Shown piece by piece: positions 1-64,000 of a stretch of DNA of 64,000 nt. Source of the stretch: Thermoplasmata archaeon. GTDB lineage: Archaea > Thermoplasmatota > E2 > JACPAO01 > JAHFTW01. Under the pieces are notes generated by a model. That model saw only the letters and a list, made by a program, of their open reading frames with translations, was not told the origin of the DNA and did not search any database. Each line of letters opens with the position of its first letter. Positions within the stretch are counted from its first letter, which is position 1. Made by a program: the position numbers and the translations under genes. The stretch is taken from assembly GCA_034667725.1 (NCBI GenBank), contig JAXDQS010000001.1, positions 173,593 through 237,592 of the forward strand, given 5' to 3'.

Positions 1-1
1 C

Positions 2-193
2 GACACGGTCCCCGAGATGGACGCCGCCCGCCGCCTCTACGCCAGCCTCGGCTTCGAGCCGTGCGCCGCCTACTGCGACTCGCCGCTGCGGGAGCCGGTC
101 TTCATGCGGCGCAGCCTGGAGAACCTCCCCGGGCCGGCCCCTCCCAGGGCGCCGTGGCCGGGGGCGAAGGCGCGGCGGCCGGTGCGCCCCTAG
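2..193 (+). CDS. 3' end of an upstream gene, possibly GNAT-type acetyltransferase C-terminus (partial)
   Basis: In-frame translation ...RLYASLGFEPCAAYCDSPLREPVFMRRSL... ending at TAG 191-193 resembles the C-terminal strand/helix of GNAT acetyltransferases. Too short for certainty. Confidence 0.3.
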   Translation, partial: DTVPEMDAARRLYASLGFEPCAAYCDSPLREPVFMRRSLENLPGPAPPRAPWPGAKARRPVRP

Positions 194-230
194 GGCCAAC
201 CCTTATGGCCGGCCCCCAAGTCGCGCCGCC

Positions 231-1205
231 ATGGCCCACGAGGTCATGGTCTTCGACGCCGCCGAGTTCGTGGCGGAACAGGTCGCCGCCGTGCGCAAGC
301 AGGTCGGCAGCCGCACCGCCGTCATCGCGGTCTCCGGGGGCGTGGACTCGACCATCGCGGCCGCCATCGTCCACGACGCCATCGGCAAGCAGCTGCACGC
401 CGTCTACGTGGACACCGGCTTCATGCGCAAGGGCGAGTCGGAGCAGGTCGAGGCGATGTACCGCCGCATGGGCCTGAACCTCACCGTCGTCCACGCCCGC
501 GCCGAGTACTTCGAGGCCCTCCACGGCGTCACCGAACCCGAGCGCAAGCGCAAGATCATCGGCGAGAAGTTCATCCGCATCTTCGAGCGCGAGTCCAAGA
601 AGACCGGCGCCACCGTCCTGGTGCAGGGCACCATCGCCCCCGACTGGATCGAGTCCGGCGGCGGCAACCGCGACACCATCAAGTCGCACCACAACGTCGG
701 CGGCCTCCCCAAGGACATGCAGCTCGAGCTGTGCGAGCCGCTCTACCACCTCTACAAGGACGAGGTCCGCGCCGTGGCCCGCCACCTCAAGGTGGAGGTC
801 GCCGAGCGCCAGCCGTTCCCCGGCCCCGGCCTCGCCGTCCGCGTCATCGGCCTCCTGACCCCCGAGCGCGTCGAGATCGCCCGCGAGGCCTGCGACGTCG
901 TCGAGCGCGAGATCGAGGCCGCCGTCGCCGCCGGCAAGATGGCCCGCCCCTGGCAATACTTCGCGGTCCTCACCAACACGCCCACCGTCGGCGTCCAAGG
1001 CGACCTGCGGGCCTACGGCGAGACCGTCGCGGTGCGCGCCATCGATTCGCTGGACGCCATGACCGGCACGGCGGTCCACGTTCCTTACGAGGTGCTGGGC
1101 CGCATCGCGCGCGGCATCACCAACCACCCGCGGCTCAAGGACAAGGTCAACCGCGTCGTGTACGACATCACGGACAAGCCGCCGGCGACCGTGGAATGGG
1201 AGTAG
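231..1205 (+). CDS. guaA: GMP synthase [glutamine-hydrolysing] subunit B (ATP pyrophosphatase domain)
   Basis: PP-loop SGGVDS near the N-terminus and a conserved GMP-synthase C-terminal dimerisation region (…YDITDKPPATVEWE). A separate B subunit is typical of archaea. 324 aa. Confidence 0.9.
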   Translation: MAHEVMVFDAAEFVAEQVAAVRKQVGSRTAVIAVSGGVDSTIAAAIVHDAIGKQLHAVYVDTGFMRKGESEQVEAMYRRMGLNLTVVHARAEYFEALHGVTEPERKRKIIGEKFIRIFERESKKTGATVLVQGTIAPDWIESGGGNRDTIKSHHNVGGLPKDMQLELCEPLYHLYKDEVRAVARHLKVEVAERQPFPGPGLAVRVIGLLTPERVEIAREACDVVEREIEAAVAAGKMARPWQYFAVLTNTPTVGVQGDLRAYGETVAVRAIDSLDAMTGTAVHVPYEVLGRIARGITNHPRLKDKVNRVVYDITDKPPATVEWE

Positions 1206-1223
1206 CCCGCGGGCGCCAAGGGC

Positions 1224-2384
1224 CTAAGCCTTCAAGGTGCGCGCCAACGGCGCGACCTGGACGTTCGCCGCCGGCCGGCGCGCCAGCGCTTGGAGGACGT
1301 CCTCCAGCAGCACATGGGTGCCTTCGATGCCGATGCTGAGGCGGACCAGGCCGGGCGTGATGCCGGCGGCGCGGCGGTGCGCCTCGGGCATGGCGCTGTG
1401 CGTCGTGGAAGCGGGGTGGCTGGCCAGCGACTCGTAGCCGCCGAGGCTGACGGCTCGGGTGAAGACCTCGAGGCGGTCCAGGAAGCCCATCGCGGCCGCC
1501 TCGGAGCCGAGGTCCAAGGTCAGGACGCAGCAGCCCTCCATCTGGCTGGCCGCGACCTCATGGTCGGGGTGGCCGGAGAGCATCGGGTGGCGGACGGTGA
1601 AGCCCTCGGCCTCCAGCGACTCGGCGATGTCGAGGGCGCCTTGGTTGGCCGCCTCGACCCGGAGCCGCAGGGTGCGGGCGCCGCGCAGCACGAGCCAGGC
1701 CGTGTCGGCGTCGAGCACCGCGCCGGCGTCCTTGCGCCAGTCGCGTGCCCGGCCGACCAGCTCCTCGCTGCCGAGCACGGCGCCGGCCAGGAGGTCGCTG
1801 TGGCCGTTGACGCCCTTGGTGAGGCTGTGGACGACGAGGTCGGCGCCGAACTCCAGGGGGCGTTGGCCAAGCGGGGTGCAGAAGGTGTTGTCCACCACGA
1901 GCTTGCCGCCGGCCTTGTGGGTCCAGTCGGCGGCGCGGCGCAGGTCCACGACGCGCAGGGTCGGGTTCATCGGCGTCTCGATGAAGACGGCGTCGACGCG
2001 CTTGCCGATGGCGCGCTTGAGGGCGTCCGGGTCGGCGGTGTCGCAGCGCACCACCTCGACGCCCCAGCCGGCCAGCTTGTCCAGGAGGGTGTGGGTGCAG
2101 CCGTAGACACAGGGGTCCGCCACGACGCGCGCGCCGGGCTTGAGGACGGCCATGAGCGCGCAGTGGATGGCGGCCATGCCGGAGGCGGTGGCGACGCAGG
2201 CCTCGGCGCCTTCCAGCTCGGCCAGATGCTGCTCGAGCGCCGCGACGGTGGGGTTCTCCATGCGGCTGTAGACCAGGCCAGCCTCGCCGGCGAAGCGGCG
2301 CGCAGCCTCCGCCGCCGTCGGCGAACTGAAGGTGCTGGAGCGCACGATGGGCGGGTTGATGGCACCGTACGGGTGGCCAGGCAT
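1224..2384 (-). CDS. Cys/Met-metabolism PLP-dependent enzyme (cystathionine gamma-synthase / methionine gamma-lyase family)
   Basis: 386 aa. Has the conserved SLTKGVNGHSD Schiff-base lysine context and the overall MetB/MetC/MGL family fold signature (…VVDNTFCTPL…). Confidence 0.8.
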   Translation of the reverse strand: MPGHPYGAINPPIVRSSTFSSPTAAEAARRFAGEAGLVYSRMENPTVAALEQHLAELEGAEACVATASGMAAIHCALMAVLKPGARVVADPCVYGCTHTLLDKLAGWGVEVVRCDTADPDALKRAIGKRVDAVFIETPMNPTLRVVDLRRAADWTHKAGGKLVVDNTFCTPLGQRPLEFGADLVVHSLTKGVNGHSDLLAGAVLGSEELVGRARDWRKDAGAVLDADTAWLVLRGARTLRLRVEAANQGALDIAESLEAEGFTVRHPMLSGHPDHEVAASQMEGCCVLTLDLGSEAAAMGFLDRLEVFTRAVSLGGYESLASHPASTTHSAMPEAHRRAAGITPGLVRLSIGIEGTHVLLEDVLQALARRPAANVQVAPLARTLKA

Positions 2385-2436
2385 GGACCGGGACCTTCCA
2401 CCCGCCGCTTGAACCTTCGTCGGCGTGTCTGTCCCG

Positions 2437-3411
2437 TCAGAAAGGGTCCGCCTCGAAGGGCAGCTCGTCCCAGGCGAGCCGGGTGGCAGCGTCGGCGCCC
2501 AGGTAGCCGGACTCCAGGTCCTTCATGCGGCCGTAGACCGCGTCGCTCCGCGGCATCGAGGCCAGCAGCTTCTCGCCCAAGCGCACCAGGCGCCCCGTGA
2601 TCTGCTCGGTCTCGGTCGGCCGGCGGGCCGCCACGTCCTGGAGCATGCTGTTGCGGTTGGCCTGGGTGCGGCCGAGCACGTCGAGCGCCAGCGCACGCAG
2701 GTCGCCGTCCGGGATGGGCACGCGGGCCCGCCGCGCCAGTGCCTCGGCCTCGTCGATCAAGCCCTGGGCCAGCCCGCGCAGCTCGGCGCGCGCCAGGATG
2801 TCGCCGTTGGTGGCGCCATGCAGCGCCCCGACCGGGTTGATGCCGCTGTTGAGGATGGCCTTCTGCCAGGTCCAGCCGCGCATCTGGTCGGCCCACGCCG
2901 GCGCCAGCGCCGCGTCCGCGAGCAGGCCGTGGAGCGTGCGCGCCGCCTCCGCCCCCGCGGGCGCCATCGGGCCGACACGGAACCCGCCGAGCCCCGTGTG
3001 CACCAGTTTGCCGGGCGCCTCGACGTCGACGCCGTGGCTGGTCGTCGCCACCGCGATGCGGTCCACGGGCAGGTGGCGGGCCAGCTTCTCCGCGTTGCCG
3101 AGGCCGTTCTGCAAGGTCGCGTACACGCCGCCGGGCGCCAGCAGACGGGCCGTGGCCGCCGCCAGCGGCGCCGTGCGGTAGGCCTTCGCCGTGAGCACGA
3201 TGGCGTCGAAGCCGGGCCGCAGCGCGGCGGCGTCGGTGGCGACCGTCGGGTCCACGCACAGGCTGGTCTCGCCGCGCACGCACAGGCCGTCCTTGGCGAT
3301 GGCGTCGCGGTGCCGGGCCGTGGTGAGCAGCGTGACGTCGTGGCGCGCTTCCAGGAGCCGCGCGCCCAGCCACTGACCGATGGCCCCGGCGCCGGCGACG
3401 AGGAGCCTCAA
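2437..3411 (-). CDS. panE: 2-dehydropantoate 2-reductase (ketopantoate reductase, ApbA/PanE family)
   Basis: N-terminal Rossmann motif LLVAGAGAIGQWLGARL plus an ApbA C-terminal domain. The likely TTG start at 3411 overlaps the thiI stop (TTGA). Start is uncertain. Confidence 0.6.
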   Translation of the reverse strand: MRLLVAGAGAIGQWLGARLLEARHDVTLLTTARHRDAIAKDGLCVRGETSLCVDPTVATDAAALRPGFDAIVLTAKAYRTAPLAAATARLLAPGGVYATLQNGLGNAEKLARHLPVDRIAVATTSHGVDVEAPGKLVHTGLGGFRVGPMAPAGAEAARTLHGLLADAALAPAWADQMRGWTWQKAILNSGINPVGALHGATNGDILARAELRGLAQGLIDEAEALARRARVPIPDGDLRALALDVLGRTQANRNSMLQDVAARRPTETEQITGRLVRLGEKLLASMPRSDAVYGRMKDLESGYLGADAATRLAWDELPFEADPF

Positions 3412-4397
3412 GCCGTGACCGTCCTGCGCATCGACAGCAGGGACTCGACGGTCTCGCGGGCGGCCGGGTCGAGGATGGAGGTCGGCGCCTCCATGCGCAG
3501 CCCAAGGCGGCCGAGCACGGCGGCGTACTCGTCCGGGTCGAGGCCGCACACCGGGCGCAGCACCGGGAACGCGACGCCGCCGCGAAGGTCGGAGCCCAGC
3601 CGGTCGCCCGTCACGAGCGCCAACGCGCCGGCGCCGCGCGCGACCTCGCAGGCGGCGGCCAGCAGCACCGGCTTCGCCGTGCGGCCCGAGCAGACCGGCA
3701 GCACCTCGACGTCGCGCGGCCCGCCCCACGCGGCCATGGCCTCGACGCCCTCCGTCGGGACCGAGCCGGTGTCGCCGGAGTGCAGGTAGGCGACCGCGCA
3801 GCCGCGGCGCATCATGAGCCACGTCGCCACGAACGACGCCTCGTCCGACACGAGCGCCAGCACCAGGCCCTGCGAGCCGACGGGGAGGCCGCCGGGGCCT
3901 TCGAGCGTCTGGGTGAAGACGAACGCCTGGTCCTGCCGGATGTCGATGTGGACCTCGAAGTCCGGCCGGTCCAGGTCGACCTCGACCGGCTGTCCCGCGT
4001 CGCGGCGGGTGGTGAAGACCCGGCTGCCCGCCTGGACCTGGACGTCCATGCTGGAATACGGGTGGCTGCCCTCGCGGCGGGCACGCACCGCGAAGGTCTT
4101 GCCCGGCAGGCCAGCGGCGGCCTCGGCGGCGGCCGCGCACAGGGTTTCCATGCTGGCGCCGACGCGGCGGCACGGGCTCGCGGACACGACGCCGAAGGTG
4201 CGCGCCGCGACCTGCGCCAGCGCCATCGGGTCGGGGCCCACCAGCCAGACACGGCTGCCGGCTTGCAGGACGTCGCCCTCGACGCGGCCGCGCACCAGGC
4301 CGTCCAAGAGGTTGCGGCGCAGGCGTTCGACCATCGCGCGCCGCACCGGCGCCGACTTGATGCCGATCTCGCCGAAGCGGACCAGCACGCCGTCCAT
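3408..4397 (-). CDS. thiI: ThiI-like tRNA sulfurtransferase (THUMP + adenine-nucleotide alpha-hydrolase domain)
   Basis: N-terminal LVRFGEIGIKS matches the ThiI THUMP signature (…YGEI.LKG). The PP-loop position reads SDEAS instead of SGG.DS (degenerate). I moved the start to ATG 4397 (MDGVLVRFGEI…) because the track's GTG start at 4418 would overlap tRNA-Leu. Confidence 0.6.
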   Translation of the reverse strand: MDGVLVRFGEIGIKSAPVRRAMVERLRRNLLDGLVRGRVEGDVLQAGSRVWLVGPDPMALAQVAARTFGVVSASPCRRVGASMETLCAAAAEAAAGLPGKTFAVRARREGSHPYSSMDVQVQAGSRVFTTRRDAGQPVEVDLDRPDFEVHIDIRQDQAFVFTQTLEGPGGLPVGSQGLVLALVSDEASFVATWLMMRRGCAVAYLHSGDTGSVPTEGVEAMAAWGGPRDVEVLPVCSGRTAKPVLLAAACEVARGAGALALVTGDRLGSDLRGGVAFPVLRPVCGLDPDEYAAVLGRLGLRMEAPTSILDPAARETVESLLSMRRTVTA

Positions 4398-4411
4398 GGG
4401 GGAAGCCAAGA

Positions 4412-4493
4412 TGCGCACGACAGGATTCGAACCTGTGAAGCACGAAGCAACCGATCTTGAGTCGGTTCCCGTTGGCCGCTTGGGTACGTGCGC
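4412..4493 (-). tRNA. tRNA-Leu (anticodon CAA), class II with long variable arm
   Basis: Hand-folded cloverleaf on the minus strand. It has a 7-bp acceptor stem GCGCACG/CGTGCGC, a 5-bp anticodon stem ACCGA/TCGGT with loop CTCAAGA, a T-arm ACAGG-TTCGAAT-CCTGT, and discriminator A. CCA is not encoded. Confidence 0.75.
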
Positions 4494-4526
4494 GGTGGGT
4501 CGGGCGACCCCCGGCTTGTAGAAAAA

Positions 4527-6293
4527 CTACCGGTGCGCCCCGCTCTGGACGTTCCACAGGTCGGCGTAGACCCCGCCCTTGGCCACCAAGGCGTCGTGGG
4601 GGCCGCGCTCGACGATGACGCCGTCCACCAAGACCAGGATTTCGTCGCTCTGCCGGACGGTGCTCAGGCGGTGCGCGACGGCGACCGTGATGCGGCCTTC
4701 GCGGAAGCGGTGCAGGTTGCGCTGGATCAGTTCCTCGGTGCGCGTGTCCACGGCGGAGGTGGCTTCGTCCAAGACCAGGATGGCGGGGTCGCGCAGGATG
4801 GCGCGGGCGAGGCTGATGCGCTGGCGCTGGCCGCCGCTGAGCTTGAGGCCGCGCTCGCCGATGGGGGTGTCGTAGCCCTGTGGGAGCGCTTGGATGAACT
4901 CGTCGGCGCCGGCGATGCGGGCGGCCTCCTGGACGCGCTCCATCGGGGCCTCGGGGTGGCCGAGCCGGATGTTCTCCGCGACGGTGCCGCTGAACAGGAA
5001 CGCCTCTTGGCTGACGTAGCCGATGTGGCGGCGCAGGCTGGCGAGGGTGTAGTGATGCAGCGGCTTGCCGTCGACGAGGACCTGGCCTTGCGTCGGCTCG
5101 TAGTAGCGCAGCAGGAGCTTGATGATGGTCGACTTGCCGGCGCCGGTGGGGCCGACGATGCCGAGCACTTGGCCGCGCTGGACGGTGAAGTCGAGGCCAT
5201 GGAGGACGGGCTCGCGGGTCGGGTAGGCGAAGTGGACGCCCGCGAACGCGACGGAGCGGGGCTGGGCCGCAAGCGGGACGGCGCCCGGGAGGTCGCGGAT
5301 GGTGGGCTTGGTGCCCAGGAGGTCGAGGATGCGCTTGGCGCTGGCCTCGCTGCGCTGAATCTGGTTCAGCAGCATGCTCAGGATGAACAGCGGCATGATG
5401 AGGCGCATCGCGAACAGCACGAAGGTCACGTAGTCGCCGATGGTGGGGCCGACGCCCGAGAAGGTCATCCAGCCACCGACGGCGATGAGGAGGGAGAAGC
5501 TGAGGCCGGCGATGACGTAGATGAGGGGGATGAAGCGGGCGCGGGTGCGGGCCGCGGCGACGGCGGCGTCGCGGTACTCGGCGCTGCGGGCGCCCATGCG
5601 CGCGGCCTGCTGCGCCTCCGCGGTGTAGGCCTGGATGACGCCGATGCCCTGGAGGTTGTTCTCGAGGATGGCGTTCATGTTGCCGATGGCCTCGCGGCTG
5701 CGGCGGTACTGCGGCTGGATGCGCTTGGCGAAGAACCGCACCACGATGACGGCGATCGGGAGCGGCGCGAACAGCAGCAGCGCGAGGTGCCAGTCGAGCC
5801 ACAGCAGGAAGCCGTAGATGCCGACGAACGTGATGACGAGGCGGACCATCGAGGTGGTCGCGTCCGAGAGGAAGTTCTCCAGGTTGTCCACGTCGCCCGC
5901 CAGCACCGACATGATGTCGCCCGGCGGCCGCTCCTCGAAGGTGCGCACGTCCAGCGTCTGGAGGTGGCCGTAGAGGCGGGTGCGGATGTCGTGGCGGACC
6001 TTCTGCGCCAGCGTGTCCCAGGCGTAGTCGCTGGCCGACTGGAAGATGGCGAGGCCGACGAAGGTCCCGAGGATGGCGACGCCATACCACATGAAGTCGC
6101 GCACGGCGATGGCGGCGATGCCGCCCTGCGCGATGCGGTCGACGAGGATGCCAACGATCAGCATCGGGAGCAGGTCGAACAGGCGCGCCATCGCGTTGGT
6201 GCCGAGGCCGACGGCGACGCGACCGCGGTACGGGCGGACGTACGGGACGATCTGCCACAGATGCTTCCCGAGCGTCCGGTCCTTCTCTGCCAA
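4527..6293 (-). CDS. ABC transporter, fused permease + ATP-binding subunit (MsbA/MdlB-type exporter)
   Basis: Six-TM N-terminal domain followed by Walker A GPTGAGKST, ABC signature LSGGQRQR, Walker B ILVLDEATSAVD and H-loop AHRL. The start is set at TTG 6293 (M-AEKDRTLGKHLWQIVPYVRPYRG…). The upstream part of the 806-aa track ORF is a GC artefact. Confidence 0.85.
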   Translation of the reverse strand: MAEKDRTLGKHLWQIVPYVRPYRGRVAVGLGTNAMARLFDLLPMLIVGILVDRIAQGGIAAIAVRDFMWYGVAILGTFVGLAIFQSASDYAWDTLAQKVRHDIRTRLYGHLQTLDVRTFEERPPGDIMSVLAGDVDNLENFLSDATTSMVRLVITFVGIYGFLLWLDWHLALLLFAPLPIAVIVVRFFAKRIQPQYRRSREAIGNMNAILENNLQGIGVIQAYTAEAQQAARMGARSAEYRDAAVAAARTRARFIPLIYVIAGLSFSLLIAVGGWMTFSGVGPTIGDYVTFVLFAMRLIMPLFILSMLLNQIQRSEASAKRILDLLGTKPTIRDLPGAVPLAAQPRSVAFAGVHFAYPTREPVLHGLDFTVQRGQVLGIVGPTGAGKSTIIKLLLRYYEPTQGQVLVDGKPLHHYTLASLRRHIGYVSQEAFLFSGTVAENIRLGHPEAPMERVQEAARIAGADEFIQALPQGYDTPIGERGLKLSGGQRQRISLARAILRDPAILVLDEATSAVDTRTEELIQRNLHRFREGRITVAVAHRLSTVRQSDEILVLVDGVIVERGPHDALVAKGGVYADLWNVQSGAHR

Positions 6294-6331
6294 CGGGGCG
6301 GGGACTTGGGTCTTGGGGAAAAACCGTGGCG

Positions 6332-6880
6332 TCAGAGCGGAACGTGGGCGGCGAGCGCTTTCACGGTGGTCCGGAGCCGCAGCGCCAGCAGGACCGCCAG
6401 CACGACGCTGGGCACCAGCAGCGCGCCCCACATCGCCTCCGGGAACACGACGCCGACGACGACGGGCCCGCGCAGGTAGGCGATGAACTTCTCCTCCAGG
6501 AGCGCGTTCTGCACGAACAGCACCGTGTTGGCGAAGAACAGCACCAGCAGCCAAGGGTAGTAGGCGGGCTGGAACTGCGCGGCGCCCCACAGGATGATGG
6601 TGATGCCGAGCATGTCGAACACCGAGTCCAGCACGGCGCCGCTGCGGGTCTGCAGCCTCCCGACGCGGGCCAGGATGCCGTCGCCGCCGTCGAGCACGAT
6701 GACGAACACGGTCGAGAGCGCGAACACCAGCGCCCAGCCCTGGATGGCCGCGACCACCTCCAGCATGAACACCGGCAGCTGCAGGAAGGTGAAGTGGTTG
6801 GGATGGACGCCGCGCGCCAAGAGGAAGCGCGCGCCTTTCTCGAACGGCCGGTCGAAGTTGCCCTCGCCCGCGTCGCTCAT
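6332..6880 (-). CDS. CDP-alcohol phosphatidyltransferase family protein (archaeal polar-lipid head-group synthase type)
   Basis: 182 aa, multi-TM. Carries the CDP-OH transferase motif DG.DGILAR…G…LDSVFD. The ATG at 6880 overlaps the cysS stop (ATGA). Confidence 0.75.
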   Translation of the reverse strand: MSDAGEGNFDRPFEKGARFLLARGVHPNHFTFLQLPVFMLEVVAAIQGWALVFALSTVFVIVLDGGDGILARVGRLQTRSGAVLDSVFDMLGITIILWGAAQFQPAYYPWLLVLFFANTVLFVQNALLEEKFIAYLRGPVVVGVVFPEAMWGALLVPSVVLAVLLALRLRTTVKALAAHVPL

Positions 6881-8430
6881 GCGCGGGACCACCGCGGCCC
6901 CTGCGCCGTGTCCTCGATGCGGTAGCCGGCCTTCGCCACGGCCGCACGGATGGCGTCGCTGCGCGGCCAGTCGCGGGCCGTGCGCGCGGCGGCGCGCGCC
7001 TCCAGGACGCGCAGCATCGCCGCCGACTCGGTGGCGTCGGCGGGCGGCGGCAGCCCCAGCGATGCGACCAGCTCCACCAGCGGCGGCGGCGCCACGGCGC
7101 CGCCCGCCTGCTGGACGGGGCGGTCGAACAGCGTGAGGGCGGCGCCGCAGCGCTCGAAGGCCGCGAGGGCGGCGCCCGCGGCCGCGGCGCCGAGGCGGCC
7201 GGTGTCGAGGGCGGTGTTGGCCCAGCGCTGGAAGGCGAACAGCGCGGCGATGGCGCCCGGCGTGTGCAGGTCGTCGTCCATCGCGGCCGCGAAATCCGCC
7301 TCGAGCGCGAGGAGGGCGTCGGCGAGCGGCCGGTCCACGTCGGGCGCGTCCGGGTTGTCGGCGCGGACGGCGGCGTGCAGATGGGCGCGGGTGCGCTCCA
7401 GGCGACCGAGGGCGGTGGTGGCCTCCGCGAGCCCCTTCCGGCTGAAGTCGATCTTGCTGCGGTACTGCGTCTGCACGAAGTAGAACCGCAGGGCGGCGGG
7501 GTCGGTGCCGTCGGCGGCGAGGCCGTCCAGCATCGACTCGAGCGTGATGAAGTTCCCCAGCGACTTCGACATCTTCTCGCCCTCGACGTTGAGGAACCCG
7601 GTGTGCATCCAGACCTGGACGAACGGCGCCTTCCCGGTCTTGGCCTGCGACTGCGCCACCTCGTTCTCGTGGTGCGGGAAGATGAGGTCCTGGCCGCCGC
7701 CGTGGATGTCGATGGTGTCGCCGAGCGCCGCCGTCGCCATCAGGCTGCACTCGATGTGCCAACCCGGACGGCCCCGGCCCCACGGCGAGTCCCAGGAGCT
7801 GTCCTTGTGGTCCGCCGGCTTGGCGGCCTTCCACAACGCGAAGTCGGCGGCGTGCCGCTTGTCGCCTTCTACGTCCTTGCGCGTCCCCGCCGCCATCTCG
7901 CGGAAGTCGCGGTTCGAGAGCGAGCCGTAGCCGCAGCCCGGCATCTCGCGCGCCGCGAACGCATCGTAGGCGGGCACGTCGAAGTACACGCTCCCCTCCG
8001 GCGTGGCGTACGCGAACCCGCGCGCCACGATGGCCTCGATGAAGCGGACGATGGGCGCGATGTTCTGGGTCACGTGGGGCGCATGGTCCGGCGGCCGGAC
8101 GCCCAACCGGGCCATCTGCGCCGCGCACCGGGCGTCCCAATCGGCCGCGTGCTTGAGCGGACTGACCCCGACCTCCAGGGCGCGGGCGATGATCTTGTCG
8201 TCCACGTCGGTCACGTTCTGCACGAACGTCAACCGCCCCCAGCCCTCGGTCGCCGCCCGATGCTCCAGCCAACGGCGCGCCACCTCGAAGGCCACCGCCG
8301 TCCGCGCGTGGCCGATGTGGGCATGGTCGTACACCGTCAGGCCGCAGACGTACATCCCGACCTGGCCCGGGCGCAACGGCCGGAACGGCTCCTTCTGGCG
8401 GGTGCGGACGTTGTAGAGCTCCAAGCCCAC
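6877..8430 (-). CDS. cysS: Cysteine--tRNA ligase
   Basis: HIGH motif (HIGHAR), KMSKS (KMSKSLGN) and the Zn-binding CGLTVYDH context. Start is either GTG 8430 or TTG 8454. I prefer 8430 because it leaves a realistic divergent intergenic region. Confidence 0.9.
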
Positions 8431-8578
8431 GCGCCGCCATGGGCATGGACCCAAAAAGGGCGCAGGCTGTCGCCCACGCGTGAACCTCTACTGGCCCGAG
8501 CACCCCTTCCGCAGCGAGGCACGCCGCCAGCGCCGCCGGAAGGCGCGCTGGGCGGCGGCCGAACGGGCCGCGACCAAG

Positions 8579-9535
8579 GTGCTCGTCATCAGCCACGGCG
8601 GCTGCCTCGACGGCATCGGCGCCGTCGTCGTCACCAAGCGCGCGCTCGGCACCGACGGCATCGGTGTCGCCTATGTGCATCCGGGCGACATGGCCGAAGT
8701 GCTCGCCCTCTACGCCCCGCTTGCCGGCAAGGGCCGTTGCCTGCTCATCGCCGACCTGAGCCTCCAGCCCGACCAGGCCGACGCCATCGCCGCCGCCTGC
8801 CGGGCCCTCCGGGCCAACGGCTGGCGCATCGAGTGGCGCGACCACCACCACAAGCAATGGGAAGGCGTCCCCCTCGCTGCCCTGCAAGCTGAGCTGGACG
8901 TGCTGGAGGTCAACCGCGACGCCACCGAGTCCGGCGCCTCCCTCCAACAGCTGGCCTACGCCCCCGACGACCCGTTCTGCAAGACGCTCGCCGCCAAGGT
9001 GCGCGACCGCGACCTGTGGTGGAACAAGGACCCCGACTCCGAGACGCTGGAGTTCGCGCTGTCCTACCTCGGCTCCAAGGAGTTCGAGGCCCACCTCGTG
9101 CGTGCGCCCTCCGACGGCCCCGTCGTGGACCAGGCGCTCGCGGCGGCGGCTCGCGCGGAGCGCGACCGCCAGGCCGCGGTGCTGGCCCGCATGTTGGGCG
9201 AGGCACGGCGGTTCGGCGATGGCCCGCACCGTGTCGGCGTCATCTACGGCTGGCTGCCGAAGAACACGGGCCTGCACGAACTCCTGCAAGGCGACTGCGC
9301 CATCGCCATCAACGTCCGCCCGAACGGCAAGGTCAGCCTTCGGAGCCGCAAGGAGGCCGCCGTGTGCCACCTCGTGGCCCGCGACTTCGCCGGCGGCGGC
9401 CACCCGAACGCTTCGGGCGCCGACCTTGGCCTGCGCGGCCTCGGCTACTGGTGGTACGTCGTGCGCCGCGGCCGGGTCGCGCGGGTCGCGCAGATGGCCG
9501 AGCGCGCCGTGCAAGCCCTCCGGACGGGCGCCTGA
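8579..9535 (+). CDS. DHH/DHHA1 family phosphoesterase (NrnA-like)
   Basis: N-terminal ISHGGCLDGIGA motif, DHH motif (WRDHHH) and DHHA1 GGGHPNASG. The likely GTG start is 8579 (MLVISHGG…); the track alternative is 8480. The stop overlaps the endA start (TGATG). Confidence 0.7.
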   Translation: MLVISHGGCLDGIGAVVVTKRALGTDGIGVAYVHPGDMAEVLALYAPLAGKGRCLLIADLSLQPDQADAIAAACRALRANGWRIEWRDHHHKQWEGVPLAALQAELDVLEVNRDATESGASLQQLAYAPDDPFCKTLAAKVRDRDLWWNKDPDSETLEFALSYLGSKEFEAHLVRAPSDGPVVDQALAAAARAERDRQAAVLARMLGEARRFGDGPHRVGVIYGWLPKNTGLHELLQGDCAIAINVRPNGKVSLRSRKEAAVCHLVARDFAGGGHPNASGADLGLRGLGYWWYVVRRGRVARVAQMAERAVQALRTGA

Positions 9536-10506
9536 TGGCGAAGCCGAAGCCCGCGCGGGGCCAACGGCTGGACGGCGTGGTGCGCGTGGCCGACGAGGCC
9601 GCCGCCAACCGCATCTTCCAGCGCAGCTTCATCGGCACGCTCGGGCCCGGCAACGCGCTCACCCTGAGCGACGTCGAGGCCGCCTGGCTCGTGACCCAGG
9701 AGCGCCTCGCCGTCGACGGCCAGACCGTGGCCAGCCTGCTGCGCGCCGCCGGCCGCGCCGCCGAAGTCGGGTTCCTCGCCTACGCCGACCTGCGCGACCG
9801 CGGCCTCGTCGTGCGCCACGACGGCGACGCGTTCGCCGTGTGGCCGCGCGGCCACGGCCCGCCCGCGCCTCCCCAGTTCCGGCTCCACGTGCGCGCCGAG
9901 CGCGAGCCCGTGCCCGCCGCGACCCTGCAGGCATGGGCGGCCGCGGGCGACCTGGTGGCCGTCGTGGACGAGGACGGCGCCGTGACGCACTACCGGATGG
10001 CGCCCGAGTCGCCGGCCGGCAACGTACCCGTCGGCGAACTGCCGGCGTGCGAGGCCTTCCCCATGACGGATCGCGTCCTGGTGGCGGACGGCGGGCCCCT
10101 GCAGGCGGCGTTCCTAGGCACGCCGACCGGAGCGGGGCTGGTGCTGTCCTTCACCGAGGCGGAGTGGCTGCATGGCCGCGGCGTGCTCGCGCACAGCGTG
10201 GCCGCCGCCGCGCGCAAGGCGCAGCCGGACTTCGACCTGGTCCTGGCCGCCTATTCCCGGCTGCGCGCCGCCGGGCTGGTGGTCAAGTCGGGCTTCAAGT
10301 TCGGCACGCATCTGCGCGCGTACACGGACGACCCTGACCGGACGCACGCGCAGTTCCTCGTCCATTGCCACGCCCCGGGTTCGAGCCATGCGTGGGTGGA
10401 GTTGAGCCGCGCGGTGCGCCTGGCCCATGGCGTCCGCAAGCGGTTCCTGCTCGCGGTCGTGGGCGACGAAGTGGCGTTCGTCGGCTTCGAGTGGTTCAGG
10501 CCATAG
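9535..10506 (+). CDS. endA: tRNA-splicing endonuclease, two-repeat (alpha2-type) EndA
   Basis: 323 aa with two tandem EndA-like repeats. The C-terminal catalytic repeat has the conserved FKFGTHLRAY…HAQFLV…RLAHGVRKRFLLAVV motif, and the protein ends …EWFRP. Confidence 0.7.
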   Translation: MAKPKPARGQRLDGVVRVADEAAANRIFQRSFIGTLGPGNALTLSDVEAAWLVTQERLAVDGQTVASLLRAAGRAAEVGFLAYADLRDRGLVVRHDGDAFAVWPRGHGPPAPPQFRLHVRAEREPVPAATLQAWAAAGDLVAVVDEDGAVTHYRMAPESPAGNVPVGELPACEAFPMTDRVLVADGGPLQAAFLGTPTGAGLVLSFTEAEWLHGRGVLAHSVAAAARKAQPDFDLVLAAYSRLRAAGLVVKSGFKFGTHLRAYTDDPDRTHAQFLVHCHAPGSSHAWVELSRAVRLAHGVRKRFLLAVVGDEVAFVGFEWFRP

Positions 10507-10597
10507 GCATCACCGCCGCCGACATGGATCGGCCTGGCTTGGACGTTGGCGGGGGTCGGGTGGATTCGGACGCGCCTTGGCCTGCACGTTCCAGGCC

Positions 10598-11779
10598 ATG
10601 GCGCCCCGCGCCCATTCCGTCCTCATGCGCCGCGTCCTCGCCCTCATGCTCGCCCTCGCGCTCGTGCCCGCGCCAAGCTTGGCCGAACCTGCGTCCCTTC
10701 CCGACCTTCGGATCGTCGAGCTGCTGCCCGAGCCCGACACCGCCCTTGGCCAGCGCGAGTTCGTGGAAATCTGGAACGCCGGCAACGCCAGCGTCGAGCT
10801 AGCGGGCTGGAAGATCGGCGACAGCGGAACCAGCACCTTCGTGTTCCCGGCCTGGACCCTTGCGCCCGGCCGCAGGGTCGTCGTCTGGGGCGGGGGACCG
10901 GCCGACGCCGCGGGCCCGGCCTGGCCCGACGCCACCGTCTGGAACAACGCCGGCGACGCGGCCTACCTGCGCGCCCCGGACGGCACGCTCGTCGACTCCT
11001 TGGGCTTCGGGACCGCCCCCGCGCCTGCCGAGCCCAAGCCGCCGAAAGGCCAGTCGCTCCAAGAGGAAGCCGGAGTGTGGCGGGCGGGGACGCCGACGCC
11101 TGGGGTCGCCCCCGGCGCCGTCGCCGGCACCATCACGCTGGCCATCGCCAACGCGCCCCCGACGCTCGGCTGGACCCGCCTGCCCGTCTCGGCCCGCCAC
11201 GGCGCCCTGGTCGAGGTCGCATTCACGGTCGGCGACCCGAACGGCGACGCCGACGTCGCGGCGTGGTCGTTGCACGCGGCGGGCGTCCAGGTCGCCCACG
11301 GGACTGCCGCCGGCTCCCAGGCGGCGAGCTTCGCGGCGCCTGCCGTGGGCGCGGCGCTCGACCTGCTGCTCACGGCGCGGGACGGGCTCGGCAGCAACGC
11401 CACCTTGGCCGCTCGGCTGGACCTGCGCGACAGCGACCTCGGCGTCACGTTCCCCGACGGGCCGGTCAGGTTCGAGGCCGTGCCGGGCGCCGCGCAGGCG
11501 CTGGCCGTGGGCCGGCTTCGGCTCGACAACGCCGGCGCCAGCCCGGTGGTTCCGCTGCTGGACGTCTCCCAGTTCCGCGCCACCGCTGCCGCCTTCGACC
11601 CGGAAGGCCGCCTCCTGCTGGGCTGGGACGACGCATGGCATCCCTACACGGGGCCGCTCACGCCGTTGGCCGCCATCCCGCCCGGCGGCGTCCTCGACCT
11701 CCGGTTGCGGCTGGACGGCGTGCCGTCGCAACTGCCGGTCGGCAGCTACGGCGCCAGCTTCACGGTGGTGCCCGCATGA
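10598..11779 (+). CDS. Secreted lamin-tail-domain (LTD) protein
   Basis: Signal peptide MAPRAHSVLMRRVLALMLALALVPAPSLA. The LTD signature is RIVELLPEP…EFVEIWNAGNASVELAGWKIGD…G, followed by a Pro-rich linker and a beta-rich C-terminal region. Confidence 0.6.
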   Translation: MAPRAHSVLMRRVLALMLALALVPAPSLAEPASLPDLRIVELLPEPDTALGQREFVEIWNAGNASVELAGWKIGDSGTSTFVFPAWTLAPGRRVVVWGGGPADAAGPAWPDATVWNNAGDAAYLRAPDGTLVDSLGFGTAPAPAEPKPPKGQSLQEEAGVWRAGTPTPGVAPGAVAGTITLAIANAPPTLGWTRLPVSARHGALVEVAFTVGDPNGDADVAAWSLHAAGVQVAHGTAAGSQAASFAAPAVGAALDLLLTARDGLGSNATLAARLDLRDSDLGVTFPDGPVRFEAVPGAAQALAVGRLRLDNAGASPVVPLLDVSQFRATAAAFDPEGRLLLGWDDAWHPYTGPLTPLAAIPPGGVLDLRLRLDGVPSQLPVGSYGASFTVVPA

Positions 11780-12357
11780 TTGCCGCCCTCGCCGCCGCCA
11801 TCGTCCTCCAGCCGGTCCTGGCCGAGCCGGCCGACGTGCGCCTGGTCGCGGCCGGCACCGGCGACGCGCCCATCGACTGGCTGGTGGACGGCGCCTTGGC
11901 CGCCACGACCCAGGACCGCCAGCCGGCCACCGTCCATCTGGCCGCCGGCTACCATACCGTCGCCGCGCGCAGCGCCAGCCCGACGCCATGGCGCGTCGTG
12001 GCCCGCCCCGACCCGCCTGGCCCCGGCTTGGTCTACGTGCCGGCGTGGACCGGCGCAAGCGACGGGGCCCCGCCTGCGGCGGCCCCGGTCCCAGCCGCGC
12101 CGGCCCTGACGCTGTTGGCTTGCCTTTTGACCTCGATGGCCGTGCGGCGCGCGTGCACATCGACCCCTGGGGCTCCTCGCAGTACCAGGACTATGCCAGG
12201 CTCCGCACCGAGTTCGGCATCGGCGCCTTCGGGCCCGAGGAGTGGGGCGCCTTCCGCGACGCGCACCGGCTGTTCCGGCGCAACGTGGTCTTCGGGCACC
12301 GCGACTTCGAGCGGGTGGCGGACGCCGTGCGGGGGCAGGATCCTTGGTCCGTCATGA
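11776..12357 (+). CDS. Small secreted/membrane protein; 3' end undefined (runs into trpS in another frame)
   Basis: ATG overlaps the upstream stop (ATGA). N-terminal hydrophobic segment MIAALAAAIVLQPVLA and a C-terminal hydrophobic + RR segment (…ALTLLACLLTSMAVRRA, near 12165). No stop codon occurs until 12357, overlapping trpS by ~240 nt. This is either a frameshift or a genuine overlap. Confidence 0.3.
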   Translation: MIAALAAAIVLQPVLAEPADVRLVAAGTGDAPIDWLVDGALAATTQDRQPATVHLAAGYHTVAARSASPTPWRVVARPDPPGPGLVYVPAWTGASDGAPPAAAPVPAAPALTLLACLLTSMAVRRACTSTPGAPRSTRTMPGSAPSSASAPSGPRSGAPSATRTGCSGATWSSGTATSSGWRTPCGGRILGPS

Positions 12358-13487
12358 CCGGCTTCATGCCGAGCGGCGACCTGCACATGGGCCACAAGAT
12401 GGTGCTGGAGCAGGTCATCGCGCACCAAGGCGAAGGGGCCGACGCGCAGCTTGCCTTGGCGGACTTCGAGGCCATGGCGGCGCGCCACTTCACCAAGGAG
12501 AAGGCGCAGCGCATCGCGCTCGACCAGTACGTGCACAACGCCCTCGCCTTGGGCTTCGACACCTCGCGCGGCGGCTTCTATTTCCAGACGCGGCGCCGCC
12601 GGGTGCGCGACCTGGCGGACCGGTTCGCGCACAAGGTCAACTGGTCGAACCTGCAGGCGCTCTACGGCTTCAGTGGCGAGACCACGCTGGCCCACGCGAT
12701 GGCGCCGCTGGTGCAGGCGGCCGACATCCTGCACGTCCAGACGGACGAGGTCGGCCCGCGCCCCGTCCTCGTCCCCGTCGGAGTGGACCAGGATCCGCAC
12801 ATCCGCCTGACGCGCGACATCGCCCAGGACTGGCGCCTGTTCAACGTCCAGACGGCCGACAAGGAGATCGGCGTCTTCGTCAAGGCCGACGAAGGCGTGC
12901 GCGAGCTTCTGGACCTGGCGGAGAAGACCCTGCGCGACCAAGGCTACGGCGAGCTGCGCCGCAACGACGGCTACAAGGCGCTCTACGTCAAGGGCGCGAC
13001 GCCCGGCGACCTGCGCCGCATCGACGCCGCCTTGGCTCGCGCCGAGCGCCGCGCGACGCCGGAGGGCTCCCCGAACGGGCCCGCCTTCGTGCGCCCGTCG
13101 GCGACCTTCCACCGCTTCATGACCGGCCTCCAGGGCGGCAAGATGTCCAGCTCCAAGCCGGAGACCAGCGTCTTCCTCACCGAGGAGCCCAAGACGGCCG
13201 AGAAGAAGCTGCGCGCCTCCGTCACGGGTGGCCGCGCCACCGCGGAGGAGCAGCGCCGCATCGGCGCCGAGCCGCACAAGTGCCCGGTATACGAGATGTA
13301 TCTCTACCACTTGGCAAAGGACGACGCCCACCTGCAGGAGGTCCACGACACTTGCTCCTCGGGCGCGCGCCTGTGCGGCGGCTGCAAGGGCGAGGCGGTC
13401 GGCCTGCTGGTGGAGTTCCTCAAGTCGCACCGCGAGCGCCGCGACCAGGTGGCCCACCTCGTGCCCAAGGCCGTGGCCGCCGATTAG
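12120..13487 (+). CDS. trpS: Tryptophan--tRNA ligase (archaeal/eukaryotic type)
   Basis: Class I motifs GFMPSGDLHMGH (HIGH-like) and KMSSS, plus the archaeal TrpRS N-terminal V..PW…DY..L…FG block. The start is uncertain: TTG 12120, GTG 12153 or ATG 11988. Confidence 0.85.
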   Translation: MPFDLDGRAARVHIDPWGSSQYQDYARLRTEFGIGAFGPEEWGAFRDAHRLFRRNVVFGHRDFERVADAVRGQDPWSVMTGFMPSGDLHMGHKMVLEQVIAHQGEGADAQLALADFEAMAARHFTKEKAQRIALDQYVHNALALGFDTSRGGFYFQTRRRRVRDLADRFAHKVNWSNLQALYGFSGETTLAHAMAPLVQAADILHVQTDEVGPRPVLVPVGVDQDPHIRLTRDIAQDWRLFNVQTADKEIGVFVKADEGVRELLDLAEKTLRDQGYGELRRNDGYKALYVKGATPGDLRRIDAALARAERRATPEGSPNGPAFVRPSATFHRFMTGLQGGKMSSSKPETSVFLTEEPKTAEKKLRASVTGGRATAEEQRRIGAEPHKCPVYEMYLYHLAKDDAHLQEVHDTCSSGARLCGGCKGEAVGLLVEFLKSHRERRDQVAHLVPKAVAAD

Positions 13488-13530
13488 GCGGGGCGAAGGC
13501 GTTTCAGGCATTGCCGCCATCGGCGCGGCG

Positions 13531-15207
13531 TTGCGCGTCCCGCTTGCCGCCCTGCTCCTGCTGGCCCCCATGCTGTCCGGCTGCGCCTTGCTGGACGAGC
13601 TGCAGCGGCCCGGCTACCACGTGCGCGCCACCATGCCCGAGGAGGCGGGCTGGAACACGGACGCCCGTTTCCAGGTCGCCACCGAGGAGGCGGTCGAGAT
13701 CCGCATCACGGCCGACGCGCAGGACGGCCGCCACGTCGAGCGTTCGGGCGTCGGCGACGTCACGCTGGAAATCCCCGACGGCGTGTGGGACGTCAGCTAC
13801 ACCGTCGGTGGCTACGACTGGAAGTCCTATGAGGGCCTGCGCTACGACACGACCCCGCCCACCATCACGGGCCTGGAGCTGGTCGGCAACGCCCGCGACG
13901 GCGCCTACACGCTCGGGCAAGGCGCCACCATCCAAGGCCACGTCGCGCTCGCCGTCATCGACCTCCAGACCGGCCAGGCCGTCGCCACCACCCTCCCGCA
14001 CCTGCTCACCAACCTGCCGGACGGGCTGCAGACCTACCTGGTGAGCGCCCGCGACGAGGCGGGCAACGTCAACAACCTCACCGTCCAGGTCCGGGTCGGC
14101 TCCGCCGTCGACCTGCCCGCCGGCCAGCACACCTTCGGCGTGGTCGCGCGCTACACCAACCGCGTCCAGCTCTGGGACCTCGCCAACCTCAAGGCCTACC
14201 AGGCGCCCGCCGCCGCCCGCGCCGCCACCGGCGCCGCCTACCTCGGGGCCGGCTACGCCATCACGCCCGACGACGACGCGGTCAAGAACGTGGTCGCCGC
14301 CCACGTGGACGCCTCCATGACGACCGCGGAGGCAGCGCTCGCCTTGTTCAGATACATGGCCGAGAACCTGGAGTACGACGAAGGCCGCCTCGACAACACT
14401 TTCATCCTGACGCCGCGCCAGACCCTGCTCGACACCGAGGACGAGGCCGGCCGCGACTGCGCCGACCCCAAGGGCCCGGCGGCCGAGTGCGACGGCATCG
14501 TGCAGGCCGGCGCAGGCAATGGCGTGCGCGGCGGCATCTGCCGCGACCTGGCCGCGGCCTACGTCAGCCTGCTGCGCGCCGCCGGCATCCCTGCCCGCCT
14601 CGTCTCCGGCTACGTCGGCGGCGAGGTCAACGGCTTCCACGCCTGGGTCGAGTTCCACGGCGGCCTGCCGGGCAGCCCGAGCCCCTGGGTCCCGGTGGAC
14701 GTCAGCTCCATCGACGGGCCCTACAGCGACTCCGTCATGCTGCAGTCGTTCGGCATCAGCCTCCCCGAGTACCTCCCGCTGCGCGACGTGCCGCCCGACG
14801 GCGAGAAGGCCGGCTGGAGCACCGCCTTGGGCGTGCGCTACGAATGGCCGCCCTCCCAGCCCGAGCCCAAGATCAGCTTCGAGAAGGCCATCTCGGAGCA
14901 GCACACGGAGCAGAAGGTGCTGTGCTTCAACCCGCAGACCCGCGCCCGCGCCGTGGCCCAGCAGTCGTCGTCGTGCGGCTCCGGCTACGGCTTCTACCTC
15001 GGCGGCTTCACGACGGCCACCACCCGCACCATCGACTACGGCATCCTCGTCCAGTCCGCGCCGCCGGGCACGGAGGTCGTCGCCCAGGTCGCCTACCCGT
15101 TCCCGGACGCCGCCGCGCCCAACCAGGTGGACTACCAGTTCTACGGCAAACCCTTCACCAAGGACACGGAAGGCGGCAAGGCGATCGCGCGTTTCGCAGC
15201 GCCGTGA
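13531..15207 (+). CDS. Transglutaminase-like (Cys-His-Asp core) putative lipoprotein
   Basis: Signal peptide with LSGC lipobox (MRVPLAALLLLAPMLSGC). The transglutaminase-like core is GGICRDLAAAYVSLLRAAGIPARLVSGY…GFHAWVEF…PVD. TTG start at 13531. Confidence 0.7.
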   Translation: MRVPLAALLLLAPMLSGCALLDELQRPGYHVRATMPEEAGWNTDARFQVATEEAVEIRITADAQDGRHVERSGVGDVTLEIPDGVWDVSYTVGGYDWKSYEGLRYDTTPPTITGLELVGNARDGAYTLGQGATIQGHVALAVIDLQTGQAVATTLPHLLTNLPDGLQTYLVSARDEAGNVNNLTVQVRVGSAVDLPAGQHTFGVVARYTNRVQLWDLANLKAYQAPAAARAATGAAYLGAGYAITPDDDAVKNVVAAHVDASMTTAEAALALFRYMAENLEYDEGRLDNTFILTPRQTLLDTEDEAGRDCADPKGPAAECDGIVQAGAGNGVRGGICRDLAAAYVSLLRAAGIPARLVSGYVGGEVNGFHAWVEFHGGLPGSPSPWVPVDVSSIDGPYSDSVMLQSFGISLPEYLPLRDVPPDGEKAGWSTALGVRYEWPPSQPEPKISFEKAISEQHTEQKVLCFNPQTRARAVAQQSSSCGSGYGFYLGGFTTATTRTIDYGILVQSAPPGTEVVAQVAYPFPDAAAPNQVDYQFYGKPFTKDTEGGKAIARFAAP

Positions 15208-15256
15208 CCCGCTGCCCGCCATACCATCAAATAGCTCCGAAACAACCCGCGCCTGC

Positions 15257-17497
15257 TTGGTGGTCGCCTCGCGCTGCGTCGCCGTCCTGCTTGCCTTGGC
15301 CGTGGCCACCCTCCTGGTGCCCCCCGCCACCGCGCCCCTCCCGCCCGGCTGCTCGCTTGGCACCTTCGTGGAGGTCGCGACCCCGGCCGACGGCAGCACC
15401 GTCAGCGGCCCCGCCAGCGTCGCCGGCACGAGCGCCTTGTGCGGCGACGCCAACAACGACGGCTTCGTGGTGGTCGCCGTCACGGACACCGGCATCAACC
15501 CCTACAACCCCGACTTCGGCCGGGTCCCGGGCCAACCCACGGGCCACCCTAGCAGCTACGTCGACGCGTTCCCGTCCGGCATGGCGACCCTCACCCCCAG
15601 CTGCACCGCCACCTCGGGCATCGTCGCCGCCTGCGCCAGCGACTTTGCCGGCGTCGCCACCGGCACGCCCTACTGGATCGAGGGCACCAAGGTCATCGCC
15701 GCCATCAGCTTCGACCCCTACGGCGCGGTCCCCATCCTGGACGAGAACGGCCACGGCACCGCCAGCGCCTCGGTCGCCATCGGCAACACGAACGGCCTCT
15801 GCCCCGCCTGCCTCCTGGTCGTGGTCGAAGGCCTGCTCGACGAAGGGGTCGCCTGGGCCGCCAGCCAGCCTTACGTCGACATCATCACCAACTCTTGGGT
15901 GTCCGCCGCGGCCGGGCTGGCCACCAACGTCGGGGGCGCCGAGATTCCCGAGACCAAGGCCCTGGTCGAGGAGGGCGGGTCGGTGCTGTTCGCCGCCGGC
16001 AACGGCCACGAGAACATGTTCATCACGCCGATGCAGACCTACGAGTCCGGCTACACCGGCGTCGACTGGCACATGGTCGTGGGCGCCGTTTTCCCCGGCG
16101 ACACCAGCGTCCTCGGCTCCGGCAAGCCCGTCCACGTCTCCAGCTACGGCGCCGCGGTCCCGTCCGCCTGCCACGACGACGCCAGCTCCTCCTGCTTCCA
16201 CAGCGGCACCAGCGCCGCCACACCCCAGGTCGCCGGCGCCCTCGGCCACGTCCTCACCAAGGCCAAGCGGCTCCTGGACAGCAAGCACGAAGGCCCCGAA
16301 GGCACGGTCCTCATCGCGGGCGAGCCGTTCGGCGTCGCGGCCAAGGGCGACCTCGTGCCCGGCAACCAGTACCTCGACGACGGCCTGCTGACCCGCCAGG
16401 AGCTGTGGAACCTCGTGCTCCGCACGGCGGCGCCCCTGAGCGCCACGCCCGACCCGCTCTACTCCCCGCCCTCCATCGGCCTGCCCGCCAGCCCGGTCGA
16501 CCACGGCTACGCCGGCTACGGTGTGGTCAACCAGGCCAGCCGCGACGACGCCATCGACCGCCTCGCCGCCGGCTCCGACCTCCCCGACACCACCGACGTG
16601 GACGACTTCATCCGCCAAGACTCCGAGGTCCGCGTCGCCTACTGGGGCCCATGGGCCGAGAGCAAGATGGGCACCAACATCGGCGCCGCCGGCGTCCCGC
16701 CCGGCGGGCCCCCGCTGCCGCCGGCCCTCAAGCTCAAGGTCAACGGCCTGCCCGCCGGCACGACCACGCCCGACGCCATGGGCGGCTGGGACCTGCCGGT
16801 GGACTTCGGCGCGTTCCCCGCCGTCGCCGGCGCCTACGTGGTGCGCGCCGAGTACGCCGGCGTGTCGGACGTCGTCACCTACCTCGCCCCGACGGGCGGC
16901 GGCGGAGGCGGCGGCGCCAGCCCCACGCCCGACGAGCCGGCCGCGACCACCGCCACGACGCCCCCGGCCGACCTCGACGGCGACGGGCACCCCGACGGGC
17001 TCGACGACTGCCCGAGCGTCGTCGACCCCGACCAGTCCGACCTCGACCGCGACGGCGCCGGCGACGCCTGCGACGACGACCGCGACGGCGACACCATCGG
17101 CAACGCCATGGACCGCTGCCCGTCCGCCCCCGACCGGAGCCAGGCGGACCTCGACGGCGACGGCAAGGGCGACGCCTGCGACGACGACCTCGACGGCGAC
17201 GGCGTGCGCAACGCCGCCGACAACTGCCCGTCCGACCGCAACGCCGACCAGCGCAACAGCGACGGCGACCCGCCCGGCGACGCCTGCGAGGCCGCCTTCG
17301 GCCCGCCGCAGGACTCGGGCATCCCGCTCGGGGCGCCCGCCGAGGCCCGCGCCGCCGAGGCCCGCGCGGCCGACGCGGCGCCCGCCAAGGCCGCCAACCT
17401 GGAGTTCGTGCTCGCCATGGGGCTCATCGCCGGCGTTTTGACCTGCGCCCTGCTCGCCGTCCTCGTGGCCGCGCGGCGCAGGAAGCGGGACGAGTGA
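15257..17497 (+). CDS. Subtilisin-like S8 serine protease with C-terminal thrombospondin-type-3 repeats and TM anchor
   Basis: Catalytic triad contexts VVAVTDTGI (Asp), DENGHGTASAS (His) and HSGTSAATPQVAG (Ser). Four or more DxDxDG…C TSP3-like repeats (DLDGDGHPD…CDDDRDGD…). The C-terminus is a hydrophobic helix + RRRKRDE. Confidence 0.85.
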   Translation: MVVASRCVAVLLALAVATLLVPPATAPLPPGCSLGTFVEVATPADGSTVSGPASVAGTSALCGDANNDGFVVVAVTDTGINPYNPDFGRVPGQPTGHPSSYVDAFPSGMATLTPSCTATSGIVAACASDFAGVATGTPYWIEGTKVIAAISFDPYGAVPILDENGHGTASASVAIGNTNGLCPACLLVVVEGLLDEGVAWAASQPYVDIITNSWVSAAAGLATNVGGAEIPETKALVEEGGSVLFAAGNGHENMFITPMQTYESGYTGVDWHMVVGAVFPGDTSVLGSGKPVHVSSYGAAVPSACHDDASSSCFHSGTSAATPQVAGALGHVLTKAKRLLDSKHEGPEGTVLIAGEPFGVAAKGDLVPGNQYLDDGLLTRQELWNLVLRTAAPLSATPDPLYSPPSIGLPASPVDHGYAGYGVVNQASRDDAIDRLAAGSDLPDTTDVDDFIRQDSEVRVAYWGPWAESKMGTNIGAAGVPPGGPPLPPALKLKVNGLPAGTTTPDAMGGWDLPVDFGAFPAVAGAYVVRAEYAGVSDVVTYLAPTGGGGGGGASPTPDEPAATTATTPPADLDGDGHPDGLDDCPSVVDPDQSDLDRDGAGDACDDDRDGDTIGNAMDRCPSAPDRSQADLDGDGKGDACDDDLDGDGVRNAADNCPSDRNADQRNSDGDPPGDACEAAFGPPQDSGIPLGAPAEARAAEARAADAAPAKAANLEFVLAMGLIAGVLTCALLAVLVAARRRKRDE

Positions 17498-18420
17498 GCC
17501 GCGGCGGCCCCGCCGGCCTCTTCCCCGTCCTGGCGGCGCTGCTCTTGGCGGTGCCGCTGTCGGGCTGCTCCGGCGCCGACTCCGGCCGCGAGGCAGCGCT
17601 CGGCAGCCTCCGGTTCCCCGCCACGATGCGGGTCGCGACCACGCCCGACGACCCGTTCGAGGCCGTCGGCGACCTGCGCGTCGCCTGGCAGGGCACGGTG
17701 TTCGCGATCGCCTCCGAGGGGGAGGGCGACCTGGCCCGCCGCAGCGTCGTGGACGGGGCGCTCGCCTACACCACCAACCAAGGCATCGCCTGGACCCGGC
17801 ACCCCTGGCCCGAGAGCCTGGGCACCGTGAGCGCCCGCCTCCTGCTGTGGAACGTGCGCGCCCTGGCCGAGGACCCCGCGCTCGCGATGACGGTCGAGGA
17901 CACCGCCGAGGGCCGCAACCTGACGTTCGCCGGCACGCTGGTCCGGGGCGTCCGCGAGTACCCGGTGCGCCTGGAGCTGGGGGTCCGCGGCGACGACGTC
18001 GTGTGGGCCCGCCTGGACGCGCCCGCCGGACGTGAATCGCCATTCACGTTTCGCCCCGTCGAGGGGTTCCCGTTCCCCGCGCAGGCCCCCGCCGCCAGCC
18101 GGACGCCGGACGAGGCCTCCACCGGCGAACGGGCCAGCCACCCGTCCCACGTCCAGATCCTGGGCTGGATCCAGGACTACCGCCAGACCCGCGGCACGCT
18201 GCCCCCCGAGCCCAGCCCCGACGCGCTCCGGCTCCAGCTGCTCGCCTCCGGCAAGGAGTGGCCCCGCAACGCCTTCGACGGCCAGCCCATCGCCAACCGG
18301 CGCGCCTCCGGCCACTTCGAGTGGACCCGCTGCGGCGACCAGGACGGCGACTACCGCGGCCTCGGCCACGACGGCATCCTGGTCCAGCAGGTGTTCGGGG
18401 CGGGCTGCAAAACCCTATAA
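17494..18420 (+). CDS. Hypothetical lipoprotein
   Basis: GTG start overlapping the protease stop (GTGA). Signal peptide with lipobox LSGC (MSRGGPAGLFPVLAALLLAVPLSGCSG). 308 aa with no recognisable catalytic motif. Confidence 0.5.
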   Translation: MSRGGPAGLFPVLAALLLAVPLSGCSGADSGREAALGSLRFPATMRVATTPDDPFEAVGDLRVAWQGTVFAIASEGEGDLARRSVVDGALAYTTNQGIAWTRHPWPESLGTVSARLLLWNVRALAEDPALAMTVEDTAEGRNLTFAGTLVRGVREYPVRLELGVRGDDVVWARLDAPAGRESPFTFRPVEGFPFPAQAPAASRTPDEASTGERASHPSHVQILGWIQDYRQTRGTLPPEPSPDALRLQLLASGKEWPRNAFDGQPIANRRASGHFEWTRCGDQDGDYRGLGHDGILVQQVFGAGCKTL

Positions 18421-18522
18421 CCTGCACGCCAAGTTGCCTCTTTGCCCCAGAGGCACGGCCCTGCCGCGAACCTGGGGAAAGTCGGTGTTGCCTTGCCTGT
18501 CCGGGACCGTCCCATCGCCGCG

Positions 18523-21500
18523 ATGCTCGCCGTGGCCTTCCTCGCCCAGGCGTTGGCCCTGCCGTTCTCGTTCGTGGTGGCCCCCGTCGACGCCCAGGCG
18601 CCCCCGCCCCCGCTCCCGGTCAGCCCCGCCTTCGGCGCCTACGGCAGCTCCACCTGGGTCCAGTACACCCTGCCGGCGCCCGCCCAAGGCGGCGAGCCGT
18701 CCATCGGCGTCGCCCACGGCCTGGACGGCGGCACGACCGCCATGGTGCAGCCCCGCACCTCCGAATGGAGCGTCGCGTGGGACGACGCCGTCCCCGCCGT
18801 GGCGACCTACACCGACGTGACCTCGCCGTTCTCGCTCCCGCTCGGCTTCGACCCCATCCTCTACACCAGCCCCGAGACCGGCCGCACCTGGGCCGGCGAG
18901 CTGGAGGTCCCCGCCCTGGTGGCCGGCGCCCCCTCCACGGTCGGCAACCCCGTCCTGCCCCCCAACAGCTGCCTCAACATCCCGCCGACCCCGACCGTCC
19001 CCGGCGTCCACGGCAGCCGCACCATCCTGGTCTGCAACAGCGCCGCCACCACCTACGCCGGCTGCAGCAACATGTCCTACACCGACGACAACGGCGCCAA
19101 CTGGGTCCCCATGGTCGACCCCTGCTCGCTGCCCTCCTGGGACCACCAGAGCATCGGCGCCGGCCCCTGGGCGGCGCCCGTCCCCGCCCTCGCCAGCTAC
19201 CCGCAGGCGGTCTACTACTGCGCCCAGCAGGGCTACTTCGGCACCTCGCTGTGCTGGATCTCCTACGACGGCGGCCTCAGCTTCGTGCCCACCGAAGGCG
19301 CCCCCGACCAGACCGGCGTCTGCTCCGGCCTGCACGGCCACGTCCGCGTCAGCCGCGTCGACGGCACCGCCTACCTGCCCTACAAGAGCTGCGGCGGCCT
19401 CACCGGGTTCGCGGTCACCACCGACAACGGCGCCACCTGGAACATGCGCACCATCCCGTACGCGGCCACCGGCACCGGCTACTTCGACCCCTCCATCGGC
19501 ATCGCAGCCGACGGCACCATCTACGTCGGCATGGCCGAGGAAGGCAACCCCGGCATCGCCGGCGCGGACCCCGGCGCCTACATCTCCGTCAGCCACGACA
19601 AGGGCGTCACCTGGGACGTGCTGGGCACGAACGTCGCCGCCCTGGCCGGCCTGGAGCGCGCCCAGTTCGCCGAGGTCATCGCCGGCGACCCCGACCGCGC
19701 CGCCTTCGCGTTCCTCGGCTCCCCCTCCAACGACCCGAGCGACACCTGCGCGGCCGCCTCCGGCAGCCACGTCTGGCACATGTACGTCGCCATGACCTAC
19801 GACGGCGGCCTGAGCTGGGACGTCCAGCAGGGCACGACCGACCCCGTCCAGCGCGGCGGCATCTGGCCCGGCGGCGGCGGGGCCTCCTGCCGCAACATGC
19901 TCGACTTCAACGACATCGCCCTCGACGTCCACGGCCGCGTCCTCGTCGCCTTCACCGACGGCTGCACCGGCCCCTGCACGGCGGCCGGCGGCACGTACGC
20001 CACCTCCACCGACAACGACGTCGCCGTGCTGCGCCAAAGCACCGGCCGCGGCCTGTTCAAGAGCGAGGACATCCTGTTCCCCGACCCGCCGGCGCCGTGC
20101 GCGCCGCTCACCGACCCGCGCGTCGCCTTCCTCGACCCCGGCGACGGCGACTTCATCGAGACGAGCCTCCCCACCTGGACCGGCGAGGTCGACCGCCAGC
20201 CCCACGGCAACCCCCTCGCGGCGCACGCCAACGGTCCCTACTTCGGCAAGGTCGGCGCCGACATCCCCCTGAACGGCACCGCCTCCTGCTTCACCAGCGC
20301 GCTCGACGGCTACGGCTGCGAGTGGACCTCCCTCAGCGCCGTCGCCCCCAGCTTCACGCCGAGCGCCTACGACTGCCTCCCCGACATCGTCTACGGCGCC
20401 GTGGGCGTCTACCTCCTGCAACTCAAGGTGACGGACCTGGCCACCATGGCCACCGCCATCGACCTGACCCTCGTCACCGTCACGGACGCCGTGCCCGCGG
20501 TCGCGCGCTGCCCCGCCTCGCCCCTCGACAGCATCCTGGTGGACGACGACCCGGACCTCGACCGCGCCACCTTCGGCGACCCGGTCCAGCACCCCGCCGG
20601 CGTCCAGGAGATCGAGTGCTTCGGCGCCCGCTACGACGCCGGGGCCCAGGAGCTCGAGCTGTTCCTCGACGTGGCGGACCACCTCAAGCCCACGCACGGC
20701 GCCCTCACGGTGGCCGACGACGGCGCCATGGAGACCTACTGGTTCCGCTTCACCCCGAACTGGGGCACCTACGCCGGCATCGAGCAGATCCTCGAGGTCG
20801 AGTGGTACGGCCCCAGCAGCGCCACGCCGCTCGCCTGCTTCCTGGCCGCGTCCCCGATGGCAGGGGCCGGCGGCGCGGGCTTCCGCGCCAGCAGCCCCGA
20901 CCCGGGCCTCGGCAACGTGATGTGCGACCCGACCCGGCCCTACCCCGCCGTCTCCTGGGCCGGCGACCGCCTCACCGTCGAGATCCTGATGTCCGACCTC
21001 GGCGCCGCCGCGGCCGGTGACCTGGTCGAGGGCCTCTACGCCTGGACCTGGCACGAGGAGACCGACTTCTCCTGGAACGCAGCCCCCAGGACGCACGTGG
21101 GCGTCTACGGCTACAGCCCCAACCCGCTGGGCGGCTTCGGCAGCGGCACCGGCCGCACCACGGCCCTCGGCTTCGACGGCACCAACCAGGTCTGCATGCC
21201 GTCCACGGCCACGTGCGACGGCTTCTACCACGACGACGACTTCAGCCCCGACTGCCGCCGCGCCGACGTCCGGTTCCTGACCGCCACCACCATCGGCCTC
21301 GTCGGCTCCTGCAACCCTGCGACGCCGACGACCTGCTGCGCGGCGCCCGCCGGCGGCCTGCTCACGGGCCCCGGCGCCGGCCTGTCCGCGCCCAGCCCTG
21401 GCCCGCTCGGCCTGGTGCCGGCCCTCATCGGCACCCTGGCGGACGCGGTGGCGGGCATCGACCTCGCCCACAGCGCCGACTGGGAGCGCGAGGCGGGCCA

Positions 21501-22629
21501 CCTGCTGCCGCCCTACGCGGTCGCCAGCCCGACGCCGCCCAGGCTCCCGAGCCTGGCGGACGTGCTGGACACGCTGGAGGCCTGGTCGGCCCCGGCGCCG
21601 CCCGCCTTGACGCCGCCGACGCCCCCCGTCGCGCTGCCGCTGCCGGTGTCGCTGCCGCCGACGGCCCTCCCGTCCGCCTACGGCCTCAGCCTGCTCCGCA
21701 CGCCCGGCGCGGGCACGTTCATGTCCGGCAGCGGCTCGTGCACGACCTGCACTCCGCCGCCGTTCTTCCTGCCACCCGCGCCCCCGCCGCCGGCCAAGGA
21801 GTACGTCGTCGTCTACGCCGACTGGAGCGCCCCCGTGGCCGCCGCCGTCGACACCAGTGTTGCCACCCGCGACGACTGGGCCGTCCTCCTGGACCCCTTG
21901 GACACCAGCCTGAACGGCGCCCACACCCTGTTCGTCGAGTGGTACGACGCCTGGGGCAGCACCCTCCTGGACACGGACCAGATCACGGTCTACGTCAACC
22001 TGCTCGACGGCGTCGAGTCCACGGTCCTCCCGCCCCGCGACGGCGCCCCCCGCGACTCCAACAGCAGCTTCGACCTCGACGGCGACACCGTCCGGGACGG
22101 CGACGACAACTGCGCCACCACGCCGAACCTGAACCAGACCGACCTGGACGGCGACCTGTTCGGCGACGCCTGCGACCGCGACGACGACGCCGACGGCGTG
22201 GTCGATCCCCTCGACAACTGCGACCTCTTCATCAACCCGGGCCAGTCCGACCTCGACGCGGACGGCCGCGGCGACGCCTGCGACGGCGACCTCGACGGCG
22301 ACGGCCGCCTCAACCCGGCCGACAACTGCCCCACCGTGCCCAACGCCAGCCAGGCCGACGCCGACCGCGACCTCTTGGGCGACCCGTGCGACCCCGACCG
22401 GGACGGCGACGGCATCCCCAACCTCGCCGACCGCTTCCCCGACGGCGCCAACGGCGCCACGGCGCTCGACCCGCTGGACGCGGGCAGCCGCAGCCGCCTC
22501 GGCGGCGGCGCGGTGGCCCCCCACGCCACCGGCCCGGGCCTTGCCGGCCCCCTGGCCGCCACCGGCCTGGCCGTACTTTTGGCCGGCCTGGCCATCGTGG
22601 CGGCGGTGCTGCGCCGGCGTCCGGCCTGA
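18523..22629 (+). CDS. Large secreted BNR/Asp-box beta-propeller protein with TSP3 repeats and PGF-CTERM-like C-terminal anchor
   Basis: Signal peptide MLAVAFLAQALALPFSFVVAPVDAQA. Multiple Asp-box-like S.D.G.TW motifs (SYTDDNGANW, TTDNGATW, SHDKGVTW, TYDGGLSW). Six or more C-terminal TSP3-type DxDxDG…C repeats. The C-terminus is …GPGLAGPLAATGLAVLLAGLAIVAAVLRRRPA. Confidence 0.75.
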   Translation: MLAVAFLAQALALPFSFVVAPVDAQAPPPPLPVSPAFGAYGSSTWVQYTLPAPAQGGEPSIGVAHGLDGGTTAMVQPRTSEWSVAWDDAVPAVATYTDVTSPFSLPLGFDPILYTSPETGRTWAGELEVPALVAGAPSTVGNPVLPPNSCLNIPPTPTVPGVHGSRTILVCNSAATTYAGCSNMSYTDDNGANWVPMVDPCSLPSWDHQSIGAGPWAAPVPALASYPQAVYYCAQQGYFGTSLCWISYDGGLSFVPTEGAPDQTGVCSGLHGHVRVSRVDGTAYLPYKSCGGLTGFAVTTDNGATWNMRTIPYAATGTGYFDPSIGIAADGTIYVGMAEEGNPGIAGADPGAYISVSHDKGVTWDVLGTNVAALAGLERAQFAEVIAGDPDRAAFAFLGSPSNDPSDTCAAASGSHVWHMYVAMTYDGGLSWDVQQGTTDPVQRGGIWPGGGGASCRNMLDFNDIALDVHGRVLVAFTDGCTGPCTAAGGTYATSTDNDVAVLRQSTGRGLFKSEDILFPDPPAPCAPLTDPRVAFLDPGDGDFIETSLPTWTGEVDRQPHGNPLAAHANGPYFGKVGADIPLNGTASCFTSALDGYGCEWTSLSAVAPSFTPSAYDCLPDIVYGAVGVYLLQLKVTDLATMATAIDLTLVTVTDAVPAVARCPASPLDSILVDDDPDLDRATFGDPVQHPAGVQEIECFGARYDAGAQELELFLDVADHLKPTHGALTVADDGAMETYWFRFTPNWGTYAGIEQILEVEWYGPSSATPLACFLAASPMAGAGGAGFRASSPDPGLGNVMCDPTRPYPAVSWAGDRLTVEILMSDLGAAAAGDLVEGLYAWTWHEETDFSWNAAPRTHVGVYGYSPNPLGGFGSGTGRTTALGFDGTNQVCMPSTATCDGFYHDDDFSPDCRRADVRFLTATTIGLVGSCNPATPTTCCAAPAGGLLTGPGAGLSAPSPGPLGLVPALIGTLADAVAGIDLAHSADWEREAGHLLPPYAVASPTPPRLPSLADVLDTLEAWSAPAPPALTPPTPPVALPLPVSLPPTALPSAYGLSLLRTPGAGTFMSGSGSCTTCTPPPFFLPPAPPPPAKEYVVVYADWSAPVAAAVDTSVATRDDWAVLLDPLDTSLNGAHTLFVEWYDAWGSTLLDTDQITVYVNLLDGVESTVLPPRDGAPRDSNSSFDLDGDTVRDGDDNCATTPNLNQTDLDGDLFGDACDRDDDADGVVDPLDNCDLFINPGQSDLDADGRGDACDGDLDGDGRLNPADNCPTVPNASQADADRDLLGDPCDPDRDGDGIPNLADRFPDGANGATALDPLDAGSRSRLGGGAVAPHATGPGLAGPLAATGLAVLLAGLAIVAAVLRRRPA

Positions 22630-22758
22630 GCCGCCGAAGCCGGGTACGGGTCCCACCAGACTTGTTCGATGGGGTTATCAAAAGGTGCCGTCATCGAAGG
22701 CCGCCCCGCCCAGAGAGGGACACCCAGGTCCCTCCTGGCAGTACCGAGGCTTCCGCCC

Positions 22759-25700
22759 ATGCCATCGACTTCCCGCGCGCGCACGTCATTCATCCTGGCC
22801 CTCCTCCTGGTGGCGGGCGCCTTGCCTGCGCTGCCGGTGGCCACCGCGGCCGCGCCGGTCGTGACGAGCGCCAACCTGCTGGACGAGGACAACAACGGCC
22901 ACCTCGACGCCGTGCTGCTGACGTTCGACCAGGCCATCCGGTCGGACAGCGTGCGGCCCAGCGACTGGACCCTCGGCTCGGCGGTCGCGCGCAGCGTCGA
23001 GCGCCAAAGCAGCACCCAGTTCAAGCTGTTCTTCCAGGAGGCGCTGGCCTTGGACGGCAACTCCAACGCCATCAACATCGCCTACACCCGCGAGGCCGAC
23101 CAGCCGCTCGAGAACCTGGCGACCCCCTTCGAGGACTTCACGGCCAGCACTGTGCCCGCCTCCGCCAAGAAGGACATGGCCAAGCCCATCCTGATGGCGG
23201 CCTACGCCGTCGAGGCCACCAACTACATCGTCGCCGTCTTCAGCGAGGCCGTCACCGACAACGCGGGCGCCATCCTGACCCATGACGAGTTCGTCCTCAC
23301 CGCGGGCGGCGCCGGCGCCCCCGCCATCGACACCACCGTCGCCGTCACCGCCCTTGGCTCCCCGGCCCGCGTGTTCCGCATCCCCCTGAACGCCGCCTGG
23401 ACCACGGCCCAGCTGGCGCACGCCACCAAGCCCACGCTGGCGATCTCCGGCACCAACCTGGTCAAGGACCTTGCCACCCCCGCCAACAACAACCCCACCG
23501 GCATGGCGGCCGTCCCCGTCGGCGCGCCCTTCATCGAGCGCGTCATGGCCAACCCCGGCGACGACCTCGTGGTCGTCGAGTTCAACGGCCCCGTGGCCGA
23601 CTCGACCGGCACCGCCCCGCTCCCGGCCACCTCGAGCGGCGACCTGACGCTGCGCTTCCAGGAAGGCTCCGGCGGCGGCGCCATCGTCACCACCGACATG
23701 GTGAACCCCGTCTTCTCCGACCGCGTCCAGCTCCGGGTCGACGCCCCGCTGCGCCCCGCCGACTTCGCCGCCGGCACCATCAGCAAGATCGTCGCCCAGA
23801 CGGACAAGGTGTTCGCGTGGAAGGGCGCCTCCAGCGTCGCGAGCTACAAGGTCCCCGCCGGCGCCGCCGGCAACCTGGCCGACGCCGACGTCTACACCAA
23901 CCCCTACCCGACCCGCCTGGAGACGGTGGACCGCGACCTCAACGGCTGCATCGACGCCATCCAGATGACCTGGAACGACGACATCCTCGACGCCAGCCTG
24001 GCCGCCAGCACCGGCTGGGTCGTCGTCTTCCCCAAGAAGGCCTCCGGCACCCCGCTGCCCACCACGCCGCCCGCGCCCGGCATCGTCGGCGCCACCCTGG
24101 TGAGCGCCATCACCGGCGCCGGCGTCTCCCCGACCCTGTCGCCCGGCGTGGACGACCGCGTCACCTTCCTGACCTTCACCGAGACCGACGCCGCCACCGG
24201 CTGCGACCTGTCCCTGCCGGCCCCCCTGGTGGGCAGCACCGGCCCCGCCGGCGTCCGCCTCCTGCCCCGCGTCTCGCACTGCGACGGCCTCGACTCCGGC
24301 TGCACCGGTCTCAGCCCGACCGACCGCGCCGGCCGCGGCATCGGCGCCTCGCGCGGCGCCTTCAACGACGCCGGCGTCCTGTTCCGCCTCCCGGTGATCG
24401 ACAGCGCCCGCCCCGTTTTGATGACGGCGGCGACCCGCGACCTGCCCTCGTCCCCCGACGGCCAGGTCGACCAGATCCTCCTCAGCTTCTCGGAGCCGAT
24501 GAAGCTCGGCACCCTCAAGCAGGCCCAGTGGAACGTCCGCGTGCCCGCCAACCAGGCCCAATGCCCGGTCCCCGCCAGCACGGCCTACACCGTCACCTCG
24601 GTCGGCTCCGCCTCCGGCACCTCCGGCGACACCGAGTCCCTGCTCCTGCTGGGCATCCAGCCCTCGGGCACCCCGGACACCGGCTGCATCCTCGACATCG
24701 CCTACGGCACCACGCCCAACGCCCTCGAGAGCAGCAACGGCCAGGTCCTGCCCGCCATCCCGGCCAACAGCCTCATCCTGACGACCGCCACCGCCACCGC
24801 CGGCGGCGCCAACAGCATCACCGCCGCCGCCACCAACTTCGCCACCGCGGGCGCCCTCACCGGCATGCGCGTCGACGTGAGCCGCGCCGGCACGCCGCTC
24901 GGCTCGTTCACCGTGACCGGGGTCGCCGGCACCACCCTGACGTTCTCGCCCGCCGTGGCGGCCGCCAGCGCCCCCATCGCCGCGGGCGACGTCGCCACGG
25001 TCTACCGCGAGCGCGACGGCGCCGGCCCCGTCCTCTTGGACGGCCGGCTCGTCGGCGCGGTCGGCTCCCGCTTCGCCACCGCCACCTTCAGCGAGGCGGT
25101 CCTCGGCGTCAACGGCAACGCCGTCACCAACACCGACCTGACCTACAAGAACAACGGCGCGGGCGGCGCCTCCGGCATCAGCTGCGTCGCCACCCCGAGC
25201 TACACCTCGGGCACCTGCACCCCCGACCCGGCCGTCACCACGAACCCGGCCCAGTTGTCGCTCACCCTGAACGCGGTGCTCGCCGGCGGCGACGTCGGCA
25301 CGGGCAAGGACTGCGTCCAGATCGTCAACTACATCCCGGACGAGAACAGCCTGAACCCCGCCAACCCCGGCGTGCGCGACGCCGCCGGCAACGTCGGCCA
25401 GCCGCTCGAGCCCTCGGGCCCCTGCCGCATCTTCTCCACGGGCGGCACCGTCGCCACCGTGCTCGCCATCGAGACGCTCGACACCAGCAACCCGCCCAAC
25501 GGCGCCATCGACGCCATCCGCGTCACCTTCACGGGCCCCGTCAACGACGACTTCACCGATGGCGTCGCCAAGTGGAAGGTCAAGTTCGGCACCACCACGG
25601 CCACCATCAACACCGTCCAGAGCGGCGGCAACTGCGGCGGCAGCACGCTGACCCCCGACGTCGCCAACGACGCCGTGGTGTTCCTCTGCATCGCGGAGCT

Positions 25701-28700
25701 CACCGACACCTCCGACCCGGCCAACCCGCTCATCCCCAACACCGGCGCCCTGCCCCTGGTGTCCTACTCGGGCACCCTGCTGGCCGGCGCCACCGACGGC
25801 CTGCCGGTCGCGACCTTCACGGACCGCGCCGCCACCGACGCCGCCCTGCCGGTCCTGATCACCGTGCGCGGCGGCGCCGGCCGCAACACCGTCGAGCTGC
25901 GGTTCTCGGAGGACGTCGTGGACGCCACCACCAAGGGCCCGCTCAAGGCCTCGAACTTCCTCTACTCGAACGGCAACGGCGGCTCCTCGACCTGCTCCAG
26001 CGGCGCCTCCAACATCGTGGACGTGCTGCCGGTCACCGGCTTCAACGACCGCTTCACCGGTGTGCTCAACACGCCGGCCGGCCAGCCGGGCCTGCACTAC
26101 GACGACATCGTCGGCTGCCCCACCGTCGCCAGCCGCGACGAGGTGCGCGCCCTGGCCTCGAGCATCATCGAGAAGGTCGGCCTGCGCGCCATGACCGACA
26201 GCACCCCGCGCGACATCCAGGACATCTTCGGCCCCGACATCCTGTCGGCCCGCTTCATCGACGCCCCAGCCCAGGCTGGCGCCGTCACGGGCGCGGACGG
26301 CACCATCGACGCCGTCGAGGTCCGGTTCCGCGAGTACGTCTCCGACGCCGCGGCCGCCTTCGGCACCAGTGCCACCGTCACCGGCCAGTGGGCCGTCAAG
26401 GTCAACGACGGCAGCCTCAAGACCCTCAAGGTCAAGGCCGTCGTCTCGAGCCAGAACGGCGTCCTCGGCGACAGTTGCACGGACACCCAGGCCCGCCCCC
26501 TCATCCTCTGGCCGGGCGAGGTCCAGCCGCCCACCAGCGGCCCCTCCAGCGTCAACGGCGTGGACGACGACACCCTGTTCCTCTGCCTGGAGAACACCGT
26601 CGGCGTCTCGACCCAGGGCACCCTGGGCCTCGGCACCGGCATGGTCGGCACCCTCAGCTACGCCGCCGCCAACCCGACGGCCCGCATCAAGGACCGCAGC
26701 GGCAACGGCTTCGCCGACATCACCCTCGGCAGCGCCCGCACCGTCACCGACGGCGCCCGCCCCGTCGTCCTCAACACCTGCCGCCCCGAGGTCACCCCAG
26801 CCCTGCGCTGCACCGGCGTGTCCCCCGAGTCGGCCGACCTCGACAACGACGGCCTCGTCGACGCCCTGCGCGTCGTGCTGTCCGAGCCCGTGAAGGACGA
26901 CACCTACAAGCAGGTCGAGTGGGACCTCGGCTCCGGCTTCGCCATCACCGGCATGGACACCGGCGTCACCGTCGACGACGCCACCATCTTCCTCAAGTTC
27001 AACGAAGGCGCCACGCCGGACACCGGCCGCGGCCGCGCCTCCCAGCCGGGCCTGCCCGACCTGACGTTCAGCTCGACCGGCACGATGGCGGACCGCGCGG
27101 GCAACCGCATCCGCGCCGTCCAGTCGGGCGCGTGCGGCGCCGCCACCGACACCCACTGCGCCGACGAGCGCGACGGCGTCGAGCCCGTGGTCGTGCGCTC
27201 CCAGGCCGAGGTCGGCTCCGACCTCGTCACCATCGCCCTCAGCGAGCCCGTCCAAGGCACCGGCCCGGTCGCCAGCGGCCGCCCCATCACCACCAGCGAC
27301 ATCGCCTACCAGAACAAGGCGGGCGCGGGCGACGGCGCCACCGGCATCGTGGCCATCTCCCATGTCGCGGGCGAGTCGGTCCTCACCATCAAGCTCGACA
27401 AGAAGGTCACCGAGTTCGACCGCCTCAACGACCGCTTCGTCTTCGTGACGGGCAGCATCAAGGAGGCCCAGTGCACGGTGTCGGCCACGACGCCCTCGTG
27501 CTACCGCCAGCTCGCCATGACGCGCCTCTTTGTCCCCATCGCCTTCGCCGGCGGCGCGGACCCCAAGCCGGCCGCCATCGACGACCTGGACGCCCCCGCC
27601 GAGGACGTCACCGCGACCTCGGTCCGCCTGACCTGGACCGCCCCCGACGACACCGACCTCGCGAGCTACCAGATCTACTTCTGCGAGTGCTCGTTCGCCG
27701 GCACCATCCCGACCGGCGCCCTGACGCCCCCGACCTCGGTCGTCATCCCGACCCCGGACCCCGGCGAGGCCCAGGAGGTCGTCATCACCGGCCTCACCAC
27801 CGGCAAGACCTACAACTTCGTCATCCGCGCCATCGACAACTCCGGCAACACCGCCGAGCTGTCGAACGTCGCGACCGCCCTCGTCGAGGCCCCGGACACC
27901 GAGGCGCCCGACATGGTGTTGGCCCTCCAGGACCTCGCCGCCAGCACCCCGCTGGGCTCCGTCGCCCTCGTCTGGGACGCCCCCGGCGACGACGGCGACC
28001 AAGGCACCGTGGCCGGCTACCGCATCGCGGTCGCCGACCGCCCGATCGCGGCCAGCGACTTCGAGGACTTCGAGACGACCGACTACTCGCTCAACCCGGC
28101 CGGCCTTGCGGACGCGGGCGACACCCAGCGCGCCACCATCTTCGGGCTCATCCCCGGCGACGAGGTGTTCGTGTACATCCTCGCGTACGACGACGCCAGC
28201 CCGCCCAACGAGTCGCCCCTCAGCGGCGCCGTCCGCGCCACCGTCGGCGGCACCACCACCGACCTGGCCGACCCCGGCCCCATCACCGACCTCACGGCCA
28301 CCGCCGCCACCGACAGCACGGTGGAGCTGGAGTGGCGCGCGCCCGGCGACGACGGCCTCTCCGGCGGCCCCGTCACCGGCTACGACGTCTACTACAGCAC
28401 CGCGCCGTTCGCGTCCTCGACCCGCCCGTCCGTGCCCCGCGCCTCCGACGTCACGCTGTCGCCCCGCACCCCCACGGCCGCCGGCCTGAGCCAGCGCGCC
28501 ACCGTCGGCGGACTGGAGTCCGACACCGTGTACTACTTCATGGTCCTGGCCCGCGACGACGCGACCAAGACCAGCGCCTCGAACGTGGTCAACCGCGCCA
28601 CCCTCCCCGGCGTCGGCGAGCTGACCATCGACGACCTGTTCGCCGCCAACAAGGAGCTCAACGAGAACCTCGAGGTCACCCACGAGGACGGCATCAACAT

Positions 28701-29388
28701 CGTGAGCTTCACCATCCCCGAGGCCGCCCGCGACGCCGCCAAGGGCCTGCAGGTCTGGCGCGCCGAGGAGTGCGACGACGCCAACTACGTGCTCGTCAAC
28801 ACCTACGACGCCGACGACAGCGTGTTCGAGGACGGCCGCTTCGAGGAGCCCGGCGCCACCACCGACTGCTACAAGGTCACGCTGTTCACCAAGGACAGCC
28901 AGGACTCCGCGCTCGGCCCCAAGGCCAACGCCAGCGACATCGAGCGGTTCGCCGAGCTCGACTCCGCCTCCGCCAGCGACGGCGGCATCGGCACCGGCAT
29001 GTGGCTGATGATCGGCGGCGGCGTTCTCCTGGCCATCCTGCTCGCGGCCCTGCTGGTCTTCCTGGTCCGCCGCCGTGGCGGCGGCCAGCAGACCCTGCCG
29101 CCCGAGGAGACGGCCGAGGGCGGCGAGGCCGGCGAGGGCTGGAGCGAGGTCCCGGAGGAGGGCGCGGCCGAGTCCGTCGCCCCCGCCGCGGACACCTGGT
29201 CCGAGCCCGCGCCCGCCGAGGCCGAGCCCGAGGCGCCGTTGGCCGCGCCGCCCGCCGCCGCGGCGACGACGGCCGCCACGACGCACTACGTGACCTGCCC
29301 GCGCTGCAGCTCGCCGTTCAGCGCCGTCGGCGTCAAGCCGCTCGCCATCCAATGCCCGAGCTGCGGCGTGCGCGGCACGCTGAAATAA
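22759..29388 (+). CDS. Giant type-I membrane surface protein (2209 aa): tandem Ig-like/Big_5-like domains, FN3 domains, TM helix, acidic cytoplasmic tail ending in a Cys4 zinc ribbon
   Basis: Signal peptide MPSTSRARTSFILALLLVAGALPALPVATAAA. Many ~100-aa repeats open with D.[DN].[DN]G.[IL]D[AG] and carry …FSEP[VM].D (e.g. DLDNDGLVDALRVVLSEPVKDD). Three FN3-like modules lie near the C-terminus (…VRLTWTAPDD…, …VELEWRAPGDDG…). TM MWLMIGGGVLLAILLAALLVFLV, then RRRGG + an E-rich linker, then HYVTCPRCSSPFSAVGVKPLAIQCPSCGVRGTLK. Confidence 0.8.
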   Translation: MPSTSRARTSFILALLLVAGALPALPVATAAAPVVTSANLLDEDNNGHLDAVLLTFDQAIRSDSVRPSDWTLGSAVARSVERQSSTQFKLFFQEALALDGNSNAINIAYTREADQPLENLATPFEDFTASTVPASAKKDMAKPILMAAYAVEATNYIVAVFSEAVTDNAGAILTHDEFVLTAGGAGAPAIDTTVAVTALGSPARVFRIPLNAAWTTAQLAHATKPTLAISGTNLVKDLATPANNNPTGMAAVPVGAPFIERVMANPGDDLVVVEFNGPVADSTGTAPLPATSSGDLTLRFQEGSGGGAIVTTDMVNPVFSDRVQLRVDAPLRPADFAAGTISKIVAQTDKVFAWKGASSVASYKVPAGAAGNLADADVYTNPYPTRLETVDRDLNGCIDAIQMTWNDDILDASLAASTGWVVVFPKKASGTPLPTTPPAPGIVGATLVSAITGAGVSPTLSPGVDDRVTFLTFTETDAATGCDLSLPAPLVGSTGPAGVRLLPRVSHCDGLDSGCTGLSPTDRAGRGIGASRGAFNDAGVLFRLPVIDSARPVLMTAATRDLPSSPDGQVDQILLSFSEPMKLGTLKQAQWNVRVPANQAQCPVPASTAYTVTSVGSASGTSGDTESLLLLGIQPSGTPDTGCILDIAYGTTPNALESSNGQVLPAIPANSLILTTATATAGGANSITAAATNFATAGALTGMRVDVSRAGTPLGSFTVTGVAGTTLTFSPAVAAASAPIAAGDVATVYRERDGAGPVLLDGRLVGAVGSRFATATFSEAVLGVNGNAVTNTDLTYKNNGAGGASGISCVATPSYTSGTCTPDPAVTTNPAQLSLTLNAVLAGGDVGTGKDCVQIVNYIPDENSLNPANPGVRDAAGNVGQPLEPSGPCRIFSTGGTVATVLAIETLDTSNPPNGAIDAIRVTFTGPVNDDFTDGVAKWKVKFGTTTATINTVQSGGNCGGSTLTPDVANDAVVFLCIAELTDTSDPANPLIPNTGALPLVSYSGTLLAGATDGLPVATFTDRAATDAALPVLITVRGGAGRNTVELRFSEDVVDATTKGPLKASNFLYSNGNGGSSTCSSGASNIVDVLPVTGFNDRFTGVLNTPAGQPGLHYDDIVGCPTVASRDEVRALASSIIEKVGLRAMTDSTPRDIQDIFGPDILSARFIDAPAQAGAVTGADGTIDAVEVRFREYVSDAAAAFGTSATVTGQWAVKVNDGSLKTLKVKAVVSSQNGVLGDSCTDTQARPLILWPGEVQPPTSGPSSVNGVDDDTLFLCLENTVGVSTQGTLGLGTGMVGTLSYAAANPTARIKDRSGNGFADITLGSARTVTDGARPVVLNTCRPEVTPALRCTGVSPESADLDNDGLVDALRVVLSEPVKDDTYKQVEWDLGSGFAITGMDTGVTVDDATIFLKFNEGATPDTGRGRASQPGLPDLTFSSTGTMADRAGNRIRAVQSGACGAATDTHCADERDGVEPVVVRSQAEVGSDLVTIALSEPVQGTGPVASGRPITTSDIAYQNKAGAGDGATGIVAISHVAGESVLTIKLDKKVTEFDRLNDRFVFVTGSIKEAQCTVSATTPSCYRQLAMTRLFVPIAFAGGADPKPAAIDDLDAPAEDVTATSVRLTWTAPDDTDLASYQIYFCECSFAGTIPTGALTPPTSVVIPTPDPGEAQEVVITGLTTGKTYNFVIRAIDNSGNTAELSNVATALVEAPDTEAPDMVLALQDLAASTPLGSVALVWDAPGDDGDQGTVAGYRIAVADRPIAASDFEDFETTDYSLNPAGLADAGDTQRATIFGLIPGDEVFVYILAYDDASPPNESPLSGAVRATVGGTTTDLADPGPITDLTATAATDSTVELEWRAPGDDGLSGGPVTGYDVYYSTAPFASSTRPSVPRASDVTLSPRTPTAAGLSQRATVGGLESDTVYYFMVLARDDATKTSASNVVNRATLPGVGELTIDDLFAANKELNENLEVTHEDGINIVSFTIPEAARDAAKGLQVWRAEECDDANYVLVNTYDADDSVFEDGRFEEPGATTDCYKVTLFTKDSQDSALGPKANASDIERFAELDSASASDGGIGTGMWLMIGGGVLLAILLAALLVFLVRRRGGGQQTLPPEETAEGGEAGEGWSEVPEEGAAESVAPAADTWSEPAPAEAEPEAPLAAPPAAAATTAATTHYVTCPRCSSPFSAVGVKPLAIQCPSCGVRGTLK

Positions 29389-29398
29389 CCCATCCTGC

Positions 29399-29600
29399 CG
29401 AGCCGGGGGCCGCCGCGCGCGTGAGCGCGCAGGACCGAGCACGCCCGCCTGCGCGAGCATCGCGAGCGCACGGGCCGAGGGCGCGGCCCCCTCGCCGTGG
29501 GGGCGCAGGGGGCGAAGCCCCCGCGCAGGCGGAACGAACCGCAGTTCGTTCCGAGCCGAACCTGTTCCTTGTCGTTTTAAATACTTCCCGGGATGGAGCG
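29399..29600 (+). repeat. Conserved GC-rich intergenic element, copy A (terminator-like hairpin + BRE/TATA), between giant genes 1 and 2
   Basis: ~200 nt aligning with 34291-34500 at roughly 80% identity by eye (CGAGCCGGGGGCCGCC.GCGCGTGAGCGC.CAGGAC…). A 9-bp-stem hairpin GGAACGAAC-cgcag-GTTCGTTCC lies at 29531-29552 and is followed by CCGAGCCGAACCTGTTCCTTGTCGTTTTAAATAC. Confidence 0.7.
29575..29584 (+). promoter_or_regulatory. Archaeal TATA box (TTTTAAATAC) with upstream purine-rich BRE-like CG, promoter of giant gene 2
   Basis: AT-rich TTTTAAATAC in an otherwise ~70% GC context, ~74 nt upstream of ATG 29658. An identical box precedes giant gene 3. Confidence 0.5.
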
Positions 29601-29657
29601 GACCAAGCACCGGACGCCGGACCTTAGGGCCCGGCTTCCGCCCGCAGGTTGATCCCC

Positions 29658-32600
29658 ATGGCCGCCGGTCCCTCCTCTAAACCTCACGCCTTCCGCAGCG
29701 TCGCCGTCTTGACGGCGCTCCTGGTGGCCGTCCTGGCGCCGCTGATTCCGCAGGCTGTCGCCGACGGGACCAGCCTCAGCATCGCGGTCGGTCCCCACTT
29801 CGAGATCGACACCTCGAGCCCGACGTTCCAGGGCTGCCCCGGGTCGGACGCGACCAGCCCGCAGCTGCGCGCGCGCCCCGACGACGCGGTCGTGCAGACG
29901 CGGACGGTCCGCGTCTTCAACGGCGCCGCCGCCACGCAGACGCAGGTGACGTTCCGCTACACGGTGGCGGGCCCCGGCGCGCCGCCGGTGGACCGCTCCC
30001 TGACCTGGGACGAGGAAGGCTCCTCGGCGGCGGGCTGGACCGTGCAGGCCATCAACACCGGCAGCACGGCGGGCTCCTTCCGGGACCTGGTGTTCAACTC
30101 CGGCTCGCTGGTCCCCGGCGCCGCCGACTTCACCATCGCGTTCCGCGTCCCCACCACCGCCGTCGGCGACGCCGGCACCGCCACGCCTGACCTGTACCCC
30201 ATCAACGTGCGCACGGCCGGCGGCGGCGACTTCGAGTCCACCCCGCAGCCGACCAGCTTCTGCATCCGCGTCGACAACAAGGCGCCCAAGCTCACGGACG
30301 CCGTCACCCGCGACACCGACGCCGACGGCCGCATCGACGCCTACGTCCTCACCTTCGACGAGCCCATGGACACGGCGGCCTCCGCCGCGCAGTTCGAGGT
30401 CAAGAGCGTGACCGACCCCAGCCCCTACCAGCCGCTGGGCTTCCGCGCCTCGCACACCTTCCGCCCCGGCGCCGGCACCAACCTGGGCGAGAAGACCGAC
30501 GCGCTGCTGGACCGCCAGGCCGTCCTCAACCTCGCGCCCGGCTACTCCTACGACACCGGCGAGAAGCCGGACGTCACGTACCCGAAGGGCGGCGCCGTCG
30601 GCGTCATCCAGGACCAGGCCGGCAACAAGCTGGGCAAGATCGTCACCTCCGACGTCTCGGAGCGCGACGGCGCCAAGCCGGTGCTGGTGAGCGCCTACGG
30701 CTTCGACGGCGCCACCAACATCATCCTCACCTTCAGCGAGAAGGTCTCGGGCTCGCGCGCCGACAAGAACCTCGCCCTCGCGGACCTGTTCTACGAGGAC
30801 TCGCTGCAGACCAAGAACTGCATCGGCGCCACCGACGGCGTCTCGGCCGAGCTGGGCGAGCCCAAGCCGAGCCCCGCGCCCGCGCCCGCGACCACCTTCA
30901 TCATCCCGGTGCTCACGAGCCGCGCCGGCGCCGGCTGCACCAGCGTCCGCGTCGGCGACGGCGACTCGCACCCGTCCGCCGGCGACCGCATCAAGTTCTT
31001 CGACACTGGAAACTCGTGCGTCGGCCGCGACTTCGACCCGTGCGGCGCGCCCGTGTACGACGTGGCCAGCCTGCACGCCGTCCCCGCCCGCAACGCGCCG
31101 GTCGTCGTGACCGGGCCGTTTGTGAAGGAGGCCGAGGTCAACATCGACTCGTTCCAGTTGACGCTGCGCTTCAACGGCCCTGTCAGCTCGGCCCGCGGCG
31201 AGGACCAGCCCATCCGGCTGGAGGACCTCGACGTGGTGGCGGCCGACGGCACCGGCCAAGGCCCCGGCGGCATCGTCAACGTGCTGCACCGCCCCGGCTC
31301 CGACAAGGCCATCATCACCCTCGACCGCCGCACCCGCCCGACCGACGTGGACGACACGCCGGCGCGCATCAACATCCAGTGCAACGCGATCAAGGGCACC
31401 GGCCTGCCCAGCTTCGTCCCGTGCGGCGACCCGGACAACGACCGCTCGCCCGACGTCAACATGGTGGACCACACCCCGCCCGCCATCGTGGCCGCCGGCA
31501 CCTACGACGGCAACCGCGACGGCTACATCGACGGCGTCAGCCTGCTGTTCAACGAGCCGGTCGACGACGCCACCTTCTGCATCCAGAAGAACGTCGGCGT
31601 CCAGCCGCGCACCATCGCGCACGACTTCGGCGCCACCCCGGACAACATCTGCAACAACCTGGACATCCTGGAGATCGCGTCCATCCCTGGCCCCTACACC
31701 TTCGACACCGACAAGGTCCAGAACGACGCGCAGGGCATCATCAAGTTCCCGCAGCGCGCCCCGCCGACCTTCAAGCCGGACACCAGCGAATACCTGCCCT
31801 ACTCGATCAAGACCACCGGCGACGGCCTGTTCGCCGACCTGGCCCACCCCGAGCCGCCGACGCCCGGCGTCGAGCCGTGGCAGACCGCGAACCTGATGCT
31901 GCGCATCTCGAAGGACCCGGTCACCTGCCCCGACCCGAACATCCCGTGCGCCACCACGCTCACGGTCGCCGACTGGGCCCCGCCCGTCGTGCTGTCCGCC
32001 CAGACCGTGGACACCAAGCCCGCCGTCAAGCCCTCGGACATCGGCGCCCTCGGCTCCGACCCCGTGCCCGACCTCGAAGGCGACGGCTTCCTCGACGGCT
32101 ACCGCGTCACCTTCTCGGAGCGCATCGACGACACCTCGTTCAACGCCGCCGAGTGGCAGGTCGCGGGCTACAAGGTCACCGGGATGCGCACCTACGAGCC
32201 GCACGTCACCAAGAAGGCCGACCAGAAGGCCCTCAGCAACGACACGGTCATCACCATCCAGTTCGAGCCCAGCAAGGTGGCCGACACCGACGCGCGCCCC
32301 GAGCTGCACTACCTCGGCTCGACCCAGGCCCGCGCCGGCCTCGACGACCTCGTCGGCAACCGCCTGCTGCCCTTCGGCTCCATCGGCGTCAACGAGGCGG
32401 ACGACGCCGGACCCGTCATCGTCGGCATCGCCGCCATCGCGGGCCGCGCCGACGTGACGCTGCTGTTCAGCGAGCCCGTCGACGACGGCAGCCACGGCGC
32501 CTTGTCGCGCCGCGCCCTCCAGTACGGCAACGTCAACGCCAACAAGGTCGCCGAGAGCGCCGCCTCCGGCATGGCCGACCAGGACGCCGTGGTGCACAAG

Positions 32601-34196
32601 CCGGCCACGCGCTCGGTCGTGATCACCCTCAATGCCCCGCTGAGCACCGGCGACATCAACGACGACACCATCGCGGCCCAGCCGAACTCGGTGTTCGAGA
32701 CCTCGCCGACGGTGCAGGCCAAGAAGGTCGCGTCCTACAAGCCGCACGGCATGGACTTCGCCCGCGACGGCGTGCCCCCGGGCAACGTCACCGCCTCGGT
32801 CGTCGCCCCGCTCATCACCGCCAACTCGGTGACGCTGCAGTGGACCGCGCCCGGCAACGACGGCACCTCGACCCTGCCGGCCCCCGCCCGCGACGGCAAG
32901 ACCTACGCCAACGTCACCGGCTACCTCGTCAAGGTGTCCTCCGAGCCCATCACGCCGGAGAACTTCCTGTCGCCGGCCGCCCCGGGCACCATCGCCTTCG
33001 GCTACTCCGACGCCGCCGCCAAGCCGTTCACCGACGGCTCGCGCAACGAGATGGAGCTGGACGACCTGGTCGCCGTGTTCAACCCGGACCTCGGCGCGCT
33101 CGCCGGCCCCGGTGTCATGCAGCAGGTGACGGTGCGCGGCCTGAAGTCCAACACGCTGTACTACTTCGCCGTGGCCGCGTTCGACGACTCCGCCCCCGAG
33201 CCCCAGCTTGGCGGCATCGGCACCGGCACGGTCAGCGCCACCACGGCCGTCGACCCGACGCCGCCCATCGGCACCCCGGTCATCACCTCGAGCACGCACC
33301 GCCCCGACGTCACCCGCCCCAGCAACAGCAAGACCGCGATTTTCGACTGGACGCCGGCGCGCGACGACGAGTCGCTGGTCACCTACCACACCGCGGTCAA
33401 CCACGACCCCGGCTACGTCGCCACCGCGACCGACGAGATGACCACCCGCCTCAGCAAGGAGGTCGTCGTGTCCACCGAGGGCGTCTGGACCTTCCACGTC
33501 GCCGCGTGCAGCGGCGGCGGCTGCGGCGCCACCGGCCACTACAACTTCGGCGTCGGCTACTCGCCGCTCGACAAGCAGGAGATCCGGGTCGCCAACCAGT
33601 ACGTCAACTTCACGGCCGTCCGCGACGACAAGGCGAAGTCCACCACCATCACGTGGGAGCTGCCGCCCGAGGAGTTCCTGCCGTCGCGCGCCAACCTGGA
33701 GGCCGTCGTGGTGTACCGCCTCGACTGCGAGCCCAGCGCCGGCTGCAAGCCCACCGAGGTCCAGCGCGTCAACGGCGACTACACCAACCTCAAGACCGGC
33801 TCGGTCACGGACACCTCCGACAAGGCGACGCTGGCGTCGGCCTACCGCGTCGACATGGTGTTCGCCTCCGGCCAGGAGCAGGCCGAATCCCTCAGCGGCT
33901 TCTCCAAGGTCCGCGACGTCACCCCGGCCGAGTCCAACCTGATGTGGATCCTCATCGCCATCGGCGCCGTCGTGCTCCTGGCCATCGTGGGCTTCGTCGT
34001 GTACGCCATGCGCCGCAAGGGCCCCGGCGCCGCCGAGGCCTGGACCGAGGACCAGCCGGCCGGCACCGACCCGACCAGCGGCCTGCCGGCGCACGACGTC
34101 CGCTGCCCGAGCTGCCAGACGGCGTTCCAGGCGGTGGGCACGCTGCCGTTGCAGATCACCTGCCCCAACTGCGGCGTCGGTGGCCTGCTCCAGTAA
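29658..34196 (+). CDS. Giant type-I membrane surface protein paralog 2 (1512 aa) with identical C-terminal TM + zinc-ribbon architecture
   Basis: Signal peptide MAAGPSSKPHAFRSVAVLTALLVAVLAPLIPQAVA. Repeats carry DTDADGRIDAYVLTFDEPM, DGNRDGYIDGVSLLFNEPVDD and LEGDGFLDGYRVTFSERIDD. FN3-like region (…VTLQWTAPGNDG…). TM WILIAIGAVVLLAIVGFVVYAM, then a tail …TSGLPAHDVRCPSCQTAFQAVGTLPLQITCPNCGVGGLLQ. Alternative TTG start at 29649. Confidence 0.8.
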   Translation: MAAGPSSKPHAFRSVAVLTALLVAVLAPLIPQAVADGTSLSIAVGPHFEIDTSSPTFQGCPGSDATSPQLRARPDDAVVQTRTVRVFNGAAATQTQVTFRYTVAGPGAPPVDRSLTWDEEGSSAAGWTVQAINTGSTAGSFRDLVFNSGSLVPGAADFTIAFRVPTTAVGDAGTATPDLYPINVRTAGGGDFESTPQPTSFCIRVDNKAPKLTDAVTRDTDADGRIDAYVLTFDEPMDTAASAAQFEVKSVTDPSPYQPLGFRASHTFRPGAGTNLGEKTDALLDRQAVLNLAPGYSYDTGEKPDVTYPKGGAVGVIQDQAGNKLGKIVTSDVSERDGAKPVLVSAYGFDGATNIILTFSEKVSGSRADKNLALADLFYEDSLQTKNCIGATDGVSAELGEPKPSPAPAPATTFIIPVLTSRAGAGCTSVRVGDGDSHPSAGDRIKFFDTGNSCVGRDFDPCGAPVYDVASLHAVPARNAPVVVTGPFVKEAEVNIDSFQLTLRFNGPVSSARGEDQPIRLEDLDVVAADGTGQGPGGIVNVLHRPGSDKAIITLDRRTRPTDVDDTPARINIQCNAIKGTGLPSFVPCGDPDNDRSPDVNMVDHTPPAIVAAGTYDGNRDGYIDGVSLLFNEPVDDATFCIQKNVGVQPRTIAHDFGATPDNICNNLDILEIASIPGPYTFDTDKVQNDAQGIIKFPQRAPPTFKPDTSEYLPYSIKTTGDGLFADLAHPEPPTPGVEPWQTANLMLRISKDPVTCPDPNIPCATTLTVADWAPPVVLSAQTVDTKPAVKPSDIGALGSDPVPDLEGDGFLDGYRVTFSERIDDTSFNAAEWQVAGYKVTGMRTYEPHVTKKADQKALSNDTVITIQFEPSKVADTDARPELHYLGSTQARAGLDDLVGNRLLPFGSIGVNEADDAGPVIVGIAAIAGRADVTLLFSEPVDDGSHGALSRRALQYGNVNANKVAESAASGMADQDAVVHKPATRSVVITLNAPLSTGDINDDTIAAQPNSVFETSPTVQAKKVASYKPHGMDFARDGVPPGNVTASVVAPLITANSVTLQWTAPGNDGTSTLPAPARDGKTYANVTGYLVKVSSEPITPENFLSPAAPGTIAFGYSDAAAKPFTDGSRNEMELDDLVAVFNPDLGALAGPGVMQQVTVRGLKSNTLYYFAVAAFDDSAPEPQLGGIGTGTVSATTAVDPTPPIGTPVITSSTHRPDVTRPSNSKTAIFDWTPARDDESLVTYHTAVNHDPGYVATATDEMTTRLSKEVVVSTEGVWTFHVAACSGGGCGATGHYNFGVGYSPLDKQEIRVANQYVNFTAVRDDKAKSTTITWELPPEEFLPSRANLEAVVVYRLDCEPSAGCKPTEVQRVNGDYTNLKTGSVTDTSDKATLASAYRVDMVFASGQEQAESLSGFSKVRDVTPAESNLMWILIAIGAVVLLAIVGFVVYAMRRKGPGAAEAWTEDQPAGTDPTSGLPAHDVRCPSCQTAFQAVGTLPLQITCPNCGVGGLLQ

Positions 34197-34290
34197 AGCC
34201 GAGACGGCCCTTTTTCCTTTCCTTCTCCCTGTTTTCGTCCCCACTGGACACAGATTCCACAGATTCGCTGGAAGCTGGCGGGTCGAGCGT

Positions 34291-34500
34291 CGAGCCGGGG
34301 GCCGCCGTGCGCGTGAGCGCACAGGACGAGCGGGCCGGCCCGTGCGAGCGAAGCGAGCGCGCCGGCGCGAGGAGCGGCCCCCAAGCCGGGGGGTCGCAGG
34401 GGCGCAGCCCCCGTTCCCAACAGGCGGGACGAACCGCGCAGCGTGTTCGTCCCGAGCCGAATCTGTTCCTTGGCGTTTTAAATACCCCCAGGATTGGATG
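34291..34500 (+). repeat. Conserved GC-rich intergenic element, copy B, between giant genes 2 and 3
   Basis: Same element as copy A. The hairpin GGGACGAAC-cgcgcagcgt-GTTCGTCCC at 34426-34453 shows compensatory A:T→G:C changes on both stem arms relative to copy A. It is followed by CCGAGCCGAATCTGTTCCTTGGCGTTTTAAATAC. Confidence 0.7.
34476..34485 (+). promoter_or_regulatory. Archaeal TATA box (TTTTAAATAC), promoter of giant gene 3
   Basis: Identical TATA sequence to the giant-2 promoter, ~36 nt upstream of ATG 34521. The conserved flanks are GTTCCTTG[G/T]CGTTTTAAATAC. Confidence 0.5.
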
Positions 34501-34520
34501 CCTTACCCCGCTGGTGGCGT

Positions 34521-37500
34521 ATGGTCAACCGAAAATCCGCGTCCCTCCCCTACGTGCTGGCTTTCCTGATGGTGTTCTCCATCTCGCAAGCCATCGTGCC
34601 CGAGGCGGAGGCAGGCGTCGCCCCCGCTGGCCTCATGAGCGTCTCCGTCGAGCCCAGCTTCACGACCAACGTCATCATGGTCAAGCAGGGCATCAGCGCC
34701 GAGCGCCTGGTGCGGGTGTCGCAGGGCGACCCGCTCAACCCGATGACGACCATCGAGTTCGTCTGGTTCATGCGCGACGACACTTCGACGCCGGCCTGCC
34801 GCGGCCCGCCGCGCGACCTGTGCGCCACGGCCGTCAAGTTCGACTGGATCAAGGAGACCAGCTACGCCATGCGCCCCGGCTGGAAGGTCGAGGCCGCCAC
34901 CTCCACGGCCGCCAAGATCCTCCGCTTCGTCTCCGACGGCACCCAGGAGCTGCGCTCGGGCACGCCGCAGGACTTCAACGTCGCCTTCAGCCAGCGCGGC
35001 GCCGCCCAGGACGACGAGTACCACATCCAGGTCCGCGGCTACTGCGGCGCCGAGTGCCAGCCCGGGGTCGCCTTCGAGACCACCTGCGCCAGCACCCGCG
35101 CCCCCGAGTTCACCTGCATCCACACCAACCCGCCCTTCACCGGCGCCGCCCCGATCCCCGCGGCGGACTGCAACGCGCCCTGCGGCCAGCTGCCGAGCCT
35201 GGTGCTGCGCATCGACAGCGTGCCCCCGGACCCGCCGGCGGTCATCATGCAGGACATCGACCACAACGGCCACATCGACCGCTTCGTGGCGGACTTCCCC
35301 AAGAAGCTCGACGCCAAGTCGTTCGACGCCCGCCTGTTCACCCTCACCGCCCGCGGCCGCCTGTTCGGCTCCAGCCTCACGGACGCCGGCTACACCATCC
35401 AGAACGCCTACTTCGTCAACCCGGACAACCCGGTGCGCGTGGTCTTCCTGGTCAACGAGATGCCGTACTACGACACCGGCGACCAGGTCAACCTGCGCTA
35501 CGCCGGCACCAGCCTGCGCGACGAGGCCGGCAACCCGCTGCGCGGCATCAACGTCCAGGCCACCGACCGCGCCCCGCCGGTCATCGTCGCCGCCTACGGC
35601 CTCCAGGGCTACGACGGCGTCCACGTGACCTTCAGCGAGCCGGTCGTCGGCACCGGCAACGCCCAGGACCCCGCCACCGGCGTCGGCCTGCAGGACCTGC
35701 TGTTCTTCGACGACGGCGGCAGCGCCCCCGACAGCAAGGTCGGCTGCCCCGCCGCGAGCCCGTGCGTCCTGAGCATCGCCGACTCCCGCTTCGGCGCCAT
35801 CACGCACCAGCCCGGCCCCCGCACCGGCCACCAGGCCACCATCAAGACCTCGATCAACCCGGTCACGAGCACGCCCTACACCTTCGGCCCCAACGACGTG
35901 CACCCGCTCAAGGGCGACATGCTCGGCGTCGCCTCCAGCGGCGCCGCCTGCGCCCCCGGCGAGGACCCGCCCTGCGACTCGAAGATCAAGGACGCGGCCG
36001 GCCTCAAGATGTGGCACCCGCTCACGGCCCCCGCGTCCGTCCGGCACATCACCCGCCCCCTCCTGGTGCGCGCCGAGGTCGACATCGGCTCCGACGCCCT
36101 CAAGCTCTGGTTCAACGGCCCCGTGCGCGCCGCCAAGGAGCCCGGCGTCACGACGCCCCAGCCGATCTCGGTGTCCAACATGGACATCGTGACGGCGGCC
36201 GGCACCGGCGTCGGCCCCCAGGGCCTCATCGGCGACTACTTCCGCGCCGTCGACCAGGACTTCATCGTCGTCAAGCTCGACGCCAAGGCCCGCCCCACCG
36301 ACGTCGACGCGACCCCGACCTCGATCCGCCCGCACTGCAAGAAGATCGTCGGCAGCGGCCTCCCCGAGACCAACGACCAGGCGTTCCTGCCGTGCGACAA
36401 CCCGGACCTGTTCTACGAGCAGGAAGCCCGCGTCAAGGGCACCGGCACCTTGGACGCCAAGGGCCGCGACCACGACCTGCCGTCGCCCGGCGCCGCCTTC
36501 GTGGACGACACGCCGCCGCGCATCGTCCAGGTCCGCACCGTGGACACCGACCACAACGGCTGGCTCGACGGCCTCGAGCTCACCATGAGCGAGCCCGTGG
36601 ACGACGTCACGTTCTGCTCGAACGCCAACACCGCCCCCAACTTCTGCCCCGACTCCTGGACCCCGGTCGGCGGCATCTCCCAGGTCGGCCTCGTGATGAT
36701 GCAGAACCTGCGCGCCACCGACGACCGCTCGCAGGAGTGCCTCGGCCTCTACCGCTGGGAGACCGGCCTGGTGGTCAACGACAACGTCGGCATCATCAAG
36801 GCCATCAACGTCGAGCGCAGCCCCACCGGCGAGTACATCGTGACCAGCCGCGACTGCGTCGAGCGCTACTTCAACCAGGACACCGGCATCCGCATGGACA
36901 CCGGCCACCTGCCGACCTTCACCACCACGGCGCGCGGCCTGTTCGCCGACCTGTCGGTGCCGGAGAACCGGATGCCGCAGTACTGCCAGCTGCAGCGCCT
37001 CACCCACTTCCACCACCCGGACGCCGCCACCACCAAGGACTGCGGCCTCCTGGCCAGCACCAAGGCGCAGTACACCGCCCCCGTCTCCGACGGCGCCCCG
37101 CCGGTCGTCATGGCCGCCCGCACCGTGGACACGCCCGCCGTCAACAAGGACGGCATCCCGGACAAGCCCGCCGTGAACCTCTGGGGCGACGGCCGCATCG
37201 ACGGCTACCGCCTCACCATGAGCGAGTCCGTCAAGGACTCCACCTTCGACCGCCGCGACTGGCTGGTGCAGCGCCTCGGCGCCGCGCAGGCCCCGATCCA
37301 CGAGGTCAACGGCTTCCGCAGCTACGACCTCAACGAGACCCTGGGCGCGCTGCGCTCCAACGACCGCGAGCTCACGGTGCTGTTCAACCCGGACACGGTG
37401 CCCGACACGGACGCCCGCCCCGAGCTGACCTACCGCCGCGACCCCGACAGCAAGGGCCTCGCGGACATCGTCGGCAACGTCATGGTGGACTTCGACGAGT

Positions 37501-39284
37501 TCGCCGTGGTCGAGCAGGACGACTCCCGCCCCGTCATCGTGGGCATCGAAGGCTACGTCGGCGAGCGTGTCCTGACCCTCCACTTCAGCGAGCCCGTGGA
37601 CGACGGCGCCCAAGGCAAGCTGGTGTCGGAGGACTTCTTCTACCACAACAACGACGCGACCACGAACCCCGGCGGTGTTGCCGGCAAGGCGGTGTCCAAC
37701 CCGGAGACGGGACAGGCGGTCAACGTCATCCACGTCCCCGACGTCGACTGCACCGGCAACCTCGAAGAGGACGCCGACGGCTGCAACGAGAAGGCCATCA
37801 TCCCGCTCGACCGCGCCCTCACCAACTCCGACCTGACCACCGACCGCATCAACGCGGAGAAGGACACCATCTACGAGAAGGCCCCCACCGTGGTGCCGGT
37901 GCAGCGCAAGGCGGTGCCGAACTTCCAGCAGAAGCTGTCGGTCGGCGCCGACGTGACGCCCCCGGCCAAGGTCACGGACCTGCGCGTGCAGACCGACGCC
38001 GTGCTCGCCAACTCGGTGCTGCTGGCCTGGACCGCGCCCGCGGACGACAGCCTGGCCGGCGGCGCCGTGACGAGCTACGTCTTCAAGGTGTCCACCAGCG
38101 CCATCGACCCCGCCGGCTTCGACGCCTTGGTCAACCCGAACGGCATCACGCCCGAGTTCGAGCCCGCCGCCATGGCGGCGGTCAACCAGACGCAGACCCT
38201 GCGCCTCGTCGGCTTGAACCCGACCACCCAGTACCACTTCGCCATCCGCGCCGTGGACGAGGCGGGCAACGCCGGCGGCGTCTCCAACGCCGTCACGGCG
38301 CTCACCTCGCGCGACGCCACGGCGCCCGTCGGCACCCTCACGGTCTCGAGCACCAGCCACAAGGCCGGCGAGACGGCCCCCAAGGTGCAGGGCATCTTCT
38401 CGTGGAACAAGCTGGAGGACCCCGAGTCCACCGTCGTGTACCGCTACGCCCTGACCGGCAGCCCCGCCTACCAGGTGCTGGCCGCCGACAAGTCCGTGAC
38501 CGGCACCAGCGTCACCGTCGACATCCCCTCCGAAGGCGACTGGACGTTCCACGTCGCGGCCTTCAGCGGCGGCGGCTCGACCCCGACGGCGCACTTCTCG
38601 TTCGGCCGCGGCTCCCCCGTGCTGGCGGCGGACGCCATCGCCGCCGCCAACGACCGCCTCAAGGACAACGTCGAGATCGTCCGCAAGCCCGTCGAGATCC
38701 AGGACGGCGTCGAGGTCGACCTCAACACCATCACCTGGACCCTGCCGCCCGAGTCGGACCTGCCCGGCACCCTCGAGGCCATCGAGATCTGGCGCCTCGA
38801 CGCCGGCATCCCGACCCTGGTCACGACCCAGCCCGGCAGCTACAGCGAGCTCAAGAGCGGCAACTTCACGGACGTCACCCAAGGCGCGGACGAGAACTCG
38901 CTCTACCGCGTCAACATGGTGTTCGCGCAGGACCAGCGCCAAGCCGACCCAAGCGTCTCCGGCCAGTTCAAGGCCCTCCAGAACCAGACGCCCGGCGAAA
39001 TCCCCGCCTGGGTCTACGTCCTGGCAGGCATCGCGCTGGCGTTGATCATCGCGGGCATCATCATCTACTTCGTGCTGCGCGGCCGCCAGAAGGCCGCCGC
39101 GGCCGGAGGGGTGGCGTACTCGTGGGAGTCGGCCGACCCGGAGGCCCTCGGCATCGACGAGGCCACCGGCCTGCCGGTCCACGAGGTCAAGTGCCCGTCG
39201 TGCAACAACCCGTTCCAGGCGGTGGGCGTCCTGCCCCTGCCGGTGACGTGCCCGACGTGCCAGACGACGGGCATGCTGGAGTAA
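34521..39284 (+). CDS. Giant type-I membrane surface protein paralog 3 (1587 aa) with identical C-terminal TM + zinc-ribbon architecture
   Basis: Signal/anchor MVNRKSASLPYVLAFLMVFSISQAIVPEAEA. Repeats carry DIDHNGHIDRFVADFPKKLD, DTDHNGWLDGLELTMSEPVDD and WGDGRIDGYRLTMSESVKD. FN3-like region (…VLLAWTAPADDS…). TM VYVLAGIALALIIAGIIIYFVL, then a tail …ATGLPVHEVKCPSCNNPFQAVGVLPLPVTCPTCQTTGMLE. Confidence 0.8.
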   Translation: MVNRKSASLPYVLAFLMVFSISQAIVPEAEAGVAPAGLMSVSVEPSFTTNVIMVKQGISAERLVRVSQGDPLNPMTTIEFVWFMRDDTSTPACRGPPRDLCATAVKFDWIKETSYAMRPGWKVEAATSTAAKILRFVSDGTQELRSGTPQDFNVAFSQRGAAQDDEYHIQVRGYCGAECQPGVAFETTCASTRAPEFTCIHTNPPFTGAAPIPAADCNAPCGQLPSLVLRIDSVPPDPPAVIMQDIDHNGHIDRFVADFPKKLDAKSFDARLFTLTARGRLFGSSLTDAGYTIQNAYFVNPDNPVRVVFLVNEMPYYDTGDQVNLRYAGTSLRDEAGNPLRGINVQATDRAPPVIVAAYGLQGYDGVHVTFSEPVVGTGNAQDPATGVGLQDLLFFDDGGSAPDSKVGCPAASPCVLSIADSRFGAITHQPGPRTGHQATIKTSINPVTSTPYTFGPNDVHPLKGDMLGVASSGAACAPGEDPPCDSKIKDAAGLKMWHPLTAPASVRHITRPLLVRAEVDIGSDALKLWFNGPVRAAKEPGVTTPQPISVSNMDIVTAAGTGVGPQGLIGDYFRAVDQDFIVVKLDAKARPTDVDATPTSIRPHCKKIVGSGLPETNDQAFLPCDNPDLFYEQEARVKGTGTLDAKGRDHDLPSPGAAFVDDTPPRIVQVRTVDTDHNGWLDGLELTMSEPVDDVTFCSNANTAPNFCPDSWTPVGGISQVGLVMMQNLRATDDRSQECLGLYRWETGLVVNDNVGIIKAINVERSPTGEYIVTSRDCVERYFNQDTGIRMDTGHLPTFTTTARGLFADLSVPENRMPQYCQLQRLTHFHHPDAATTKDCGLLASTKAQYTAPVSDGAPPVVMAARTVDTPAVNKDGIPDKPAVNLWGDGRIDGYRLTMSESVKDSTFDRRDWLVQRLGAAQAPIHEVNGFRSYDLNETLGALRSNDRELTVLFNPDTVPDTDARPELTYRRDPDSKGLADIVGNVMVDFDEFAVVEQDDSRPVIVGIEGYVGERVLTLHFSEPVDDGAQGKLVSEDFFYHNNDATTNPGGVAGKAVSNPETGQAVNVIHVPDVDCTGNLEEDADGCNEKAIIPLDRALTNSDLTTDRINAEKDTIYEKAPTVVPVQRKAVPNFQQKLSVGADVTPPAKVTDLRVQTDAVLANSVLLAWTAPADDSLAGGAVTSYVFKVSTSAIDPAGFDALVNPNGITPEFEPAAMAAVNQTQTLRLVGLNPTTQYHFAIRAVDEAGNAGGVSNAVTALTSRDATAPVGTLTVSSTSHKAGETAPKVQGIFSWNKLEDPESTVVYRYALTGSPAYQVLAADKSVTGTSVTVDIPSEGDWTFHVAAFSGGGSTPTAHFSFGRGSPVLAADAIAAANDRLKDNVEIVRKPVEIQDGVEVDLNTITWTLPPESDLPGTLEAIEIWRLDAGIPTLVTTQPGSYSELKSGNFTDVTQGADENSLYRVNMVFAQDQRQADPSVSGQFKALQNQTPGEIPAWVYVLAGIALALIIAGIIIYFVLRGRQKAAAAGGVAYSWESADPEALGIDEATGLPVHEVKCPSCNNPFQAVGVLPLPVTCPTCQTTGMLE

Positions 39285-39289
39285 CGCGG

Positions 39290-39450
39290 ACAACCGCCTG
39301 GGGCGTTTGTCCGCCCTCCAGCGGGGGCTTTGCCCCCGCACCCCCACGGCAAGGGGGCCGCGCCCTCGGCCCGTGCGCTCGCTGGCGCTCGCGCAGGCGG
39401 GCGCCCTCGGTCCTGCGCGCTCACGCGCGCGGCGGCCCCCGGCCCGGCGT
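39290..39450 (-). repeat. Inverted (reverse-complement) copy C of the GC-rich element, immediately 3' of giant gene 3
   Basis: GGCGGGCGCCCTCGGTCCTGCGCGCTCACGCGCGCGGCGGCCCCCGGC is the reverse complement of the 5' part of copies A/B. The 5' portion (GGGGCGTTTGTCCGCC…GGGGGCTTTGCCCCCGC…) is the reverse complement of the GGCGAAGCCCCC…GGCGGAACGAAC region. It lacks the TATA segment. Confidence 0.6.
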
Positions 39451-39483
39451 GTCGGCTAAATGCGTGAAACCTGTGGAGTCCCT

Positions 39484-40383
39484 GTGCGCCTGCTGTTCCT
39501 GACGCGGGAGGTGCGCCTCTACTCGGTGCGCCGCTTCCAGCAGGCGTGCCGGACGCAGGGGCACGCCTTCGAGCACCTGGACGTGCTCGGCTGCAACCTG
39601 GTGCTGCACCCCAGCGCCCCGCAGCTCTGGTCGGGCGGGAACCCGGTGCAGCGCCGCGAGGTGGACGCCGTGGTGCCCCGCATCGGCACCTCCGTGACCG
39701 ACGAGGGCTGCGCCGTGGTCGCGCAGTTCGAGGCGATGGGCGTCCCGGTCGTCAACGGCAGCGAGGCCATCCAGCGCGCCCGCGACAAGCTGCGCTCCCT
39801 CCAGCTCCTGGCCGGCGCCCACATCCCGATCCCGCGCACGGCGGTCATCCGGGTCACCGACGACCTCGACGAGGCCATCGACCAGGTGGGCGGGATTCCG
39901 TGCGTCCTCAAGCTCCTCAAGGGCACGCAAGGCATCGGGGTCATGCTGGCCGAGTCGCGGGAGGGATTGGAGGCGATGCTGCAGGCGTTCTGGAGCCTCG
40001 GCCACACCGTCCTCTTGCAGGAGTTCATCCATGAGTCGAAGGGCAAGGACGTGCGCGCGTTCGTTGTCGGCGACCGGGTGGTGGGCGCGATGCGGCGCGA
40101 GGCCCAGGTCGGCGAGTTCCGCTCCAACATCCACCGCGGCGGCGTCGGGCGGCCGCTCGTGCTGACCCCCGAGGACGAGGCCAAGGTGCTGCGCGCATCC
40201 CGCCTGCTCGGCCTCGACGTCGCGGGCGTCGACTACCTGGAGTCGGACGACGGGCCGAAGGTCATCGAGGTCAACGCCAGCCCCGGCTTCCAAGGCCTGG
40301 AGCAGGCGACCGGGCTCGACATCGCGGGCGAGATCGTGCGCCACGCCGCCGAGCGCGGGCGGGCCGGCGCGAGGGGGACGTGA
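39484..40383 (+). CDS. rimK: RimK-like ATP-grasp alpha-L-glutamate ligase
   Basis: ATP-grasp fold matching the RimK family across its length (…CVLKLLKGTQGIGV…, …FRSNIHRGG…, …IEVNASPGFQGLE…). GTG start at 39484. The stop overlaps the next start (TGATG). Confidence 0.8.
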   Translation: MRLLFLTREVRLYSVRRFQQACRTQGHAFEHLDVLGCNLVLHPSAPQLWSGGNPVQRREVDAVVPRIGTSVTDEGCAVVAQFEAMGVPVVNGSEAIQRARDKLRSLQLLAGAHIPIPRTAVIRVTDDLDEAIDQVGGIPCVLKLLKGTQGIGVMLAESREGLEAMLQAFWSLGHTVLLQEFIHESKGKDVRAFVVGDRVVGAMRREAQVGEFRSNIHRGGVGRPLVLTPEDEAKVLRASRLLGLDVAGVDYLESDDGPKVIEVNASPGFQGLEQATGLDIAGEIVRHAAERGRAGARGT

Positions 40384-41417
40384 TGGCCGCGGCCCTCAAG
40401 GACGGCCGGTTCGCGGGCCGCGTGGTGGCGCCGGGCGACGTCGCGCAGGTGGACCTCAAGGTGAGCGAGTCGGTCGCGCACCAGCCGATGCGGATCCCGG
40501 TGACGGTGGCGCGCGGCAAGAAGGACGGCCCGGTGCTCTACGTCACGAGCGCCATCCACGGCGACGAGATCAACGGCGTCGCCATCGTCCGCCGCCTCCT
40601 GGACGGCATCGACGGCCTGCTGGTGGCCGGCACCCTGGTCGCGGTCCCCATCGTCAACCGCTTCGGCTTCGAGTCCGGCGAGCGCTACCTGCCCGACCGG
40701 CGCGACCTCAACCGCCACTTCCCCGGCGACCCCAAGGGCTCCATGGCGGCCCGCCTTGCCGACCAGGTGTTCCGCAAGATCGTCCGCGGCTGCGACTTCG
40801 GCGTCGACCTGCACACCGCCGCCGACGGCAACACCAACCTCTGCCACATCCGCGGCGACGCCGACCGCCCCGAGCTCAAGGCGCTCATGAAGGCGTTCGG
40901 CATCCCCATCATGGTGCACGGCGACGGGCCCCGCGGATCATTGCGCCGCGCCGCCACCGAGGCCGGCGTCCCGAGCCTGCTGTTCGAGGCCGGCGAGCCC
41001 GGCCGGTTCCAGCGCCGCGTCGTCGAGGTCGGCCACGCCGGCCTCGTGAGCCTGCTGCGCCACCTCGGCATGGCCGACGGCAAGCCCACCAAGCCGCCGC
41101 TGCAGATCCTGGTGCGCGAGGCCGAGTGGGTCCGCAGCGACCACGGCGGCATCCTCGACCTCGACGTCGAGCCCGGCGACATCGTCCGCAAGGGCGACCC
41201 TCTCGGCACCATCCACGACCCGCTCGGCCGCCACGTCGACGCCGTGGACGCGCCCATCTCCGGCGTCGTGCTGGGCACCACCACCTCGCCGCTGGTGTTC
41301 CCCGGCCTCGCCATGGTGCACCTCGGCCAGCTCGAGAAGACCTTCGACCGCGCCCGCGCCTACGCCGACGCCGGCGGCGACCTCGGCCACGTCCACTTCC
41401 CCGGAGGCCGCCCGTGA
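40383..41417 (+). CDS. Succinylglutamate desuccinylase/aspartoacylase (AstE/AspA, M14-like Zn hydrolase) family protein, RimK-associated
   Basis: Zn-ligand contexts SAIHGDEINGV (HxxE) and …DLHTA… are typical of the AstE/AspA family. This family is commonly found adjacent to rimK. The stop overlaps the next GTG start. Confidence 0.75.
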   Translation: MAAALKDGRFAGRVVAPGDVAQVDLKVSESVAHQPMRIPVTVARGKKDGPVLYVTSAIHGDEINGVAIVRRLLDGIDGLLVAGTLVAVPIVNRFGFESGERYLPDRRDLNRHFPGDPKGSMAARLADQVFRKIVRGCDFGVDLHTAADGNTNLCHIRGDADRPELKALMKAFGIPIMVHGDGPRGSLRRAATEAGVPSLLFEAGEPGRFQRRVVEVGHAGLVSLLRHLGMADGKPTKPPLQILVREAEWVRSDHGGILDLDVEPGDIVRKGDPLGTIHDPLGRHVDAVDAPISGVVLGTTTSPLVFPGLAMVHLGQLEKTFDRARAYADAGGDLGHVHFPGGRP

Positions 41418-42748
41418 GGCCGCGCAGCGCCGCCACCCTCCTGGCCCGCGGCTGGCTGCGCGACGCGCGCCGCTGGGCCTGGAGCGCCTCGCTGGTGCTC
41501 GCCGGCACCCTCGGCCTGATGATCGGTGCCGCCGGCATCCTCGAAGGCACCGAGGCCGAGACGCTGGAGCGCGTCGCGGACTTCTACACGGGCGACCTGC
41601 GCATCACCCGCGACCGGCCCGGCGCGCTCCCGCCCGCGTGGTTCGACCTCAACAAGACCACCGGCCCCGACGGCGGCGGCGGGCTCGCGAAGGCGGGCCG
41701 CATCGTCTCCTACCGCGTCGAGGCGCAGTACGTCATGAGCCGGCGCGGCTTCCTGGAGGCCGCCCTGCTGGAGCGCGACCAGTTCATCGTCGAGGCGCCC
41801 GGCTCCGCCGGCAACGCCACCGAGGCCATCGCGCTCGGCTCGCTCGTCGGCCTCGACGCCGGCGACCCGGGCCGCGCGTTGCTGGAGCGCCACCTGGTCG
41901 CGGGCCGGATGCCCCGCGAGTCCAGCAACGACACGCTGGAGGTCGTCATGTCGCTGCGCCGGCTGTCGCAGTTCTTGACCCCTGGCGAGTCGGCCGCCGC
42001 CGCCAACATCGCCCCGATGACGGTCGCGGGCGCCCTCAACATCGAGGCCACCAGCGCCCAAGTCGACCTCGGCAACCGCTACCGCCTGCCGATTCGGCGT
42101 TCCGTCGAGGTCGTGGGGTTGTACGACACCAGCGTCGATGTGCTCGACGGCTACACCATGATCGCCGCCGCCCCGGACGTGCGCGCCATGGTCGCCCGCC
42201 CGCCGCACGAGCGCAGCGCCAACGCCATCGCGGTCTGGGGCGAGACGGCGGGCCTCGCAACCCTCGGCAAGGAGCGCAACTGGGCCGTGCAAGGGCCCGA
42301 AGGCTTCGCCCAGAACTACGTCGGCGAGACCATGGCCATCCTGTCCGCCGTCGTGGTGTTCGTCGGCGCCGTGCTGTTCCTCATTCCCACCTTCCTCGTC
42401 AGCCACGGCCTTGCCCGCCAACTCGCCGCCCAGCAACGCGAGCTCGCCGTCTGCACCGCCATCGGCGTCCCCGCCCGCGTCCTCCGGAACGCCTTGGGCC
42501 TGGAGGTGCTGCGCATCGGCCTCGGCGGCCTGCTGATCGCCGCGGCCCTCGTGGCCCTCGGCGTCTGGCTCCTGCCCGGCGCCTTGGCGAACGTCCACGG
42601 CGCCCCGCTGCCGCTCGGCTTCGCGTTGAGCCTGACCGCCGTCGGCTCCGCCCTCCTGGTGACGCTGCTGTCGATGGCGATCGGCCTGTTCATCGGCGTG
42701 CGCAGCCGGCGCCGGCTCGGGTTGGCGGCGCAGCTGCGGGCGGTTTGA
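41414..42748 (+). CDS. FtsX/MacB-type ABC-transporter permease-like membrane protein (no adjacent ATPase)
   Basis: One N-terminal TM ([23 protein letters not shown]), a ~270-aa extracytoplasmic domain, then three C-terminal TMs with FtsX-like topology (…[21 protein letters not shown]…, …[15 protein letters not shown]…, …[23 protein letters not shown]…). The GTG start at 41414 overlaps the upstream stop. Confidence 0.65.
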
Positions 42749-42791
42749 CCCCACAAGAAGCCTGAAAGGGGCGCGCCGGCGTCGGCCCGCC

Positions 42792-43934
42792 ATGCAAATG
42801 ATGGCCACCCCTGAGCACCAGCTCGTCCGCCAGACGATGCGCGAGTTCGCCGAGCGCGAGGTCGCCCCCATCGCGGCCCGCATGGACCAGGAGGACTGGT
42901 GGCCGGACACGCTGGTCCCGCGCATGGCCGAGCTGGGGCTTTTGGGCATGACCGTGAAGCAGGAGGACGGCGGCGCCGGGCTCGACACGGTCGCCTACAA
43001 CATGGCCATCGAGGAGATCGCCCGCGTCTCGGGCTCGCTTGCCCTCAGCCTTGCGGCCCACAACGGCCTGGGCATCAGCCACATCTACACCCAAGGCAAC
43101 GCGGCGCAACGGGAAACCTACGTCCGCCCGATGGCGCAGGGCAAGGTCATCGGCGCCTGGTGCCTCACCGAGCCGGGCGCGGGCTCGGACGCGGCGGGGC
43201 TCGCGACGACGGCGGTGCGCGACGGCGATGGCTGGCGGCTCGATGGCCAGAAGCAGTTCATCACCAACGGCCACATCGCCGGCGTCTTCACCATCATGGC
43301 CAAGACCGACCCGGCGAAGGGTCCGGCGGGCATCACGGCGTTCGTGGCCAAGGCCGGCGCCAAAGGCCTCCACCTCGGCAAGAAGGAGGACAAGCTCGGC
43401 ATGCGCGGCAGCATCACGAGCCAACTCTACTTCGAGGACCTCCACGTCCCGGACGAGGGCGTCGTCGGCAAGGTCGGCGAGGGCTTCCTCGGCACCATGA
43501 AGACCTTGGACGCCGGCCGCATCGCCATCGGCAGCCTCGCCCTCGGCCTCGCCCAAGGCGCCTTCGACGCCAGCCTCGCCTACGCCCAAGAGCGCAAGCA
43601 GTTCGGCAAGCCCATCGCGCACAACCAGGCCATCCAGTGGAAGCTCGCCGACATGGCGACCCAGATCGACGCCGCCCGCCTGCTCTTGCACCGCGCCGCG
43701 ACCCTCAAGGACGAGGGCAAGCCGTTCACCCGCGAAGCCAGCATGGGCAAGCTCTACGCCAGCGAGGTCGCCATGTGGGCCACCACGCAGGCCATCCAGG
43801 TCCACGGCGGCAACGGCTACACCCGCGACTACCCCGTCGAGCGCATGTTCCGCGACGCCAAGCTGTGCGAGATCGGCGAGGGCTCGTCCGAGGTTCAGCG
43901 GATGGTCATCGCGAAGTCGCTCGGTTTGCGTTAG
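42792..43934 (+). CDS. Acyl-CoA dehydrogenase (short/medium-chain type)
   Basis: 380 aa with full-length ACAD architecture. Conserved motifs [10 protein letters not shown], …FITNG… and the catalytic-base context …[24 protein letters not shown]…. Confidence 0.9.
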
Positions 43935-45940
43935 CTGCTGCGCCGCCGGGCCATGCCGACCGCCACCGCCGCGACGACTGCGGCCACCGCGGCGCCCACG
44001 GACAGGCCCAGCACGATGGGGCCTGCCGCGGAGCCGCGCTGCCGTGCCAGGCTGGCCTCGTCGTTCGACAGGCCTTGGCGGGCGCGCCCGGAGGCGGCGA
44101 TGGCGACACAGGCGTCGCCGGTGCCGTCCTGGTCGACGTCGGCCTGGTCTGGGTTGCCGACGCCGGGGCAGTTGTCGGTGAAGACGTCCAAGGCGCTGGC
44201 CTCGGGGACGCCGTCGCCGTCGCGGTCGGGGTCGCACAGGTCGCCCAGCCGGTCGGCGTCGAGGTCCTCCTGCCCGCGGTTGGCGGTCCCGGGGCAGTTG
44301 TCCGCGCCGTCGGCCACGCCGTCGCGGTCGCGGTCCAGGCCGGAGCCGGCGCGCGCGGTGCGGGTCGCGGCGTCGTCGCCGGGCGTGACGGGGTCGGGGT
44401 CGCAGACGTCGCCGACGGCGTCGTGGTCGGCGTCCGCCTGGTCGCCGTTGCTGTCGCTGGGGCAGTTGTCGGCGTCGTCCGCGACGCCGTCCAGGTCGAA
44501 GTCCTTGACCTGCATCGGCACGGGCGCCGGCACGACCTTGACCTCGACCGTGGCCTCGTCGGTGCAGCCGCCGTCGCTGGCGGAGAACGTGATGGTGTAG
44601 ACGCCGCTGTCGCCGGCCGCGGTGCGCCAGGTGAAGGTCCCGGCGTCGAGCAGGGCGTCCGCCGTGGTCGGCAGGTCGCTGACATAGGCGAACGTGATGG
44701 GGTCGTGCTCGTGGTCGGTGACGACGAGGTCGAAGCGGACCAGCGTGCCCTCGGGCACCTCGACGGTGGAGAGGTTCTGGAGGTTGGGGCAGCAGTTGGG
44801 GTCGCCGACCGAGAAGACGGCCTTGGTGAGCGACGCGGTGGCGCCCTTGTCGTCGGTCACGGTGAGCTTGACGTCGTAGGTGCCCGCGGCGGTGTACTGG
44901 TGGACCGGGTGGCGCACGGTGCTGGCGGGGCTGCCGTCGTCGAAGTCCCACAGCCAGGAGACGACGCTGCCGTCGTCGGTGCTGGCGTCGGTGAAGTGGA
45001 CGGTGGAGTCCTCGCAGGCGGTGCGCGCCTCGACCGTGAACCGGGGGACGGGCAGCGGGTTCGGCGGGGGCGGCGGTGGGGGAATGGTGCCGAGCGGCGA
45101 GAACAGGGTGTCGTGCGTGAAGGTCGCGGACACGCCGGGGGGCAGGACGAAGTCCCAGCTCAGGCCGGCGCCGTTGTCCACGAACGAGCCGCAGGCGCAG
45201 CTGTTCGGGAACATCAGGCCGGAGCCGATCTGGTTCCAGACGGTGCCGAAGGAGGTCTCGTAGTAGCGGCTGCCCGGCGTCTTGGGCACCCACATCTCGA
45301 TGCGGCCGGGCGGGACGTTGTCCGGGTTCTCGGTGCAGCCGACGGCGGCGTAGTCGCCGGGCGGGTCGGCGTAGCCGTAGCCGTAGTCCGAGTCCTGGAG
45401 CTGGCAGTCGCCGGCGCGCCACAGGCGGTAGGAATGCGCCGCGGTGCCGTCGTTGGTGACGGTCACGAGGGTGGTGTAGTAGTCGTTGCCGACGACGTAC
45501 TCGTCCGCCTGGCTGACGGTGGCGTCGCCTGCGGTCACGATGGTGGTGAGCTTGTACGGGCTGGCGGAGGTGCCGGCGCCGCTGACGGCCGACTGGCTGA
45601 CGGCGATGAACGGCAGCGCGCCGGTGAACGCCCCGGTGGTGGCCGTGGGCGGGATGGCGCCGGCGTGGCGGGCGAAGTCGGGCGTGCTCAACACCCCGTC
45701 CTCCATGAGGAAGGTGCCGCAGTCGCCGGGCTCGGTGCCGGCCGGGAAGAACTCGAACAGGGCGTCGCCGACGCGCGTCACTTGGCACGCAAGGTCGGTG
45801 CCGATGGAGATTTGCGAGAGCGGGCCGGCCGACGTGATGGTGGTGTAGGGCACGGTCTGGGCGTCCGTCGACGGCAACGCCGCAAGCAGGAGCACGGCCC
45901 CGGCCCCCAGGAGCAGCCAGCGCGTGGCGGGAACGGCCAT
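43931..45940 (-). CDS. Secreted PKD-domain protein with TSP3 repeats and C-terminal TM anchor
   Basis: Signal peptide [30 protein letters not shown] signature …[11 protein letters not shown]…[17 protein letters not shown]. Three or more TSP3-type DxDxDG…C repeats. The C-terminus is …[32 protein letters not shown]. Confidence 0.75.
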
Positions 45941-46018
45941 CGGTGATGGAGCCCGGGGACTGGTTCAAAAGGCTTGGCAGGCCCAAACCGCTTTCTCGTC
46001 GCCCCCAGTCGCAGCCTT

Positions 46019-47206
<1,188 letters not shown>

Positions 47207-47290
47207 CGCTGGCGGGCAATCGGCGCCAGCGTCCGCCTTGGGCCAGGATTAGCCGAAAGCCTCACCTGTATTCCCTGGCCTCGTGGCCCG

Positions 47291-50200
47291 ATGCCGGACC
47301 TCAACCCGACGAACCGGAGGCCGCAGGACCTGAGGAGCGCCACGGGCAGCCCGGCCGCCCCGTCGGTCCCCTCCACTTCTGCCATCCCTTCCCCTGCGAC
47401 GCCCACGGTGCCTTCCATGCCAGACTCCCCCACGACCCCGTCCATCCCCATCGCCCCGTCGAGCCCGCTGACGCCCCCGTCGGCCCCCTCGGGCGGCACT
47501 CCAAGCCCACCGTCCCCCTCCGGGCTGCTGCTGGCCGCGCTGCAGAGCGCCACCGTCACGCCCTCCCGCGTCGCCTTGAAGCCCGGCCAGCCGTTCGCGC
47601 CGCAGCTCCAGCTCCCCGGCGCCGTCCTGGCCACGACCCCCGCCGGCCCGACGGCGCTGGACGTGGGCGCCATGGCCAAGGTTCGGTGGCAGGCCTACCC
47701 GGCCAAGGCCGACGGCACGCCGGACTACGCCAACCCCATGCCGCAGCGCCAAGCCACGCTGGTCGGCCCCGTCCACAGCCGGACGCCGACGTTCCTGTTC
47801 CGGCCGCGCATCCTGGGGGACGCCGACCCTGCCACGGCGACCCCGGCGTTCGTGGTGGCCCACCTGGAGGCCATGGCGGACGGCCTCGCGGTCCGGCACG
47901 ACATCCCCATCCCCGTGGACCTGGAGCCCATGGCCACCCGCGAGGTCTACGGCCAGCTGGGCCGCCTGTTCAAGGTCCAGGTCTCCGCCCCCGCCGTGCC
48001 GGCCGGCGGCATCCTGCGCGCCTCCATCCTGCCCCGCGGCGCCGAGGAGACGGAGTTCGTCGTCAAGACCGCCTCGCTCCAGGGCAAGCCCATCCTGGAG
48101 GTCACGGGCAGCGTGGGCCTGGACGGCGCCATGACCGCCCTCAACGCCATCGCGGGCAGGTCCGCCGCCCCCGGCGCCTTCGCGCTGCACGACGTGGCCA
48201 CTTCGATCGCCATCCTGAACGACCCTGCCGAGCGCGTGGCCGCGACCCTGGCGATGCTGGGCGAGCCCATCGACCGCCTGGCCGGCGTCATGGCGCTTCT
48301 GAGCGAGCCCACCGACCGGGTCGCCGCCACGCTGGCGATGTTGAGCGAGCCCGTCGACCGCGTCGCCTCCGCCCTGGCCCTGGCCTCCCTGCCGGTGGAC
48401 AAGATCGCTGACGTGGCCGCCGTCCTGCTGATCCCCCTGGACCGCATCGCGGGCATCATCGGCCTCTTGAGCGAGCCGTTCGAGGAGGTCGCCCGGGCGC
48501 TCCACTTGCTTGGCTACCCCGCCGAGAAGGTGGCGCAGGCCCTCGCCATGCTGGTGGAGCCGGTGGCCGGGGCCGTCAGCGTCGTGAGCGCCTTCATCGG
48601 CAAGGGCTCCGGCTTCGACGTGGACGCCGGCGACCTGACCCGCCAGGCCACCCCCGTCCTGGGAGGCGCCAGCCGTCTGGGCGACACGGCCGGCACCGTC
48701 GGCGCCCTGCTGGACACCAGCGACCTGCGCCGCCGCATCGCCTCCATCCTGGCGTCCACCGACGTCAAGGGGCAGGTCCGCGCCATGATGCAGGCCCCCG
48801 GGTTCCAGGAGCGCACGCGGGCCATCCTCGACGACCGCGGCCTGCCGGAACGGCTCGCGGCCGTGCTCGACAACAAGGACTCCATGCGCCGGCTACGGCC
48901 CCTCCAGCAGACGGGCCAGGGCAGCGACCGCGGGGCTGCCGTCCTGGCCGGGAAGGGCCGGCTGGAGCGCATGCAGGCCCAGGCCGCCCGCGACGGCGTG
49001 GCCCGCGGCGTGCAGCTCCCCATCAACGTCCAGGTCAAGAACGCCGACTTCACCAAGCACCTCGTCCGCCGCGAGGACGAGGACCCGGTGTACAAGCTGA
49101 CGCCCAGGGCCCGCCAGCTCCCCGAGGTGCCCGGCCTGGTGGACGAGATGCAGGTCGCCGACCGGCTGCCCGACGGGGTCGCGGCCTTCGAGGCGGGGCC
49201 GCTGCGGCTGCCGTTCTCCATCAAGGGCGCCACCTGGCAGCTCTTCCGGTCCCCCGGCGAGCGGGACGAACTGCCCGCCTCCCGCTACCGCTTCGCCGAG
49301 GGCACCGCGGGGCGGAACCTGGTCCGGTCGCTCCAGCTCGGCGTCCCCGAGGCTGACACGGTCCTGCGCCTCGTCGTCAAGCTCCAGTTCGGCTTCGACC
49401 CGAACCAGGTGGCCGCCGAGGGGCTGCCGCCGCTGCCGGACTCTTGGGTTGCGCTGCCCGACGTCCCGCTGCGTTGGCTAGGCGCCGACGTGCTGGACCT
49501 CGTGGCCCAGCAAATCACCCTGTCCGCCCCGGCCACGGTGCCGCCCGGCGGCCCCGTCCCCGCCAGCCTTGCCTGCCCCCTGTTCGCGCAGGCCGACCCG
49601 GCCGCCACCGAGGTCGGCGGCACCGCCACCCTCGGGGAGGGCGTGCCGGTGCCCTTCAAGATTACCAACGTCCAGTGGCGCCTCTTGGACACGACGGGGC
49701 AGGAACGGCAGCGGGACGCCGGCCGCACCGGCTTCGCCGCCCTGGCCGCCCGCCTGGACGCCGGGCTCCCCAGCACGGACGAGACCTGCGTGCTGGAGGC
49801 CTCGTTCCGCCTCCAGGCCGGCGACGGCGGCCTCGTGCCGACGACGCAAGGGGACGCGCCCTTGACCCTGCGCACCGCCCTGAGGATCGAGGGGGTGGAC
49901 GTCCTCGGGCTGCTGCTGTCCCAGATCTCCCTGGACGCGCCGGCCACGGTGCCCGCCGGCGCCACGGCCACCCTAGGCGTCCTGTCCCCCTTGCTGCCCG
50001 ACGGGCTCCCCGCCGGGGGCGCCACCGTGCGCCTGGCCATCGCGGGCGGCCCCGGCCTTCCCGTCCAGTTGGCGGACCCCGTGTGGGAGGTCAAGGACGA
50101 GGCGGGCCAAGCGGCCAACCTGCCTGTGCTGCCGCCCCAGGACACGACGCGCACCGTCGCGCTGTCGTTCGAGGCCCGGCCCACCGGCCTTCCCCCCACC

Positions 50201-52636
50201 CGTGTCCGGCTGGGGCCGGTGCGGATTCGCTTCCTGGGGCTCGACCTGGAGGCCGCCTTGCGCAGGCAGCTTGCCATCGGCTGCCCCGCCCGGCTGGCGC
50301 CTCTCGCGCCCTTGGCCGTGCGCCTGGATGGCGCCGTGCTGGAGGACAAGGCCATCCCGTTGGGCGTCGGCGTGCCCGCCTTGCCCATCGCGCTCGCCGG
50401 CGTCCAATGGAGCCTCAAGCGCAGGGACGGCTCGGCGGCCCCGGGCCAAGCCCTGCCGTCGCAGGCGCCGCAGGAGCAGTCCTACGGCATGCCGCTTCTG
50501 GCCGAGGACACGGCGCTTGCGCTGGAGGCCCAGGTCCGCCTCCAGGCCGGCGGCTTCGGCCCCATCCCCGTCCGCGAGGTGTCCCTGACCCTCCAGGCCG
50601 CGGTCACGGTGGCCGGCCTGGACGTCGGCAAGGCGTTGGGCGATGCCCTGCACATCCAGGCGCCTGCGTCTGTGGCTCCCGGCAAGCCGGTCGTCGCCCG
50701 GCTGGAGTCGCACCTCTTCCAGGCCACGGACGGCGCCACCGGCCTGCTCCCCGTGCCCGACGGCCCCGGCCTGCCCTTCGAGGTGCGGCGCGTGGACTGG
50801 ACCCTGGTCCCATCCAGCGGGCAGGCCCTCGCCGCCACGGGCGCGGGTCCCACGGTCCGGCAGGCCACGCTCGGCTCCCTGCTGCCCGAGGCCTCCACGG
50901 AGGCCATCGTCGGCGCCACCGTGATTGCCGCGGTCGCGGGCCAGGAGTTGGCGGCCCTCCGGCTGCCCCCTGTTCCCATCCAGTTGGGCGGCCTCGACCT
51001 GGTGCAGGCCGCCTTGGCGCAGCAGCTCCGCGTCGAGGTGCCGGCGACATCGCCCAAGATCGGGGACCACATCCAGGCGACCTTGACGGGGGCTGGCCTT
51101 GACTCCACCCCGGACGCGCTGGCCGGGACGCTCGGCGGCGACCTGCCGCTGCCGTTCAAGGTGTCCGCGGTCGCCTGGTCCTTGGAGCAGGCCGGCGGCG
51201 GCGCCGTCCCGGTGGCGACGGACCCCGAGCAGATGCGGACGCACACCTTCGACGCGCTGCTGCCGGACACCACGGTCCCCTGGTGGGTCCGGGCCAGCCT
51301 CACCGTGCAGGTGGACGGGCTGCGCGGCACGCCCGTCGAACGCCAGCTCGAGCTGCGGTCGCGGCCCCTGCGCATCCCTGGTGTGGACCTGGTGCGCGCC
51401 GCCGTGGTCGGCAAGCTCCGCCCGACCATCAAGGGAAACGAAGAGCCCGGCGGCTGGGTGGAGGTCGGCCTCGACGCCGACTTCCCGCTTCAGCCCAACG
51501 GCCCGAATCTGCGGGGAGTGAGGCTTGGAGTGGGGCGGCCGATGGTCGCCGGCCATCCCGTCGAGATTCTCGTGAGGCTGCAGGCCGGCGGTTCCGGGCT
51601 GGCTGGCGAACGCCCGTGCCTGGCCCGGTCCAAGGACAACCTAACATGGGAGCTCCTGTTCGCGCCGGAGGTGGCCATCCGGCCGGCCGGGCCCGCCACC
51701 CGCCCCGTGAAGGTACAGTTTGGTGTCTACATGCGCCACCCCCAGACGGGCGACGTTGTGACCTTGCACGTGGAACAGTCCGAGTCCATCGTGTTGGTTC
51801 CCCCGATCCAGTTGCCGGCGCTGGCGGCCGCCGTGGAGGAAGGCAAGATCGCCTGCATCGCGGTCCCCGACTACTACCGCTTTTGGCACGTGGACGGCTG
51901 GGAAAGCCTGGCGGACACCCTGAAGGCGGCCCGCAAGCAGGTCGAGGGGGTCCTTGAGGCCCTGCGGGCGAAAGGGGCGTCCACTTCCGACGTCGAGCCC
52001 TACTCGGTGACGGCGGAGGCCCTTCGCCTCATCCTGGACGCCAGCGGGGGCGCGGAGGCGTTCCGCTTCATGCGGAGAACCGGCGACATCTATTCCCACC
52101 CGGCCGACGAGGACATCAAGGCCGCCCAGAGTTGGCTGCTCGCCGTCCCGCAGTTCGGGGAAAGGATGGCCCTCGTGGCATTCACGCGCAGCACGTTCGG
52201 CATGACCACCCATGCCCAGATGGGCGGGGACATGGCAAGGGAGGTGGCGATGGCCCGGGGAAGTCCGTTCGACCTCTTGGAGCGCCTTGGCGAGTTGATG
52301 AAATCCCGCTACTTCTGGGACCGCTTCACGCGCCTGCCCAGCGCGCCGCCGGTCCTCATCCGCTACGACCTCCAGAACCCGGATGGCGTCTGGGAGGACG
52401 CACGGGCCCAGTTCGAGGCGGTGTACGCCGAGCCCCAGCCGCCCGTGCCGGCCGTCCGCCTGCTGCCGCCCCGCGGCTACCGCGCCGAATGGGACTTCAG
52501 GATGGGCGGCAAGAAGCGGGAGGGAAGCGCCGACCTGGCATCCGCTGGCAACCCGGACTTCCGGATGACCAAGGGCGGGTGGGACCGGCGTTTCATCGAC
52601 CAGTTGAACCTGTCGCCCCCCGAACCGGAGGCCTGA
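47291..52636 (+). CDS. Large (1781 aa) hypothetical repeat protein, no signal peptide or TM
   Basis: Pro/Ser-rich N-terminus. A run of 11-residue repeats follows (LAMLGEPIDRLAGV / MALLSEPTDRVAAT / LAMLSEPVDRVASA …; 33-nt period, ~48240-48560). Then six or more ~130-aa repeats share …LDAPATVPAG…LG…LPDG…PF[KE]V..V.W.L…. The ~230-aa C-terminus is non-repetitive. No family assignment is possible by eye. Confidence 0.55.
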   Translation: MPDLNPTNRRPQDLRSATGSPAAPSVPSTSAIPSPATPTVPSMPDSPTTPSIPIAPSSPLTPPSAPSGGTPSPPSPSGLLLAALQSATVTPSRVALKPGQPFAPQLQLPGAVLATTPAGPTALDVGAMAKVRWQAYPAKADGTPDYANPMPQRQATLVGPVHSRTPTFLFRPRILGDADPATATPAFVVAHLEAMADGLAVRHDIPIPVDLEPMATREVYGQLGRLFKVQVSAPAVPAGGILRASILPRGAEETEFVVKTASLQGKPILEVTGSVGLDGAMTALNAIAGRSAAPGAFALHDVATSIAILNDPAERVAATLAMLGEPIDRLAGVMALLSEPTDRVAATLAMLSEPVDRVASALALASLPVDKIADVAAVLLIPLDRIAGIIGLLSEPFEEVARALHLLGYPAEKVAQALAMLVEPVAGAVSVVSAFIGKGSGFDVDAGDLTRQATPVLGGASRLGDTAGTVGALLDTSDLRRRIASILASTDVKGQVRAMMQAPGFQERTRAILDDRGLPERLAAVLDNKDSMRRLRPLQQTGQGSDRGAAVLAGKGRLERMQAQAARDGVARGVQLPINVQVKNADFTKHLVRREDEDPVYKLTPRARQLPEVPGLVDEMQVADRLPDGVAAFEAGPLRLPFSIKGATWQLFRSPGERDELPASRYRFAEGTAGRNLVRSLQLGVPEADTVLRLVVKLQFGFDPNQVAAEGLPPLPDSWVALPDVPLRWLGADVLDLVAQQITLSAPATVPPGGPVPASLACPLFAQADPAATEVGGTATLGEGVPVPFKITNVQWRLLDTTGQERQRDAGRTGFAALAARLDAGLPSTDETCVLEASFRLQAGDGGLVPTTQGDAPLTLRTALRIEGVDVLGLLLSQISLDAPATVPAGATATLGVLSPLLPDGLPAGGATVRLAIAGGPGLPVQLADPVWEVKDEAGQAANLPVLPPQDTTRTVALSFEARPTGLPPTRVRLGPVRIRFLGLDLEAALRRQLAIGCPARLAPLAPLAVRLDGAVLEDKAIPLGVGVPALPIALAGVQWSLKRRDGSAAPGQALPSQAPQEQSYGMPLLAEDTALALEAQVRLQAGGFGPIPVREVSLTLQAAVTVAGLDVGKALGDALHIQAPASVAPGKPVVARLESHLFQATDGATGLLPVPDGPGLPFEVRRVDWTLVPSSGQALAATGAGPTVRQATLGSLLPEASTEAIVGATVIAAVAGQELAALRLPPVPIQLGGLDLVQAALAQQLRVEVPATSPKIGDHIQATLTGAGLDSTPDALAGTLGGDLPLPFKVSAVAWSLEQAGGGAVPVATDPEQMRTHTFDALLPDTTVPWWVRASLTVQVDGLRGTPVERQLELRSRPLRIPGVDLVRAAVVGKLRPTIKGNEEPGGWVEVGLDADFPLQPNGPNLRGVRLGVGRPMVAGHPVEILVRLQAGGSGLAGERPCLARSKDNLTWELLFAPEVAIRPAGPATRPVKVQFGVYMRHPQTGDVVTLHVEQSESIVLVPPIQLPALAAAVEEGKIACIAVPDYYRFWHVDGWESLADTLKAARKQVEGVLEALRAKGASTSDVEPYSVTAEALRLILDASGGAEAFRFMRRTGDIYSHPADEDIKAAQSWLLAVPQFGERMALVAFTRSTFGMTTHAQMGGDMAREVAMARGSPFDLLERLGELMKSRYFWDRFTRLPSAPPVLIRYDLQNPDGVWEDARAQFEAVYAEPQPPVPAVRLLPPRGYRAEWDFRMGGKKREGSADLASAGNPDFRMTKGGWDRRFIDQLNLSPPEPEA
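48240..48560 (+). repeat. 33-nt (11-codon) tandem periodic repeat inside the 1781-aa gene
   Basis: About nine or ten consecutive 11-aa units of consensus [LA]-[AL]-[ML]-L-[SG]-E-P-[VIT]-D-R-[VL]-A. Confidence 0.5.
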
Positions 52637-52645
52637 CGGCGGCAC

Positions 52646-53752
52646 TCACCCGCCCCAGCACGCCCGCAGCCCGTCCAAGCCGGCGTCCGTGCGCACGCCC
52701 TGCGCGTCGAGGTGCGCGCGCGCCGCCGCGAAGCCGGCCGCCCGCAGCCGCGCGATCAGCACGTCGCGGCGCGGCGGCGGCCCCAGCCGCTTCTGGAACA
52801 GATCGGGCTCGACCCAGAACGCGGGCGCGTCCGCCTCCTCGGTGAACAAGGCCAAGAGCGCGTCCGCCTCCTTCGGGCGGGCCAACTGCTTGCCCTCGCG
52901 CGCGGCGCGCATCGCGGCCACCAGGCCGGCGTCGTGCAGCGGGCCGCCCCACAGCGGCCCCGCCCACTTGCCGTCGGGGACCTCGTGCGCCGGCGCCATG
53001 CGGCCGAGGCCGTCGGCGTCCAGCACGGCGTTCCGGAGGCCGCGCAGCCCGTCGTCGGTGTCCTTCTTGCCCTCCTCGACGCGCGCCACCACGCGCATCC
53101 AGTGGCCCGAGGCGATGGAGAGCACGGGAGTCGCGACCCGCTCGAAGCGCGCCGCCGACCGCACCAGCGCGCCGCCCAGCACCCGCAGGCCCACCTCGGC
53201 GCGCCACGGCGCCGGGTGCAGGCCGTGGTGGGCGTCGTAGCGGCGGCGGCAGACGCGCGGGAACTTGCCGGCCAAGGCGCCGGTGTCGGTGGCGGTGGCG
53301 CACACCAAGGCGCCGACGCGGGCGGCGCGCATCGCGGCGTCCACGAACGGCATCGGGCTGCCGCAAGGATCCAGGTCGATGACGTCGAAGCGCTGCGTGG
53401 CCAGGAAGGCGTGCGCGTCGCCCTCGTGGATGCGCAGCCGGGCGCCGACGGGATGGGCACGCATGGCCGCGACGCCGCGCGGGTCGGCGTCGTTGGCGTG
53501 CACGATGATGGGCGCCTCGACCTCGCCGGTCAGGCGCAGGCTGCGCGCGCCGGTGCCCGCGAGCGCGTCGGCCACGTCGATCTCGCGCCCCCGCGCGCGG
53601 GCGAACGCCTCCACCAGCAGGACCGAGAGGTCGCGGTTGAGCGCCATGCCTGGGTTGTAGAACGGCTGTCCCTTGGCGCGCTCGCCCGGCTGGCGCGGCC
53701 CCTTCTGCAGGTTGGCGGGCGGCGGGAACAGGCGGGTGGCGCCCTCCATCAT
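52646..53752 (-). CDS. trm1: tRNA (guanine26-N2)-dimethyltransferase Trm1
   Basis: Trm1 motifs FYNPGMALNRDLSVL, …DALAGTGARSLR… and …VIDLDPCGSP…. ATG start at 53752 (MMEGATRLF…). The upstream part of the track ORF is unlikely to be coding. Confidence 0.8.
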   Translation of the reverse strand: MMEGATRLFPPPANLQKGPRQPGERAKGQPFYNPGMALNRDLSVLLVEAFARARGREIDVADALAGTGARSLRLTGEVEAPIIVHANDADPRGVAAMRAHPVGARLRIHEGDAHAFLATQRFDVIDLDPCGSPMPFVDAAMRAARVGALVCATATDTGALAGKFPRVCRRRYDAHHGLHPAPWRAEVGLRVLGGALVRSAARFERVATPVLSIASGHWMRVVARVEEGKKDTDDGLRGLRNAVLDADGLGRMAPAHEVPDGKWAGPLWGGPLHDAGLVAAMRAAREGKQLARPKEADALLALFTEEADAPAFWVEPDLFQKRLGPPPRRDVLIARLRAAGFAAARAHLDAQGVRTDAGLDGLRACWGG

Positions 53753-53783
53753 GCCGTCCACAAGGGGGCCACGACGAGGCGCG

Positions 53784-55724
53784 TTATCGGCTTGATGGCC
53801 TCCGCCGGGAGGGCTTCTTGGGTGGGGCGGAGTTGAGGTTTTCCAGACGCCCTTCGATGTCAGCAATCCAGTCTGCCTGCGGGCCGTGCAGGCGCTTTTC
53901 TGCGGCCAGCGACCGGAGCGTCTGGAGGTTCTCTTCCAGGAGGGTGCGGGTGCGTTCCCGATCAATGCCCGCCTTCCCGCCTTCGGCAAGCATGACGAAC
54001 CGCATTTTGGAGACCACGAGGTCCGTCTGCCATTGGGCGTTTGCCTGGTCTTTGGCGGCCAGTCGTTGCGCGATGGCGAGGCTGTCCTGGTAGGCCGTCA
54101 GGGCGGCCGGGAGGTTGCCTTGCGCTTGGAGGATGTCGCCGATTTTGTTGTGGCTGATGCTGAGGTCGCGTTGCCACTCGGTGTTGGCGGGGTCCTTGGC
54201 GGCCAGGGTTTGGCGAAGGGCGAGGCTGCCCTGGTAGGCCGTCAGGGCCGCCGGGAGGTTGCCCTGCGCCTGGTGGATGCCGCCGATCTTCTCGTGGCTG
54301 ACGCTGAGGTCACGTTGCGAGTCGGTGTTGGCGGGGTCCTTGGCGGCCAGGGTTTGGCGAAGGGCGAGGCTGTCCTGGTAGGCCGTCAGGGCCGCCAGGA
54401 GGTTGCCCTGCGCTTGGAGGATGTCGCCAATCTTCTCGTGGCTGATGCTGAGGTCGCGTTGCCACTGGGTGTTGGCAGGGTCCTTGGCGGCCAGTCGTTG
54501 CGCGATGGCGAGGCTGTCCTGGTAGGCCGTCAGGGCCGCCAGGAGGTTGCCCTGCGCCTGGTGGATGCCGCCGATGTTGTCGTGGCTGACGCTGAGGTCG
54601 CGTTGCCACTGGGTGTTGGCGGGGTCCTTGGCGGCCAGTCGTTGCGCGATGGCGAGGTTGTCCTGGTAGGCCGTCAGGGCCGCCGGGAGGTTGCCCTGCG
54701 CCTGGTGGATGCCGCCGATTTTGTTGTGGCTGACGCTAAGGCGGCGCAGCCAACCGTTGCCTCGGGCCTTGGCCACTGCCGTCTCCGCCACCGAAAAGGC
54801 TTCCCTATACGATGCCAAAGCCGCCATCGAATCACCTTGGCTGGCCAGGAGGCCCCCAAGCTCCTCGTGGGCAATCCAGACGGTTTCCGGTTCCCCAAGG
54901 CCCTCGGCAATCGTCAGGAGTTGCTGGTACTGCGCGGCAGCCTTGCCTGAGAGCCCGATGCGTCGCAGGAAGGCCCCGTACTCTTGCAGGAACGAGGGCG
55001 CCGGGAACGTCGCCACCGCCTTCGCGTAGGCCTCCTCCGCCAGGGTGAACTCGTGCTTGGCCAGATGTTCCCTTGCTTTTGCCTCCAAAACCTTCGCCGC
55101 CTGGAACTGGCGGTTCCCTTCGAGCTTGGCCGGGTCATGGACGACTAGGTCTTTGGAAGGATGTGCGACTGGGGCGATGTCGTTGGTCGGCGGGGCGGCC
55201 AACTCCCCGTCCGCCCTCTTGTCCAGCCAGTTGCAAAGACGCTTCCGAAGCTCGCCCGACCAGTCCTCCTCGCCTTGGTAGCGGGCGTAGAGGGTCTTCT
55301 GCTCCTTCTCAAGCCTCGCCTTGAAGACCAAGACCTTCTGAAGCTGCGGCCCGGCGTCCGCCAACTGGTCGTCCGGGACGCTGCGGAAGTAGACCAGGAT
55401 ATGCTTCCCCGCCTCCTTGGCGACGTGGAACTCCTCCTCGGTGCCGGACGAGAACTTGTCCGTCGGCGTCCCCCACCGCTTCCAGAACACCAGGACGCAG
55501 AGGTCGCACTCTCGCACGTCCTTGTTGATGAGATCCTGGGCGCGGGTGCCGTGGCCTGGAAGGGTGTCTTCCCATCCGATGCCCTCCAGGTGGAGGCCTA
55601 TGGGGTGGGCCTTCAGGCCGTTGACCTCCTCGATGACACGGGTGAATTGTTTCCGTTCCTCGGGGACGTCGTTGGGGGAGCCAATGAAGACGTGAAGAAC
55701 CTCGTACTGCTTGGGACGGGCCAC
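53784..55724 (-). CDS. DUF4062 (TIR/SLOG-like) N-terminal domain fused to an array of near-identical TPR-like repeats
   Basis: The N-terminus YEVLHVFIGSPNDVPEERKQFTRVIEEV…CDLCVLVFWKRWGT matches the DUF4062 pattern (VFISS..D…ER…, …CD.[FV][IV]). A 42-aa unit then repeats about six times (LAALTAYQDSLAIAQRLAAKDPANTQWQRDLSVSHDKIGGIHQAQGN). Confidence 0.7.
   Translation of the reverse strand: MARPKQYEVLHVFIGSPNDVPEERKQFTRVIEEVNGLKAHPIGLHLEGIGWEDTLPGHGTRAQDLINKDVRECDLCVLVFWKRWGTPTDKFSSGTEEEFHVAKEAGKHILVYFRSVPDDQLADAGPQLQKVLVFKARLEKEQKTLYARYQGEEDWSGELRKRLCNWLDKRADGELAAPPTNDIAPVAHPSKDLVVHDPAKLEGNRQFQAAKVLEAKAREHLAKHEFTLAEEAYAKAVATFPAPSFLQEYGAFLRRIGLSGKAAAQYQQLLTIAEGLGEPETVWIAHEELGGLLASQGDSMAALASYREAFSVAETAVAKARGNGWLRRLSVSHNKIGGIHQAQGNLPAALTAYQDNLAIAQRLAAKDPANTQWQRDLSVSHDNIGGIHQAQGNLLAALTAYQDSLAIAQRLAAKDPANTQWQRDLSISHEKIGDILQAQGNLLAALTAYQDSLALRQTLAAKDPANTDSQRDLSVSHEKIGGIHQAQGNLPAALTAYQGSLALRQTLAAKDPANTEWQRDLSISHNKIGDILQAQGNLPAALTAYQDSLAIAQRLAAKDQANAQWQTDLVVSKMRFVMLAEGGKAGIDRERTRTLLEENLQTLRSLAAEKRLHGPQADWIADIEGRLENLNSAPPKKPSRRRPSSR
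54040..54750 (+). repeat. 126-bp near-identical tandem direct repeats (~6 copies) encoding the TPR-like array
   Basis: GGTCCTTGGCGGCCAG[GGTTTGGCGAAGGGC/TCGTTGCGCGATGGC]GAGGCTGTCCTGGTAGGCCGTCAGGGCCGCC[A/G]GGAGGTTGCCCTGCGC…TGGCTGA[CT]GCTGAGGTC[AG]CGTTGC… recurs with only a few substitutions per copy. Confidence 0.7.
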
Positions 55725-55744
55725 ATTCCAACACGACTGGCTTC

Positions 55745-55755
55745 CCCTATATCGT
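55745..55755 (-). promoter_or_regulatory. Putative TATA box for the DUF4062-TPR gene (leaderless-type spacing)
   Basis: On the minus strand, CGATATAGGGG is centred ~27 nt upstream of ATG 55724 in a GC-rich background. Confidence 0.35.
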
Positions 55756-55813
55756 CGGATTGGCTAATGATGGGCCAAATGCCGTTTTCGATACGCACTC
55801 TCGCGAGCGCGCT

Positions 55814-56389
55814 TCATGGCGCCACCGCGGCCGGGCGCATGGACTCGGGGCCGGTGCAAGGCGGCCGCCCCGCGTCGAACGAGGTGCGAATCTCGCCCTT
55901 GGGCGGCGGATCAGGCCAACTGTGGAAGCGGCGGTGCCAGCGGTGGCCGCGCACCAGGTCGTGGAAGAACTTCTCGTGGTCCCACTCGACCTCGGCCATG
56001 CCCAAGAGCTCGTCGGCGAAGTCCGCGCGCTCGGCTTGCAGGGCGAGGCGGGCGGCGACCTCGTACTCCCAGATGTTGCGGCGCTCGATGCGGCCGGCGC
56101 CATACATCGGGACGTACCAGCCGCCGACGAAGCACGAGGCCGCGATGGCGGTGCCGACCGTCCCCATCCAGAGGTCGCGCGGCTTGCCGGGGCGGGCGCC
56201 GAGCTCGCGCATCATCTCGCCGACGCGGGCGCGGTGGGCGAGCTCCTCGCGCATGATGCGCTGGATGTCCACCTTCTGCCCCTTGTCGCGCACCGAGCGC
56301 CAATGGCCGGCGTAGGCGCGCGCCGCCGCCAGCTCGCCGGCGTAGGCCAGGCGGAGCCGGTGCACCAAGGCGTCCCGGGCGGCGGTCAT
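55814..56389 (-). CDS. Ferritin-like/rubrerythrin-family diiron-fold protein (hypothetical)
   Basis: 191 aa. Has LAYAGELAAARAYAGHW…IMREELAHRARVGEMMRELG… helical E..H pairs reminiscent of ferritin-like four-helix bundles. Family assignment is tentative. Confidence 0.45.
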   Translation of the reverse strand: MTAARDALVHRLRLAYAGELAAARAYAGHWRSVRDKGQKVDIQRIMREELAHRARVGEMMRELGARPGKPRDLWMGTVGTAIAASCFVGGWYVPMYGAGRIERRNIWEYEVAARLALQAERADFADELLGMAEVEWDHEKFFHDLVRGHRWHRRFHSWPDPPPKGEIRTSFDAGRPPCTGPESMRPAAVAP

Positions 56390-56422
56390 CCCGGGCTTGG
56401 GGGGCCTTCGCGCCGGAAAAGG

Positions 56423-56689
56423 CTACTGCCGCTCGTGCGGCCGGCCCTCGACGTCGATGACGTCCTCCCGTTGCTTGCGGGCGGACTGGGCGGCGGCCGC
56501 GCCGAACACCATGCCCCACCTGCGGACCTCGCGGCGCACCTTGCGCTTGACGTACCAGACGGCGAACAGGGCCAGCAGGAACAGGCCGAGGATGGTGCCG
56601 CCCACGATGGCGGCGACCACGCCGAGGCCGTTGAGGCCCCAGACGGCGATGACCACGATCAGGACAATGAGCAGCAGGACAGGCAGCAT
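56423..56689 (-). CDS. Small two-TM membrane protein
   Basis: 88 aa. Two hydrophobic helices (MLPVLLLIVLIVVIAVWGL…, ILGLFLLALFAVWYV) followed by a basic tail. Confidence 0.4.
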   Translation of the reverse strand: MLPVLLLIVLIVVIAVWGLNGLGVVAAIVGGTILGLFLLALFAVWYVKRKVRREVRRWGMVFGAAAAQSARKQREDVIDVEGRPHERQ

Positions 56690-56734
56690 CGGCTCAGGGC
56701 GTTGTGGCGGTCTTGGGTGATAGCGCTTGCGGGC

Positions 56735-56910
56735 TCAGGCGTGCAGGCGGCGGCCGCTGCGGAAGTGGCCGGTGAGCAGCCCGATGACGATGAGCGCGAC
56801 CACGACGATCAGGATGAGCTTGAGCGTGCCCGCGACGACGTTCATGAACAGCAGCGGGCCCATGAGGACCACGAGCAGGACGATCGCGAGGATCAGCAGC
56901 AAGGATGCCA
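56735..56910 (-). CDS. Small hydrophobic membrane protein (58 aa; below the ORF-track length cut-off)
   Basis: Manual translation gives MASLLLILAIVLLVVLMGPLLFMNVVAGTLKLILIVVVALIVIGLLTGHFRSGRRLHA*, two predicted TM helices. It lies adjacent to the other small membrane ORF. Confidence 0.3.
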
Positions 56911-56968
56911 TGATTCTTCTTCGGCGACGGCCCCAGTCAACCCTTTCCCACGGAAGGCGCGGCCCGCT

Positions 56969-57541
56969 TCAGTAATAGCTCGTCTGAAGGTGGTCCTTCA
57001 TGAGCTTCTCGATCTTGTAAGGCAGGAGGTTCTTGTTCACCGGCGTGACCTCCAGGATGCGCACGTCGTCGCGGCGCCGCAGGTCCTGCAGGAGCGGGTT
57101 GCGGCTTTTCTTGTGCAGCGTCATGATGACGGGCTTCGGGCAGTCCAGCGCCAGCTTTACGACGTCGTTGAACTTCTCGGAGTGCATCTCCATCTTGCCG
57201 ACCTCGTCGATGATGATGATGTCCACCTCCTCGTCCTGGATGGCGTCGCGCACCGCCTTGACCCCGATGCGGTCGAGCGGGTCCAAGTCCACGAAGTAGT
57301 CGCCGTCGTCGGTCTCGGCCTTGTACTTCGTCTTGAACTCCTTGGAGGCGAACACCTCCTTCTCGCCGGTGCGCCAGTCCTCGACGTAGAAGCCGATGCG
57401 GACGGTGCCGTCGCCGGGACGGTAGGCGCGCGTGATCATGCCGCCGACGATGAAGTCGTCGCGCTCGAGCTTGCGGCAGATGGCGGCCAGCGTCGCGGTC
57501 TTGCCCACGTTGGGAAGGCCCGTGATGCCGATCTTTGGCAT
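56969..57541 (-). CDS. THEP1-type nucleoside-triphosphatase (COG1618)
   Basis: Walker A GLPNVGKT (IGITGLPNVGKTATL), Walker B IIIIDEVGKME. The ~190-aa size and K-rich composition are typical of the archaeal THEP1 family. Confidence 0.8.
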   Translation of the reverse strand: MPKIGITGLPNVGKTATLAAICRKLERDDFIVGGMITRAYRPGDGTVRIGFYVEDWRTGEKEVFASKEFKTKYKAETDDGDYFVDLDPLDRIGVKAVRDAIQDEEVDIIIIDEVGKMEMHSEKFNDVVKLALDCPKPVIMTLHKKSRNPLLQDLRRRDDVRILEVTPVNKNLLPYKIEKLMKDHLQTSYY

Positions 57542-57627
57542 GGTCTCGAACAGTCGACGGTCCCCCGGCTACGCGGCGACGTATGGGCCCCTCATTGAAA
57601 AGGGGAACGTTGCCGCGACCCGTGCCC

Positions 57628-58486
57628 TCAGGCTGCCGCGACGATGCCGGGCTGGGCCAGCTGGAGCGCCGGCACGAGGCGGCCGGTGGGCGCGTAGCTC
57701 GGGCGGCCGTCCACCTTGGCGGCGTCCACGAGGCCCGCCTGCGCCAGCTTCGCCAGGTGCTTCGACACCGCGGCGGGCTGCAGGTCGAGCTCGGCGCACA
57801 CCGCGTTGTGGCGGATGCCCGGCTTGGCGGCCACGGCCGTCGCGATGCGCAGGGCGGTGCCGTTGCGGAGCGCTGCCAGGTCCTCGCGGGCGCGGGACTC
57901 GGGCGTGTTGGCGGCGTAGAGCAGCTTGCGCGGGCCCTGGCGGACGGACACCAGGTGGCCGGTGCCCTCCAGGCGGCGGACGTGGTGCACCAGCGTGCCC
58001 CAGGCAACGCCGACCAGCTCCTGCAGCTCCTTGAGGTGGAGGCCAGGGCGCGAAGTCACGGCGTCGAGGATGCGCTGGCGGGTCTGGTGCTCCAGCACGT
58101 CGTCCTTCTGGATGCGCGAGAACAGGCCGACGCCCGTGAAGCCGAGCGCCTTCAGGGCCATGATGCCGAGCAGGGCCAGGAGACCGAGGCCGGCGGCGCC
58201 GGTGGCGACCGCGACCACGGGGTCGACGCGGGGCGGCGCGCTCCGGGACTCAGGCACTTCGATGGGGAGCTCGGGCGCTTGGCTGGGCGCGAGGCCGTCG
58301 AGCGGGTCCACGCCGGTGCCGATCGGGCCGATGGGCGTGTCGGCGGCCACCGCGAGGCCGTCGGCGGTGGCTTGCAGGTCCCCGCCCACCTCGACCTGGG
58401 CAGCCAGGTCCGTCTGCGCCGCGGCCAGGCCGGCGACGGCAAGGAGGGCCAAGAGAGCGATGCTGGGCCAAGCTCGGAGCACCATG
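57628..58486 (-). CDS. Membrane-anchored winged-helix (HTH) transcriptional regulator
   Basis: N-terminal signal/TM (MVLRAWPSIALLALLAVAGLAAA), a ~90-aa extracytoplasmic segment, a second TM (AAGLGLLALLGIMALKALGFTGVGLF), then a cytoplasmic wHTH (QTRQRILDAVTSRPGLHLKELQELVGVAWGTLVHHVRRLEGTGHLV). Alternative ATG start at 58510. Confidence 0.55.
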
Positions 58487-58910
58487 GTTGTCCCTTCTTC
58501 CAGGGACATTGTTAAGGCTCTCGTTCCGGGGGTCCCCGCGGGCGTTTTTCCTCCTGTTCCGCGGCCCGATCGGGGCTTGGCCGGGGCTTGCGCGGCGGGG
58601 TGCCGGCCGGGCCGGAGGACAACCTTGGCGGGGCTCTTGGAACGAACGTGGAAACCATGGCGGGCACGGACATGACGCGGGGCGGATTCCGCGCACTTTC
58701 CCGCTCTGTCGCCTCGCTTTATCCCGCGCGCCGTCGAGCCAGGAGACAACCGGGGGCCCGCTTGCACCGCGGACCCCCGGCCCCATTGGCCCCGATCGTC
58801 CCAAAACGAGCCCAGCACCCCCGTGCCGGGTTCGATCCTCCTCTTTTCCTGCCCCAGGCATGACTCTGCCGGTCCATGCCGCCAAATACCTTCGCCGCGT
58901 AGGCCGCGCC

Positions 58911-59873
58911 ATGCGCGCCATCCTGGCCGTGACGGCCATGGCCCTGCTTGCGGGCTGCACCGCGCCCGCCACGGACTCCCTCACGACCGCCCCCGGGGAG
59001 GCTGCCGCCGAGGTTCCGCTGGCCGCCCCCACGCTGCGCGTCGGCGACTGGTGGAACTTCACGGCGCCCGGCCTCGGCCCGTTCACGCTCGTGGTGGCGG
59101 CGGACGCCGGCTCCGATTGGGTGTTCGCCACCGACGACCCGGACGCCGCGTTCTACGACCTGCGCAACGACATCAGCTACCTCGGGCCCCAGCGCAAGTC
59201 GGACCTCGCCGGCTCCCAAGGCACCGAGCGCGTCAAGTTCCTCGACTTCCCGCTCACGGACAACAAGACCTGGACGACGACCTGGGACCATCAGCCCGTG
59301 ACCGTGCGCGCCACCCGGGACGGCGACCGGTTCCACCTCCTGGCCTCGAACGCGACCCGGCCCTACGTCGCCTACGACTACGACCCGGCCGTCCGCTGGT
59401 TCACCGAGATGGACTTCCTCCAGCCCGACGGCTCCTCCTTCGTCATGTCGCTGCAACGCTCCGGCGGCAACTACACCGGCACCCTTGCCCACTGGCAGCT
59501 TGACACCTTGGTCGAGATCCACGGCGACCTCGCCTCGACGCCGTTCGGCAGCCAAGCCTACCAGGTCCCCGCCGGCACCACTGACGTCTGGGTGGACGCC
59601 GAGCTGCACTGCACGGCCGGCTTCGCAGGCGCCGGCACCGCGCCCGCCCCGTTCGTGGGCAGCCTGGCGGGCACCGACGAGCGCGGCGCCGGCTCGCCTG
59701 GCGGCGCGTGCCCCGCGGACGAGTCGTTCTCGGGCGTCGCCGGCGACGTGCGGCCGGACGCCAGCGGGAGCGAAGCATGGGGCTACTCCGCGGGCGGCGC
59801 CGGCGGTGCTGTGGGCACCATCGACCTCTTGATCCTGCTGCGCACCTTGGAGCGCACGCCCCTGGGCGCCTGA
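58911..59873 (+). CDS. Lipoprotein, paralog A (LAGC lipobox)
   Basis: Signal peptide MRAILAVTAMALLAGC. Shares VGDWWNF…, LGPQRKSDLAGSQG, …W…NAT… and overall length with the gene at 60624-61559. Confidence 0.6.
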   Translation: MRAILAVTAMALLAGCTAPATDSLTTAPGEAAAEVPLAAPTLRVGDWWNFTAPGLGPFTLVVAADAGSDWVFATDDPDAAFYDLRNDISYLGPQRKSDLAGSQGTERVKFLDFPLTDNKTWTTTWDHQPVTVRATRDGDRFHLLASNATRPYVAYDYDPAVRWFTEMDFLQPDGSSFVMSLQRSGGNYTGTLAHWQLDTLVEIHGDLASTPFGSQAYQVPAGTTDVWVDAELHCTAGFAGAGTAPAPFVGSLAGTDERGAGSPGGACPADESFSGVAGDVRPDASGSEAWGYSAGGAGGAVGTIDLLILLRTLERTPLGA

Positions 59874-59938
59874 CGCCCTCGATCGCCGCGGGACGCATCG
59901 TCAAGTCCCCCGGGGCTTCGGGTGGGGCGAGGCGCCCC

Positions 59939-60583
59939 ATGCCCAAGAAAGCCATCATCCTCACCGCAGACCAGTTCGAGGACCTCGAGGTCCTGGTGCC
60001 GAAGAACCGCCTGGAGGAGGCTGGCTGGACCGTGGACGTGGCGGCGCCCAGGCGGGGCCGGGTCGAAGGCGAGCACGGCTACGAGGTCGAGGCCCGCTGG
60101 GACCTCGACGAGGTCGAGCCCGACGACTACGACCTGCTGCTAATCCCCGGCGGCCCGCCGGAAGGCGGCGCCGGCACGGTGCGCAGCTACCGCAGCGCCC
60201 GCCGCGTCGTGCAGGCGTTCATGGAGGCCGACAAGCCGGTGGCGGCCATCTGCCACGGGCCGTGGGTGCTCGTGTCCGCCGACGTGGTGGAAGGCCGCCG
60301 CCTCACCTCCGTCAAGAAGGACGGCGTCCCCGACGAGATCGAGGACGAGGGCGGCAAGTGGGTGGACGAGGAGGTCGTCGTGGACGGCAACCTCGTCACC
60401 TCCCGCACGCCGCGCGACCTGCCCGCCTTCCTGCGCGAGGTCATGCGCCTGGTCGAGAAGGGCGGCAGCCGCGCCCGCCGCGCCCCCAAGAAGGCCGCCC
60501 GCAAGCGCTCCGACCGGGCGTCCAACGGGGTCGCCCGCGGCGACGGCTCGCGGGTCGTCGAAGTCTCCCCCGGCATGACCTGA
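59939..60583 (+). CDS. DJ-1/PfpI family protein (class I glutamine amidotransferase-like; intracellular protease/deglycase type)
   Basis: Nucleophile-elbow motif AAICHGPWVL and PfpI-like layout (…ILTADQFEDLEV…, …LLLIPGG…). The C-terminal ~40 aa form a basic tail. Confidence 0.85.
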   Translation: MPKKAIILTADQFEDLEVLVPKNRLEEAGWTVDVAAPRRGRVEGEHGYEVEARWDLDEVEPDDYDLLLIPGGPPEGGAGTVRSYRSARRVVQAFMEADKPVAAICHGPWVLVSADVVEGRRLTSVKKDGVPDEIEDEGGKWVDEEVVVDGNLVTSRTPRDLPAFLREVMRLVEKGGSRARRAPKKAARKRSDRASNGVARGDGSRVVEVSPGMT

Positions 60584-60623
60584 CTGGGCTAGGCTCATTT
60601 GCCAGGACCGGGTCGCCGCCCTC

Positions 60624-61559
60624 GTGCGGTTCGCGCCCTGGATCCTGGTCGCCCTGCTCGCCGGCTGCACGGCCCCCGCCGCGGACGACGCCACCCTCAC
60701 GCCCCCGCTGGCCCCGGACGCCGGCGCGGGCCTCCAGGTGCCTGCCTGGGCGCTGCGCGACTGGTGGTCCTACCGCGTCGGCGACGAGGTCGCGACCTAC
60801 GTCGTCACCCAAGACCTCGGCGCAGCGTGGCAGATGGACACCGACTCCCAGGCGCGCGCCTTCCAGGACGCCCGCGACGACGTGAGCCGCCTCGGGCCGC
60901 AGCGCAAGGCCGACCTCGCCGGCTCGCAAGGCGACGACGCCGTGCAGTTCTTCCGGTGGCCCCTTGCCGCCGGCGACAACTGGACGACGCCCTGGGACGG
61001 CGTCGAGATGGGCATCACGGTGCTGGCCGTCGACGGCCCGCTGGCCCGCCTGGAGGCCCGCAACGCCACCGGCGGCCTCGTCTACACCTACACCTACGAC
61101 GCCGGCGCGCGCTGGTTCCGCGACCTGCGCCGCCTCGCCGCCGACGGCACCGAGCTGGTCCGCCTCGAGCTGTCCGCCTCCGGCCGCAACTGGACCGGCA
61201 CCGCGGTGCGCTGGGACCTCGCCTCCCTCGCGGCAGGCGCCGGGGCGGCCAGCACTGCCGTCCCGTTCAACGTCCCAGAAGGAGTGACCGACCTGTGGCT
61301 GGCCTACACGGCCCAATGCAGCGGCGGCCAAGGCGGCTACGCCATCGCGGTCAAGCCCGCCGACCCCGCCGCCGTCACCGCCACCGAAGGCTACGCCAAC
61401 CAAGGCCCCTGCGGTGACGTCGCGTTCGCGGAGGTCATCCAGGAGGCGCCGCGCCCCGGCCAATGGGCGTTCGCCGTGAGCATGGGCGGCAACCCGGCCG
61501 ACGCCGCGTTCAGCTACGAGGTGCTCCAGCGCACCCTCCGCTTCGTCCCGGTCGGCTGA
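60624..61559 (+). CDS. Lipoprotein, paralog B (LAGC lipobox)
   Basis: Signal peptide MRFAPWILVALLAGC. Homologous to 58911-59873 (LRDWWSY, LGPQRKADLAGSQG, …NWTTPWDG…). Confidence 0.6.
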   Translation: MRFAPWILVALLAGCTAPAADDATLTPPLAPDAGAGLQVPAWALRDWWSYRVGDEVATYVVTQDLGAAWQMDTDSQARAFQDARDDVSRLGPQRKADLAGSQGDDAVQFFRWPLAAGDNWTTPWDGVEMGITVLAVDGPLARLEARNATGGLVYTYTYDAGARWFRDLRRLAADGTELVRLELSASGRNWTGTAVRWDLASLAAGAGAASTAVPFNVPEGVTDLWLAYTAQCSGGQGGYAIAVKPADPAAVTATEGYANQGPCGDVAFAEVIQEAPRPGQWAFAVSMGGNPADAAFSYEVLQRTLRFVPVG

Positions 61560-61596
61560 CGCCAAGCTTTTCGGGGGCGGCCCCGATGGGCCCGCC

Positions 61597-61884
61597 ATGC
61601 GCCCCGCCCTCGCGCTCCTGGCCATCGTCCTCGCCCTGCCCACCGCCACCGCCATGGCCGTCCCGCTGCCCGTCGTCGTCCACCTCGACGCCGACCCCGA
61701 CTGCACGGACTGCATCGGCGTCGAAGCCGGCGTCGGCGCCTTCATCCCCGGCTGCCTCGACTGCCCCGCCGTGGGCGCCTCCGCCGCCGCCGAGACCGAC
61801 GGCACCACCACGACCGCCACCGTCCGCGTCTGCTACGCCAGCTTCTACGTCCTCTGCCTCGTGGACGAGACGGTCACGGTCTAG
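61597..61884 (+). CDS. Small secreted Cys-rich protein (hypothetical)
   Basis: Signal peptide MRPALALLAIVLALPTATAMA followed by seven Cys in 70 aa (CTDCIG…PGCLDCP…). Its stop overlaps the next convergent ORF. Confidence 0.35.
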   Translation: MRPALALLAIVLALPTATAMAVPLPVVVHLDADPDCTDCIGVEAGVGAFIPGCLDCPAVGASAAAETDGTTTTATVRVCYASFYVLCLVDETVTV

Positions 61885-62225
61885 GACGTCCGGCTCTCCA
61901 CCACGACCACCTCGGGCCACCCCTGCATCGGGTAGGACTCCGCCCAGGCGTCCACGTCGAACGAGACCGTCTGCCCGACGCCCACGCTTTCGAGGGTGGT
62001 GGGCGGGCAGGAGCCGTCGTGCTCCCGTCGCAGCAGCCTGGCGCCCGAGAGATGCAGCACCGCCGGCTCGCCGCCGTCCAACTGGACGCGCAGCGACGAC
62101 TCGCCCACCTCGGTGACGGTGGCGCGCTGGCCAGGGCGGACGCAGGCCTCGCCGGGCAGGGGCTGGTCGGCGAGGCAGCCGGCCATCAGGACCGCGACGG
62201 CCAGCAAACCCAGGAGGCCACGCAT
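61881..62225 (-). CDS. Small lipoprotein (hypothetical)
   Basis: MRGLLGLLAVAVLMAGC lipobox signal peptide, 114 aa. Confidence 0.4.
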   Translation of the reverse strand: MRGLLGLLAVAVLMAGCLADQPLPGEACVRPGQRATVTEVGESSLRVQLDGGEPAVLHLSGARLLRREHDGSCPPTTLESVGVGQTVSFDVDAWAESYPMQGWPEVVVVESRTS

Positions 62226-62236
62226 GGAGGCCGCCG

Positions 62237-62476
62237 TCAGAGGAGCTCGCGGCAGCCGCGGCCGGCCTCGCAGCGGGTCACGGTGACCCCGTCGCCATCC
62301 GCGCAGGCGATGGTCGCCGTGCCACGGCCCTGGCCATGGTAGACGCAGACGGACTCCTCGCCCGCGTCGATGCCGGTGCAGGCGTCCTGGGCGACGCAGT
62401 GGCCGACCCACTCCCCGGACGCGGGGACGGCGAAGGCGGTCAAGGCGAGCAAGGCGATGGCAGCAAGGACGCGCAT
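62237..62476 (-). CDS. Small secreted Cys-rich protein (hypothetical), in frame with the read-through tfb ORF
   Basis: [21 protein letters not shown] signal peptide and eight Cys in 58 mature residues. As sequenced it is in the same frame as the tfb extension, but it has its own ATG 62476 and signal peptide. Confidence 0.3.
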
Positions 62477-62627
62477 CGGGGTGGCATGGCGGGCGCCGCG
62501 CTTAGGGGTTTGCCAGCCTTTCGGCCAGCCCCCTGAGCCTCGCTGATGCTCGCTCAGGGTCCGGCGTCGCCTTCGGCGTGCCTGCTCGCAGAGCGCGGCC
62601 TGTCGGACCTCGCCTCCTCGCTGCGGC

Positions 62628-63703
62628 TCAGAGGACGATGTCGATGTCCAAGCGCTCTGCCCCTTCCTGCCTTCGCTTCTCTCTGGCTGGAAGGTCCGCT
62701 CGCCTTCGCTGCGCTCGGCTCGCATCCACCTTCGGCTGAGGCCTTCGGCCTTCAGCACGATGTCGATGTCCAGCCTTTCGGCCAGCTCCTTGTACCGGTT
62801 GCGGATCGTGACCTCGGTCACGCCCGCGACCTCGGCGACCTCGCGCTGGGTGCGGCGCTCGCCCGACAGGATGCTCGCGATGTAGATGGCGGCCGCGGCG
62901 ACACCGGTCGGCCCCCTTCCACTCGTCAGTTCCCGGTCGGCGGCCTGCTTCAGGATGTCCACCGTCTTGGCCTGGACGTCGCCCGACAGCTTCAGCTCGG
63001 AGCAGAAGCGGGGGATGTAGTCCTGGGGCGCGGTCGGCATCAGCTTGAGCTTGAGCTCGCGGGCGATGAAGCGGTAGGTGCGGCCGATCTCCTTGCGGGA
63101 GACGCGGGACGCGTCGGCGATCTCGTCCAAGGTGCGCGGCACGTCGCACTGGCGGCAGGCGGCGTAGAGCGCGGCGGCGGCGACACCTTCGATGGAGCGG
63201 CCGCGGATGAGGTTCTTCGTGACGGCGCGCCGGTAGACCATGGCCGCCGTCTCGCGGACGTTGCGGGGCAGGCCCATGCCGGAGGCCATGCGGTCCAGCT
63301 CGGAGAGGGCGAAGGCGAGGTTGCGCTCGGTCGCGTTCGAGACGCGGATGCGGCGCTGCCACTTGCGCAGGCGGTAGAGCTGGGCGCGGTTGCGGGTCGG
63401 GATCGACTTGCCGTAGGAGTCCTTGTTCTTCCAGCCGATCATGGTGGAGAGACCCTTGTCGTGGATGGTGTAGGTCATGGGCGCGCCGACGCGGGCGCGC
63501 TTCTCGCGCTGCTCGGAGTCGAACGCGCGCCACTCGGGGCCTTGGTCGATGAACGCGTCGTCCAGCACCAGGCCGCAGGTCTCGCACACCATCTCGCCGC
63601 GCTCGTAGTCGGACTGGATGTGGTCCGACCCGCACTCCGGGCAAGTGGTGATCTCCTCGATCTTCTGCTGCTCCTTCTTCTTCGGCTTCGCGATCTCGAC
63701 CAT
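62628..63703 (-). CDS. tfb: Transcription initiation factor IIB (TFB); 3' end disrupted by an insertion/duplication
   Basis: N-terminal Zn ribbon CPECGS…CETCG, B-finger/linker, two cyclin-fold repeats and a C-terminal HTH (…[23 protein letters not shown]). The expected stop (…[12 protein letters not shown] 62628-62630) is present only in the +1 frame after a ~122-bp insertion flanked by the 16-bp direct repeat ACGATGTCGATGTCCA (62635-62650 and 62757-62772). As sequenced the frame reads through to 62237. Confidence 0.85.
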
Positions 63704-63734
63704 GGAAAACCGGGGTCCCGGGCGGCTGCGGGGG

Positions 63735-63890
63735 GCGCCGCCCTGTCTGGGTTTGCTGTGATAGCAATAAACAGTTAAGCCTTTCCCAGTTTTTCCATGG
63801 CGCTTCATATACTTGGACCAAGTTTTGACTTGAAGCTGTCGTCCGGCACTGCCCCCGGGCCCCGCGCGGTTCCATAAAAAGAGAACCTTC
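63735..63890 (-). promoter_or_regulatory. AT-rich island upstream of tfb (candidate promoter region, possibly divergent)
   Basis: The ~150-nt segment is far more AT-rich than the ~70% GC surroundings (…TGATAGCAATAAACAGTTAAGCC…TTCATATACTTGGACCAAGTTTTGACTTG…TTCCATAAAAAGAGAACC…). It carries several TATA-like motifs on both strands upstream of ATG 63703 and of a possible + ORF starting at 63892. Confidence 0.3.
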
Positions 63891-64000
63891 ATGGAAGGCA
63901 GCCCCCTCGGCCGCGCGCCGTGGACCTGTCGCGCCTGCCCGAGCCCACGTCGCAGATCGCGCAGGAGCGGGTCGCGCCAGGCCTCCCGTCCCGCAACTTC

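What the first reader, a model, noticed from the sequence alone, without database searches (positions are those of the whole stretch)
15257..22629. Family of TSP3-repeat surface proteins with C-terminal hydrophobic helix + Arg cluster
The S8 protease, the BNR-propeller protein and the distant PKD protein at 43931-45940 all carry arrays of thrombospondin-type-3 Ca-binding repeats (D.D.DG..D.CP…D..Q.D.D.DG.GD.CD). All end in a ~20-aa hydrophobic segment followed by RRR(K/P/S). The BNR protein has GPGL in front of the helix, reminiscent of the haloarchaeal PGF-CTERM/ArtA signal. The others lack PGF. The small ORF at 11776 ends the same way. This may represent a lineage-specific C-terminal sorting signal and an unusually rich use of TSP3 calcium-binding modules in an archaeon.
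Basis: partly seen in the sequence, partly recalled or inferred. Interest (0 to 1): 0.55.

Follow-up and report, generated by a model that had tools for sequence, protein, structure and literature searches.

The report
Membrane-anchored archaeal surface proteins with calcium-binding repeats
Three surface proteins of a high-GC soil Thermoplasmata archaeon really do share a thrombospondin-type calcium-binding cassette next to a C-terminal membrane helix, but the helix looks like an ordinary membrane anchor, not a new protein-sorting signal.

Summary
The core observation holds. The S8 protease (15260-17497 +), a sialidase-like propeller protein (18523-22629 +) and a PKD protein (43931-45940, minus strand) each carry a Pfam-significant TSP type-3 array. 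The arrays match solved COMP/thrombospondin repeats at E about 1e-40. Each array is followed by a short linker, a 23-29-residue uncharged helix and RRRx.

The claim about the small ORF at 11776 is wrong. It has no stop after RR and runs out of frame over the TrpRS gene.

The sorting-signal reading is not supported:
- 19 such tails from this lineage share no signature motif (best tripeptide in 4 of 19, no better than shuffles).
- None passes any NCBIfam C-terminal sorting model, PGF-CTERM included. A GlyGly-CTERM control passes.
- "PGL" is not conserved in orthologues.
- The pre-helix region is not Ser/Thr-rich.
- Three neighbouring giant proteins have the same helix plus Arg/Lys cluster followed by a conserved cytoplasmic zinc ribbon, so there it is a true stop-transfer anchor.
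- No sortase-like gene lies in about 73 kb.

TSP3 proteins are abundant in this lineage, but they are already reported in Thermoplasmatota and ammonia-oxidising archaea (AOA).

Best reading: type I anchored ectoproteins on a calcium-binding, membrane-proximal stalk. This is a new member of a known kind, of low to moderate interest.

The parts
15260..17497 (+). S8 subtilase-TSP3 protein (745 aa; = GenBank QOD77_167). The JGI call starts 3 nt earlier, at 15257.
   Evidence: 100% identical database protein P0001. Pfam Peptidase_S8 at residues 71-338 plus TSP_3. Catalytic D76/H165/N248/S318 are invariant in 5 orthologues.
15260..15334 (+). N-terminal signal peptide of the S8 protein (VVASRCVAVLLALAVATLLVPPATA)
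   Evidence: Hydrophobic segment at residues 1-27. Read directly from the sequence.
16970..17287 (+). TSP type-3 cassette of S8 (residues 571-676; 6 Ca loops, 6 Cys)
17288..17404 (+). Ala/Gly/Pro-rich linker of S8 (39 aa; 1 Ser/Thr in the last 30)
17405..17494 (+). C-terminal TM helix (FVLAMGLIAGVLTCALLAVLVAA) plus RRRKRDE tail of S8
   Evidence: AF2 predicts a helix at 707-744, the only region of the model with pLDDT about 72.
17497..18420 (+). Lipobox protein (..AVPLSGC) of unknown function lying between the two TSP3 genes. Its start overlaps the S8 stop.
   Evidence: Sequence. No Pfam or NCBIfam hit. The position between the S8 and propeller genes is conserved in L004, L006 and L007.
18523..22629 (+). 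Sialidase-like (BNR) propeller-TSP3 protein (1368 aa; = QOD77_169). A longer TTG start at 18442 is possible.
   Evidence: P0157 is 100% identical. Pfam TSP_3 91 bits; BNR is sub-threshold. Homologues carry PF13088.
22072..22389 (+). TSP type-3 cassette of the propeller protein (106 aa, same loop spacing as S8)
22390..22524 (+). Linker of the propeller protein
22525..22626 (+). Uncharged segment ATGPGLAGPLAATGLAVLLAGLAIVAAVL plus RRRPA tail
   Evidence: No PGF-CTERM model hit even at E<=10.
43931..45940 (-). PKD/Big_9-TSP3 protein (669 aa)
   Evidence: Pfam PKD_4 65 bits, Big_9 33 bits, TSP_3 63 bits, on the minus-strand translation only.
44108..44503 (-). TSP type-3 array of the PKD protein (residues 480-611)
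43934..44035 (-). Uncharged segment [29 protein letters not shown] plus RRRSS tail
22669..39284 (+). Comparators: three tandem giant fn3 proteins (22669-29388, 29628-34196, 34482-39284). Their single TM helix plus RRR/RRK/RGR cluster is followed by a 60-105 aa cytoplasmic tail that ends in a conserved CPxC...CPxC zinc ribbon.
11776..12357 (+). It looks coding up to about 12117. Its 'hydrophobic + RR' (about 12085-12138) is not followed by a stop, and the frame then runs over TrpRS.
   Evidence: It is not called in the JGI annotation.

Best explanation
These are type I (bitopic) membrane-anchored ectoproteins of a high-GC Thermoplasmata archaeon. Each is exported through an N-terminal signal peptide. 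Each displays a different working ectodomain: an active subtilase, a sialidase-like beta-propeller, or PKD/Ig adhesion domains. Each is held on the cell by one C-terminal stop-transfer helix. The short Arg cluster stays in the cytoplasm, following the positive-inside rule. It is Arg rather than Lys because the genome is 72% GC.

Between the ectodomain and the membrane sits a conserved cassette of about three thrombospondin type-3 repeats plus a short low-complexity linker. By homology with COMP/thrombospondin and with bacterial OmpA TSP3 repeats, the cassette binds several Ca2+ ions through its DxDxDGxxD loops and is stapled by intra-repeat disulfides. It would then act as a calcium-stiffened, membrane-proximal stalk, possibly also bridging neighbouring envelope proteins through Ca2+.

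Shown here: domain content, homology, order of the parts, and absence of a sorting motif. Inferred: topology, persistence of the anchor, Ca2+ binding, and the stalk role. My confidence is about 0.75 for 'plain TM anchor, no dedicated sorting' and about 0.45 for the specific stalk role.
For: - TSP3 identity: Pfam 63-91 bits; matches to the solved structures COMP 3fby and TSP-2 1yo8 at E 1e-35 to 1e-42.
- The order ectodomain, TSP3, linker, helix, basic tail is fixed in 19 of 19 anchored TSP3 proteins from the window, from S8 and propeller orthologues, and from loci L001, L004 and L005.
- S8 and the propeller protein share a 106-residue cassette with identical loop spacing.
- No motif: no alignment column has one residue in more than 9 of 19 tails. 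The best tripeptide (LGL) occurs in 4 of 19, and 894 of 1000 shuffles reach that.
- No NCBIfam sorting model reaches its cut-off for any of 14 TSP3-protein tails, whereas the bacterial homologue P0006 passes GlyGly-CTERM at 22.1 vs 15.5 bits. Bacterial propeller homologues show plain LPxTG tails.
- The three modules are similar at DNA level (66-79%) only over the TSP3 part, never over the helix.
- The same helix plus R/K cluster in the three giant paralogues is followed by a conserved cytoplasmic zinc ribbon. Arg clusters also follow TM helices of an FtsX-like permease and of a small membrane protein. R/K is 2.8 in the window.
- No exosortase, archaeosortase, rhomboid or CPBP family appears among the window genes or the 9 kb to the left.
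Against: - A helix plus a C-terminal Arg cluster is also two thirds of every known tripartite sorting signal (bioRxiv 10.1101/2023.06.07.544157). Sequence alone therefore cannot prove that the anchor persists.
- The cytoplasmic tails are very short (2-12 residues), as in sorting signals.
- Only about 73 kb of a multi-megabase genome was searched for a processing enzyme.
- Ca2+ binding and the stalk function are inferred from homology only.
- The AF2 model was uninformative (mean pLDDT 34).
- Two S8 orthologues (L001, L002) carry C-terminal TSP3 repeats without any helix, so the anchor is not obligatory.
Confidence: 0.72

Rival explanations
1. A cryptic, lineage-specific C-terminal sorting signal. 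An unidentified intramembrane protease (archaeosortase-, rhombosortase- or CPBP-like) recognises the helix plus Arg cluster with only a degenerate motif. It removes the helix and attaches a lipid or releases the protein.
For: - The tails have two of the three parts of known sorting domains: a helix and an Arg cluster within 2-12 residues of the C-terminus (definition in bioRxiv 10.1101/2023.06.07.544157).
- Gly/Pro followed by Trp or a bulky hydrophobic residue is frequent at the start of the helix.
- The rest of the genome could not be searched.
Against: - No conserved signature motif among paralogues within one genome or among orthologues.
- All NCBIfam CTERM models fail while the control passes.
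- The Gly/Pro-Trp feature is equally present in the giant proteins, whose helix is followed by a conserved cytoplasmic domain.
- The upstream 30 residues contain only 1-4 Ser/Thr, unlike archaeosortase or CGP-CTERM substrates.
- There is no candidate enzyme in about 73 kb or in the flanks of related loci.
Confidence: 0.12
2. PGF-CTERM-type substrates of archaeosortase A, as in haloarchaea and methanogens. The GPGL of the propeller protein would be a variant PGF motif.
For: GPGL lies just before the hydrophobic stretch of the propeller protein. P0158 has NPGLGL.
Against: - TIGR04126 (PGF-CTERM) is not reported for any tail even at E<=10.
- S8 and PKD have no P-G-aromatic motif.
- PGL is absent from 3 of the 5 propeller orthologues.
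- The upstream region is not Thr/Ser-rich.
- No archaeosortase gene was seen.
Confidence: 0.02
3. The anchor is an ordinary TM helix, but the TSP3 cassette is not a passive stalk. It is the functional cohesion or matrix module. It would form Ca2+-bridged contacts between envelope proteins, cells or mineral surfaces, as proposed for myxobacterial TSP3 proteins (MtsC) and for the TT3R proteins of ammonia-oxidising archaea. Together with the LTD, fn3, PKD and transglutaminase-like neighbours it would build a protein coat.
For: - NCBIfam's best whole-protein hit is the TSP3 part of the cell-cohesion protein MtsC (88-116 bits, far below its 350-bit cut-off).
- TT3R proteins of ammonia-oxidising archaea are discussed as matrix components (PMC6593220). 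Thrombospondin genes in Poseidoniales are discussed as adhesion factors (PMC6461757).
- TGase, S8, lipoprotein, propeller protein and giant fn3 proteins form a conserved gene cluster.
Against: - There is no direct evidence for cohesion.
- The strictly membrane-proximal position, beneath large ectodomains, fits a spacer better than an exposed adhesive tip.
- The cassette is short: three repeats.
Confidence: 0.25

Closest known systems
Thrombospondin/COMP type-3 repeats (eukaryotic 'calcium wire'; PDB 3fby, 1yo8, 1ux6)
   Same: The same repeat family by sequence (E 1e-35 to 1e-42): DxDxDGxxDxxD loops and paired Cys.
   Different: There are only about three repeats. No C-terminal lectin-like domain is present for the repeats to wrap around. 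Here the array is followed by a TM helix. The host is an archaeon.
Bacterial TSP3-repeat envelope proteins (OmpA-family TSP3 linkers, Dai et al. 2017 as cited in PMC6593220; Myxococcus MtsC, NF047638)
   Same: A TSP3 array used as a Ca-binding envelope module close to a membrane anchor. MtsC also combines TSP3 with a C-terminal helix plus Arg cluster.
   Different: MtsC carries the Cys-containing MYXO-CTERM motif processed by myxosortase (PMC11980579); these tails have no such motif. The scores are far below the MtsC equivalog cut-off (88-116 vs 350 bits). OmpA proteins are anchored by a beta-barrel. Among the 120 best database matches to the module, only 6 end in a helix plus basic tail.
Archaeal TSP3 (TT3R) proteins of Nitrosopumilus, and 'thrombospondin genes' of Ca. 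Poseidoniales
   Same: Archaeal surface proteins with TSP3 repeats. Poseidoniales belong to the same phylum, Thermoplasmatota.
   Different: Those reports rest on annotation or proteomics and do not describe a TSP3-linker-TM cassette. The ectodomains here (S8, propeller, PKD) differ from theirs.
PGF-CTERM / archaeosortase A substrates (Haloferax S-layer glycoprotein)
   Same: A C-terminal helix plus Arg cluster on secreted archaeal surface proteins.
   Different: No PGF motif, no TIGR04126 match, no Thr/Ser-rich pre-region, and no ArtA gene seen.
Ordinary type I membrane anchors of archaeal surface proteins
   Same: A signal peptide, a large ectodomain, a single C-terminal TM helix and a short basic cytoplasmic tail. 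This is what the sequence shows.
   Different: Nothing essential differs. The only special feature is the near-constant TSP3 cassette next to the anchor in this lineage.

Membership tests
Thrombospondin type-3 repeat (Pfam PF02412) | HMM score above the gathering threshold (25 bits) | tested here: met
   71.1, 90.6 and 63.1 bits for the S8, propeller and PKD proteins
Thrombospondin type-3 repeat (Pfam PF02412) | Asp-rich Ca-binding loops (DxDxDGxxDxxD) with paired Cys in each repeat | tested here: met
   5-7 loops and 6 Cys per array. 49 columns are invariant across the three modules, including the Asp and Cys positions.
Thrombospondin type-3 repeat (Pfam PF02412) | Actual Ca2+ binding and disulfide formation | not testable with these tools
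   Inferred from homology to COMP and TSP-2
PGF-CTERM / archaeosortase A system | PGF signature motif abutting the TM helix (TIGR04126) | tested here: not met
   No TIGR04126 hit at E<=10 for any of 14 TSP3-protein tails. PGL is present in only 2 of 5 propeller orthologues and absent from S8 and PKD.
PGF-CTERM / archaeosortase A system | Hydrophobic helix followed by a basic cluster at the C-terminus | tested here: met
PGF-CTERM / archaeosortase A system | Thr/Ser-rich (glycosylated) region immediately upstream | tested here: not met
   1, 3 and 4 Ser+Thr in the 30 upstream residues.
PGF-CTERM / archaeosortase A system | Archaeosortase gene in the same genome | not testable with these tools
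   None among the genes of the 64 kb window or the 9 kb to its left.
Generic tripartite C-terminal sorting domain (sensu Haft) | Short signature motif shared by many otherwise unrelated proteins of one genome | tested here: not met
   Motif search on 19 tails: the best tripeptide occurs in 4 of 19, and 894 of 1000 shuffles reach that. No DNA or protein similarity over the helix between the three window genes.
Generic tripartite C-terminal sorting domain (sensu Haft) | Cognate multi-pass membrane protease that co-occurs with the signal | not testable with these tools
   This needs whole-genome phylogenetic profiling. No candidate was seen in the accessible loci.
Peptidase S8 (subtilase) | Pfam PF00082 above threshold, with the Asp/His/Ser triad and the oxyanion Asn | tested here: met
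   45.5 bits vs 21.8. DTG, HGT, GNG and GTSAA are invariant in 5 orthologues.
BNR/sialidase-like beta-propeller | Pfam BNR or BNR_2 above threshold | tested here: inconclusive
   BNR 26.5 vs 27 bits; BNR_2 17.9 vs 31.4 bits. However, hundreds of homologues at E<1e-70 carry precomputed PF13088/PF02012.
Type I single-pass membrane protein | N-terminal signal peptide, one C-terminal TM helix, and positive charge on the cytoplasmic side | tested here: met
   Hydropathy and sequence. Topology itself was not tested experimentally.

The most novel reading that the evidence does not exclude
The conserved island would encode an extracellular-matrix-like, Ca2+-cross-linked protein coat for soil Thermoplasmata. 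Its genes are the LTD protein, a transglutaminase-like lipoprotein, S8-TSP3, a lipoprotein, propeller-TSP3, and giant fn3 proteins with cytoplasmic zinc ribbons. In this reading, ectoenzymes captured from soil bacteria were grafted onto a lineage-specific TSP3-linker-TM cassette. The S8 domain is nearest to Actinomycetota and the propeller nearest to Acidobacteriota. The helix plus Arg tail could additionally be handled by an undiscovered sorting or shedding enzyme.
Probability: 0.12. Interest if true: 0.5.

Novelty: new member of a known kind. Interest (0 to 1): 0.2.

Why it matters
The main value is for annotation. In high-GC Thermoplasmata, a C-terminal helix followed by RRR should not be read as a PGF-CTERM-like sorting tag. 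The TSP3-linker-TM cassette is a useful marker for the anchored surface proteome of this uncultured soil lineage.

It also suggests that the envelope depends on calcium. It gives a clean example of unrelated ectodomains, possibly acquired from bacteria, being mounted on one shared anchoring cassette.

It does not open a new mechanism.

Tried and rejected
- Exact look-up of the S8 protein in the contig index found nothing. The propeller protein did work.
- I searched the 5.8-billion-protein set with the three TSP3-TM modules, hoping for a census of this MAG. The result was swamped by bacterial TSP3 proteins: 2078 hits among the 8000 candidates scored, and none of the 120 best listed carries this MAG's QOD77 locus tag. 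It shows only that the repeat is ubiquitous.
- The AlphaFold2 model of the S8 protein from a 5-sequence alignment was unusable (mean pLDDT 34). I ran no fold search.
- Haft et al. 2012 (PMC3256604) is not held. I took the definitions from Haft's 2023 preprint instead.
- A literature search for NCBIfam's 'GGIII' label found nothing relevant. The GG_III-CTERM matches were all below cut-off (9-16 vs 22 bits).
- I could not obtain an archaeosortase query sequence, and I could not reach the rest of the genome. The genome-contig scan returned only three related MAGs, not this one.
- I considered recent gene conversion of the whole C-terminal module and rejected it. DNA similarity is 66-79% and confined to the TSP3 part.
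- I considered contamination by a bacterial contig and rejected it. Archaeal tRNA-intron endonuclease and TFB sit on the same contig, and synteny is conserved in several MAGs.

Full report
**Source and context**

The window is 72% GC and archaeal. It encodes a tRNA-intron endonuclease, TFB, and class I aminoacyl-tRNA synthetases. The S8 and propeller proteins are 100% identical to GenBank proteins QOD77_167 and QOD77_169 of a 'Thermoplasmata archaeon' MAG, on a contig of 367,845 bp. The same locus occurs exactly in a 236 kb JGI metagenome contig and in a Logan assembly, so it is not an assembly artefact.

**Checking the observation**

Pfam finds TSP_3 well above threshold in three proteins:
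- the S8 protease (15260-17497 +)
- the propeller protein (18523-22629 +)
- the PKD/Big_9 protein (43931-45940, on the minus strand)

phmmer against PDB sequences matches the arrays to the type-3 repeats of COMP (3fby) and thrombospondin-2 at E 1e-35 to 1e-42. Each array has six Cys and 5-7 DxDxDGxxD loops. In S8 and the propeller protein the cassette is 106 residues long with identical loop spacing.

All three proteins have an N-terminal signal peptide. Each ends with a 24-45-residue linker, a 23-29-residue uncharged segment, and RRRKRDE, RRRPA or RRRSS. The S8 domain has its catalytic Asp, His, Ser and oxyanion Asn. The 'BNR' hits are marginally below threshold in Pfam, but hundreds of homologues carry BNR_2.

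One item is wrong. The small ORF at 11776 has a 14-residue hydrophobic stretch plus RR but no stop codon there. It continues to 12357, out of frame over the TrpRS start (12120), with non-coding codon composition. The JGI gene caller does not call it.

**Is the tail a sorting signal?**

Known C-terminal sorting domains are tripartite: a signature motif, a helix, and an Arg cluster (bioRxiv 10.1101/2023.06.07.544157). The helix and the Arg cluster are present here. The motif is not.

I collected 19 tails of TSP3 proteins:
- the three window proteins
- four S8 orthologues
- six propeller homologues from the search (sequences), three of them full-length orthologues
- six further TSP3 proteins from related loci L001, L004 and L005

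The tests gave these results:
- Aligned on the first basic residue, no column has one residue in more than 9 of 19 tails. The best tripeptide occurs in 4 of 19, a value that 894 of 1000 shuffles reach.
- The 14 TSP3-protein tails scanned against NCBIfam at E<=10 reach the cut-off of no sorting-domain model, and PGF-CTERM is never listed. The tail of the bacterial homologue P0006 passes GlyGly-CTERM, which serves as a positive control.
- Bacterial propeller homologues show obvious LPxTG tails. A real signal is therefore easy to see in this kind of data.
- The GPGL of the propeller protein recurs in only one of its four orthologues.
- The 30 residues before the helix contain 1-4 Ser/Thr. Archaeosortase and CGP-CTERM substrates have Thr/Ser-rich stretches there.
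- The three modules are similar at DNA level only over the TSP3 part (66-79%), not over the helix.

The most telling result comes from the neighbours. Three giant fn3 proteins (22669-39284) have the same kind of helix with a Gly/Pro-Trp cap and an RRR/RRK/RGR cluster. After it they continue into an acidic tail that ends in a conserved CPxC...CPxC zinc ribbon, which is also conserved in a relative. There the helix is unquestionably a stop-transfer anchor with the Arg cluster inside the cell.

Arg clusters also follow TM helices of an FtsX-like permease and of a small membrane protein. Arg outnumbers Lys 2.8 to 1 in this GC-rich window.

No exosortase/archaeosortase, rhomboid or CPBP protein is encoded in the window or in the 9 kb to its left, nor in the flanks of related loci.

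**What is special**

The association of TSP3 with the anchor is real and typical of this lineage. 19 of the 21 TSP3 proteins I examined have the order ectodomain, TSP3, linker, helix, basic tail. The two exceptions are giant S8 orthologues in L001 and L002, which end in TSP3 without a helix. One relative has six TSP3 genes in 20 kb. Among the 120 best database matches to the module, which are mostly bacterial, only six end in a helix plus basic tail. Many of those sequences are fragments, so six is a lower bound.

The gene order transglutaminase-like lipoprotein, S8-TSP3, lipoprotein, propeller-TSP3, giant is conserved.

**Mechanism proposed**

The proteins are exported by Sec. The C-terminal helix stops transfer, and the Arg tail stays cytoplasmic. 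The TSP3 cassette folds around Ca2+ ions with intra-repeat disulfides. This follows solved COMP/TSP structures and a bacterial OmpA TSP3 structure cited in PMC6593220. The cassette then holds the enzyme or adhesion domain off the membrane as a stiff stalk, possibly with Ca-bridged lateral contacts.

The architecture and the homology are shown. The topology, the Ca2+ binding and the stalk role are inferred.

**Comparison and novelty**

TSP3 repeats are very common in bacteria. They are already described in archaea: TT3R proteins of Nitrosopumilus (PMC6593220) and thrombospondin genes 'widespread' in Poseidoniales, which are Thermoplasmatota (PMC6461757).

The nearest analogue with a C-terminal helix plus Arg cluster is Myxococcus MtsC. 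MtsC carries the Cys-containing MYXO-CTERM motif processed by myxosortase (PMC11980579), which is absent here.

The finding is therefore a new member of known kinds, a TSP3 surface protein with a type I anchor, and it shows a lineage-specific preference for one cassette. Interest is low to moderate.

Noticed in passing
window 22669-29388, 29628-34196, 34482-39284 (+); also L003:3-1364: Three tandem giant paralogues (2239, 1522 and 1600 aa) have a signal peptide, an fn3-containing ectodomain and a single TM helix. Each ends in an acidic cytoplasmic tail with a conserved zinc ribbon (H-x-V-x-CPxC-x3-F-x-A-x-G-x2-P-x5-CPxC-x3-G-x-L). The tail matches no Pfam family and matches TIGR02098 only below threshold. 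A surface protein with a conserved cytoplasmic zinc ribbon is unusual and may couple the envelope to something inside the cell.
   Followed up: partly
window 13228-15207, 17497-18420, 60579-61559 (+): Three secreted proteins carry a bacterial-type lipobox (..MLSGC, ..PLSGC, ..LLAGC). One of them is a transglutaminase-core protein. Relatives also have lipobox proteins (L004, L005). The lineage therefore seems to use lipoprotein anchoring alongside C-terminal TM anchors.
   Followed up: partly
window 17497-18420 (+); L004:10221-11108; L006:8972-9898: A lipoprotein of about 300 aa with no family match always sits between the S8 and propeller genes. Its start overlaps the S8 stop codon, which suggests translational coupling. 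It could be a partner, inhibitor or chaperone of the subtilase.
   Followed up: no
window 15470-16273 (S8 domain) and 18523-20500 (propeller): Outside this lineage, the closest S8 homologues are in Streptomyces and Micromonospora (36-41% identity). The closest propeller homologues are Acidobacteriota proteins (35-43% identity), where the domain is combined with fn3/PKD/Ig domains or LPxTG tails instead of TSP3-TM. This suggests inter-domain transfer followed by fusion to the archaeal cassette. I built no phylogeny.
   Followed up: partly
window 11776-12357 (+) and 12120-13487 (+): The small ORF has a borderline BiPBP_C hit (26.7 vs 26.8 bits). It looks coding up to about 12117 but has no stop before 12357, so it overlaps the TrpRS gene by about 240 nt out of frame. 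That implies either an unusual overlap or a frameshift. A related MAG (L001:826-1473) has the same open frame.
   Followed up: partly
window 47207-52636 (+): An ORF of 1809 aa has good coding statistics, several hydrophobic segments, and no Pfam hit at all.
   Followed up: no
window 10427-11779 (+): A secreted lamin-tail-domain (LTD) protein lies upstream of the cluster and is conserved in L001 and L006. It has no C-terminal anchor. With fn3, PKD, TSP3 and transglutaminase, the island collects domains typical of extracellular matrices.
   Followed up: no
window 54000-58000: GC drops locally to 65-69%. The region contains an NTPase_1 gene (56969-57568, second-codon-position GC 0.34) and a DUF4062-TPR protein (53784-55763).
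   Followed up: no

What the first reader, a model, noticed from the sequence alone, without database searches (positions are those of the whole stretch)
22759..39284. Tandem trio of giant surface proteins, each ending in a TM helix plus a conserved cytoplasmic Cys4 zinc ribbon
Three co-directional paralogs of 2209, 1512 and 1587 aa share one architecture. Each has a signal peptide and dozens of Ig-like (Big_5/SbsA-like) repeats. Each repeat opens with a Ca-binding-like D.[DN].[DN]G.[IL]D motif and contains F[ST]EP[VM].D. FN3 modules follow, then a single TM helix, an acidic E/P/A-rich cytoplasmic linker, and an extreme C-terminal motif H-[YDE]-V-x-CP-x-C-x-x-[PA]-F-x-AVG-x-x-PL-x-[IV]-x-CP-x-CG-x-x-G-x-L. 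Two CPxC pairs 18 residues apart form a classic zinc-ribbon knuckle pair; this sits inside the cell on an otherwise extracellular adhesin/S-layer-like giant. I do not recognise this combination from any described archaeal anchoring system (PGF-CTERM, PEF-CTERM, S-layer TM anchors). It suggests the giants are coupled to a cytoplasmic partner (cytoskeletal, signalling, or assembly/secretion factor) through a metal-binding tail. Tails 2 and 3 also share TGLP.H[DE]V[RK]CPSC.
Basis: seen in the sequence. Interest (0 to 1): 0.85.

Follow-up and report, generated by a model that had tools for sequence, protein, structure and literature searches.

The report
Giant archaeal surface proteins, cytoplasmic zinc-ribbon tail
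Three neighbouring giant surface proteins of an uncultured Thermoplasmata archaeon each end in a membrane helix followed, inside the cell, by a small conserved zinc-ribbon domain; this tail defines an undescribed family of a few hundred protein clusters and probably links the cell surface to something in the cytoplasm.

Summary
The core observation is real. Three co-directional paralogs (2209, 1512 and 1587 aa) each have a signal peptide, FN3 modules, one C-terminal TM helix, an acidic linker and a terminal Cys4 motif. The "dozens of Big_5/SbsA repeats, each opening with a Ca motif" is overstated and has no Pfam support.

An exhaustive profile search found 347 representative clusters. Most of those inspected are giants of 1300–3090 aa. 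In 120 tails the signature is near-invariant: H-x3-CPxC-x3-F-x-[AV]-x-G-x2-P[LI]-x3-CPxCG-x2-G-x-L-x-COOH. 113 of 122 end exactly 7 residues after the last Cys.

Charge distribution around the TM helix places the tail in the cytoplasm. AlphaFold2 gives a confident four-strand zinc ribbon. No Pfam or NCBIfam model reaches its cut-off; the nearest is MJ0042/Zn_ribbon_4.

- **Separable cassette:** in two relatives the cassette (β-sandwich, TM, linker, ribbon) is a separate, apparently translationally coupled small gene, and the giant keeps its own plain TM anchor.
- **Shared tail:** the same ribbon also ends unrelated polytopic membrane proteins.

I read it as a cytoplasmic docking/adaptor domain, comparable to the ZitP/GltJ zinc ribbons. 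No partner was identified.

Verdict: a new variant of known kinds, moderately to highly interesting.

The parts
22759..29388 (+). G1, giant surface protein, 2209 aa (signal peptide about 22759-22854)
   Evidence: ORF and translation. Same gene call in the source contig. Identical protein is NCBI MEA3189588.1, 'hypothetical protein [Thermoplasmata archaeon]'.
28279..28590 (+). G1 best-scoring FN3 domain; a second one lies upstream
   Evidence: Pfam fn3, E 1.3e-23, 2 stretches.
28696..28890 (+). G1 membrane-proximal beta-sandwich of the conserved C-terminal cassette (approximate)
   Evidence: Aligned with the G2/G3/P0001 cassette. The domain is modelled in G3.
28984..29079 (+). G1 transmembrane helix, followed by RRR
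   Evidence: Kyte-Doolittle scan. RRRGGG follows directly.
29080..29283 (+). G1 acidic E/P/A-rich cytoplasmic linker with two W-acidic motifs (GWSE, TWSE)
   Evidence: Translation. Family-wide linker composition.
29284..29385 (+). G1 C-terminal zinc ribbon, HYVTCPRC...CPSCGVRGTLK
   Evidence: motif at 29296-29364. Family signature.
29658..34196 (+). G2, giant surface protein, 1512 aa (signal peptide about 29658-29762)
   Evidence: Equals representative P0002.
33642..33866 (+). G2 membrane-proximal beta-sandwich (approximate)
   Evidence: Alignments A3 and A5.
33927..34016 (+). G2 transmembrane helix, followed by RRK
34017..34091 (+). G2 cytoplasmic linker (contains EAWTED)
34092..34193 (+). 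G2 C-terminal zinc ribbon, HDVRCPSC...CPNCGVGGLLQ
   Evidence: motif at 34104-34172.
34521..39284 (+). G3, giant surface protein, 1587 aa (signal peptide about 34521-34613)
37971..38291 (+). G3 FN3 domain
   Evidence: Pfam fn3, 31 bits, E 3e-07.
38724..38924 (+). G3 membrane-proximal beta-sandwich of the cassette
   Evidence: AlphaFold2 residues 5-71, pLDDT >90. FN3/Ig-like matches only, none significant.
38994..39086 (+). G3 transmembrane helix, followed by RGRQK
   Evidence: AlphaFold2 helix 99-132, pLDDT 97-98.
39087..39179 (+). G3 cytoplasmic linker (contains AYSWES)
   Evidence: Low pLDDT.
39180..39281 (+). G3 C-terminal zinc ribbon, HEVKCPSC...CPTCQTTGMLE
   Evidence: motif at 39192-39260. 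Four beta-strands, pLDDT 91-96.

Best explanation
Each giant is a type I membrane protein. It is exported through an N-terminal signal peptide. A large, mostly unmodelled beta-rich ectodomain plus FN3 modules stands on a conserved C-terminal cassette.

The cassette consists of:
- a membrane-proximal beta-sandwich outside the cell;
- one TM helix;
- a basic cluster just inside;
- a disordered acidic linker rich in W-[DE] motifs;
- at the very C-terminus, a 34-residue Cys4 zinc ribbon in the cytoplasm.

The cassette is an autonomous unit. It can be fused to the giant or encoded as a separate, translationally coupled small membrane protein.

Shown or strongly supported: architecture, topology, fold class, conservation and separability.

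Inferred: the ribbon, possibly together with the W-acidic linker, is a protein-protein docking domain. Through it the base of the giant surface proteins, and several other membrane proteins of the same archaea that carry the same tail, bind a common cytoplasmic partner. The purpose would be positioning, assembly or outside-in signalling. This would be analogous to the cytoplasmic zinc ribbons of the bacterial bitopic proteins ZitP (binds PopZ) and GltJ (recruits MglB).
For: **Topology**
- Signal-like N-termini and a single C-terminal TM helix in each giant.
- K+R within 10 residues of the TM helix average 3.15 on the tail side and 0.68 on the ectodomain side. The tail side is higher in 110 of 117 homologs.

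**Fold**
- AlphaFold2 of the cassette gives four strands for the tail at pLDDT 92-96. The tail alone gives pLDDT 91, with the CPxC pairs at the two hairpin turns.

**Conservation**
- 347 representative clusters at E<=1e-3 and 120 at E<=1e-10.
- Cys 100%, G11 100%, P14 100%, F7 98%, H(-4) 86%. 113 of 122 end 7 residues after the last Cys. All 20 metagenome DNA-pattern hits end the same way.

**Function goes beyond anchoring**
- In contig Ga0597037_0003823 all three orthologs are split. Each giant ends in its own TM-RRRR anchor. The cassette follows as an ATGA-overlapping gene with its own signal peptide or lipobox.
- The same split is seen in L030.
- The RRRR codons CGG-AGG place a GGAGG about 8 nt before the ATG.
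- The same ribbon ends unrelated 506-532 aa polytopic proteins next to a CheY-like receiver, and a 249-aa two-TM protein.

**Linker**
- W is 3.5% in the linker against 0.9% in the ectodomain. 137 of 175 W residues are followed by D or E within 3 residues.

**Precedent**
- The GltJ cytosolic zinc-finger domain acts as a switch that recruits MglB (PMC11135422, abstract).
Against: - No partner was identified. All-against-all clustering of neighbours in 12 loci found no cytoplasmic protein conserved beyond close relatives.
- Zinc binding is predicted, not measured.
- ZitP and GltJ carry the ribbon at the N-terminus of N-in proteins, the opposite arrangement.
- Only the top 150 of 347 hits were inspected.
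- Several short 'stand-alone' hits are probably fragments or mis-called starts.
Confidence: 0.5

Rival explanations
1. Self-association. The cytoplasmic ribbons, with or without the W-acidic linkers, bind one another. This clusters the giants and other tail-bearing membrane proteins into arrays, an S-layer-like lattice organised from below. No separate partner is needed.
For: - Three co-located paralogs are conserved as a trio in relatives.
- Architecturally similar giant TM-anchored S-layer proteins exist (10.64898/2026.08.21.746120).
- More distant relatives carry 2-4 tandem ribbons after the TM helix (P0051, P0078, P0105, P0151). This is compatible with multivalent clustering.
Against: - Nothing indicates ribbon-ribbon contacts.
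- The same tail on polytopic proteins beside a CheY-like receiver is not obviously a lattice component.
Confidence: 0.15
2. Passive retention or topogenic element. A rapidly folding zinc domain acts as a stopper. It keeps the C-terminus of a very long Sec substrate in the cytoplasm and strengthens the single-helix anchor against pulling forces.
For: - The domain always sits at the extreme C-terminus, a short distance after the last TM helix.
- Most carriers are giants of 1300-3090 aa.
Against: - In the split loci the giants are anchored by a plain TM-RRRR tail with no ribbon, and the ribbon sits on a 212-278 aa protein.
- The ribbon also ends polytopic proteins that need no extra anchor.
- Neighbouring surface proteins in the window use plain TM-RRR anchors.
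- Strong conservation of surface positions (H-4, G11, P14, G26) exceeds what a mere plug would need.
Confidence: 0.12
3. Metal or redox sensor. The Cys4(+His) site reports cytoplasmic zinc or thiol redox state and switches the membrane protein or a bound regulator. This would be comparable to zinc-binding anti-sigma (ZAS) factors, whose H-x3-C-x2-C motif the tail matches at pattern level.
For: - H-x3-C-x2-C is present in 86% of tails.
- In the polytopic subfamily the gene sits next to a ZIP zinc transporter, a NikR-like regulator and a receiver domain.
Against: - That neighbourhood is seen only in closely related loci (L010, L014, L016, L023) and not around the giants.
- The predicted fold is a beta ribbon, not the helical ZAS fold.
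- zf-HC2 is not among the 25 Pfam families most often matched by the tails.
Confidence: 0.1
4. A C-terminal sorting or processing signal. It would be recognised and removed, for example by an archaeosortase-like or rhomboid-type enzyme, or it would be the target of a C-terminal modification.
For: - The distance to the C-terminus is strictly fixed.
- A RimK-type ATP-grasp ligase and an AstE/AspA-like deacylase lie immediately downstream of G3 in the window and in L030.
Against: - No hit to any CTERM sorting-domain model in NCBIfam.
- Described signals are motif-TM-short basic tail, whereas here 60-130 residues including a folded domain follow the TM helix.
- RimK/AstE are absent from the same position in L001, L003 and L004.
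Confidence: 0.05

Closest known systems
ZitP / GltJ cytoplasmic zinc-ribbon (ZnR) domains of bacterial bitopic membrane proteins (MJ0042-type)
   Same: - A small Cys4 zinc ribbon lies on the cytoplasmic side of a single-pass membrane protein of a surface or adhesion machinery.
- 2nb9 also gives a weak sequence-profile hit (E 0.037).
- The GltJ ribbon works next to a disordered linker and recruits a cytoplasmic regulator (PMC11135422).
   Different: - Those ribbons are N-terminal on N-in proteins of bacteria. Here the ribbon is at the extreme C-terminus of type I archaeal giants.
- Similarity scores are below significance.
- The signature (H-4, G11, P14, G-x-L-x-COOH) is specific to this family.
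- No PopZ, MglA or MglB link was seen.
Pfam Zn_ribbon_4 (PF13717) / NCBIfam TIGR02098 MJ0042_CXXC
   Same: - Same CPxC-x3-F...CPxCG layout.
- 54 of 60 tails match Zn_ribbon_4 at E<0.01, best E 1.3e-6.
- G2 gives a sub-threshold TIGR02098 hit.
   Different: - The window's three tails are all below the curated 30.3-bit cut-off (18.3-23.5 bits). One search prints bits only for the G3 tail (21 bits). By E-value scaling I estimate the best of the 60 tails at about 29 bits, still under the cut-off.
- TIGR02098 scores 14.3 bits against a cut-off of 20.9.
- Equally weak hits go to many other zinc-ribbon models.
Colossal TM-anchored archaeal S-layer protein PySLP of Pyrobaculum (bioRxiv 10.64898/2026.08.21.746120)
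   Same: A giant, Ig/FN3-rich, signal-peptide-bearing protein with membrane anchoring, stalk and outer part in one chain. It has a single C-terminal TM helix and a conserved cytoplasmic tail.
   Different: - The PySLP tail is a short basic stretch ending in Lys, with no zinc ribbon.
- No sequence relationship was found.
- Lattice formation by the Thermoplasmata giants is unknown.
PGF-CTERM / PEF-CTERM archaeosortase sorting signals
   Same: A C-terminal element with a TM helix and a basic cluster on archaeal surface proteins.
   Different: - No model hit.
- A 60-130 residue cytoplasmic extension with a folded Cys4 domain follows the TM helix.
- No signature motif precedes the helix.
TMEM55B (PIP4P1) cytosolic zinc-ribbon domain
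   Same: - It is a cytosolic zinc-ribbon domain of a membrane protein. From my own knowledge, it recruits a motor adaptor (JIP4).

Membership tests
Zinc ribbon fold (zinc beta-ribbon class) | Two CxxC zinc knuckles, each at the turn of a beta-hairpin | tested here: met
   CPxC-x15-CPxC in all three tails. AlphaFold2 strands 6-10/17-21 and 26-29/36-39 flank the two CPxC pairs, pLDDT 91. All top structural neighbours are Cys4 ribbons.
Zinc ribbon fold (zinc beta-ribbon class) | Stoichiometric binding of one Zn2+ by the four Cys | not testable with these tools
   Needs purified protein (ICP-MS or PAR assay).
Pfam Zn_ribbon_4 (PF13717) / TIGR02098 MJ0042_CXXC | Score at or above the curated cut-off (30.3 bits / 20.9 bits) | tested here: not met
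   The window's three tails score 18.3-23.5 bits. The best of 60 family tails has E 1.3e-6, about 29 bits by my scaling. TIGR02098 scores 14.3 bits.
ZitP/GltJ-type ZnR | N-terminal cytoplasmic ribbon on an N-in bitopic protein | tested here: not met
   Here the ribbon is at the extreme C-terminus of type I proteins.
ZitP/GltJ-type ZnR | Structural or sequence similarity to the solved ZitP zinc finger (2nb9) | tested here: inconclusive
   [not shown]
ZitP/GltJ-type ZnR | Binds a cytoplasmic scaffold or regulator (PopZ, MglB) | not testable with these tools
   No multimer prediction or interaction data were available. No such gene was found in the neighbourhoods.
PGF-CTERM / PEF-CTERM and other archaeosortase/exosortase sorting domains | Match to a CTERM sorting-domain model; tripartite motif-TM-short basic tail at the very C-terminus | tested here: not met
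   No NCBIfam CTERM model hit at E<=0.1. The TM helix is followed by 60-130 residues including a folded domain.
TM-anchored giant archaeal S-layer proteins (PySLP-like) | Signal peptide, many Ig-like domains, one C-terminal TM helix | tested here: inconclusive
   Signal peptide and TM helix are present. FN3 is present. The other ectodomain modules have no Pfam or PDB match and were not modelled.
TM-anchored giant archaeal S-layer proteins (PySLP-like) | Forms the paracrystalline surface lattice; highly abundant | not testable with these tools
   Needs cryo-ET or proteomics.
ZAS anti-sigma factors (zf-HC2) | H-x3-C-x2-C within a helical anti-sigma domain that binds a sigma factor | tested here: not met
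   The pattern is present in 86% of tails. However, the predicted fold is all-beta, and zf-HC2 is not among the 25 most-matched Pfam families. Archaea have no sigma factors (established knowledge).
   No hit for the full-length proteins at E<=0.01 or for seven isolated modules at E<=1.

The most novel reading that the evidence does not exclude
The C-terminal zinc ribbon is a lineage-wide cytoplasmic 'docking tag' of uncultured Thermoplasmata. Through it the giant envelope proteins, and several other membrane proteins with the same tail, plug into one cytoplasmic scaffold, motor or signalling hub. This would be an archaeal counterpart of focal-adhesion or integrin-type transmembrane coupling. 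The cassette (beta-sandwich, TM, W-acidic linker, ribbon) would serve as a portable adaptor that works either fused to the giant or in trans.
Probability: 0.25. Interest if true: 0.8.

Novelty: new variant of a known kind. Interest (0 to 1): 0.6.

Why it matters
**Open question.** How archaeal surface structures are connected to the cell interior is largely unknown. Described anchors (a TM helix with a short basic tail, or PGF-CTERM lipid anchors) end at the membrane.

**What this adds.** Here is a sharply defined, conserved, folded cytoplasmic domain on giant surface proteins. It is shared with other membrane proteins of the same lineage and is genetically separable from the giant. That gives a concrete handle (a 34-residue bait) for finding what the envelope is coupled to in Thermoplasmata, a class that includes wall-less organisms.

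**Annotation.** It also defines a domain family that current Pfam and NCBIfam libraries do not model. That would improve annotation of several hundred 'hypothetical' giant proteins.

Tried and rejected
**Searches that led nowhere**
1. The word-indexed homolog search with the last 230 aa returned only one hit. Low-complexity linker words probably swamped the 8000 candidates. The tail-only query returned nothing. The exhaustive profile search was needed.
2. The search for related loci on the diverse alignment failed for lack of a conserved 7-10 column stretch. I replaced it with a hand-made degenerate DNA pattern.
3. Pfam, NCBIfam and PDB sequence searches of the ectodomains gave nothing beyond FN3.
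4. Foldseek of the whole cassette found only generic FN3/Ig sandwiches, none with E<=1e-3.
5. PDB profile hits of the tail to C2H2 fingers are artefacts of the 'G-E-K-P-x-x-CPxCG' linker resemblance.
6. Clustering of neighbours found no conserved cytoplasmic partner.
7. The tail pattern is absent from viral contigs.
8. Taxon names could not be obtained for most family members. A literature search for the sample accession found nothing, and no paper describing this architecture was found.
9. afdb50 was unavailable.

**Ideas considered and rejected**
10. Bacterial origin, suggested by the 'MAG: bacterium' title of L003. I rejected it because archaeal TFB and Trm1-like genes lie in the window (recognised by reading the translations, not by a family search) and the identical protein carries the NCBI label Thermoplasmata.
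11. That the RimK/AstE pair downstream of G3 modifies the tail. The pair is not conserved in three of five related loci.
Full report
**What is in the window.**
The window has about 72% G+C and is archaeal. Reading the translations, I recognise a TFB (62237-64000, minus strand) and a Trm1-like tRNA methyltransferase; neither was scanned against a family library. The identical G1 protein is deposited at NCBI as MEA3189588.1, 'hypothetical protein QOD77_170 [Thermoplasmata archaeon]'. The source is JGI metagenome 3300044738, contig Ga0467041_0000031, 236 kb.

Three long + strand ORFs with GC3 of 0.98 occupy 22759-29388 (G1, 2209 aa), 29658-34196 (G2, 1512 aa) and 34521-39284 (G3, 1587 aa). The independent gene calls on the source contig have the same boundaries.

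They are paralogs. G2 and G3 share 32.5% identity end to end (E 8e-171). G1 and G3 share 27.6% over 431 aa, plus further local matches.

**Checking the observation.**
- Each protein has a signal-like N-terminus and exactly one strong hydrophobic segment 60-130 residues before the C-terminus.
- FN3 is significant in G1 and G3 and sub-threshold in G2.
- The three C-termini align with invariant H, V, CPxC, F, AVG, PL, CPxC, G and L.
- A strict regex for this motif hits the six-frame translation of the window only at these three C-termini.
- Small corrections: the CPxC pairs are 15 residues apart. G3 reads CPTCQ. Only G1 has a long E/P/A linker.

The ectodomain description does not hold as written. 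The strict Ca-like motif occurs 3, 2 and 2 times. FSE[PA]V-like motifs occur 6, 4 and 4 times. F[ST]EP[VM].D occurs 0, 1 and 1 times. Seven isolated modules hit no Pfam family even at E<=1. Full-length searches against PDB sequences found only weak FN3 similarities. The ectodomain is therefore a set of unmodelled beta-rich modules, some with a DxDxDG loop, followed by FN3 domains.

**The tail defines a family.**
The word-indexed search was misleading. It gave one hit, P0001, and nothing for the tail alone.

An exhaustive HMMER search used a profile of the last ~185 residues against 1.84 billion cluster representatives. It found 347 proteins at E<=1e-3, 120 at E<=1e-10 and 27 at E<=1e-30. Results for the 150 best:
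- Nearly all have an N-terminal signal, one TM helix close to the C-terminus and a CxxC-x15-CxxC ending the protein.
- In 120 aligned tails, all four Cys, G11 and P14 are 100% conserved. The Pro of the first CPxC is 98% and that of the second 99%. F7 is 98%, [AV]9 97%, [LI]15 96%, G26 99%, L28 96% and H(-4) 86%.
- 113 of 122 proteins end exactly 7 residues after the last Cys.
- Lengths run from about 200 to 3090 aa. Most are 1300-3000 aa.

A degenerate DNA pattern for the signature found 20 loci in the JGI metagenome collection. All have G+C of 0.61-0.74 and all have the same 7-residue ending. The pattern found none in viral contigs. In the GTDB species representatives, only two genomes carry close relatives of the cassette (L003, L004). 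Both have fused G2- and G3-like giants in the same order.

No Pfam or NCBIfam model reaches its cut-off on the tail. The commonest weak match is Zn_ribbon_4, the MJ0042 type. It matches 54 of 60 tails with a best E of 1.3e-6. By my scaling that is about 29 bits, against a cut-off of 30.3.

**Topology and fold.**
K+R within 10 residues of the TM core average 3.15 on the tail side against 0.68 on the ectodomain side. The tail side is richer in 110 of 117 family members. Together with the signal peptides, this puts the tail in the cytoplasm.

AlphaFold2 on a 27-sequence alignment models three parts:
- a beta-sandwich, residues 5-71, pLDDT >90;
- a TM helix, residues 99-132, pLDDT 97-98;
- after a disordered linker, four strands at pLDDT 92-96.

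The tail alone, on a 60-sequence alignment, gives pLDDT 91 with the two CPxC pairs at the hairpin turns.

**The cassette is separable.**
P0001 is a 220-aa protein with four parts: a lipoprotein-type signal (LLMAGC), the same beta-sandwich, a TM helix and the G3-type ribbon.

On its contig (L001/L031) all three orthologs are split:
- a G1-like giant followed by a 278-aa gene;
- a G2-like giant (1423 aa) followed by a 220-aa gene;
- a G3-like giant (2136 aa) followed by a 220-aa gene.

Each giant ends in its own ...ALP-TM-RRRR[AE] anchor. The small gene overlaps its stop codon (ATGA).

A second, more distant organism (L030) has a split G3-type pair, followed by RimK and AstE-like genes as in the window.

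The junction DNA CGGAGGCGCCGCGCATGAAG is conserved across paralogs and genomes. The RRRR codons CGG-AGG create a GGAGG about 8 nt before the ATG. I read this as a Shine-Dalgarno-like element giving translational coupling; that is an inference.

In an NJ tree of the cassettes, split forms nest among fused forms in each of the G1, G2 and G3 clades (no support values). The state is therefore all-or-none per genome yet polyphyletic per paralog. This remains unexplained; parallel events or gene conversion are possible.

Topologically, the extra segment is a helical hairpin (TM, RRRR loop, signal peptide). Fused and split versions therefore place every domain on the same side of the membrane.

**The ribbon is shared by other membrane proteins.**
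- 506-532 aa proteins carry the same terminal ribbon. They have an N-terminal TM helix, an ectodomain with an EF-hand-like DxDxNG loop, three more TM helices and a long P/A-rich linker.
- These genes sit between a ZIP transporter and NikR-like regulator on one side and a CheY-like receiver on the other (L010, L014, L016, L023, L024).
- A 249-aa two-TM protein (L012) also carries the ribbon.
- More distant hits carry 2-4 tandem ribbons after the TM helix. One is a 2333-aa NosD/beta-helix giant (P0105).

**The linker.**
Family-wide, the linker between the TM helix and the ribbon has a median length of 35 residues (range 18-134). It contains 24% D+E. W makes up 3.5% of it, against 0.9% in the ectodomains. 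137 of 175 W residues are followed by D or E within three residues. This is typical of short linear binding motifs in disordered tails (my own knowledge).

**Interpretation.**
The split loci show that the ribbon is not needed to anchor the giant, because there the giant keeps a plain TM-RRRR anchor. The other surface proteins in this window use the same plain anchor. These are an S8 protease with TSP3 repeats, a BNR/TSP3 protein and a PKD/TSP3 protein.

Four features argue for a docking function:
- the strict conservation of non-structural positions;
- the sharing of the tail among unrelated membrane proteins;
- the W-acidic linker;
- the cytoplasmic location.

The closest functional precedents are the MJ0042-type ribbons of ZitP and GltJ. 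These are cytoplasmic domains of bitopic proteins that bind a scaffold or recruit a regulator (PMC11135422).

I put about 0.5 on this adaptor model. I considered four rivals:
- self-association of the ribbons into arrays (0.15);
- a passive stopper or topogenic element (0.12), weakened by the split loci;
- a zinc or redox sensor (0.1), based on the H-x3-C-x2-C pattern and the ZIP/NikR neighbours of one subfamily;
- a processed sorting signal (0.05), with no CTERM model hit.

No partner gene was found. Neighbour clustering across 12 loci showed only the giants themselves to be widely shared. An FtsX/MacB-like permease and an acyl-CoA dehydrogenase are conserved among close relatives only.

**Novelty and score.**
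The zinc-ribbon fold and giant TM-anchored archaeal surface proteins are each known (for example PySLP). Three things appear undescribed in the libraries and literature I could search:
- this sharply defined C-terminal cytoplasmic ribbon family;
- its combination with giant type I surface proteins;
- its existence as a portable cassette.

I rate it a new variant of known kinds, with interest 0.6.

**Caveats.**
- Zinc binding and partner binding are predictions.
- Only the best 150 of 347 hits were inspected.
- Several short hits are probably fragments.
- The taxonomy of most family members is unknown.

Noticed in passing
L031:3-10395 and L001:1-10663 (same contig, Ga0597037_0003823); L030:1-3941: In some relatives all three giant orthologs are split. 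Each becomes a giant with its own TM-RRRR anchor plus an ATGA-overlapping small gene that encodes the beta-sandwich/TM/zinc-ribbon cassette with its own signal peptide or lipobox. The state is all-or-none per genome, but split forms are nested among fused forms in the tree.
   Followed up: partly
L031:4437-4460, L031:9713-9736, L001:9981-10004, L030:3283-3306: The junction sequence CGGAGGCGCCGCGCATGAAG is conserved. The RRRR codons CGG-AGG form a GGAGG about 8 nt upstream of the small gene's ATG. This looks like a Shine-Dalgarno element embedded in the coding sequence for translational coupling.
   Followed up: partly
L023:10064-11584 (also L016:8001-9539, L024:10953-12551 minus strand, L010, L014): A 506-532 aa polytopic membrane protein carries the same C-terminal zinc ribbon. 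It has no Pfam hit and contains an EF-hand-like DxDxNG loop. It is flanked by a ZIP zinc transporter and a NikR-like regulator upstream, and by a CheY-like receiver and an MCM-OB-like protein downstream.
   Followed up: partly
window 29389-29657 and 34250-34520 (core 29544-29584 and 34445-34485): The regions upstream of G2 and G3 are 79% identical over about 200 nt. They share a palindrome (GGAACGAACCGC...GTTCGTTCC) followed by a TATA-like TTTTAAATAC. G1 has a different upstream region. The element was not found in the related loci. A T-rich stretch follows the G2 stop codon (34205-34235).
   Followed up: partly
window 13540-22629 and 43931-45964 (minus strand): The giants sit in a surface-protein island. 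It holds a transglutaminase-like lipoprotein (13540-15207), an S8 subtilase with TSP3 repeats (about 15260-17497), a lipoprotein (17539-18420), a BNR/TSP3 protein (18442-22629) and a PKD/Big_9/TSP3 protein (43931-45964, minus strand). Three of them (the S8 subtilase, the BNR/TSP3 protein and the PKD/TSP3 protein) end in a plain TM helix plus an RRR-type tail; the two lipoproteins do not. That plain TM-RRR tail seems to be the lineage's default anchor.
   Followed up: partly
window 41414-42748; L030:7391-8707; L001:10744-12099; L003:10899-12332; L004:10617-12074: A 438-485 aa FtsX/MacB-like permease-like protein is conserved downstream of the G3-type giant in all close relatives. Pfam FtsX is on record only for the L030 ortholog, which is 31% identical to the window protein (E 3e-54). 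No cognate ATPase lies next to it.
   Followed up: partly
window 39460-41417; L030:4027-5884: A RimK-type ATP-grasp ligase and an AstE/AspA-like deacylase lie immediately after G3 in the window and in L030. They are absent from this position in L001, L003 and L004. RimK enzymes add glutamates to protein C-termini, so a link to the C-terminal tail is conceivable. It is unsupported.
   Followed up: no
window 47207-52636: An ORF of about 1780 aa has no Pfam hit. It contains a run of about 11-residue repeats (...LAMLGEPIDRLAGVMALLSEPTDRVAATLAMLSEPVDRVASALA...) and repeated larger modules. Its function is unknown.
   Followed up: no
family-wide; window 29080-29283, 34017-34091, 39087-39179: The cytoplasmic linkers are enriched in W followed by D or E (W 3.5% against 0.9% in the ectodomains). 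Examples are AYSWES, EAWTED, GWSE and TWSE. Some homologs carry 4-5 such motifs in tandem.
   Followed up: partly
L028:2984-9985 (P0105); also P0051, P0078, P0107, P0109, P0151: More distant proteins carry 2-4 or more tandem zinc ribbons after a TM helix. One is a 2333-aa NosD/beta-helix giant. 'Giant surface protein plus cytoplasmic zinc ribbons' therefore seems to be a broader theme.
   Followed up: no
window 57628-58980 (minus strand); L029:3791-5146; loci around L001: Membrane-anchored HTH_HVO_0163_N/wHTH regulators of about 450 aa recur within 10-20 kb of the giants in several loci.
   Followed up: no
L001:3594-10004: The G3-type ortholog in L001 (2136 aa) has an inserted Kelch/beta-propeller-like region with repeated 'GTSAVW...C..GCAYIFGG' blades. 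This region is absent from the window's G3, which points to modular turnover of the ectodomain.
   Followed up: no

What the first reader, a model, noticed from the sequence alone, without database searches (positions are those of the whole stretch)
29399..39450. Conserved ~200-nt GC-rich intergenic element with covarying hairpin and identical TATA box; third copy is inverted
The spacers giant1/giant2 and giant2/giant3 share a long conserved block. It ends in a 9-bp hairpin (GGAACGAAC…GTTCGTTCC versus GGGACGAAC…GTTCGTCCC, where compensatory changes on both arms preserve pairing), a T-rich tract, and the identical BRE/TATA GTTCCTTG.CGTTTTAAATAC. Covariation argues that the hairpin is selected as a structure (terminator or mRNA-end stabiliser) rather than merely inherited with the duplication. 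A third copy of the GC-rich part lies immediately 3' of giant 3 in reverse-complement orientation and without the TATA part. This gives an inverted-repeat pair bracketing giant gene 3 (and, with copy A, giants 2+3). That arrangement could be a substrate for inversion or recombination, a bidirectional terminator, or a structured 3'UTR/ncRNA family specific to this locus.
Basis: seen in the sequence. Interest (0 to 1): 0.7.

Follow-up and report, generated by a model that had tools for sequence, protein, structure and literature searches.

The report
Structured GC-rich repeat flanking giant genes
Three copies of a 130-base, very GC-rich, hairpin-forming repeat sit just after three neighbouring giant surface-protein genes of an uncultured archaeon; the repeat is real and new to the databases searched here, but it looks like an ordinary kind of intergenic repeat, probably an RNA-end or insulator structure.

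Summary

(1) GC-rich element. It is about 130 nt and 85% GC, with three copies:
- A, 29397-29530 (+)
- B, 34291-34420 (+)
- C, 39315-39448 (-)

A and C are 91-92% identical; B is 78% identical to either. Each copy lies after the stop codon of one of three tandem giant membrane-anchored genes of a Thermoplasmata MAG. Each abuts an 8-10 bp hairpin.

The three main helices (28 bp) carry no disruptive change. All 7 stem substitutions in B keep pairing, 3 of them as double changes. All 12 A/C differences fall outside these stems.

The element is absent from all three orthologous spacers of the closest relative (75-81% protein identity) and from more distant relatives. Those carry unrelated hairpins at the same places.

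(2) Promoter. The motif GTWCG-N8-CGAAY..GTTCCTTG..TTTTAAATAC precedes giant genes in six other related assemblies.

I found no match in Rfam, GTDB genomes, JGI metagenomes, IMG/VR, plasmids or protein space.

Best reading: a lineage-specific structured intergenic repeat acting as a 3'-end RNA structure or insulator. The main rival is selfish mobile DNA. I saw no evidence for inversion. Genome-wide copy number could not be tested.

The parts
22759..29388 (+). Giant gene 1 (2209 aa). It has fn3 domains, a C-terminal TM helix and a CxxC..CxxC tail.
   Evidence: JGI gene call and Logan contig; Pfam; C-terminus
29397..29530 (+). Element copy A. It starts 8 nt after the g1 stop. Helices: P1 29405-29414/29481-29491; P2 GNRA hairpin 29415-29430; P3 29443-29458/29462-29475 with tandem G.A; terminal hairpin GGGGGC-GAA-GCCCCC 29508-29522.
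29530..29553 (+). 10-bp hairpin CGGAACGAAC-cgca-GTTCGTTCCG
   Evidence: z -3.2
29544..29610 (+). Promoter module of g2: GTTCG-N8-CGAAC palindrome, GTTCCTTG, TATA GTTTTAAATAC (29574-29584), and a conserved start of the transcribed region.
29658..34196 (+). Giant gene 2 (1512 aa)
34208..34242 (+). Pyrimidine/T-rich tract (CCCTTTTTCCTTTCC..TGTTTTCG) right after the g2 stop. It looks like an archaeal oligo-T terminator and is conserved in relatives. It is not part of the repeat.
   Evidence: T-stretch terminators in PMC7237163
34249..34266 (+). CACAGATTC x2 motif, shared with relatives' spacers. It is not part of the repeat.
34291..34420 (+). Element copy B, the diverged copy. It carries all the compensatory changes.
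34425..34454 (+). 10-bp hairpin CGGGACGAAC-N10-GTTCGTCCCG
   Evidence: z -4.0
34445..34510 (+). Promoter module of g3: GTTCG-N8-CGAAT, GTTCCTTG, TATA 34475-34485, then CCAGGATTGGA.
34521..39284 (+). Giant gene 3 (1587 aa)
39286..39314 (.). Hairpin GCGGACAA..TTGTCCGC, 1 nt after the g3 stop. It is the inverted counterpart of the A and B hairpins. The only 2 differences between the two assemblies fall in its loop.
   Evidence: (z -3.5)
39315..39448 (-). Element copy C, reverse-complement orientation. It ends 5 nt before the rimK TATA-like box.
   Evidence: (I6, I8)
39453..39461 (+). TATA-like box GGCTAAATG of rimK. The likely leaderless start is GTG 39484. It is conserved in relatives that lack the element.
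   Evidence: inference from spacing and from Rimk_N starting at residue 10

Best explanation
The GC-rich part is a lineage-specific, structured intergenic repeat of about 130 nt. Its fold is a three-way junction: an 11-bp closing helix, a GNRA hairpin and a hairpin with tandem G.A. Two small hairpins and an adjoining 8-10 bp hairpin follow.

The repeat has been installed in the 3' flank of each of three tandem giant surface-protein genes. There it replaces the unrelated hairpins that relatives carry at the same positions.

It is most likely transcribed as the 3' end of the giant-gene mRNAs and acts through its stable fold. It would stop or slow read-through into the next, very strong promoter (or into rimK). 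It would also block 3'-to-5' decay. This job depends on structure, not on sequence or orientation, which would explain why the third copy works inverted.

The hairpin/TATA part is a separate and much older promoter module with a palindromic operator-like site.

Shown:
- the repeat, its fold-preserving substitution pattern and its absence from relatives;
- the conserved promoter;
- positional hairpin analogues in relatives.

Inferred:
- that it is transcribed;
- that it terminates or stabilises transcripts;
- how it spread.
For: Position
- A begins 8 nt after the g1 stop, with no T tract in between. The C hairpin begins 1 nt after the g3 stop. B follows the g2 stop after a T-rich tract.

Positional analogues
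- In three other lineages the last giant gene is followed at once by a long hairpin of unrelated sequence, with z -3.0, -4.2 and -5.1.

Structure is what is conserved
- 28 bp in helices P1-P3 carry no disruptive change.
- 7 of the 29 A-B differences lie in stem columns and all keep pairing: 3 double changes and 1 G.U.
- 0 of 200,000 random placements leave every pair intact.
- All 12 A-C differences fall outside the 56 stem columns.
- Loops differ between copies: AUC/GAA/GCCA and GAA/GCA/AAA.
- 1-nt indels between copies rule out coding.

Not ancestral
- The element is absent from spacers A, B and C of the closest relative. Gene order, promoters, T tract and CAGATT motifs all align there.
- It is absent from the more distant relatives as well.

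Precedent
- In the GC-rich archaeon Haloferax volcanii, hairpins lie upstream of 503 mapped 3' ends. One of them terminated 59% of transcripts in vivo (PMC7237163).
Against: - There are no transcript data, so transcription through the element and 3' ends at it are inferred.
- Whole-element folding energy is not exceptional for 85% GC sequence (z -0.4 to -2.0).
- No T stretch follows the element directly. The T stretch is the efficient archaeal termination signal (95% against 59% for a hairpin).
- In spacer B a T-rich terminator-like tract already precedes the element, so a further terminator there looks redundant.
- Compensated changes in palindromes can arise by template switching without selection. 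The only two differences between assemblies lie in hairpin C, and one of them perfects the stem.
- The structure was derived from the same three sequences on which it was tested.
- A-B divergence at unpaired columns (22 of 74) is of the same order as synonymous-site divergence from the closest relative (20-25%). This fits copies drawn from diverged master copies elsewhere at least as well as local copying.
Confidence: 0.4

Rival explanations
1. Selfish non-autonomous mobile DNA, of MITE, REP/REPIN or IS200/IS605-derived type. The hairpins would be the single-strand DNA signals that a transposase encoded elsewhere recognises. Any effect on the flanking genes would be incidental.
For: - Presence/absence differs against the closest relative at three sites.
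- Copies occur in both orientations.
- Two subtypes exist: A/C at 91% and B at 78%. Their divergence at free positions is no smaller than the species-level synonymous divergence, as expected for insertions from diverged master copies.
- The Logan contig of g2 stops exactly 30 nt (k-1) into copy B, although that 30-mer is unique in the window. This is the same element coordinate where the g1 contig stops in A because of the A/C repeat. It hints at another B-like copy with a different flank.
Against: - There are no terminal inverted repeats at the ends of the conserved unit and no consistent target-site duplication (direct reading).
- The window holds no transposase or recombinase.
- No further copy occurs in 74 kb of this genome.
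- All three copies sit in consecutive spacers. Three random hits among about 55 intergenic regions would rarely do this, about 0.002 by my rough estimate.
- No match was found in the GTDB representatives, JGI metagenome contigs, IMG/VR or plasmids, or in predicted proteins overlapping such a repeat.
- The spacers are not clean insertions; the element replaces other sequence.
Confidence: 0.3
2. A DNA-level element upstream of promoters, such as an insulator, a cruciform or a chromatin-positioning block. All three copies lie directly upstream of a promoter: g2, g3 and rimK.
For: - A and B end about 30-45 nt upstream of the TATA boxes. C ends 5 nt from the rimK TATA-like box.
- Orientation independence fits a DNA-level role.
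Against: - Relatives drive the same promoters, with the same conserved module, without the element.
- In a compact genome every intergenic element is upstream of something.
- GNRA and tandem G.A motifs are typical of RNA (established knowledge, not tested here).
Confidence: 0.1
3. RNA-RNA cross-talk or a small RNA. Copy C in the g3 3' UTR is antisense to copies A and B in the g1 and g2 3' UTRs, so the paralogous mRNAs could pair. Alternatively, the copies are independent sRNA genes.
For: - A and C are 92% complementary over 129 nt on co-directional transcripts.
- The GUGA loop is kept in all copies in the element's own orientation.
Against: - No promoter-like box lies upstream of any copy in its own orientation.
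- No Rfam family matches.
- Strong internal folding competes with pairing between molecules.
- Relatives manage without the element.
Confidence: 0.06
4. An inverted-repeat substrate for programmed inversion or recombination of giant genes 2 and 3.
For: Inverted copies 9.8 kb apart are 91-92% identical, which is compatible with gene conversion between them.
Against: - The window holds no recombinase.
- Gene order and orientation are the same in all relatives and in both assemblies.
- Both promoters lie inside the segment, so inversion would switch nothing.
Confidence: 0.04

Closest known systems
Bacterial small structured intergenic repeats and MITEs (ERIC/IRU, Correia/NEMIS, BOX, RUP, SPRITE)
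   Same: - About 100-200 nt and intergenic.
- Found in either orientation.
- Co-transcribed with neighbouring genes and folding into stable stem-loops.
- Variable presence between close relatives.
- Sometimes clustered.
- Can act as terminator-like or RNA-processing signals (review PMC10969869).
   Different: - This one is in an archaeon.
- It is 85% GC, not AT-rich.
- It has no TIRs at the ends of the unit and no TSD.
- Only three copies were seen, all in one gene array.
- No parent IS is known.
REP / BIME / REPIN elements with RAYT transposases
   Same: - GC-rich palindromic repeats placed 3' of genes.
- Occur as inverted pairs.
- Proposed roles in termination and mRNA stabilisation (PMC3733652 abstract).
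   Different: - REP units are 20-40 bp with a GTAG or CGTC tag and occur in high copy number.
- This is a 130-nt multi-helix unit without that tag.
- No RAYT was seen.
Hairpin-associated transcript 3' ends in Haloferax volcanii, and archaeal oligo-T terminators
   Same: - The host is a GC-rich archaeon.
- The hairpin lies just upstream of 3' ends and terminates transcripts in vivo.
- A T stretch acts as the main signal (PMC7237163). The T/pyrimidine tract after g2 fits the latter.
   Different: - Those hairpins are single and not a repeated family.
- This element is a three-way junction plus extra hairpins.
- It has no adjoining T stretch.
IS200/IS605-derived palindrome-associated elements (PATE), recalled from memory for haloarchaea and cyanobacteria
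   Same: - No TIR and no TSD.
- Defined by subterminal hairpins.
- Occur in archaea.
   Different: - No TnpA or TnpB is nearby.
- No conserved target tetranucleotide was identified.
- Membership was not tested beyond this.

Membership tests
MITE | Length under 500 bp and non-coding | tested here: met
   The element is about 130 nt, or about 160 nt with the hairpin. 1-nt indels between copies break every reading frame.
MITE | Terminal inverted repeats (about 4-30 bp) at the ends of the unit | tested here: not met
   The 11-bp inverted pair GGGGGCCGCCG/CGGCGGCCCCC is internal. Conservation continues about 8 nt to its left and about 40-60 nt to its right.
MITE | Flanking direct repeats (target-site duplication) | tested here: not met
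   CGAGCCG occurs on both sides in A and B but not in C. The right-hand copy is part of the promoter module, which relatives have without the element.
MITE | Multicopy and dispersed, with a related IS able to mobilise it | not testable with these tools
   Only 74 kb of the genome could be read, and it holds 3 copies in one array. The window holds no transposase.
REP / REPIN | 20-40 bp palindromic unit with a GTAG or CGTC tag at one end | tested here: not met
   The unit is 130 nt with several helices. No GTAG or CGTC tag is visible at the helix ends (direct reading; definition from PMC3733652).
REP / REPIN | High copy number and a single-copy RAYT gene in the genome | not testable with these tools
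Bacterial-type intrinsic terminator | GC-rich hairpin followed immediately by a U tract | tested here: not met
   About 20 nt separate the 10-bp hairpin from the only T run, T4 inside the TATA box. No T run follows the GC-rich element.
Archaeal oligo-T terminator | A run of about 5 or more T downstream of the stop codon | tested here: not met
   The element itself has none. A T5-containing pyrimidine tract exists only in spacer B, upstream of the element (34208-34242).
Any Rfam RNA family | Score at or above the family's gathering threshold | tested here: not met
   The only gathering-level hit in the window is a tRNA. The best sub-threshold hits on A, B and C score 20 bits or less against thresholds of 35-100, and they differ between copies.
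Archaeal BRE/TATA promoter (the hairpin/TATA part) | TATA box about 25 nt upstream of the start site, in an archaeon with TBP/TFB, and conserved in front of orthologous genes | tested here: met
   - A TFB gene is present in the window.
- TTTTAAATA lies 36-74 nt upstream of the ATG codons.
- The module is invariant across 11 sequences from seven assemblies.
- The start site itself was not mapped.

The most novel reading that the evidence does not exclude
The element is a dedicated 3'-UTR RNA module of the giant surface-protein genes, and its inverted third copy is functional. The g3 3' UTR (antisense copy) would pair over about 130 nt with the g1 and g2 3' UTRs (sense copies). This would couple the stability or expression of the paralogous mRNAs, as a cross-regulation circuit for alternative surface proteins in an archaeon.
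Probability: 0.06. Interest if true: 0.6.

Novelty: new member of a known kind. Interest (0 to 1): 0.35.

Why it matters
Small structured intergenic repeats are well described in bacteria. They are only sparsely described in archaea, and I am not aware of any in Thermoplasmata; my one literature search that included that term listed none.

This case has a clear fold-preserving substitution pattern and a clean presence/absence contrast with a close relative. That makes it a usable test of whether GC-rich archaea use hairpin clusters in place of T stretches at the ends of very long, probably highly expressed genes.

The by-product may be more useful. A roughly 45-nt promoter with a palindromic site (GTWCG-N8-CGAAY) is conserved in front of giant surface-protein genes across several Thermoplasmatota MAGs. 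It is a ready-made candidate for a strong promoter and operator in a group with no genetic system.

If the element turns out to be only a dispersed selfish repeat, the finding is routine.

Tried and rejected
Searches for further copies
- Exact-pattern scan of the GTDB representative genomes with the 30-nt core: no hit. The source MAG is evidently not in that collection.
- Scan of JGI metagenome contigs with a degenerate 25-nt core: 32 hits. All lie in coding or unrelated sequence with no similarity beyond the pattern. The source contig is not in that collection either.
- IMG/VR scan and blastn against plasmids: nothing.
- Six-frame translation of copy A searched as a concatenated protein against 5.8 billion proteins: no hit at E <= 10.
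- The best-GC3 frame searched by phmmer against 1.84 billion representatives: one spurious repetitive protein.
- Covariance-model search of every locus fetched: only the three known copies. A 13.5-bit match in the SRR19019143 relative (L046 11028-11103) is not significant. Its resemblance to the 3' part of the element (GGGGGCGCGCAGCGCCCCC) is weak.

Identity of the element
- Rfam in sensitive mode on all three copies: only noise.
- Whole-element folding energy against shuffles is uninformative at 85% GC.
- TSD/TIR reading: rejected (see the membership rows).
- K-turn/L7Ae site: the tandem G.A in P3 lacks the 3-nt bulge, so I rejected it by inspection.
- H/ACA sRNA: no conserved ACA box.
- G-quadruplex: only two adjacent G runs.

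Access limits
- The look-ups of TFB and of a GTG-start rimK found nothing.
Full report
**Context**

The window is 72% GC and archaeal. It encodes a TFB, a separate GMP-synthase subunit and a THEP1-type NTPase. Identical proteins are filed at NCBI under "Thermoplasmata archaeon", tags QOD77_171 and QOD77_172, and on JGI contig Ga0467041_0000031.

The finding lies in an array of three co-directional giant genes:
- g1, 22759-29388
- g2, 29658-34196
- g3, 34521-39284

They have weak fn3 signatures. In g1, a TM helix is followed by an acidic linker and a CxxC..CxxC tail; g2 and g3 end in the same CxxC..CxxC tail. The array is followed by rimK.

- Three-way alignment shows a shared GC-rich block.
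- Its 30-nt core occurs only at 29405 (+), 34297 (+) and 39411 (-), even with three mismatches allowed. Shuffles give none.
- A covariance model built from the three copies scores them at 111-117 bits. Nothing else in 174.6 kb scores above 18 bits. That total covers the window, 10 kb upstream of it and all relatives' loci.
- A and C(rc) are 91% identical, or 92% over 129 nt by blastn. B is 78% identical to either.
- The TATA part GTTCCTTGNCGTTTTAAATAC occurs exactly twice. These are the most AT-rich boxes in the window.
- The hairpin next to it is 10 bp, with one compensated pair. Its z-scores are -3.2 and -4.0.
- Copy C also has a hairpin, at 39286-39314, starting 1 nt after the g3 stop.
- The JGI contig agrees with the window over 24.5 kb, including B and C, except for two bases.
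- Logan contigs from SRR24887408 match the window exactly and reproduce the 5' 34 nt and the 3' half of A and the 5' part of B.

**Relatives split the block into two parts of different age**

Homologues of g2 and g3 led to syntenic loci in other assemblies:
- a close relative, SRR34092480, with 75-81% protein identity (L043, L034);
- two distant ones: SRR19019143 (L046, L035) and GCA_040384205.1 (L044), which has three giants in tandem.

A promoter-pattern scan added two MAGs, L040 and L042.

The promoter module is conserved. In 11 aligned sequences from seven assemblies the following are invariant or nearly so:
- GT(T/A)CG-N8-CGAA(C/T)
- GTTCCTTG
- TTTTAAATAC
- a short motif just downstream

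The proteins, by contrast, are only 34-40% identical in the distant relatives.

The W and R1 promoters pair by position: the SA type with SA, and the SB type with SB. They are therefore orthologous and were not recently copied. The variable inner 8 nt suggest a dimeric protein-binding site; this is inference. An upstream CGAAC that pairs with it recurs in some relatives with loops of 4 to about 30 nt. So a hairpin based on GTTCG is a recurrent feature, not a universal one.

The GC-rich element is not conserved. In the closest relative all three orthologous spacers lack it. The stop-proximal T tract, the CAGATT repeats, the hairpin, the promoter and the rimK TATA all align there. All-against-all blastn of 13 spacers finds only promoter matches between lineages. 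The W spacers are 39, 58 and 95 nt longer than their R1 counterparts, and the central parts are simply different. This is replacement, not clean insertion. Because relatives already have the three separate giants, the element did not ride along with the gene triplication.

**The fold is protected**

RNAalifold gives the following:
- an 11-bp closing helix (GGGGGCCGCCG / CGGCGGCCCCC);
- a 6-bp hairpin with a GUGA loop;
- a 12-bp hairpin containing tandem G.A;
- two small hairpins.

Across helices P1-P3 (28 bp, 56 columns):
- B differs from A at 7 stem columns. These are three double changes (C-G to U-A, C-G to G-C, U-A to C-G) and one G.U. None breaks a pair.
- With 29 substitutions placed at random, 0 of 200,000 trials left all pairs intact.
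- The 12 A/C differences all avoid these columns.
- Loops differ in every copy.
- The shuffle control is weaker, 13 of 500, with only three sequences.

Caveats:
- The structure was inferred from the same sequences.
- Total folding energy is unremarkable for 85% GC.
- Palindromes can gain compensated changes by template switching. The only two differences between the assemblies in 24.5 kb sit in the loop of hairpin C, and one turns a mismatch into a pair. That makes a perfect 13-bp stem.

**What it most likely does**

Every lineage places a strong hairpin of unrelated sequence directly after the last giant gene (z -3.0 to -5.1). In this lineage that place is taken by hairpin C plus the inverted element. 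Copy A starts 8 nt after the g1 stop with no T tract. A function that needs stable structure, but neither sequence nor orientation, fits a transcript 3'-end structure. Such a structure would act as a barrier to read-through into the next strong promoter and to exonucleolytic decay.

In Haloferax volcanii, hairpins precede hundreds of mapped 3' ends, and one terminated 59% of transcripts in vivo, against 95% for a T stretch (PMC7237163). I put this explanation at 0.4. It remains inferred, because no transcript data exist.

**The main rival: a selfish mobile repeat (0.3)**

For it:
- presence/absence against the relative;
- both orientations;
- two subtypes whose free-site divergence (22 of 74 columns) is not smaller than the W-R1 third-codon divergence (20-25%);
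- the g2 Logan contig ending exactly k-1 = 30 nt into copy B. That 30-mer is unique in the window, and this is the same element coordinate at which the g1 contig stops because of the A/C repeat. It hints at a further B-like copy elsewhere.

Against it:
- no TIR or TSD;
- no transposase in the window;
- no other copy in 74 kb;
- all three copies in consecutive spacers;
- no hit in any public collection searched.

The two explanations are not exclusive, as bacterial REP and ERIC elements show.

**Other rivals**

- Inversion substrate: no recombinase, constant synteny, and both promoters inside the segment.
- Bidirectional terminator: C lies between co-directional genes.
- sRNA gene: no promoter, and no Rfam match.

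**Comparison with known elements, and limits**

In behaviour the element resembles the bacterial intergenic structured repeats (ERIC, Correia, BOX/RUP/SPRITE, REP/BIME). It fails the sequence-level definitions of MITE (TIR, TSD) and of REP (20-40 bp unit, GTAG/CGTC tag). I therefore file it as a new member of the general kind "small structured intergenic repeat". I do not assign it to any named family.

The key open item is genome-wide copy number. The source MAG is in neither DNA collection, and the look-up tool cannot walk beyond the window.

Noticed in passing
window 29544-29610 and 34445-34510; L034 130-200; L043 250-330; L044 9890-9960 and 15415-15480; L046 5285-5350; L035 60-125; L040 5184-5283 (-); L042 1430-1490; L036 1-45: A roughly 45-nt promoter module precedes giant surface-protein genes in seven Thermoplasmatota assemblies: GTWCG-N8-CGAAY-C-TGTTCCTTG-NN-GTTTTAAATAC, plus a conserved start of the transcript. 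One of the assemblies is a MAG labelled Halobacteriales. The module is far better conserved than the proteins. The palindrome looks like an operator for an unknown regulator.
   Followed up: partly
window 39294 and 39301: The only two differences between the window and the JGI contig over 24.5 kb lie in the loop of the hairpin after g3. The JGI version (A and C at these positions) makes a perfect 13-bp stem, GCGGACAAACGCC/GGCGTTTGTCCGC. This may be a quasi-palindrome mutation hot spot or a strain polymorphism.
   Followed up: partly
L048 end (window 34323) and L049 end (window 29431): Independent Logan contigs stop exactly 30 nt into copies B and A. For A this is explained by the A/C repeat at k=31. 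For B that 30-mer is unique in the window. So there may be another B-like copy elsewhere in that sample, or the stop may reflect a coverage drop.
   Followed up: no
window 34249-34266; L034 11-40; L035 6262-6320; L044 about 15355-15400: A repeated motif, (C)GCAGATT(C), and its complement ATCTGC recur in the spacers of several lineages. In L035 they form an inverted pair that makes a long hairpin. The function is unknown.
   Followed up: partly
window 34208-34242; L043 4915-4960; L044 9670-9695 and 15205-15245: A pyrimidine/T-rich tract directly follows the stop codon in several spacers of this gene family (after g2 in the window and in the closest relative, and after two giants in L044). It is the likely oligo-T terminator. 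In this window it is missing after g1, where element A takes its place.
   Followed up: partly
window 28990-29388, 34100-34196, 39190-39284: All three giant proteins end in a CxxC..CxxC zinc-ribbon-like tail. In g1, where I read the translation, a TM helix and an acidic linker precede it, which would put the tail on the cytoplasmic side. This is an unusual cytoplasmic module for huge extracellular proteins. It is conserved in relatives.
   Followed up: no
window 39453-39484: rimK is probably leaderless, starting at GTG 39484 about 25 nt after a TATA-like box (GGCTAAATG), and not at the ATG at 39460 that JGI called. The box and the spacing are conserved in L034 and L035.
   Followed up: partly
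window 22630-22759: The true start of g1 is ATG 22759, not 22669. Upstream lies a diverged copy of the family promoter: GTACG-N8-CAGAC-TTGTTCGATG-GG-GTTATCAAAAG.
   Followed up: no
window 54018-54885: A tandem repeat of five 144-nt units (86-88% identity) lies inside a minus-strand TPR/DUF4062 protein gene (53784-55724).
   Followed up: no
window 16892-17354, 21994-22456, 44095-44504: Repeats of 108-nt period encoding thrombospondin type-3 (TSP3) calcium-binding repeats occur in three secreted-protein genes. One gene is on the opposite strand, which produces long inverted-repeat hits.
   Followed up: no
window 62237-63892 (-): The TFB homologue ORF is 551 aa, much longer than typical archaeal TFBs. 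The zinc ribbon starts at residue 83. The start codon may be wrong, since this exact product is not on record.
   Followed up: no
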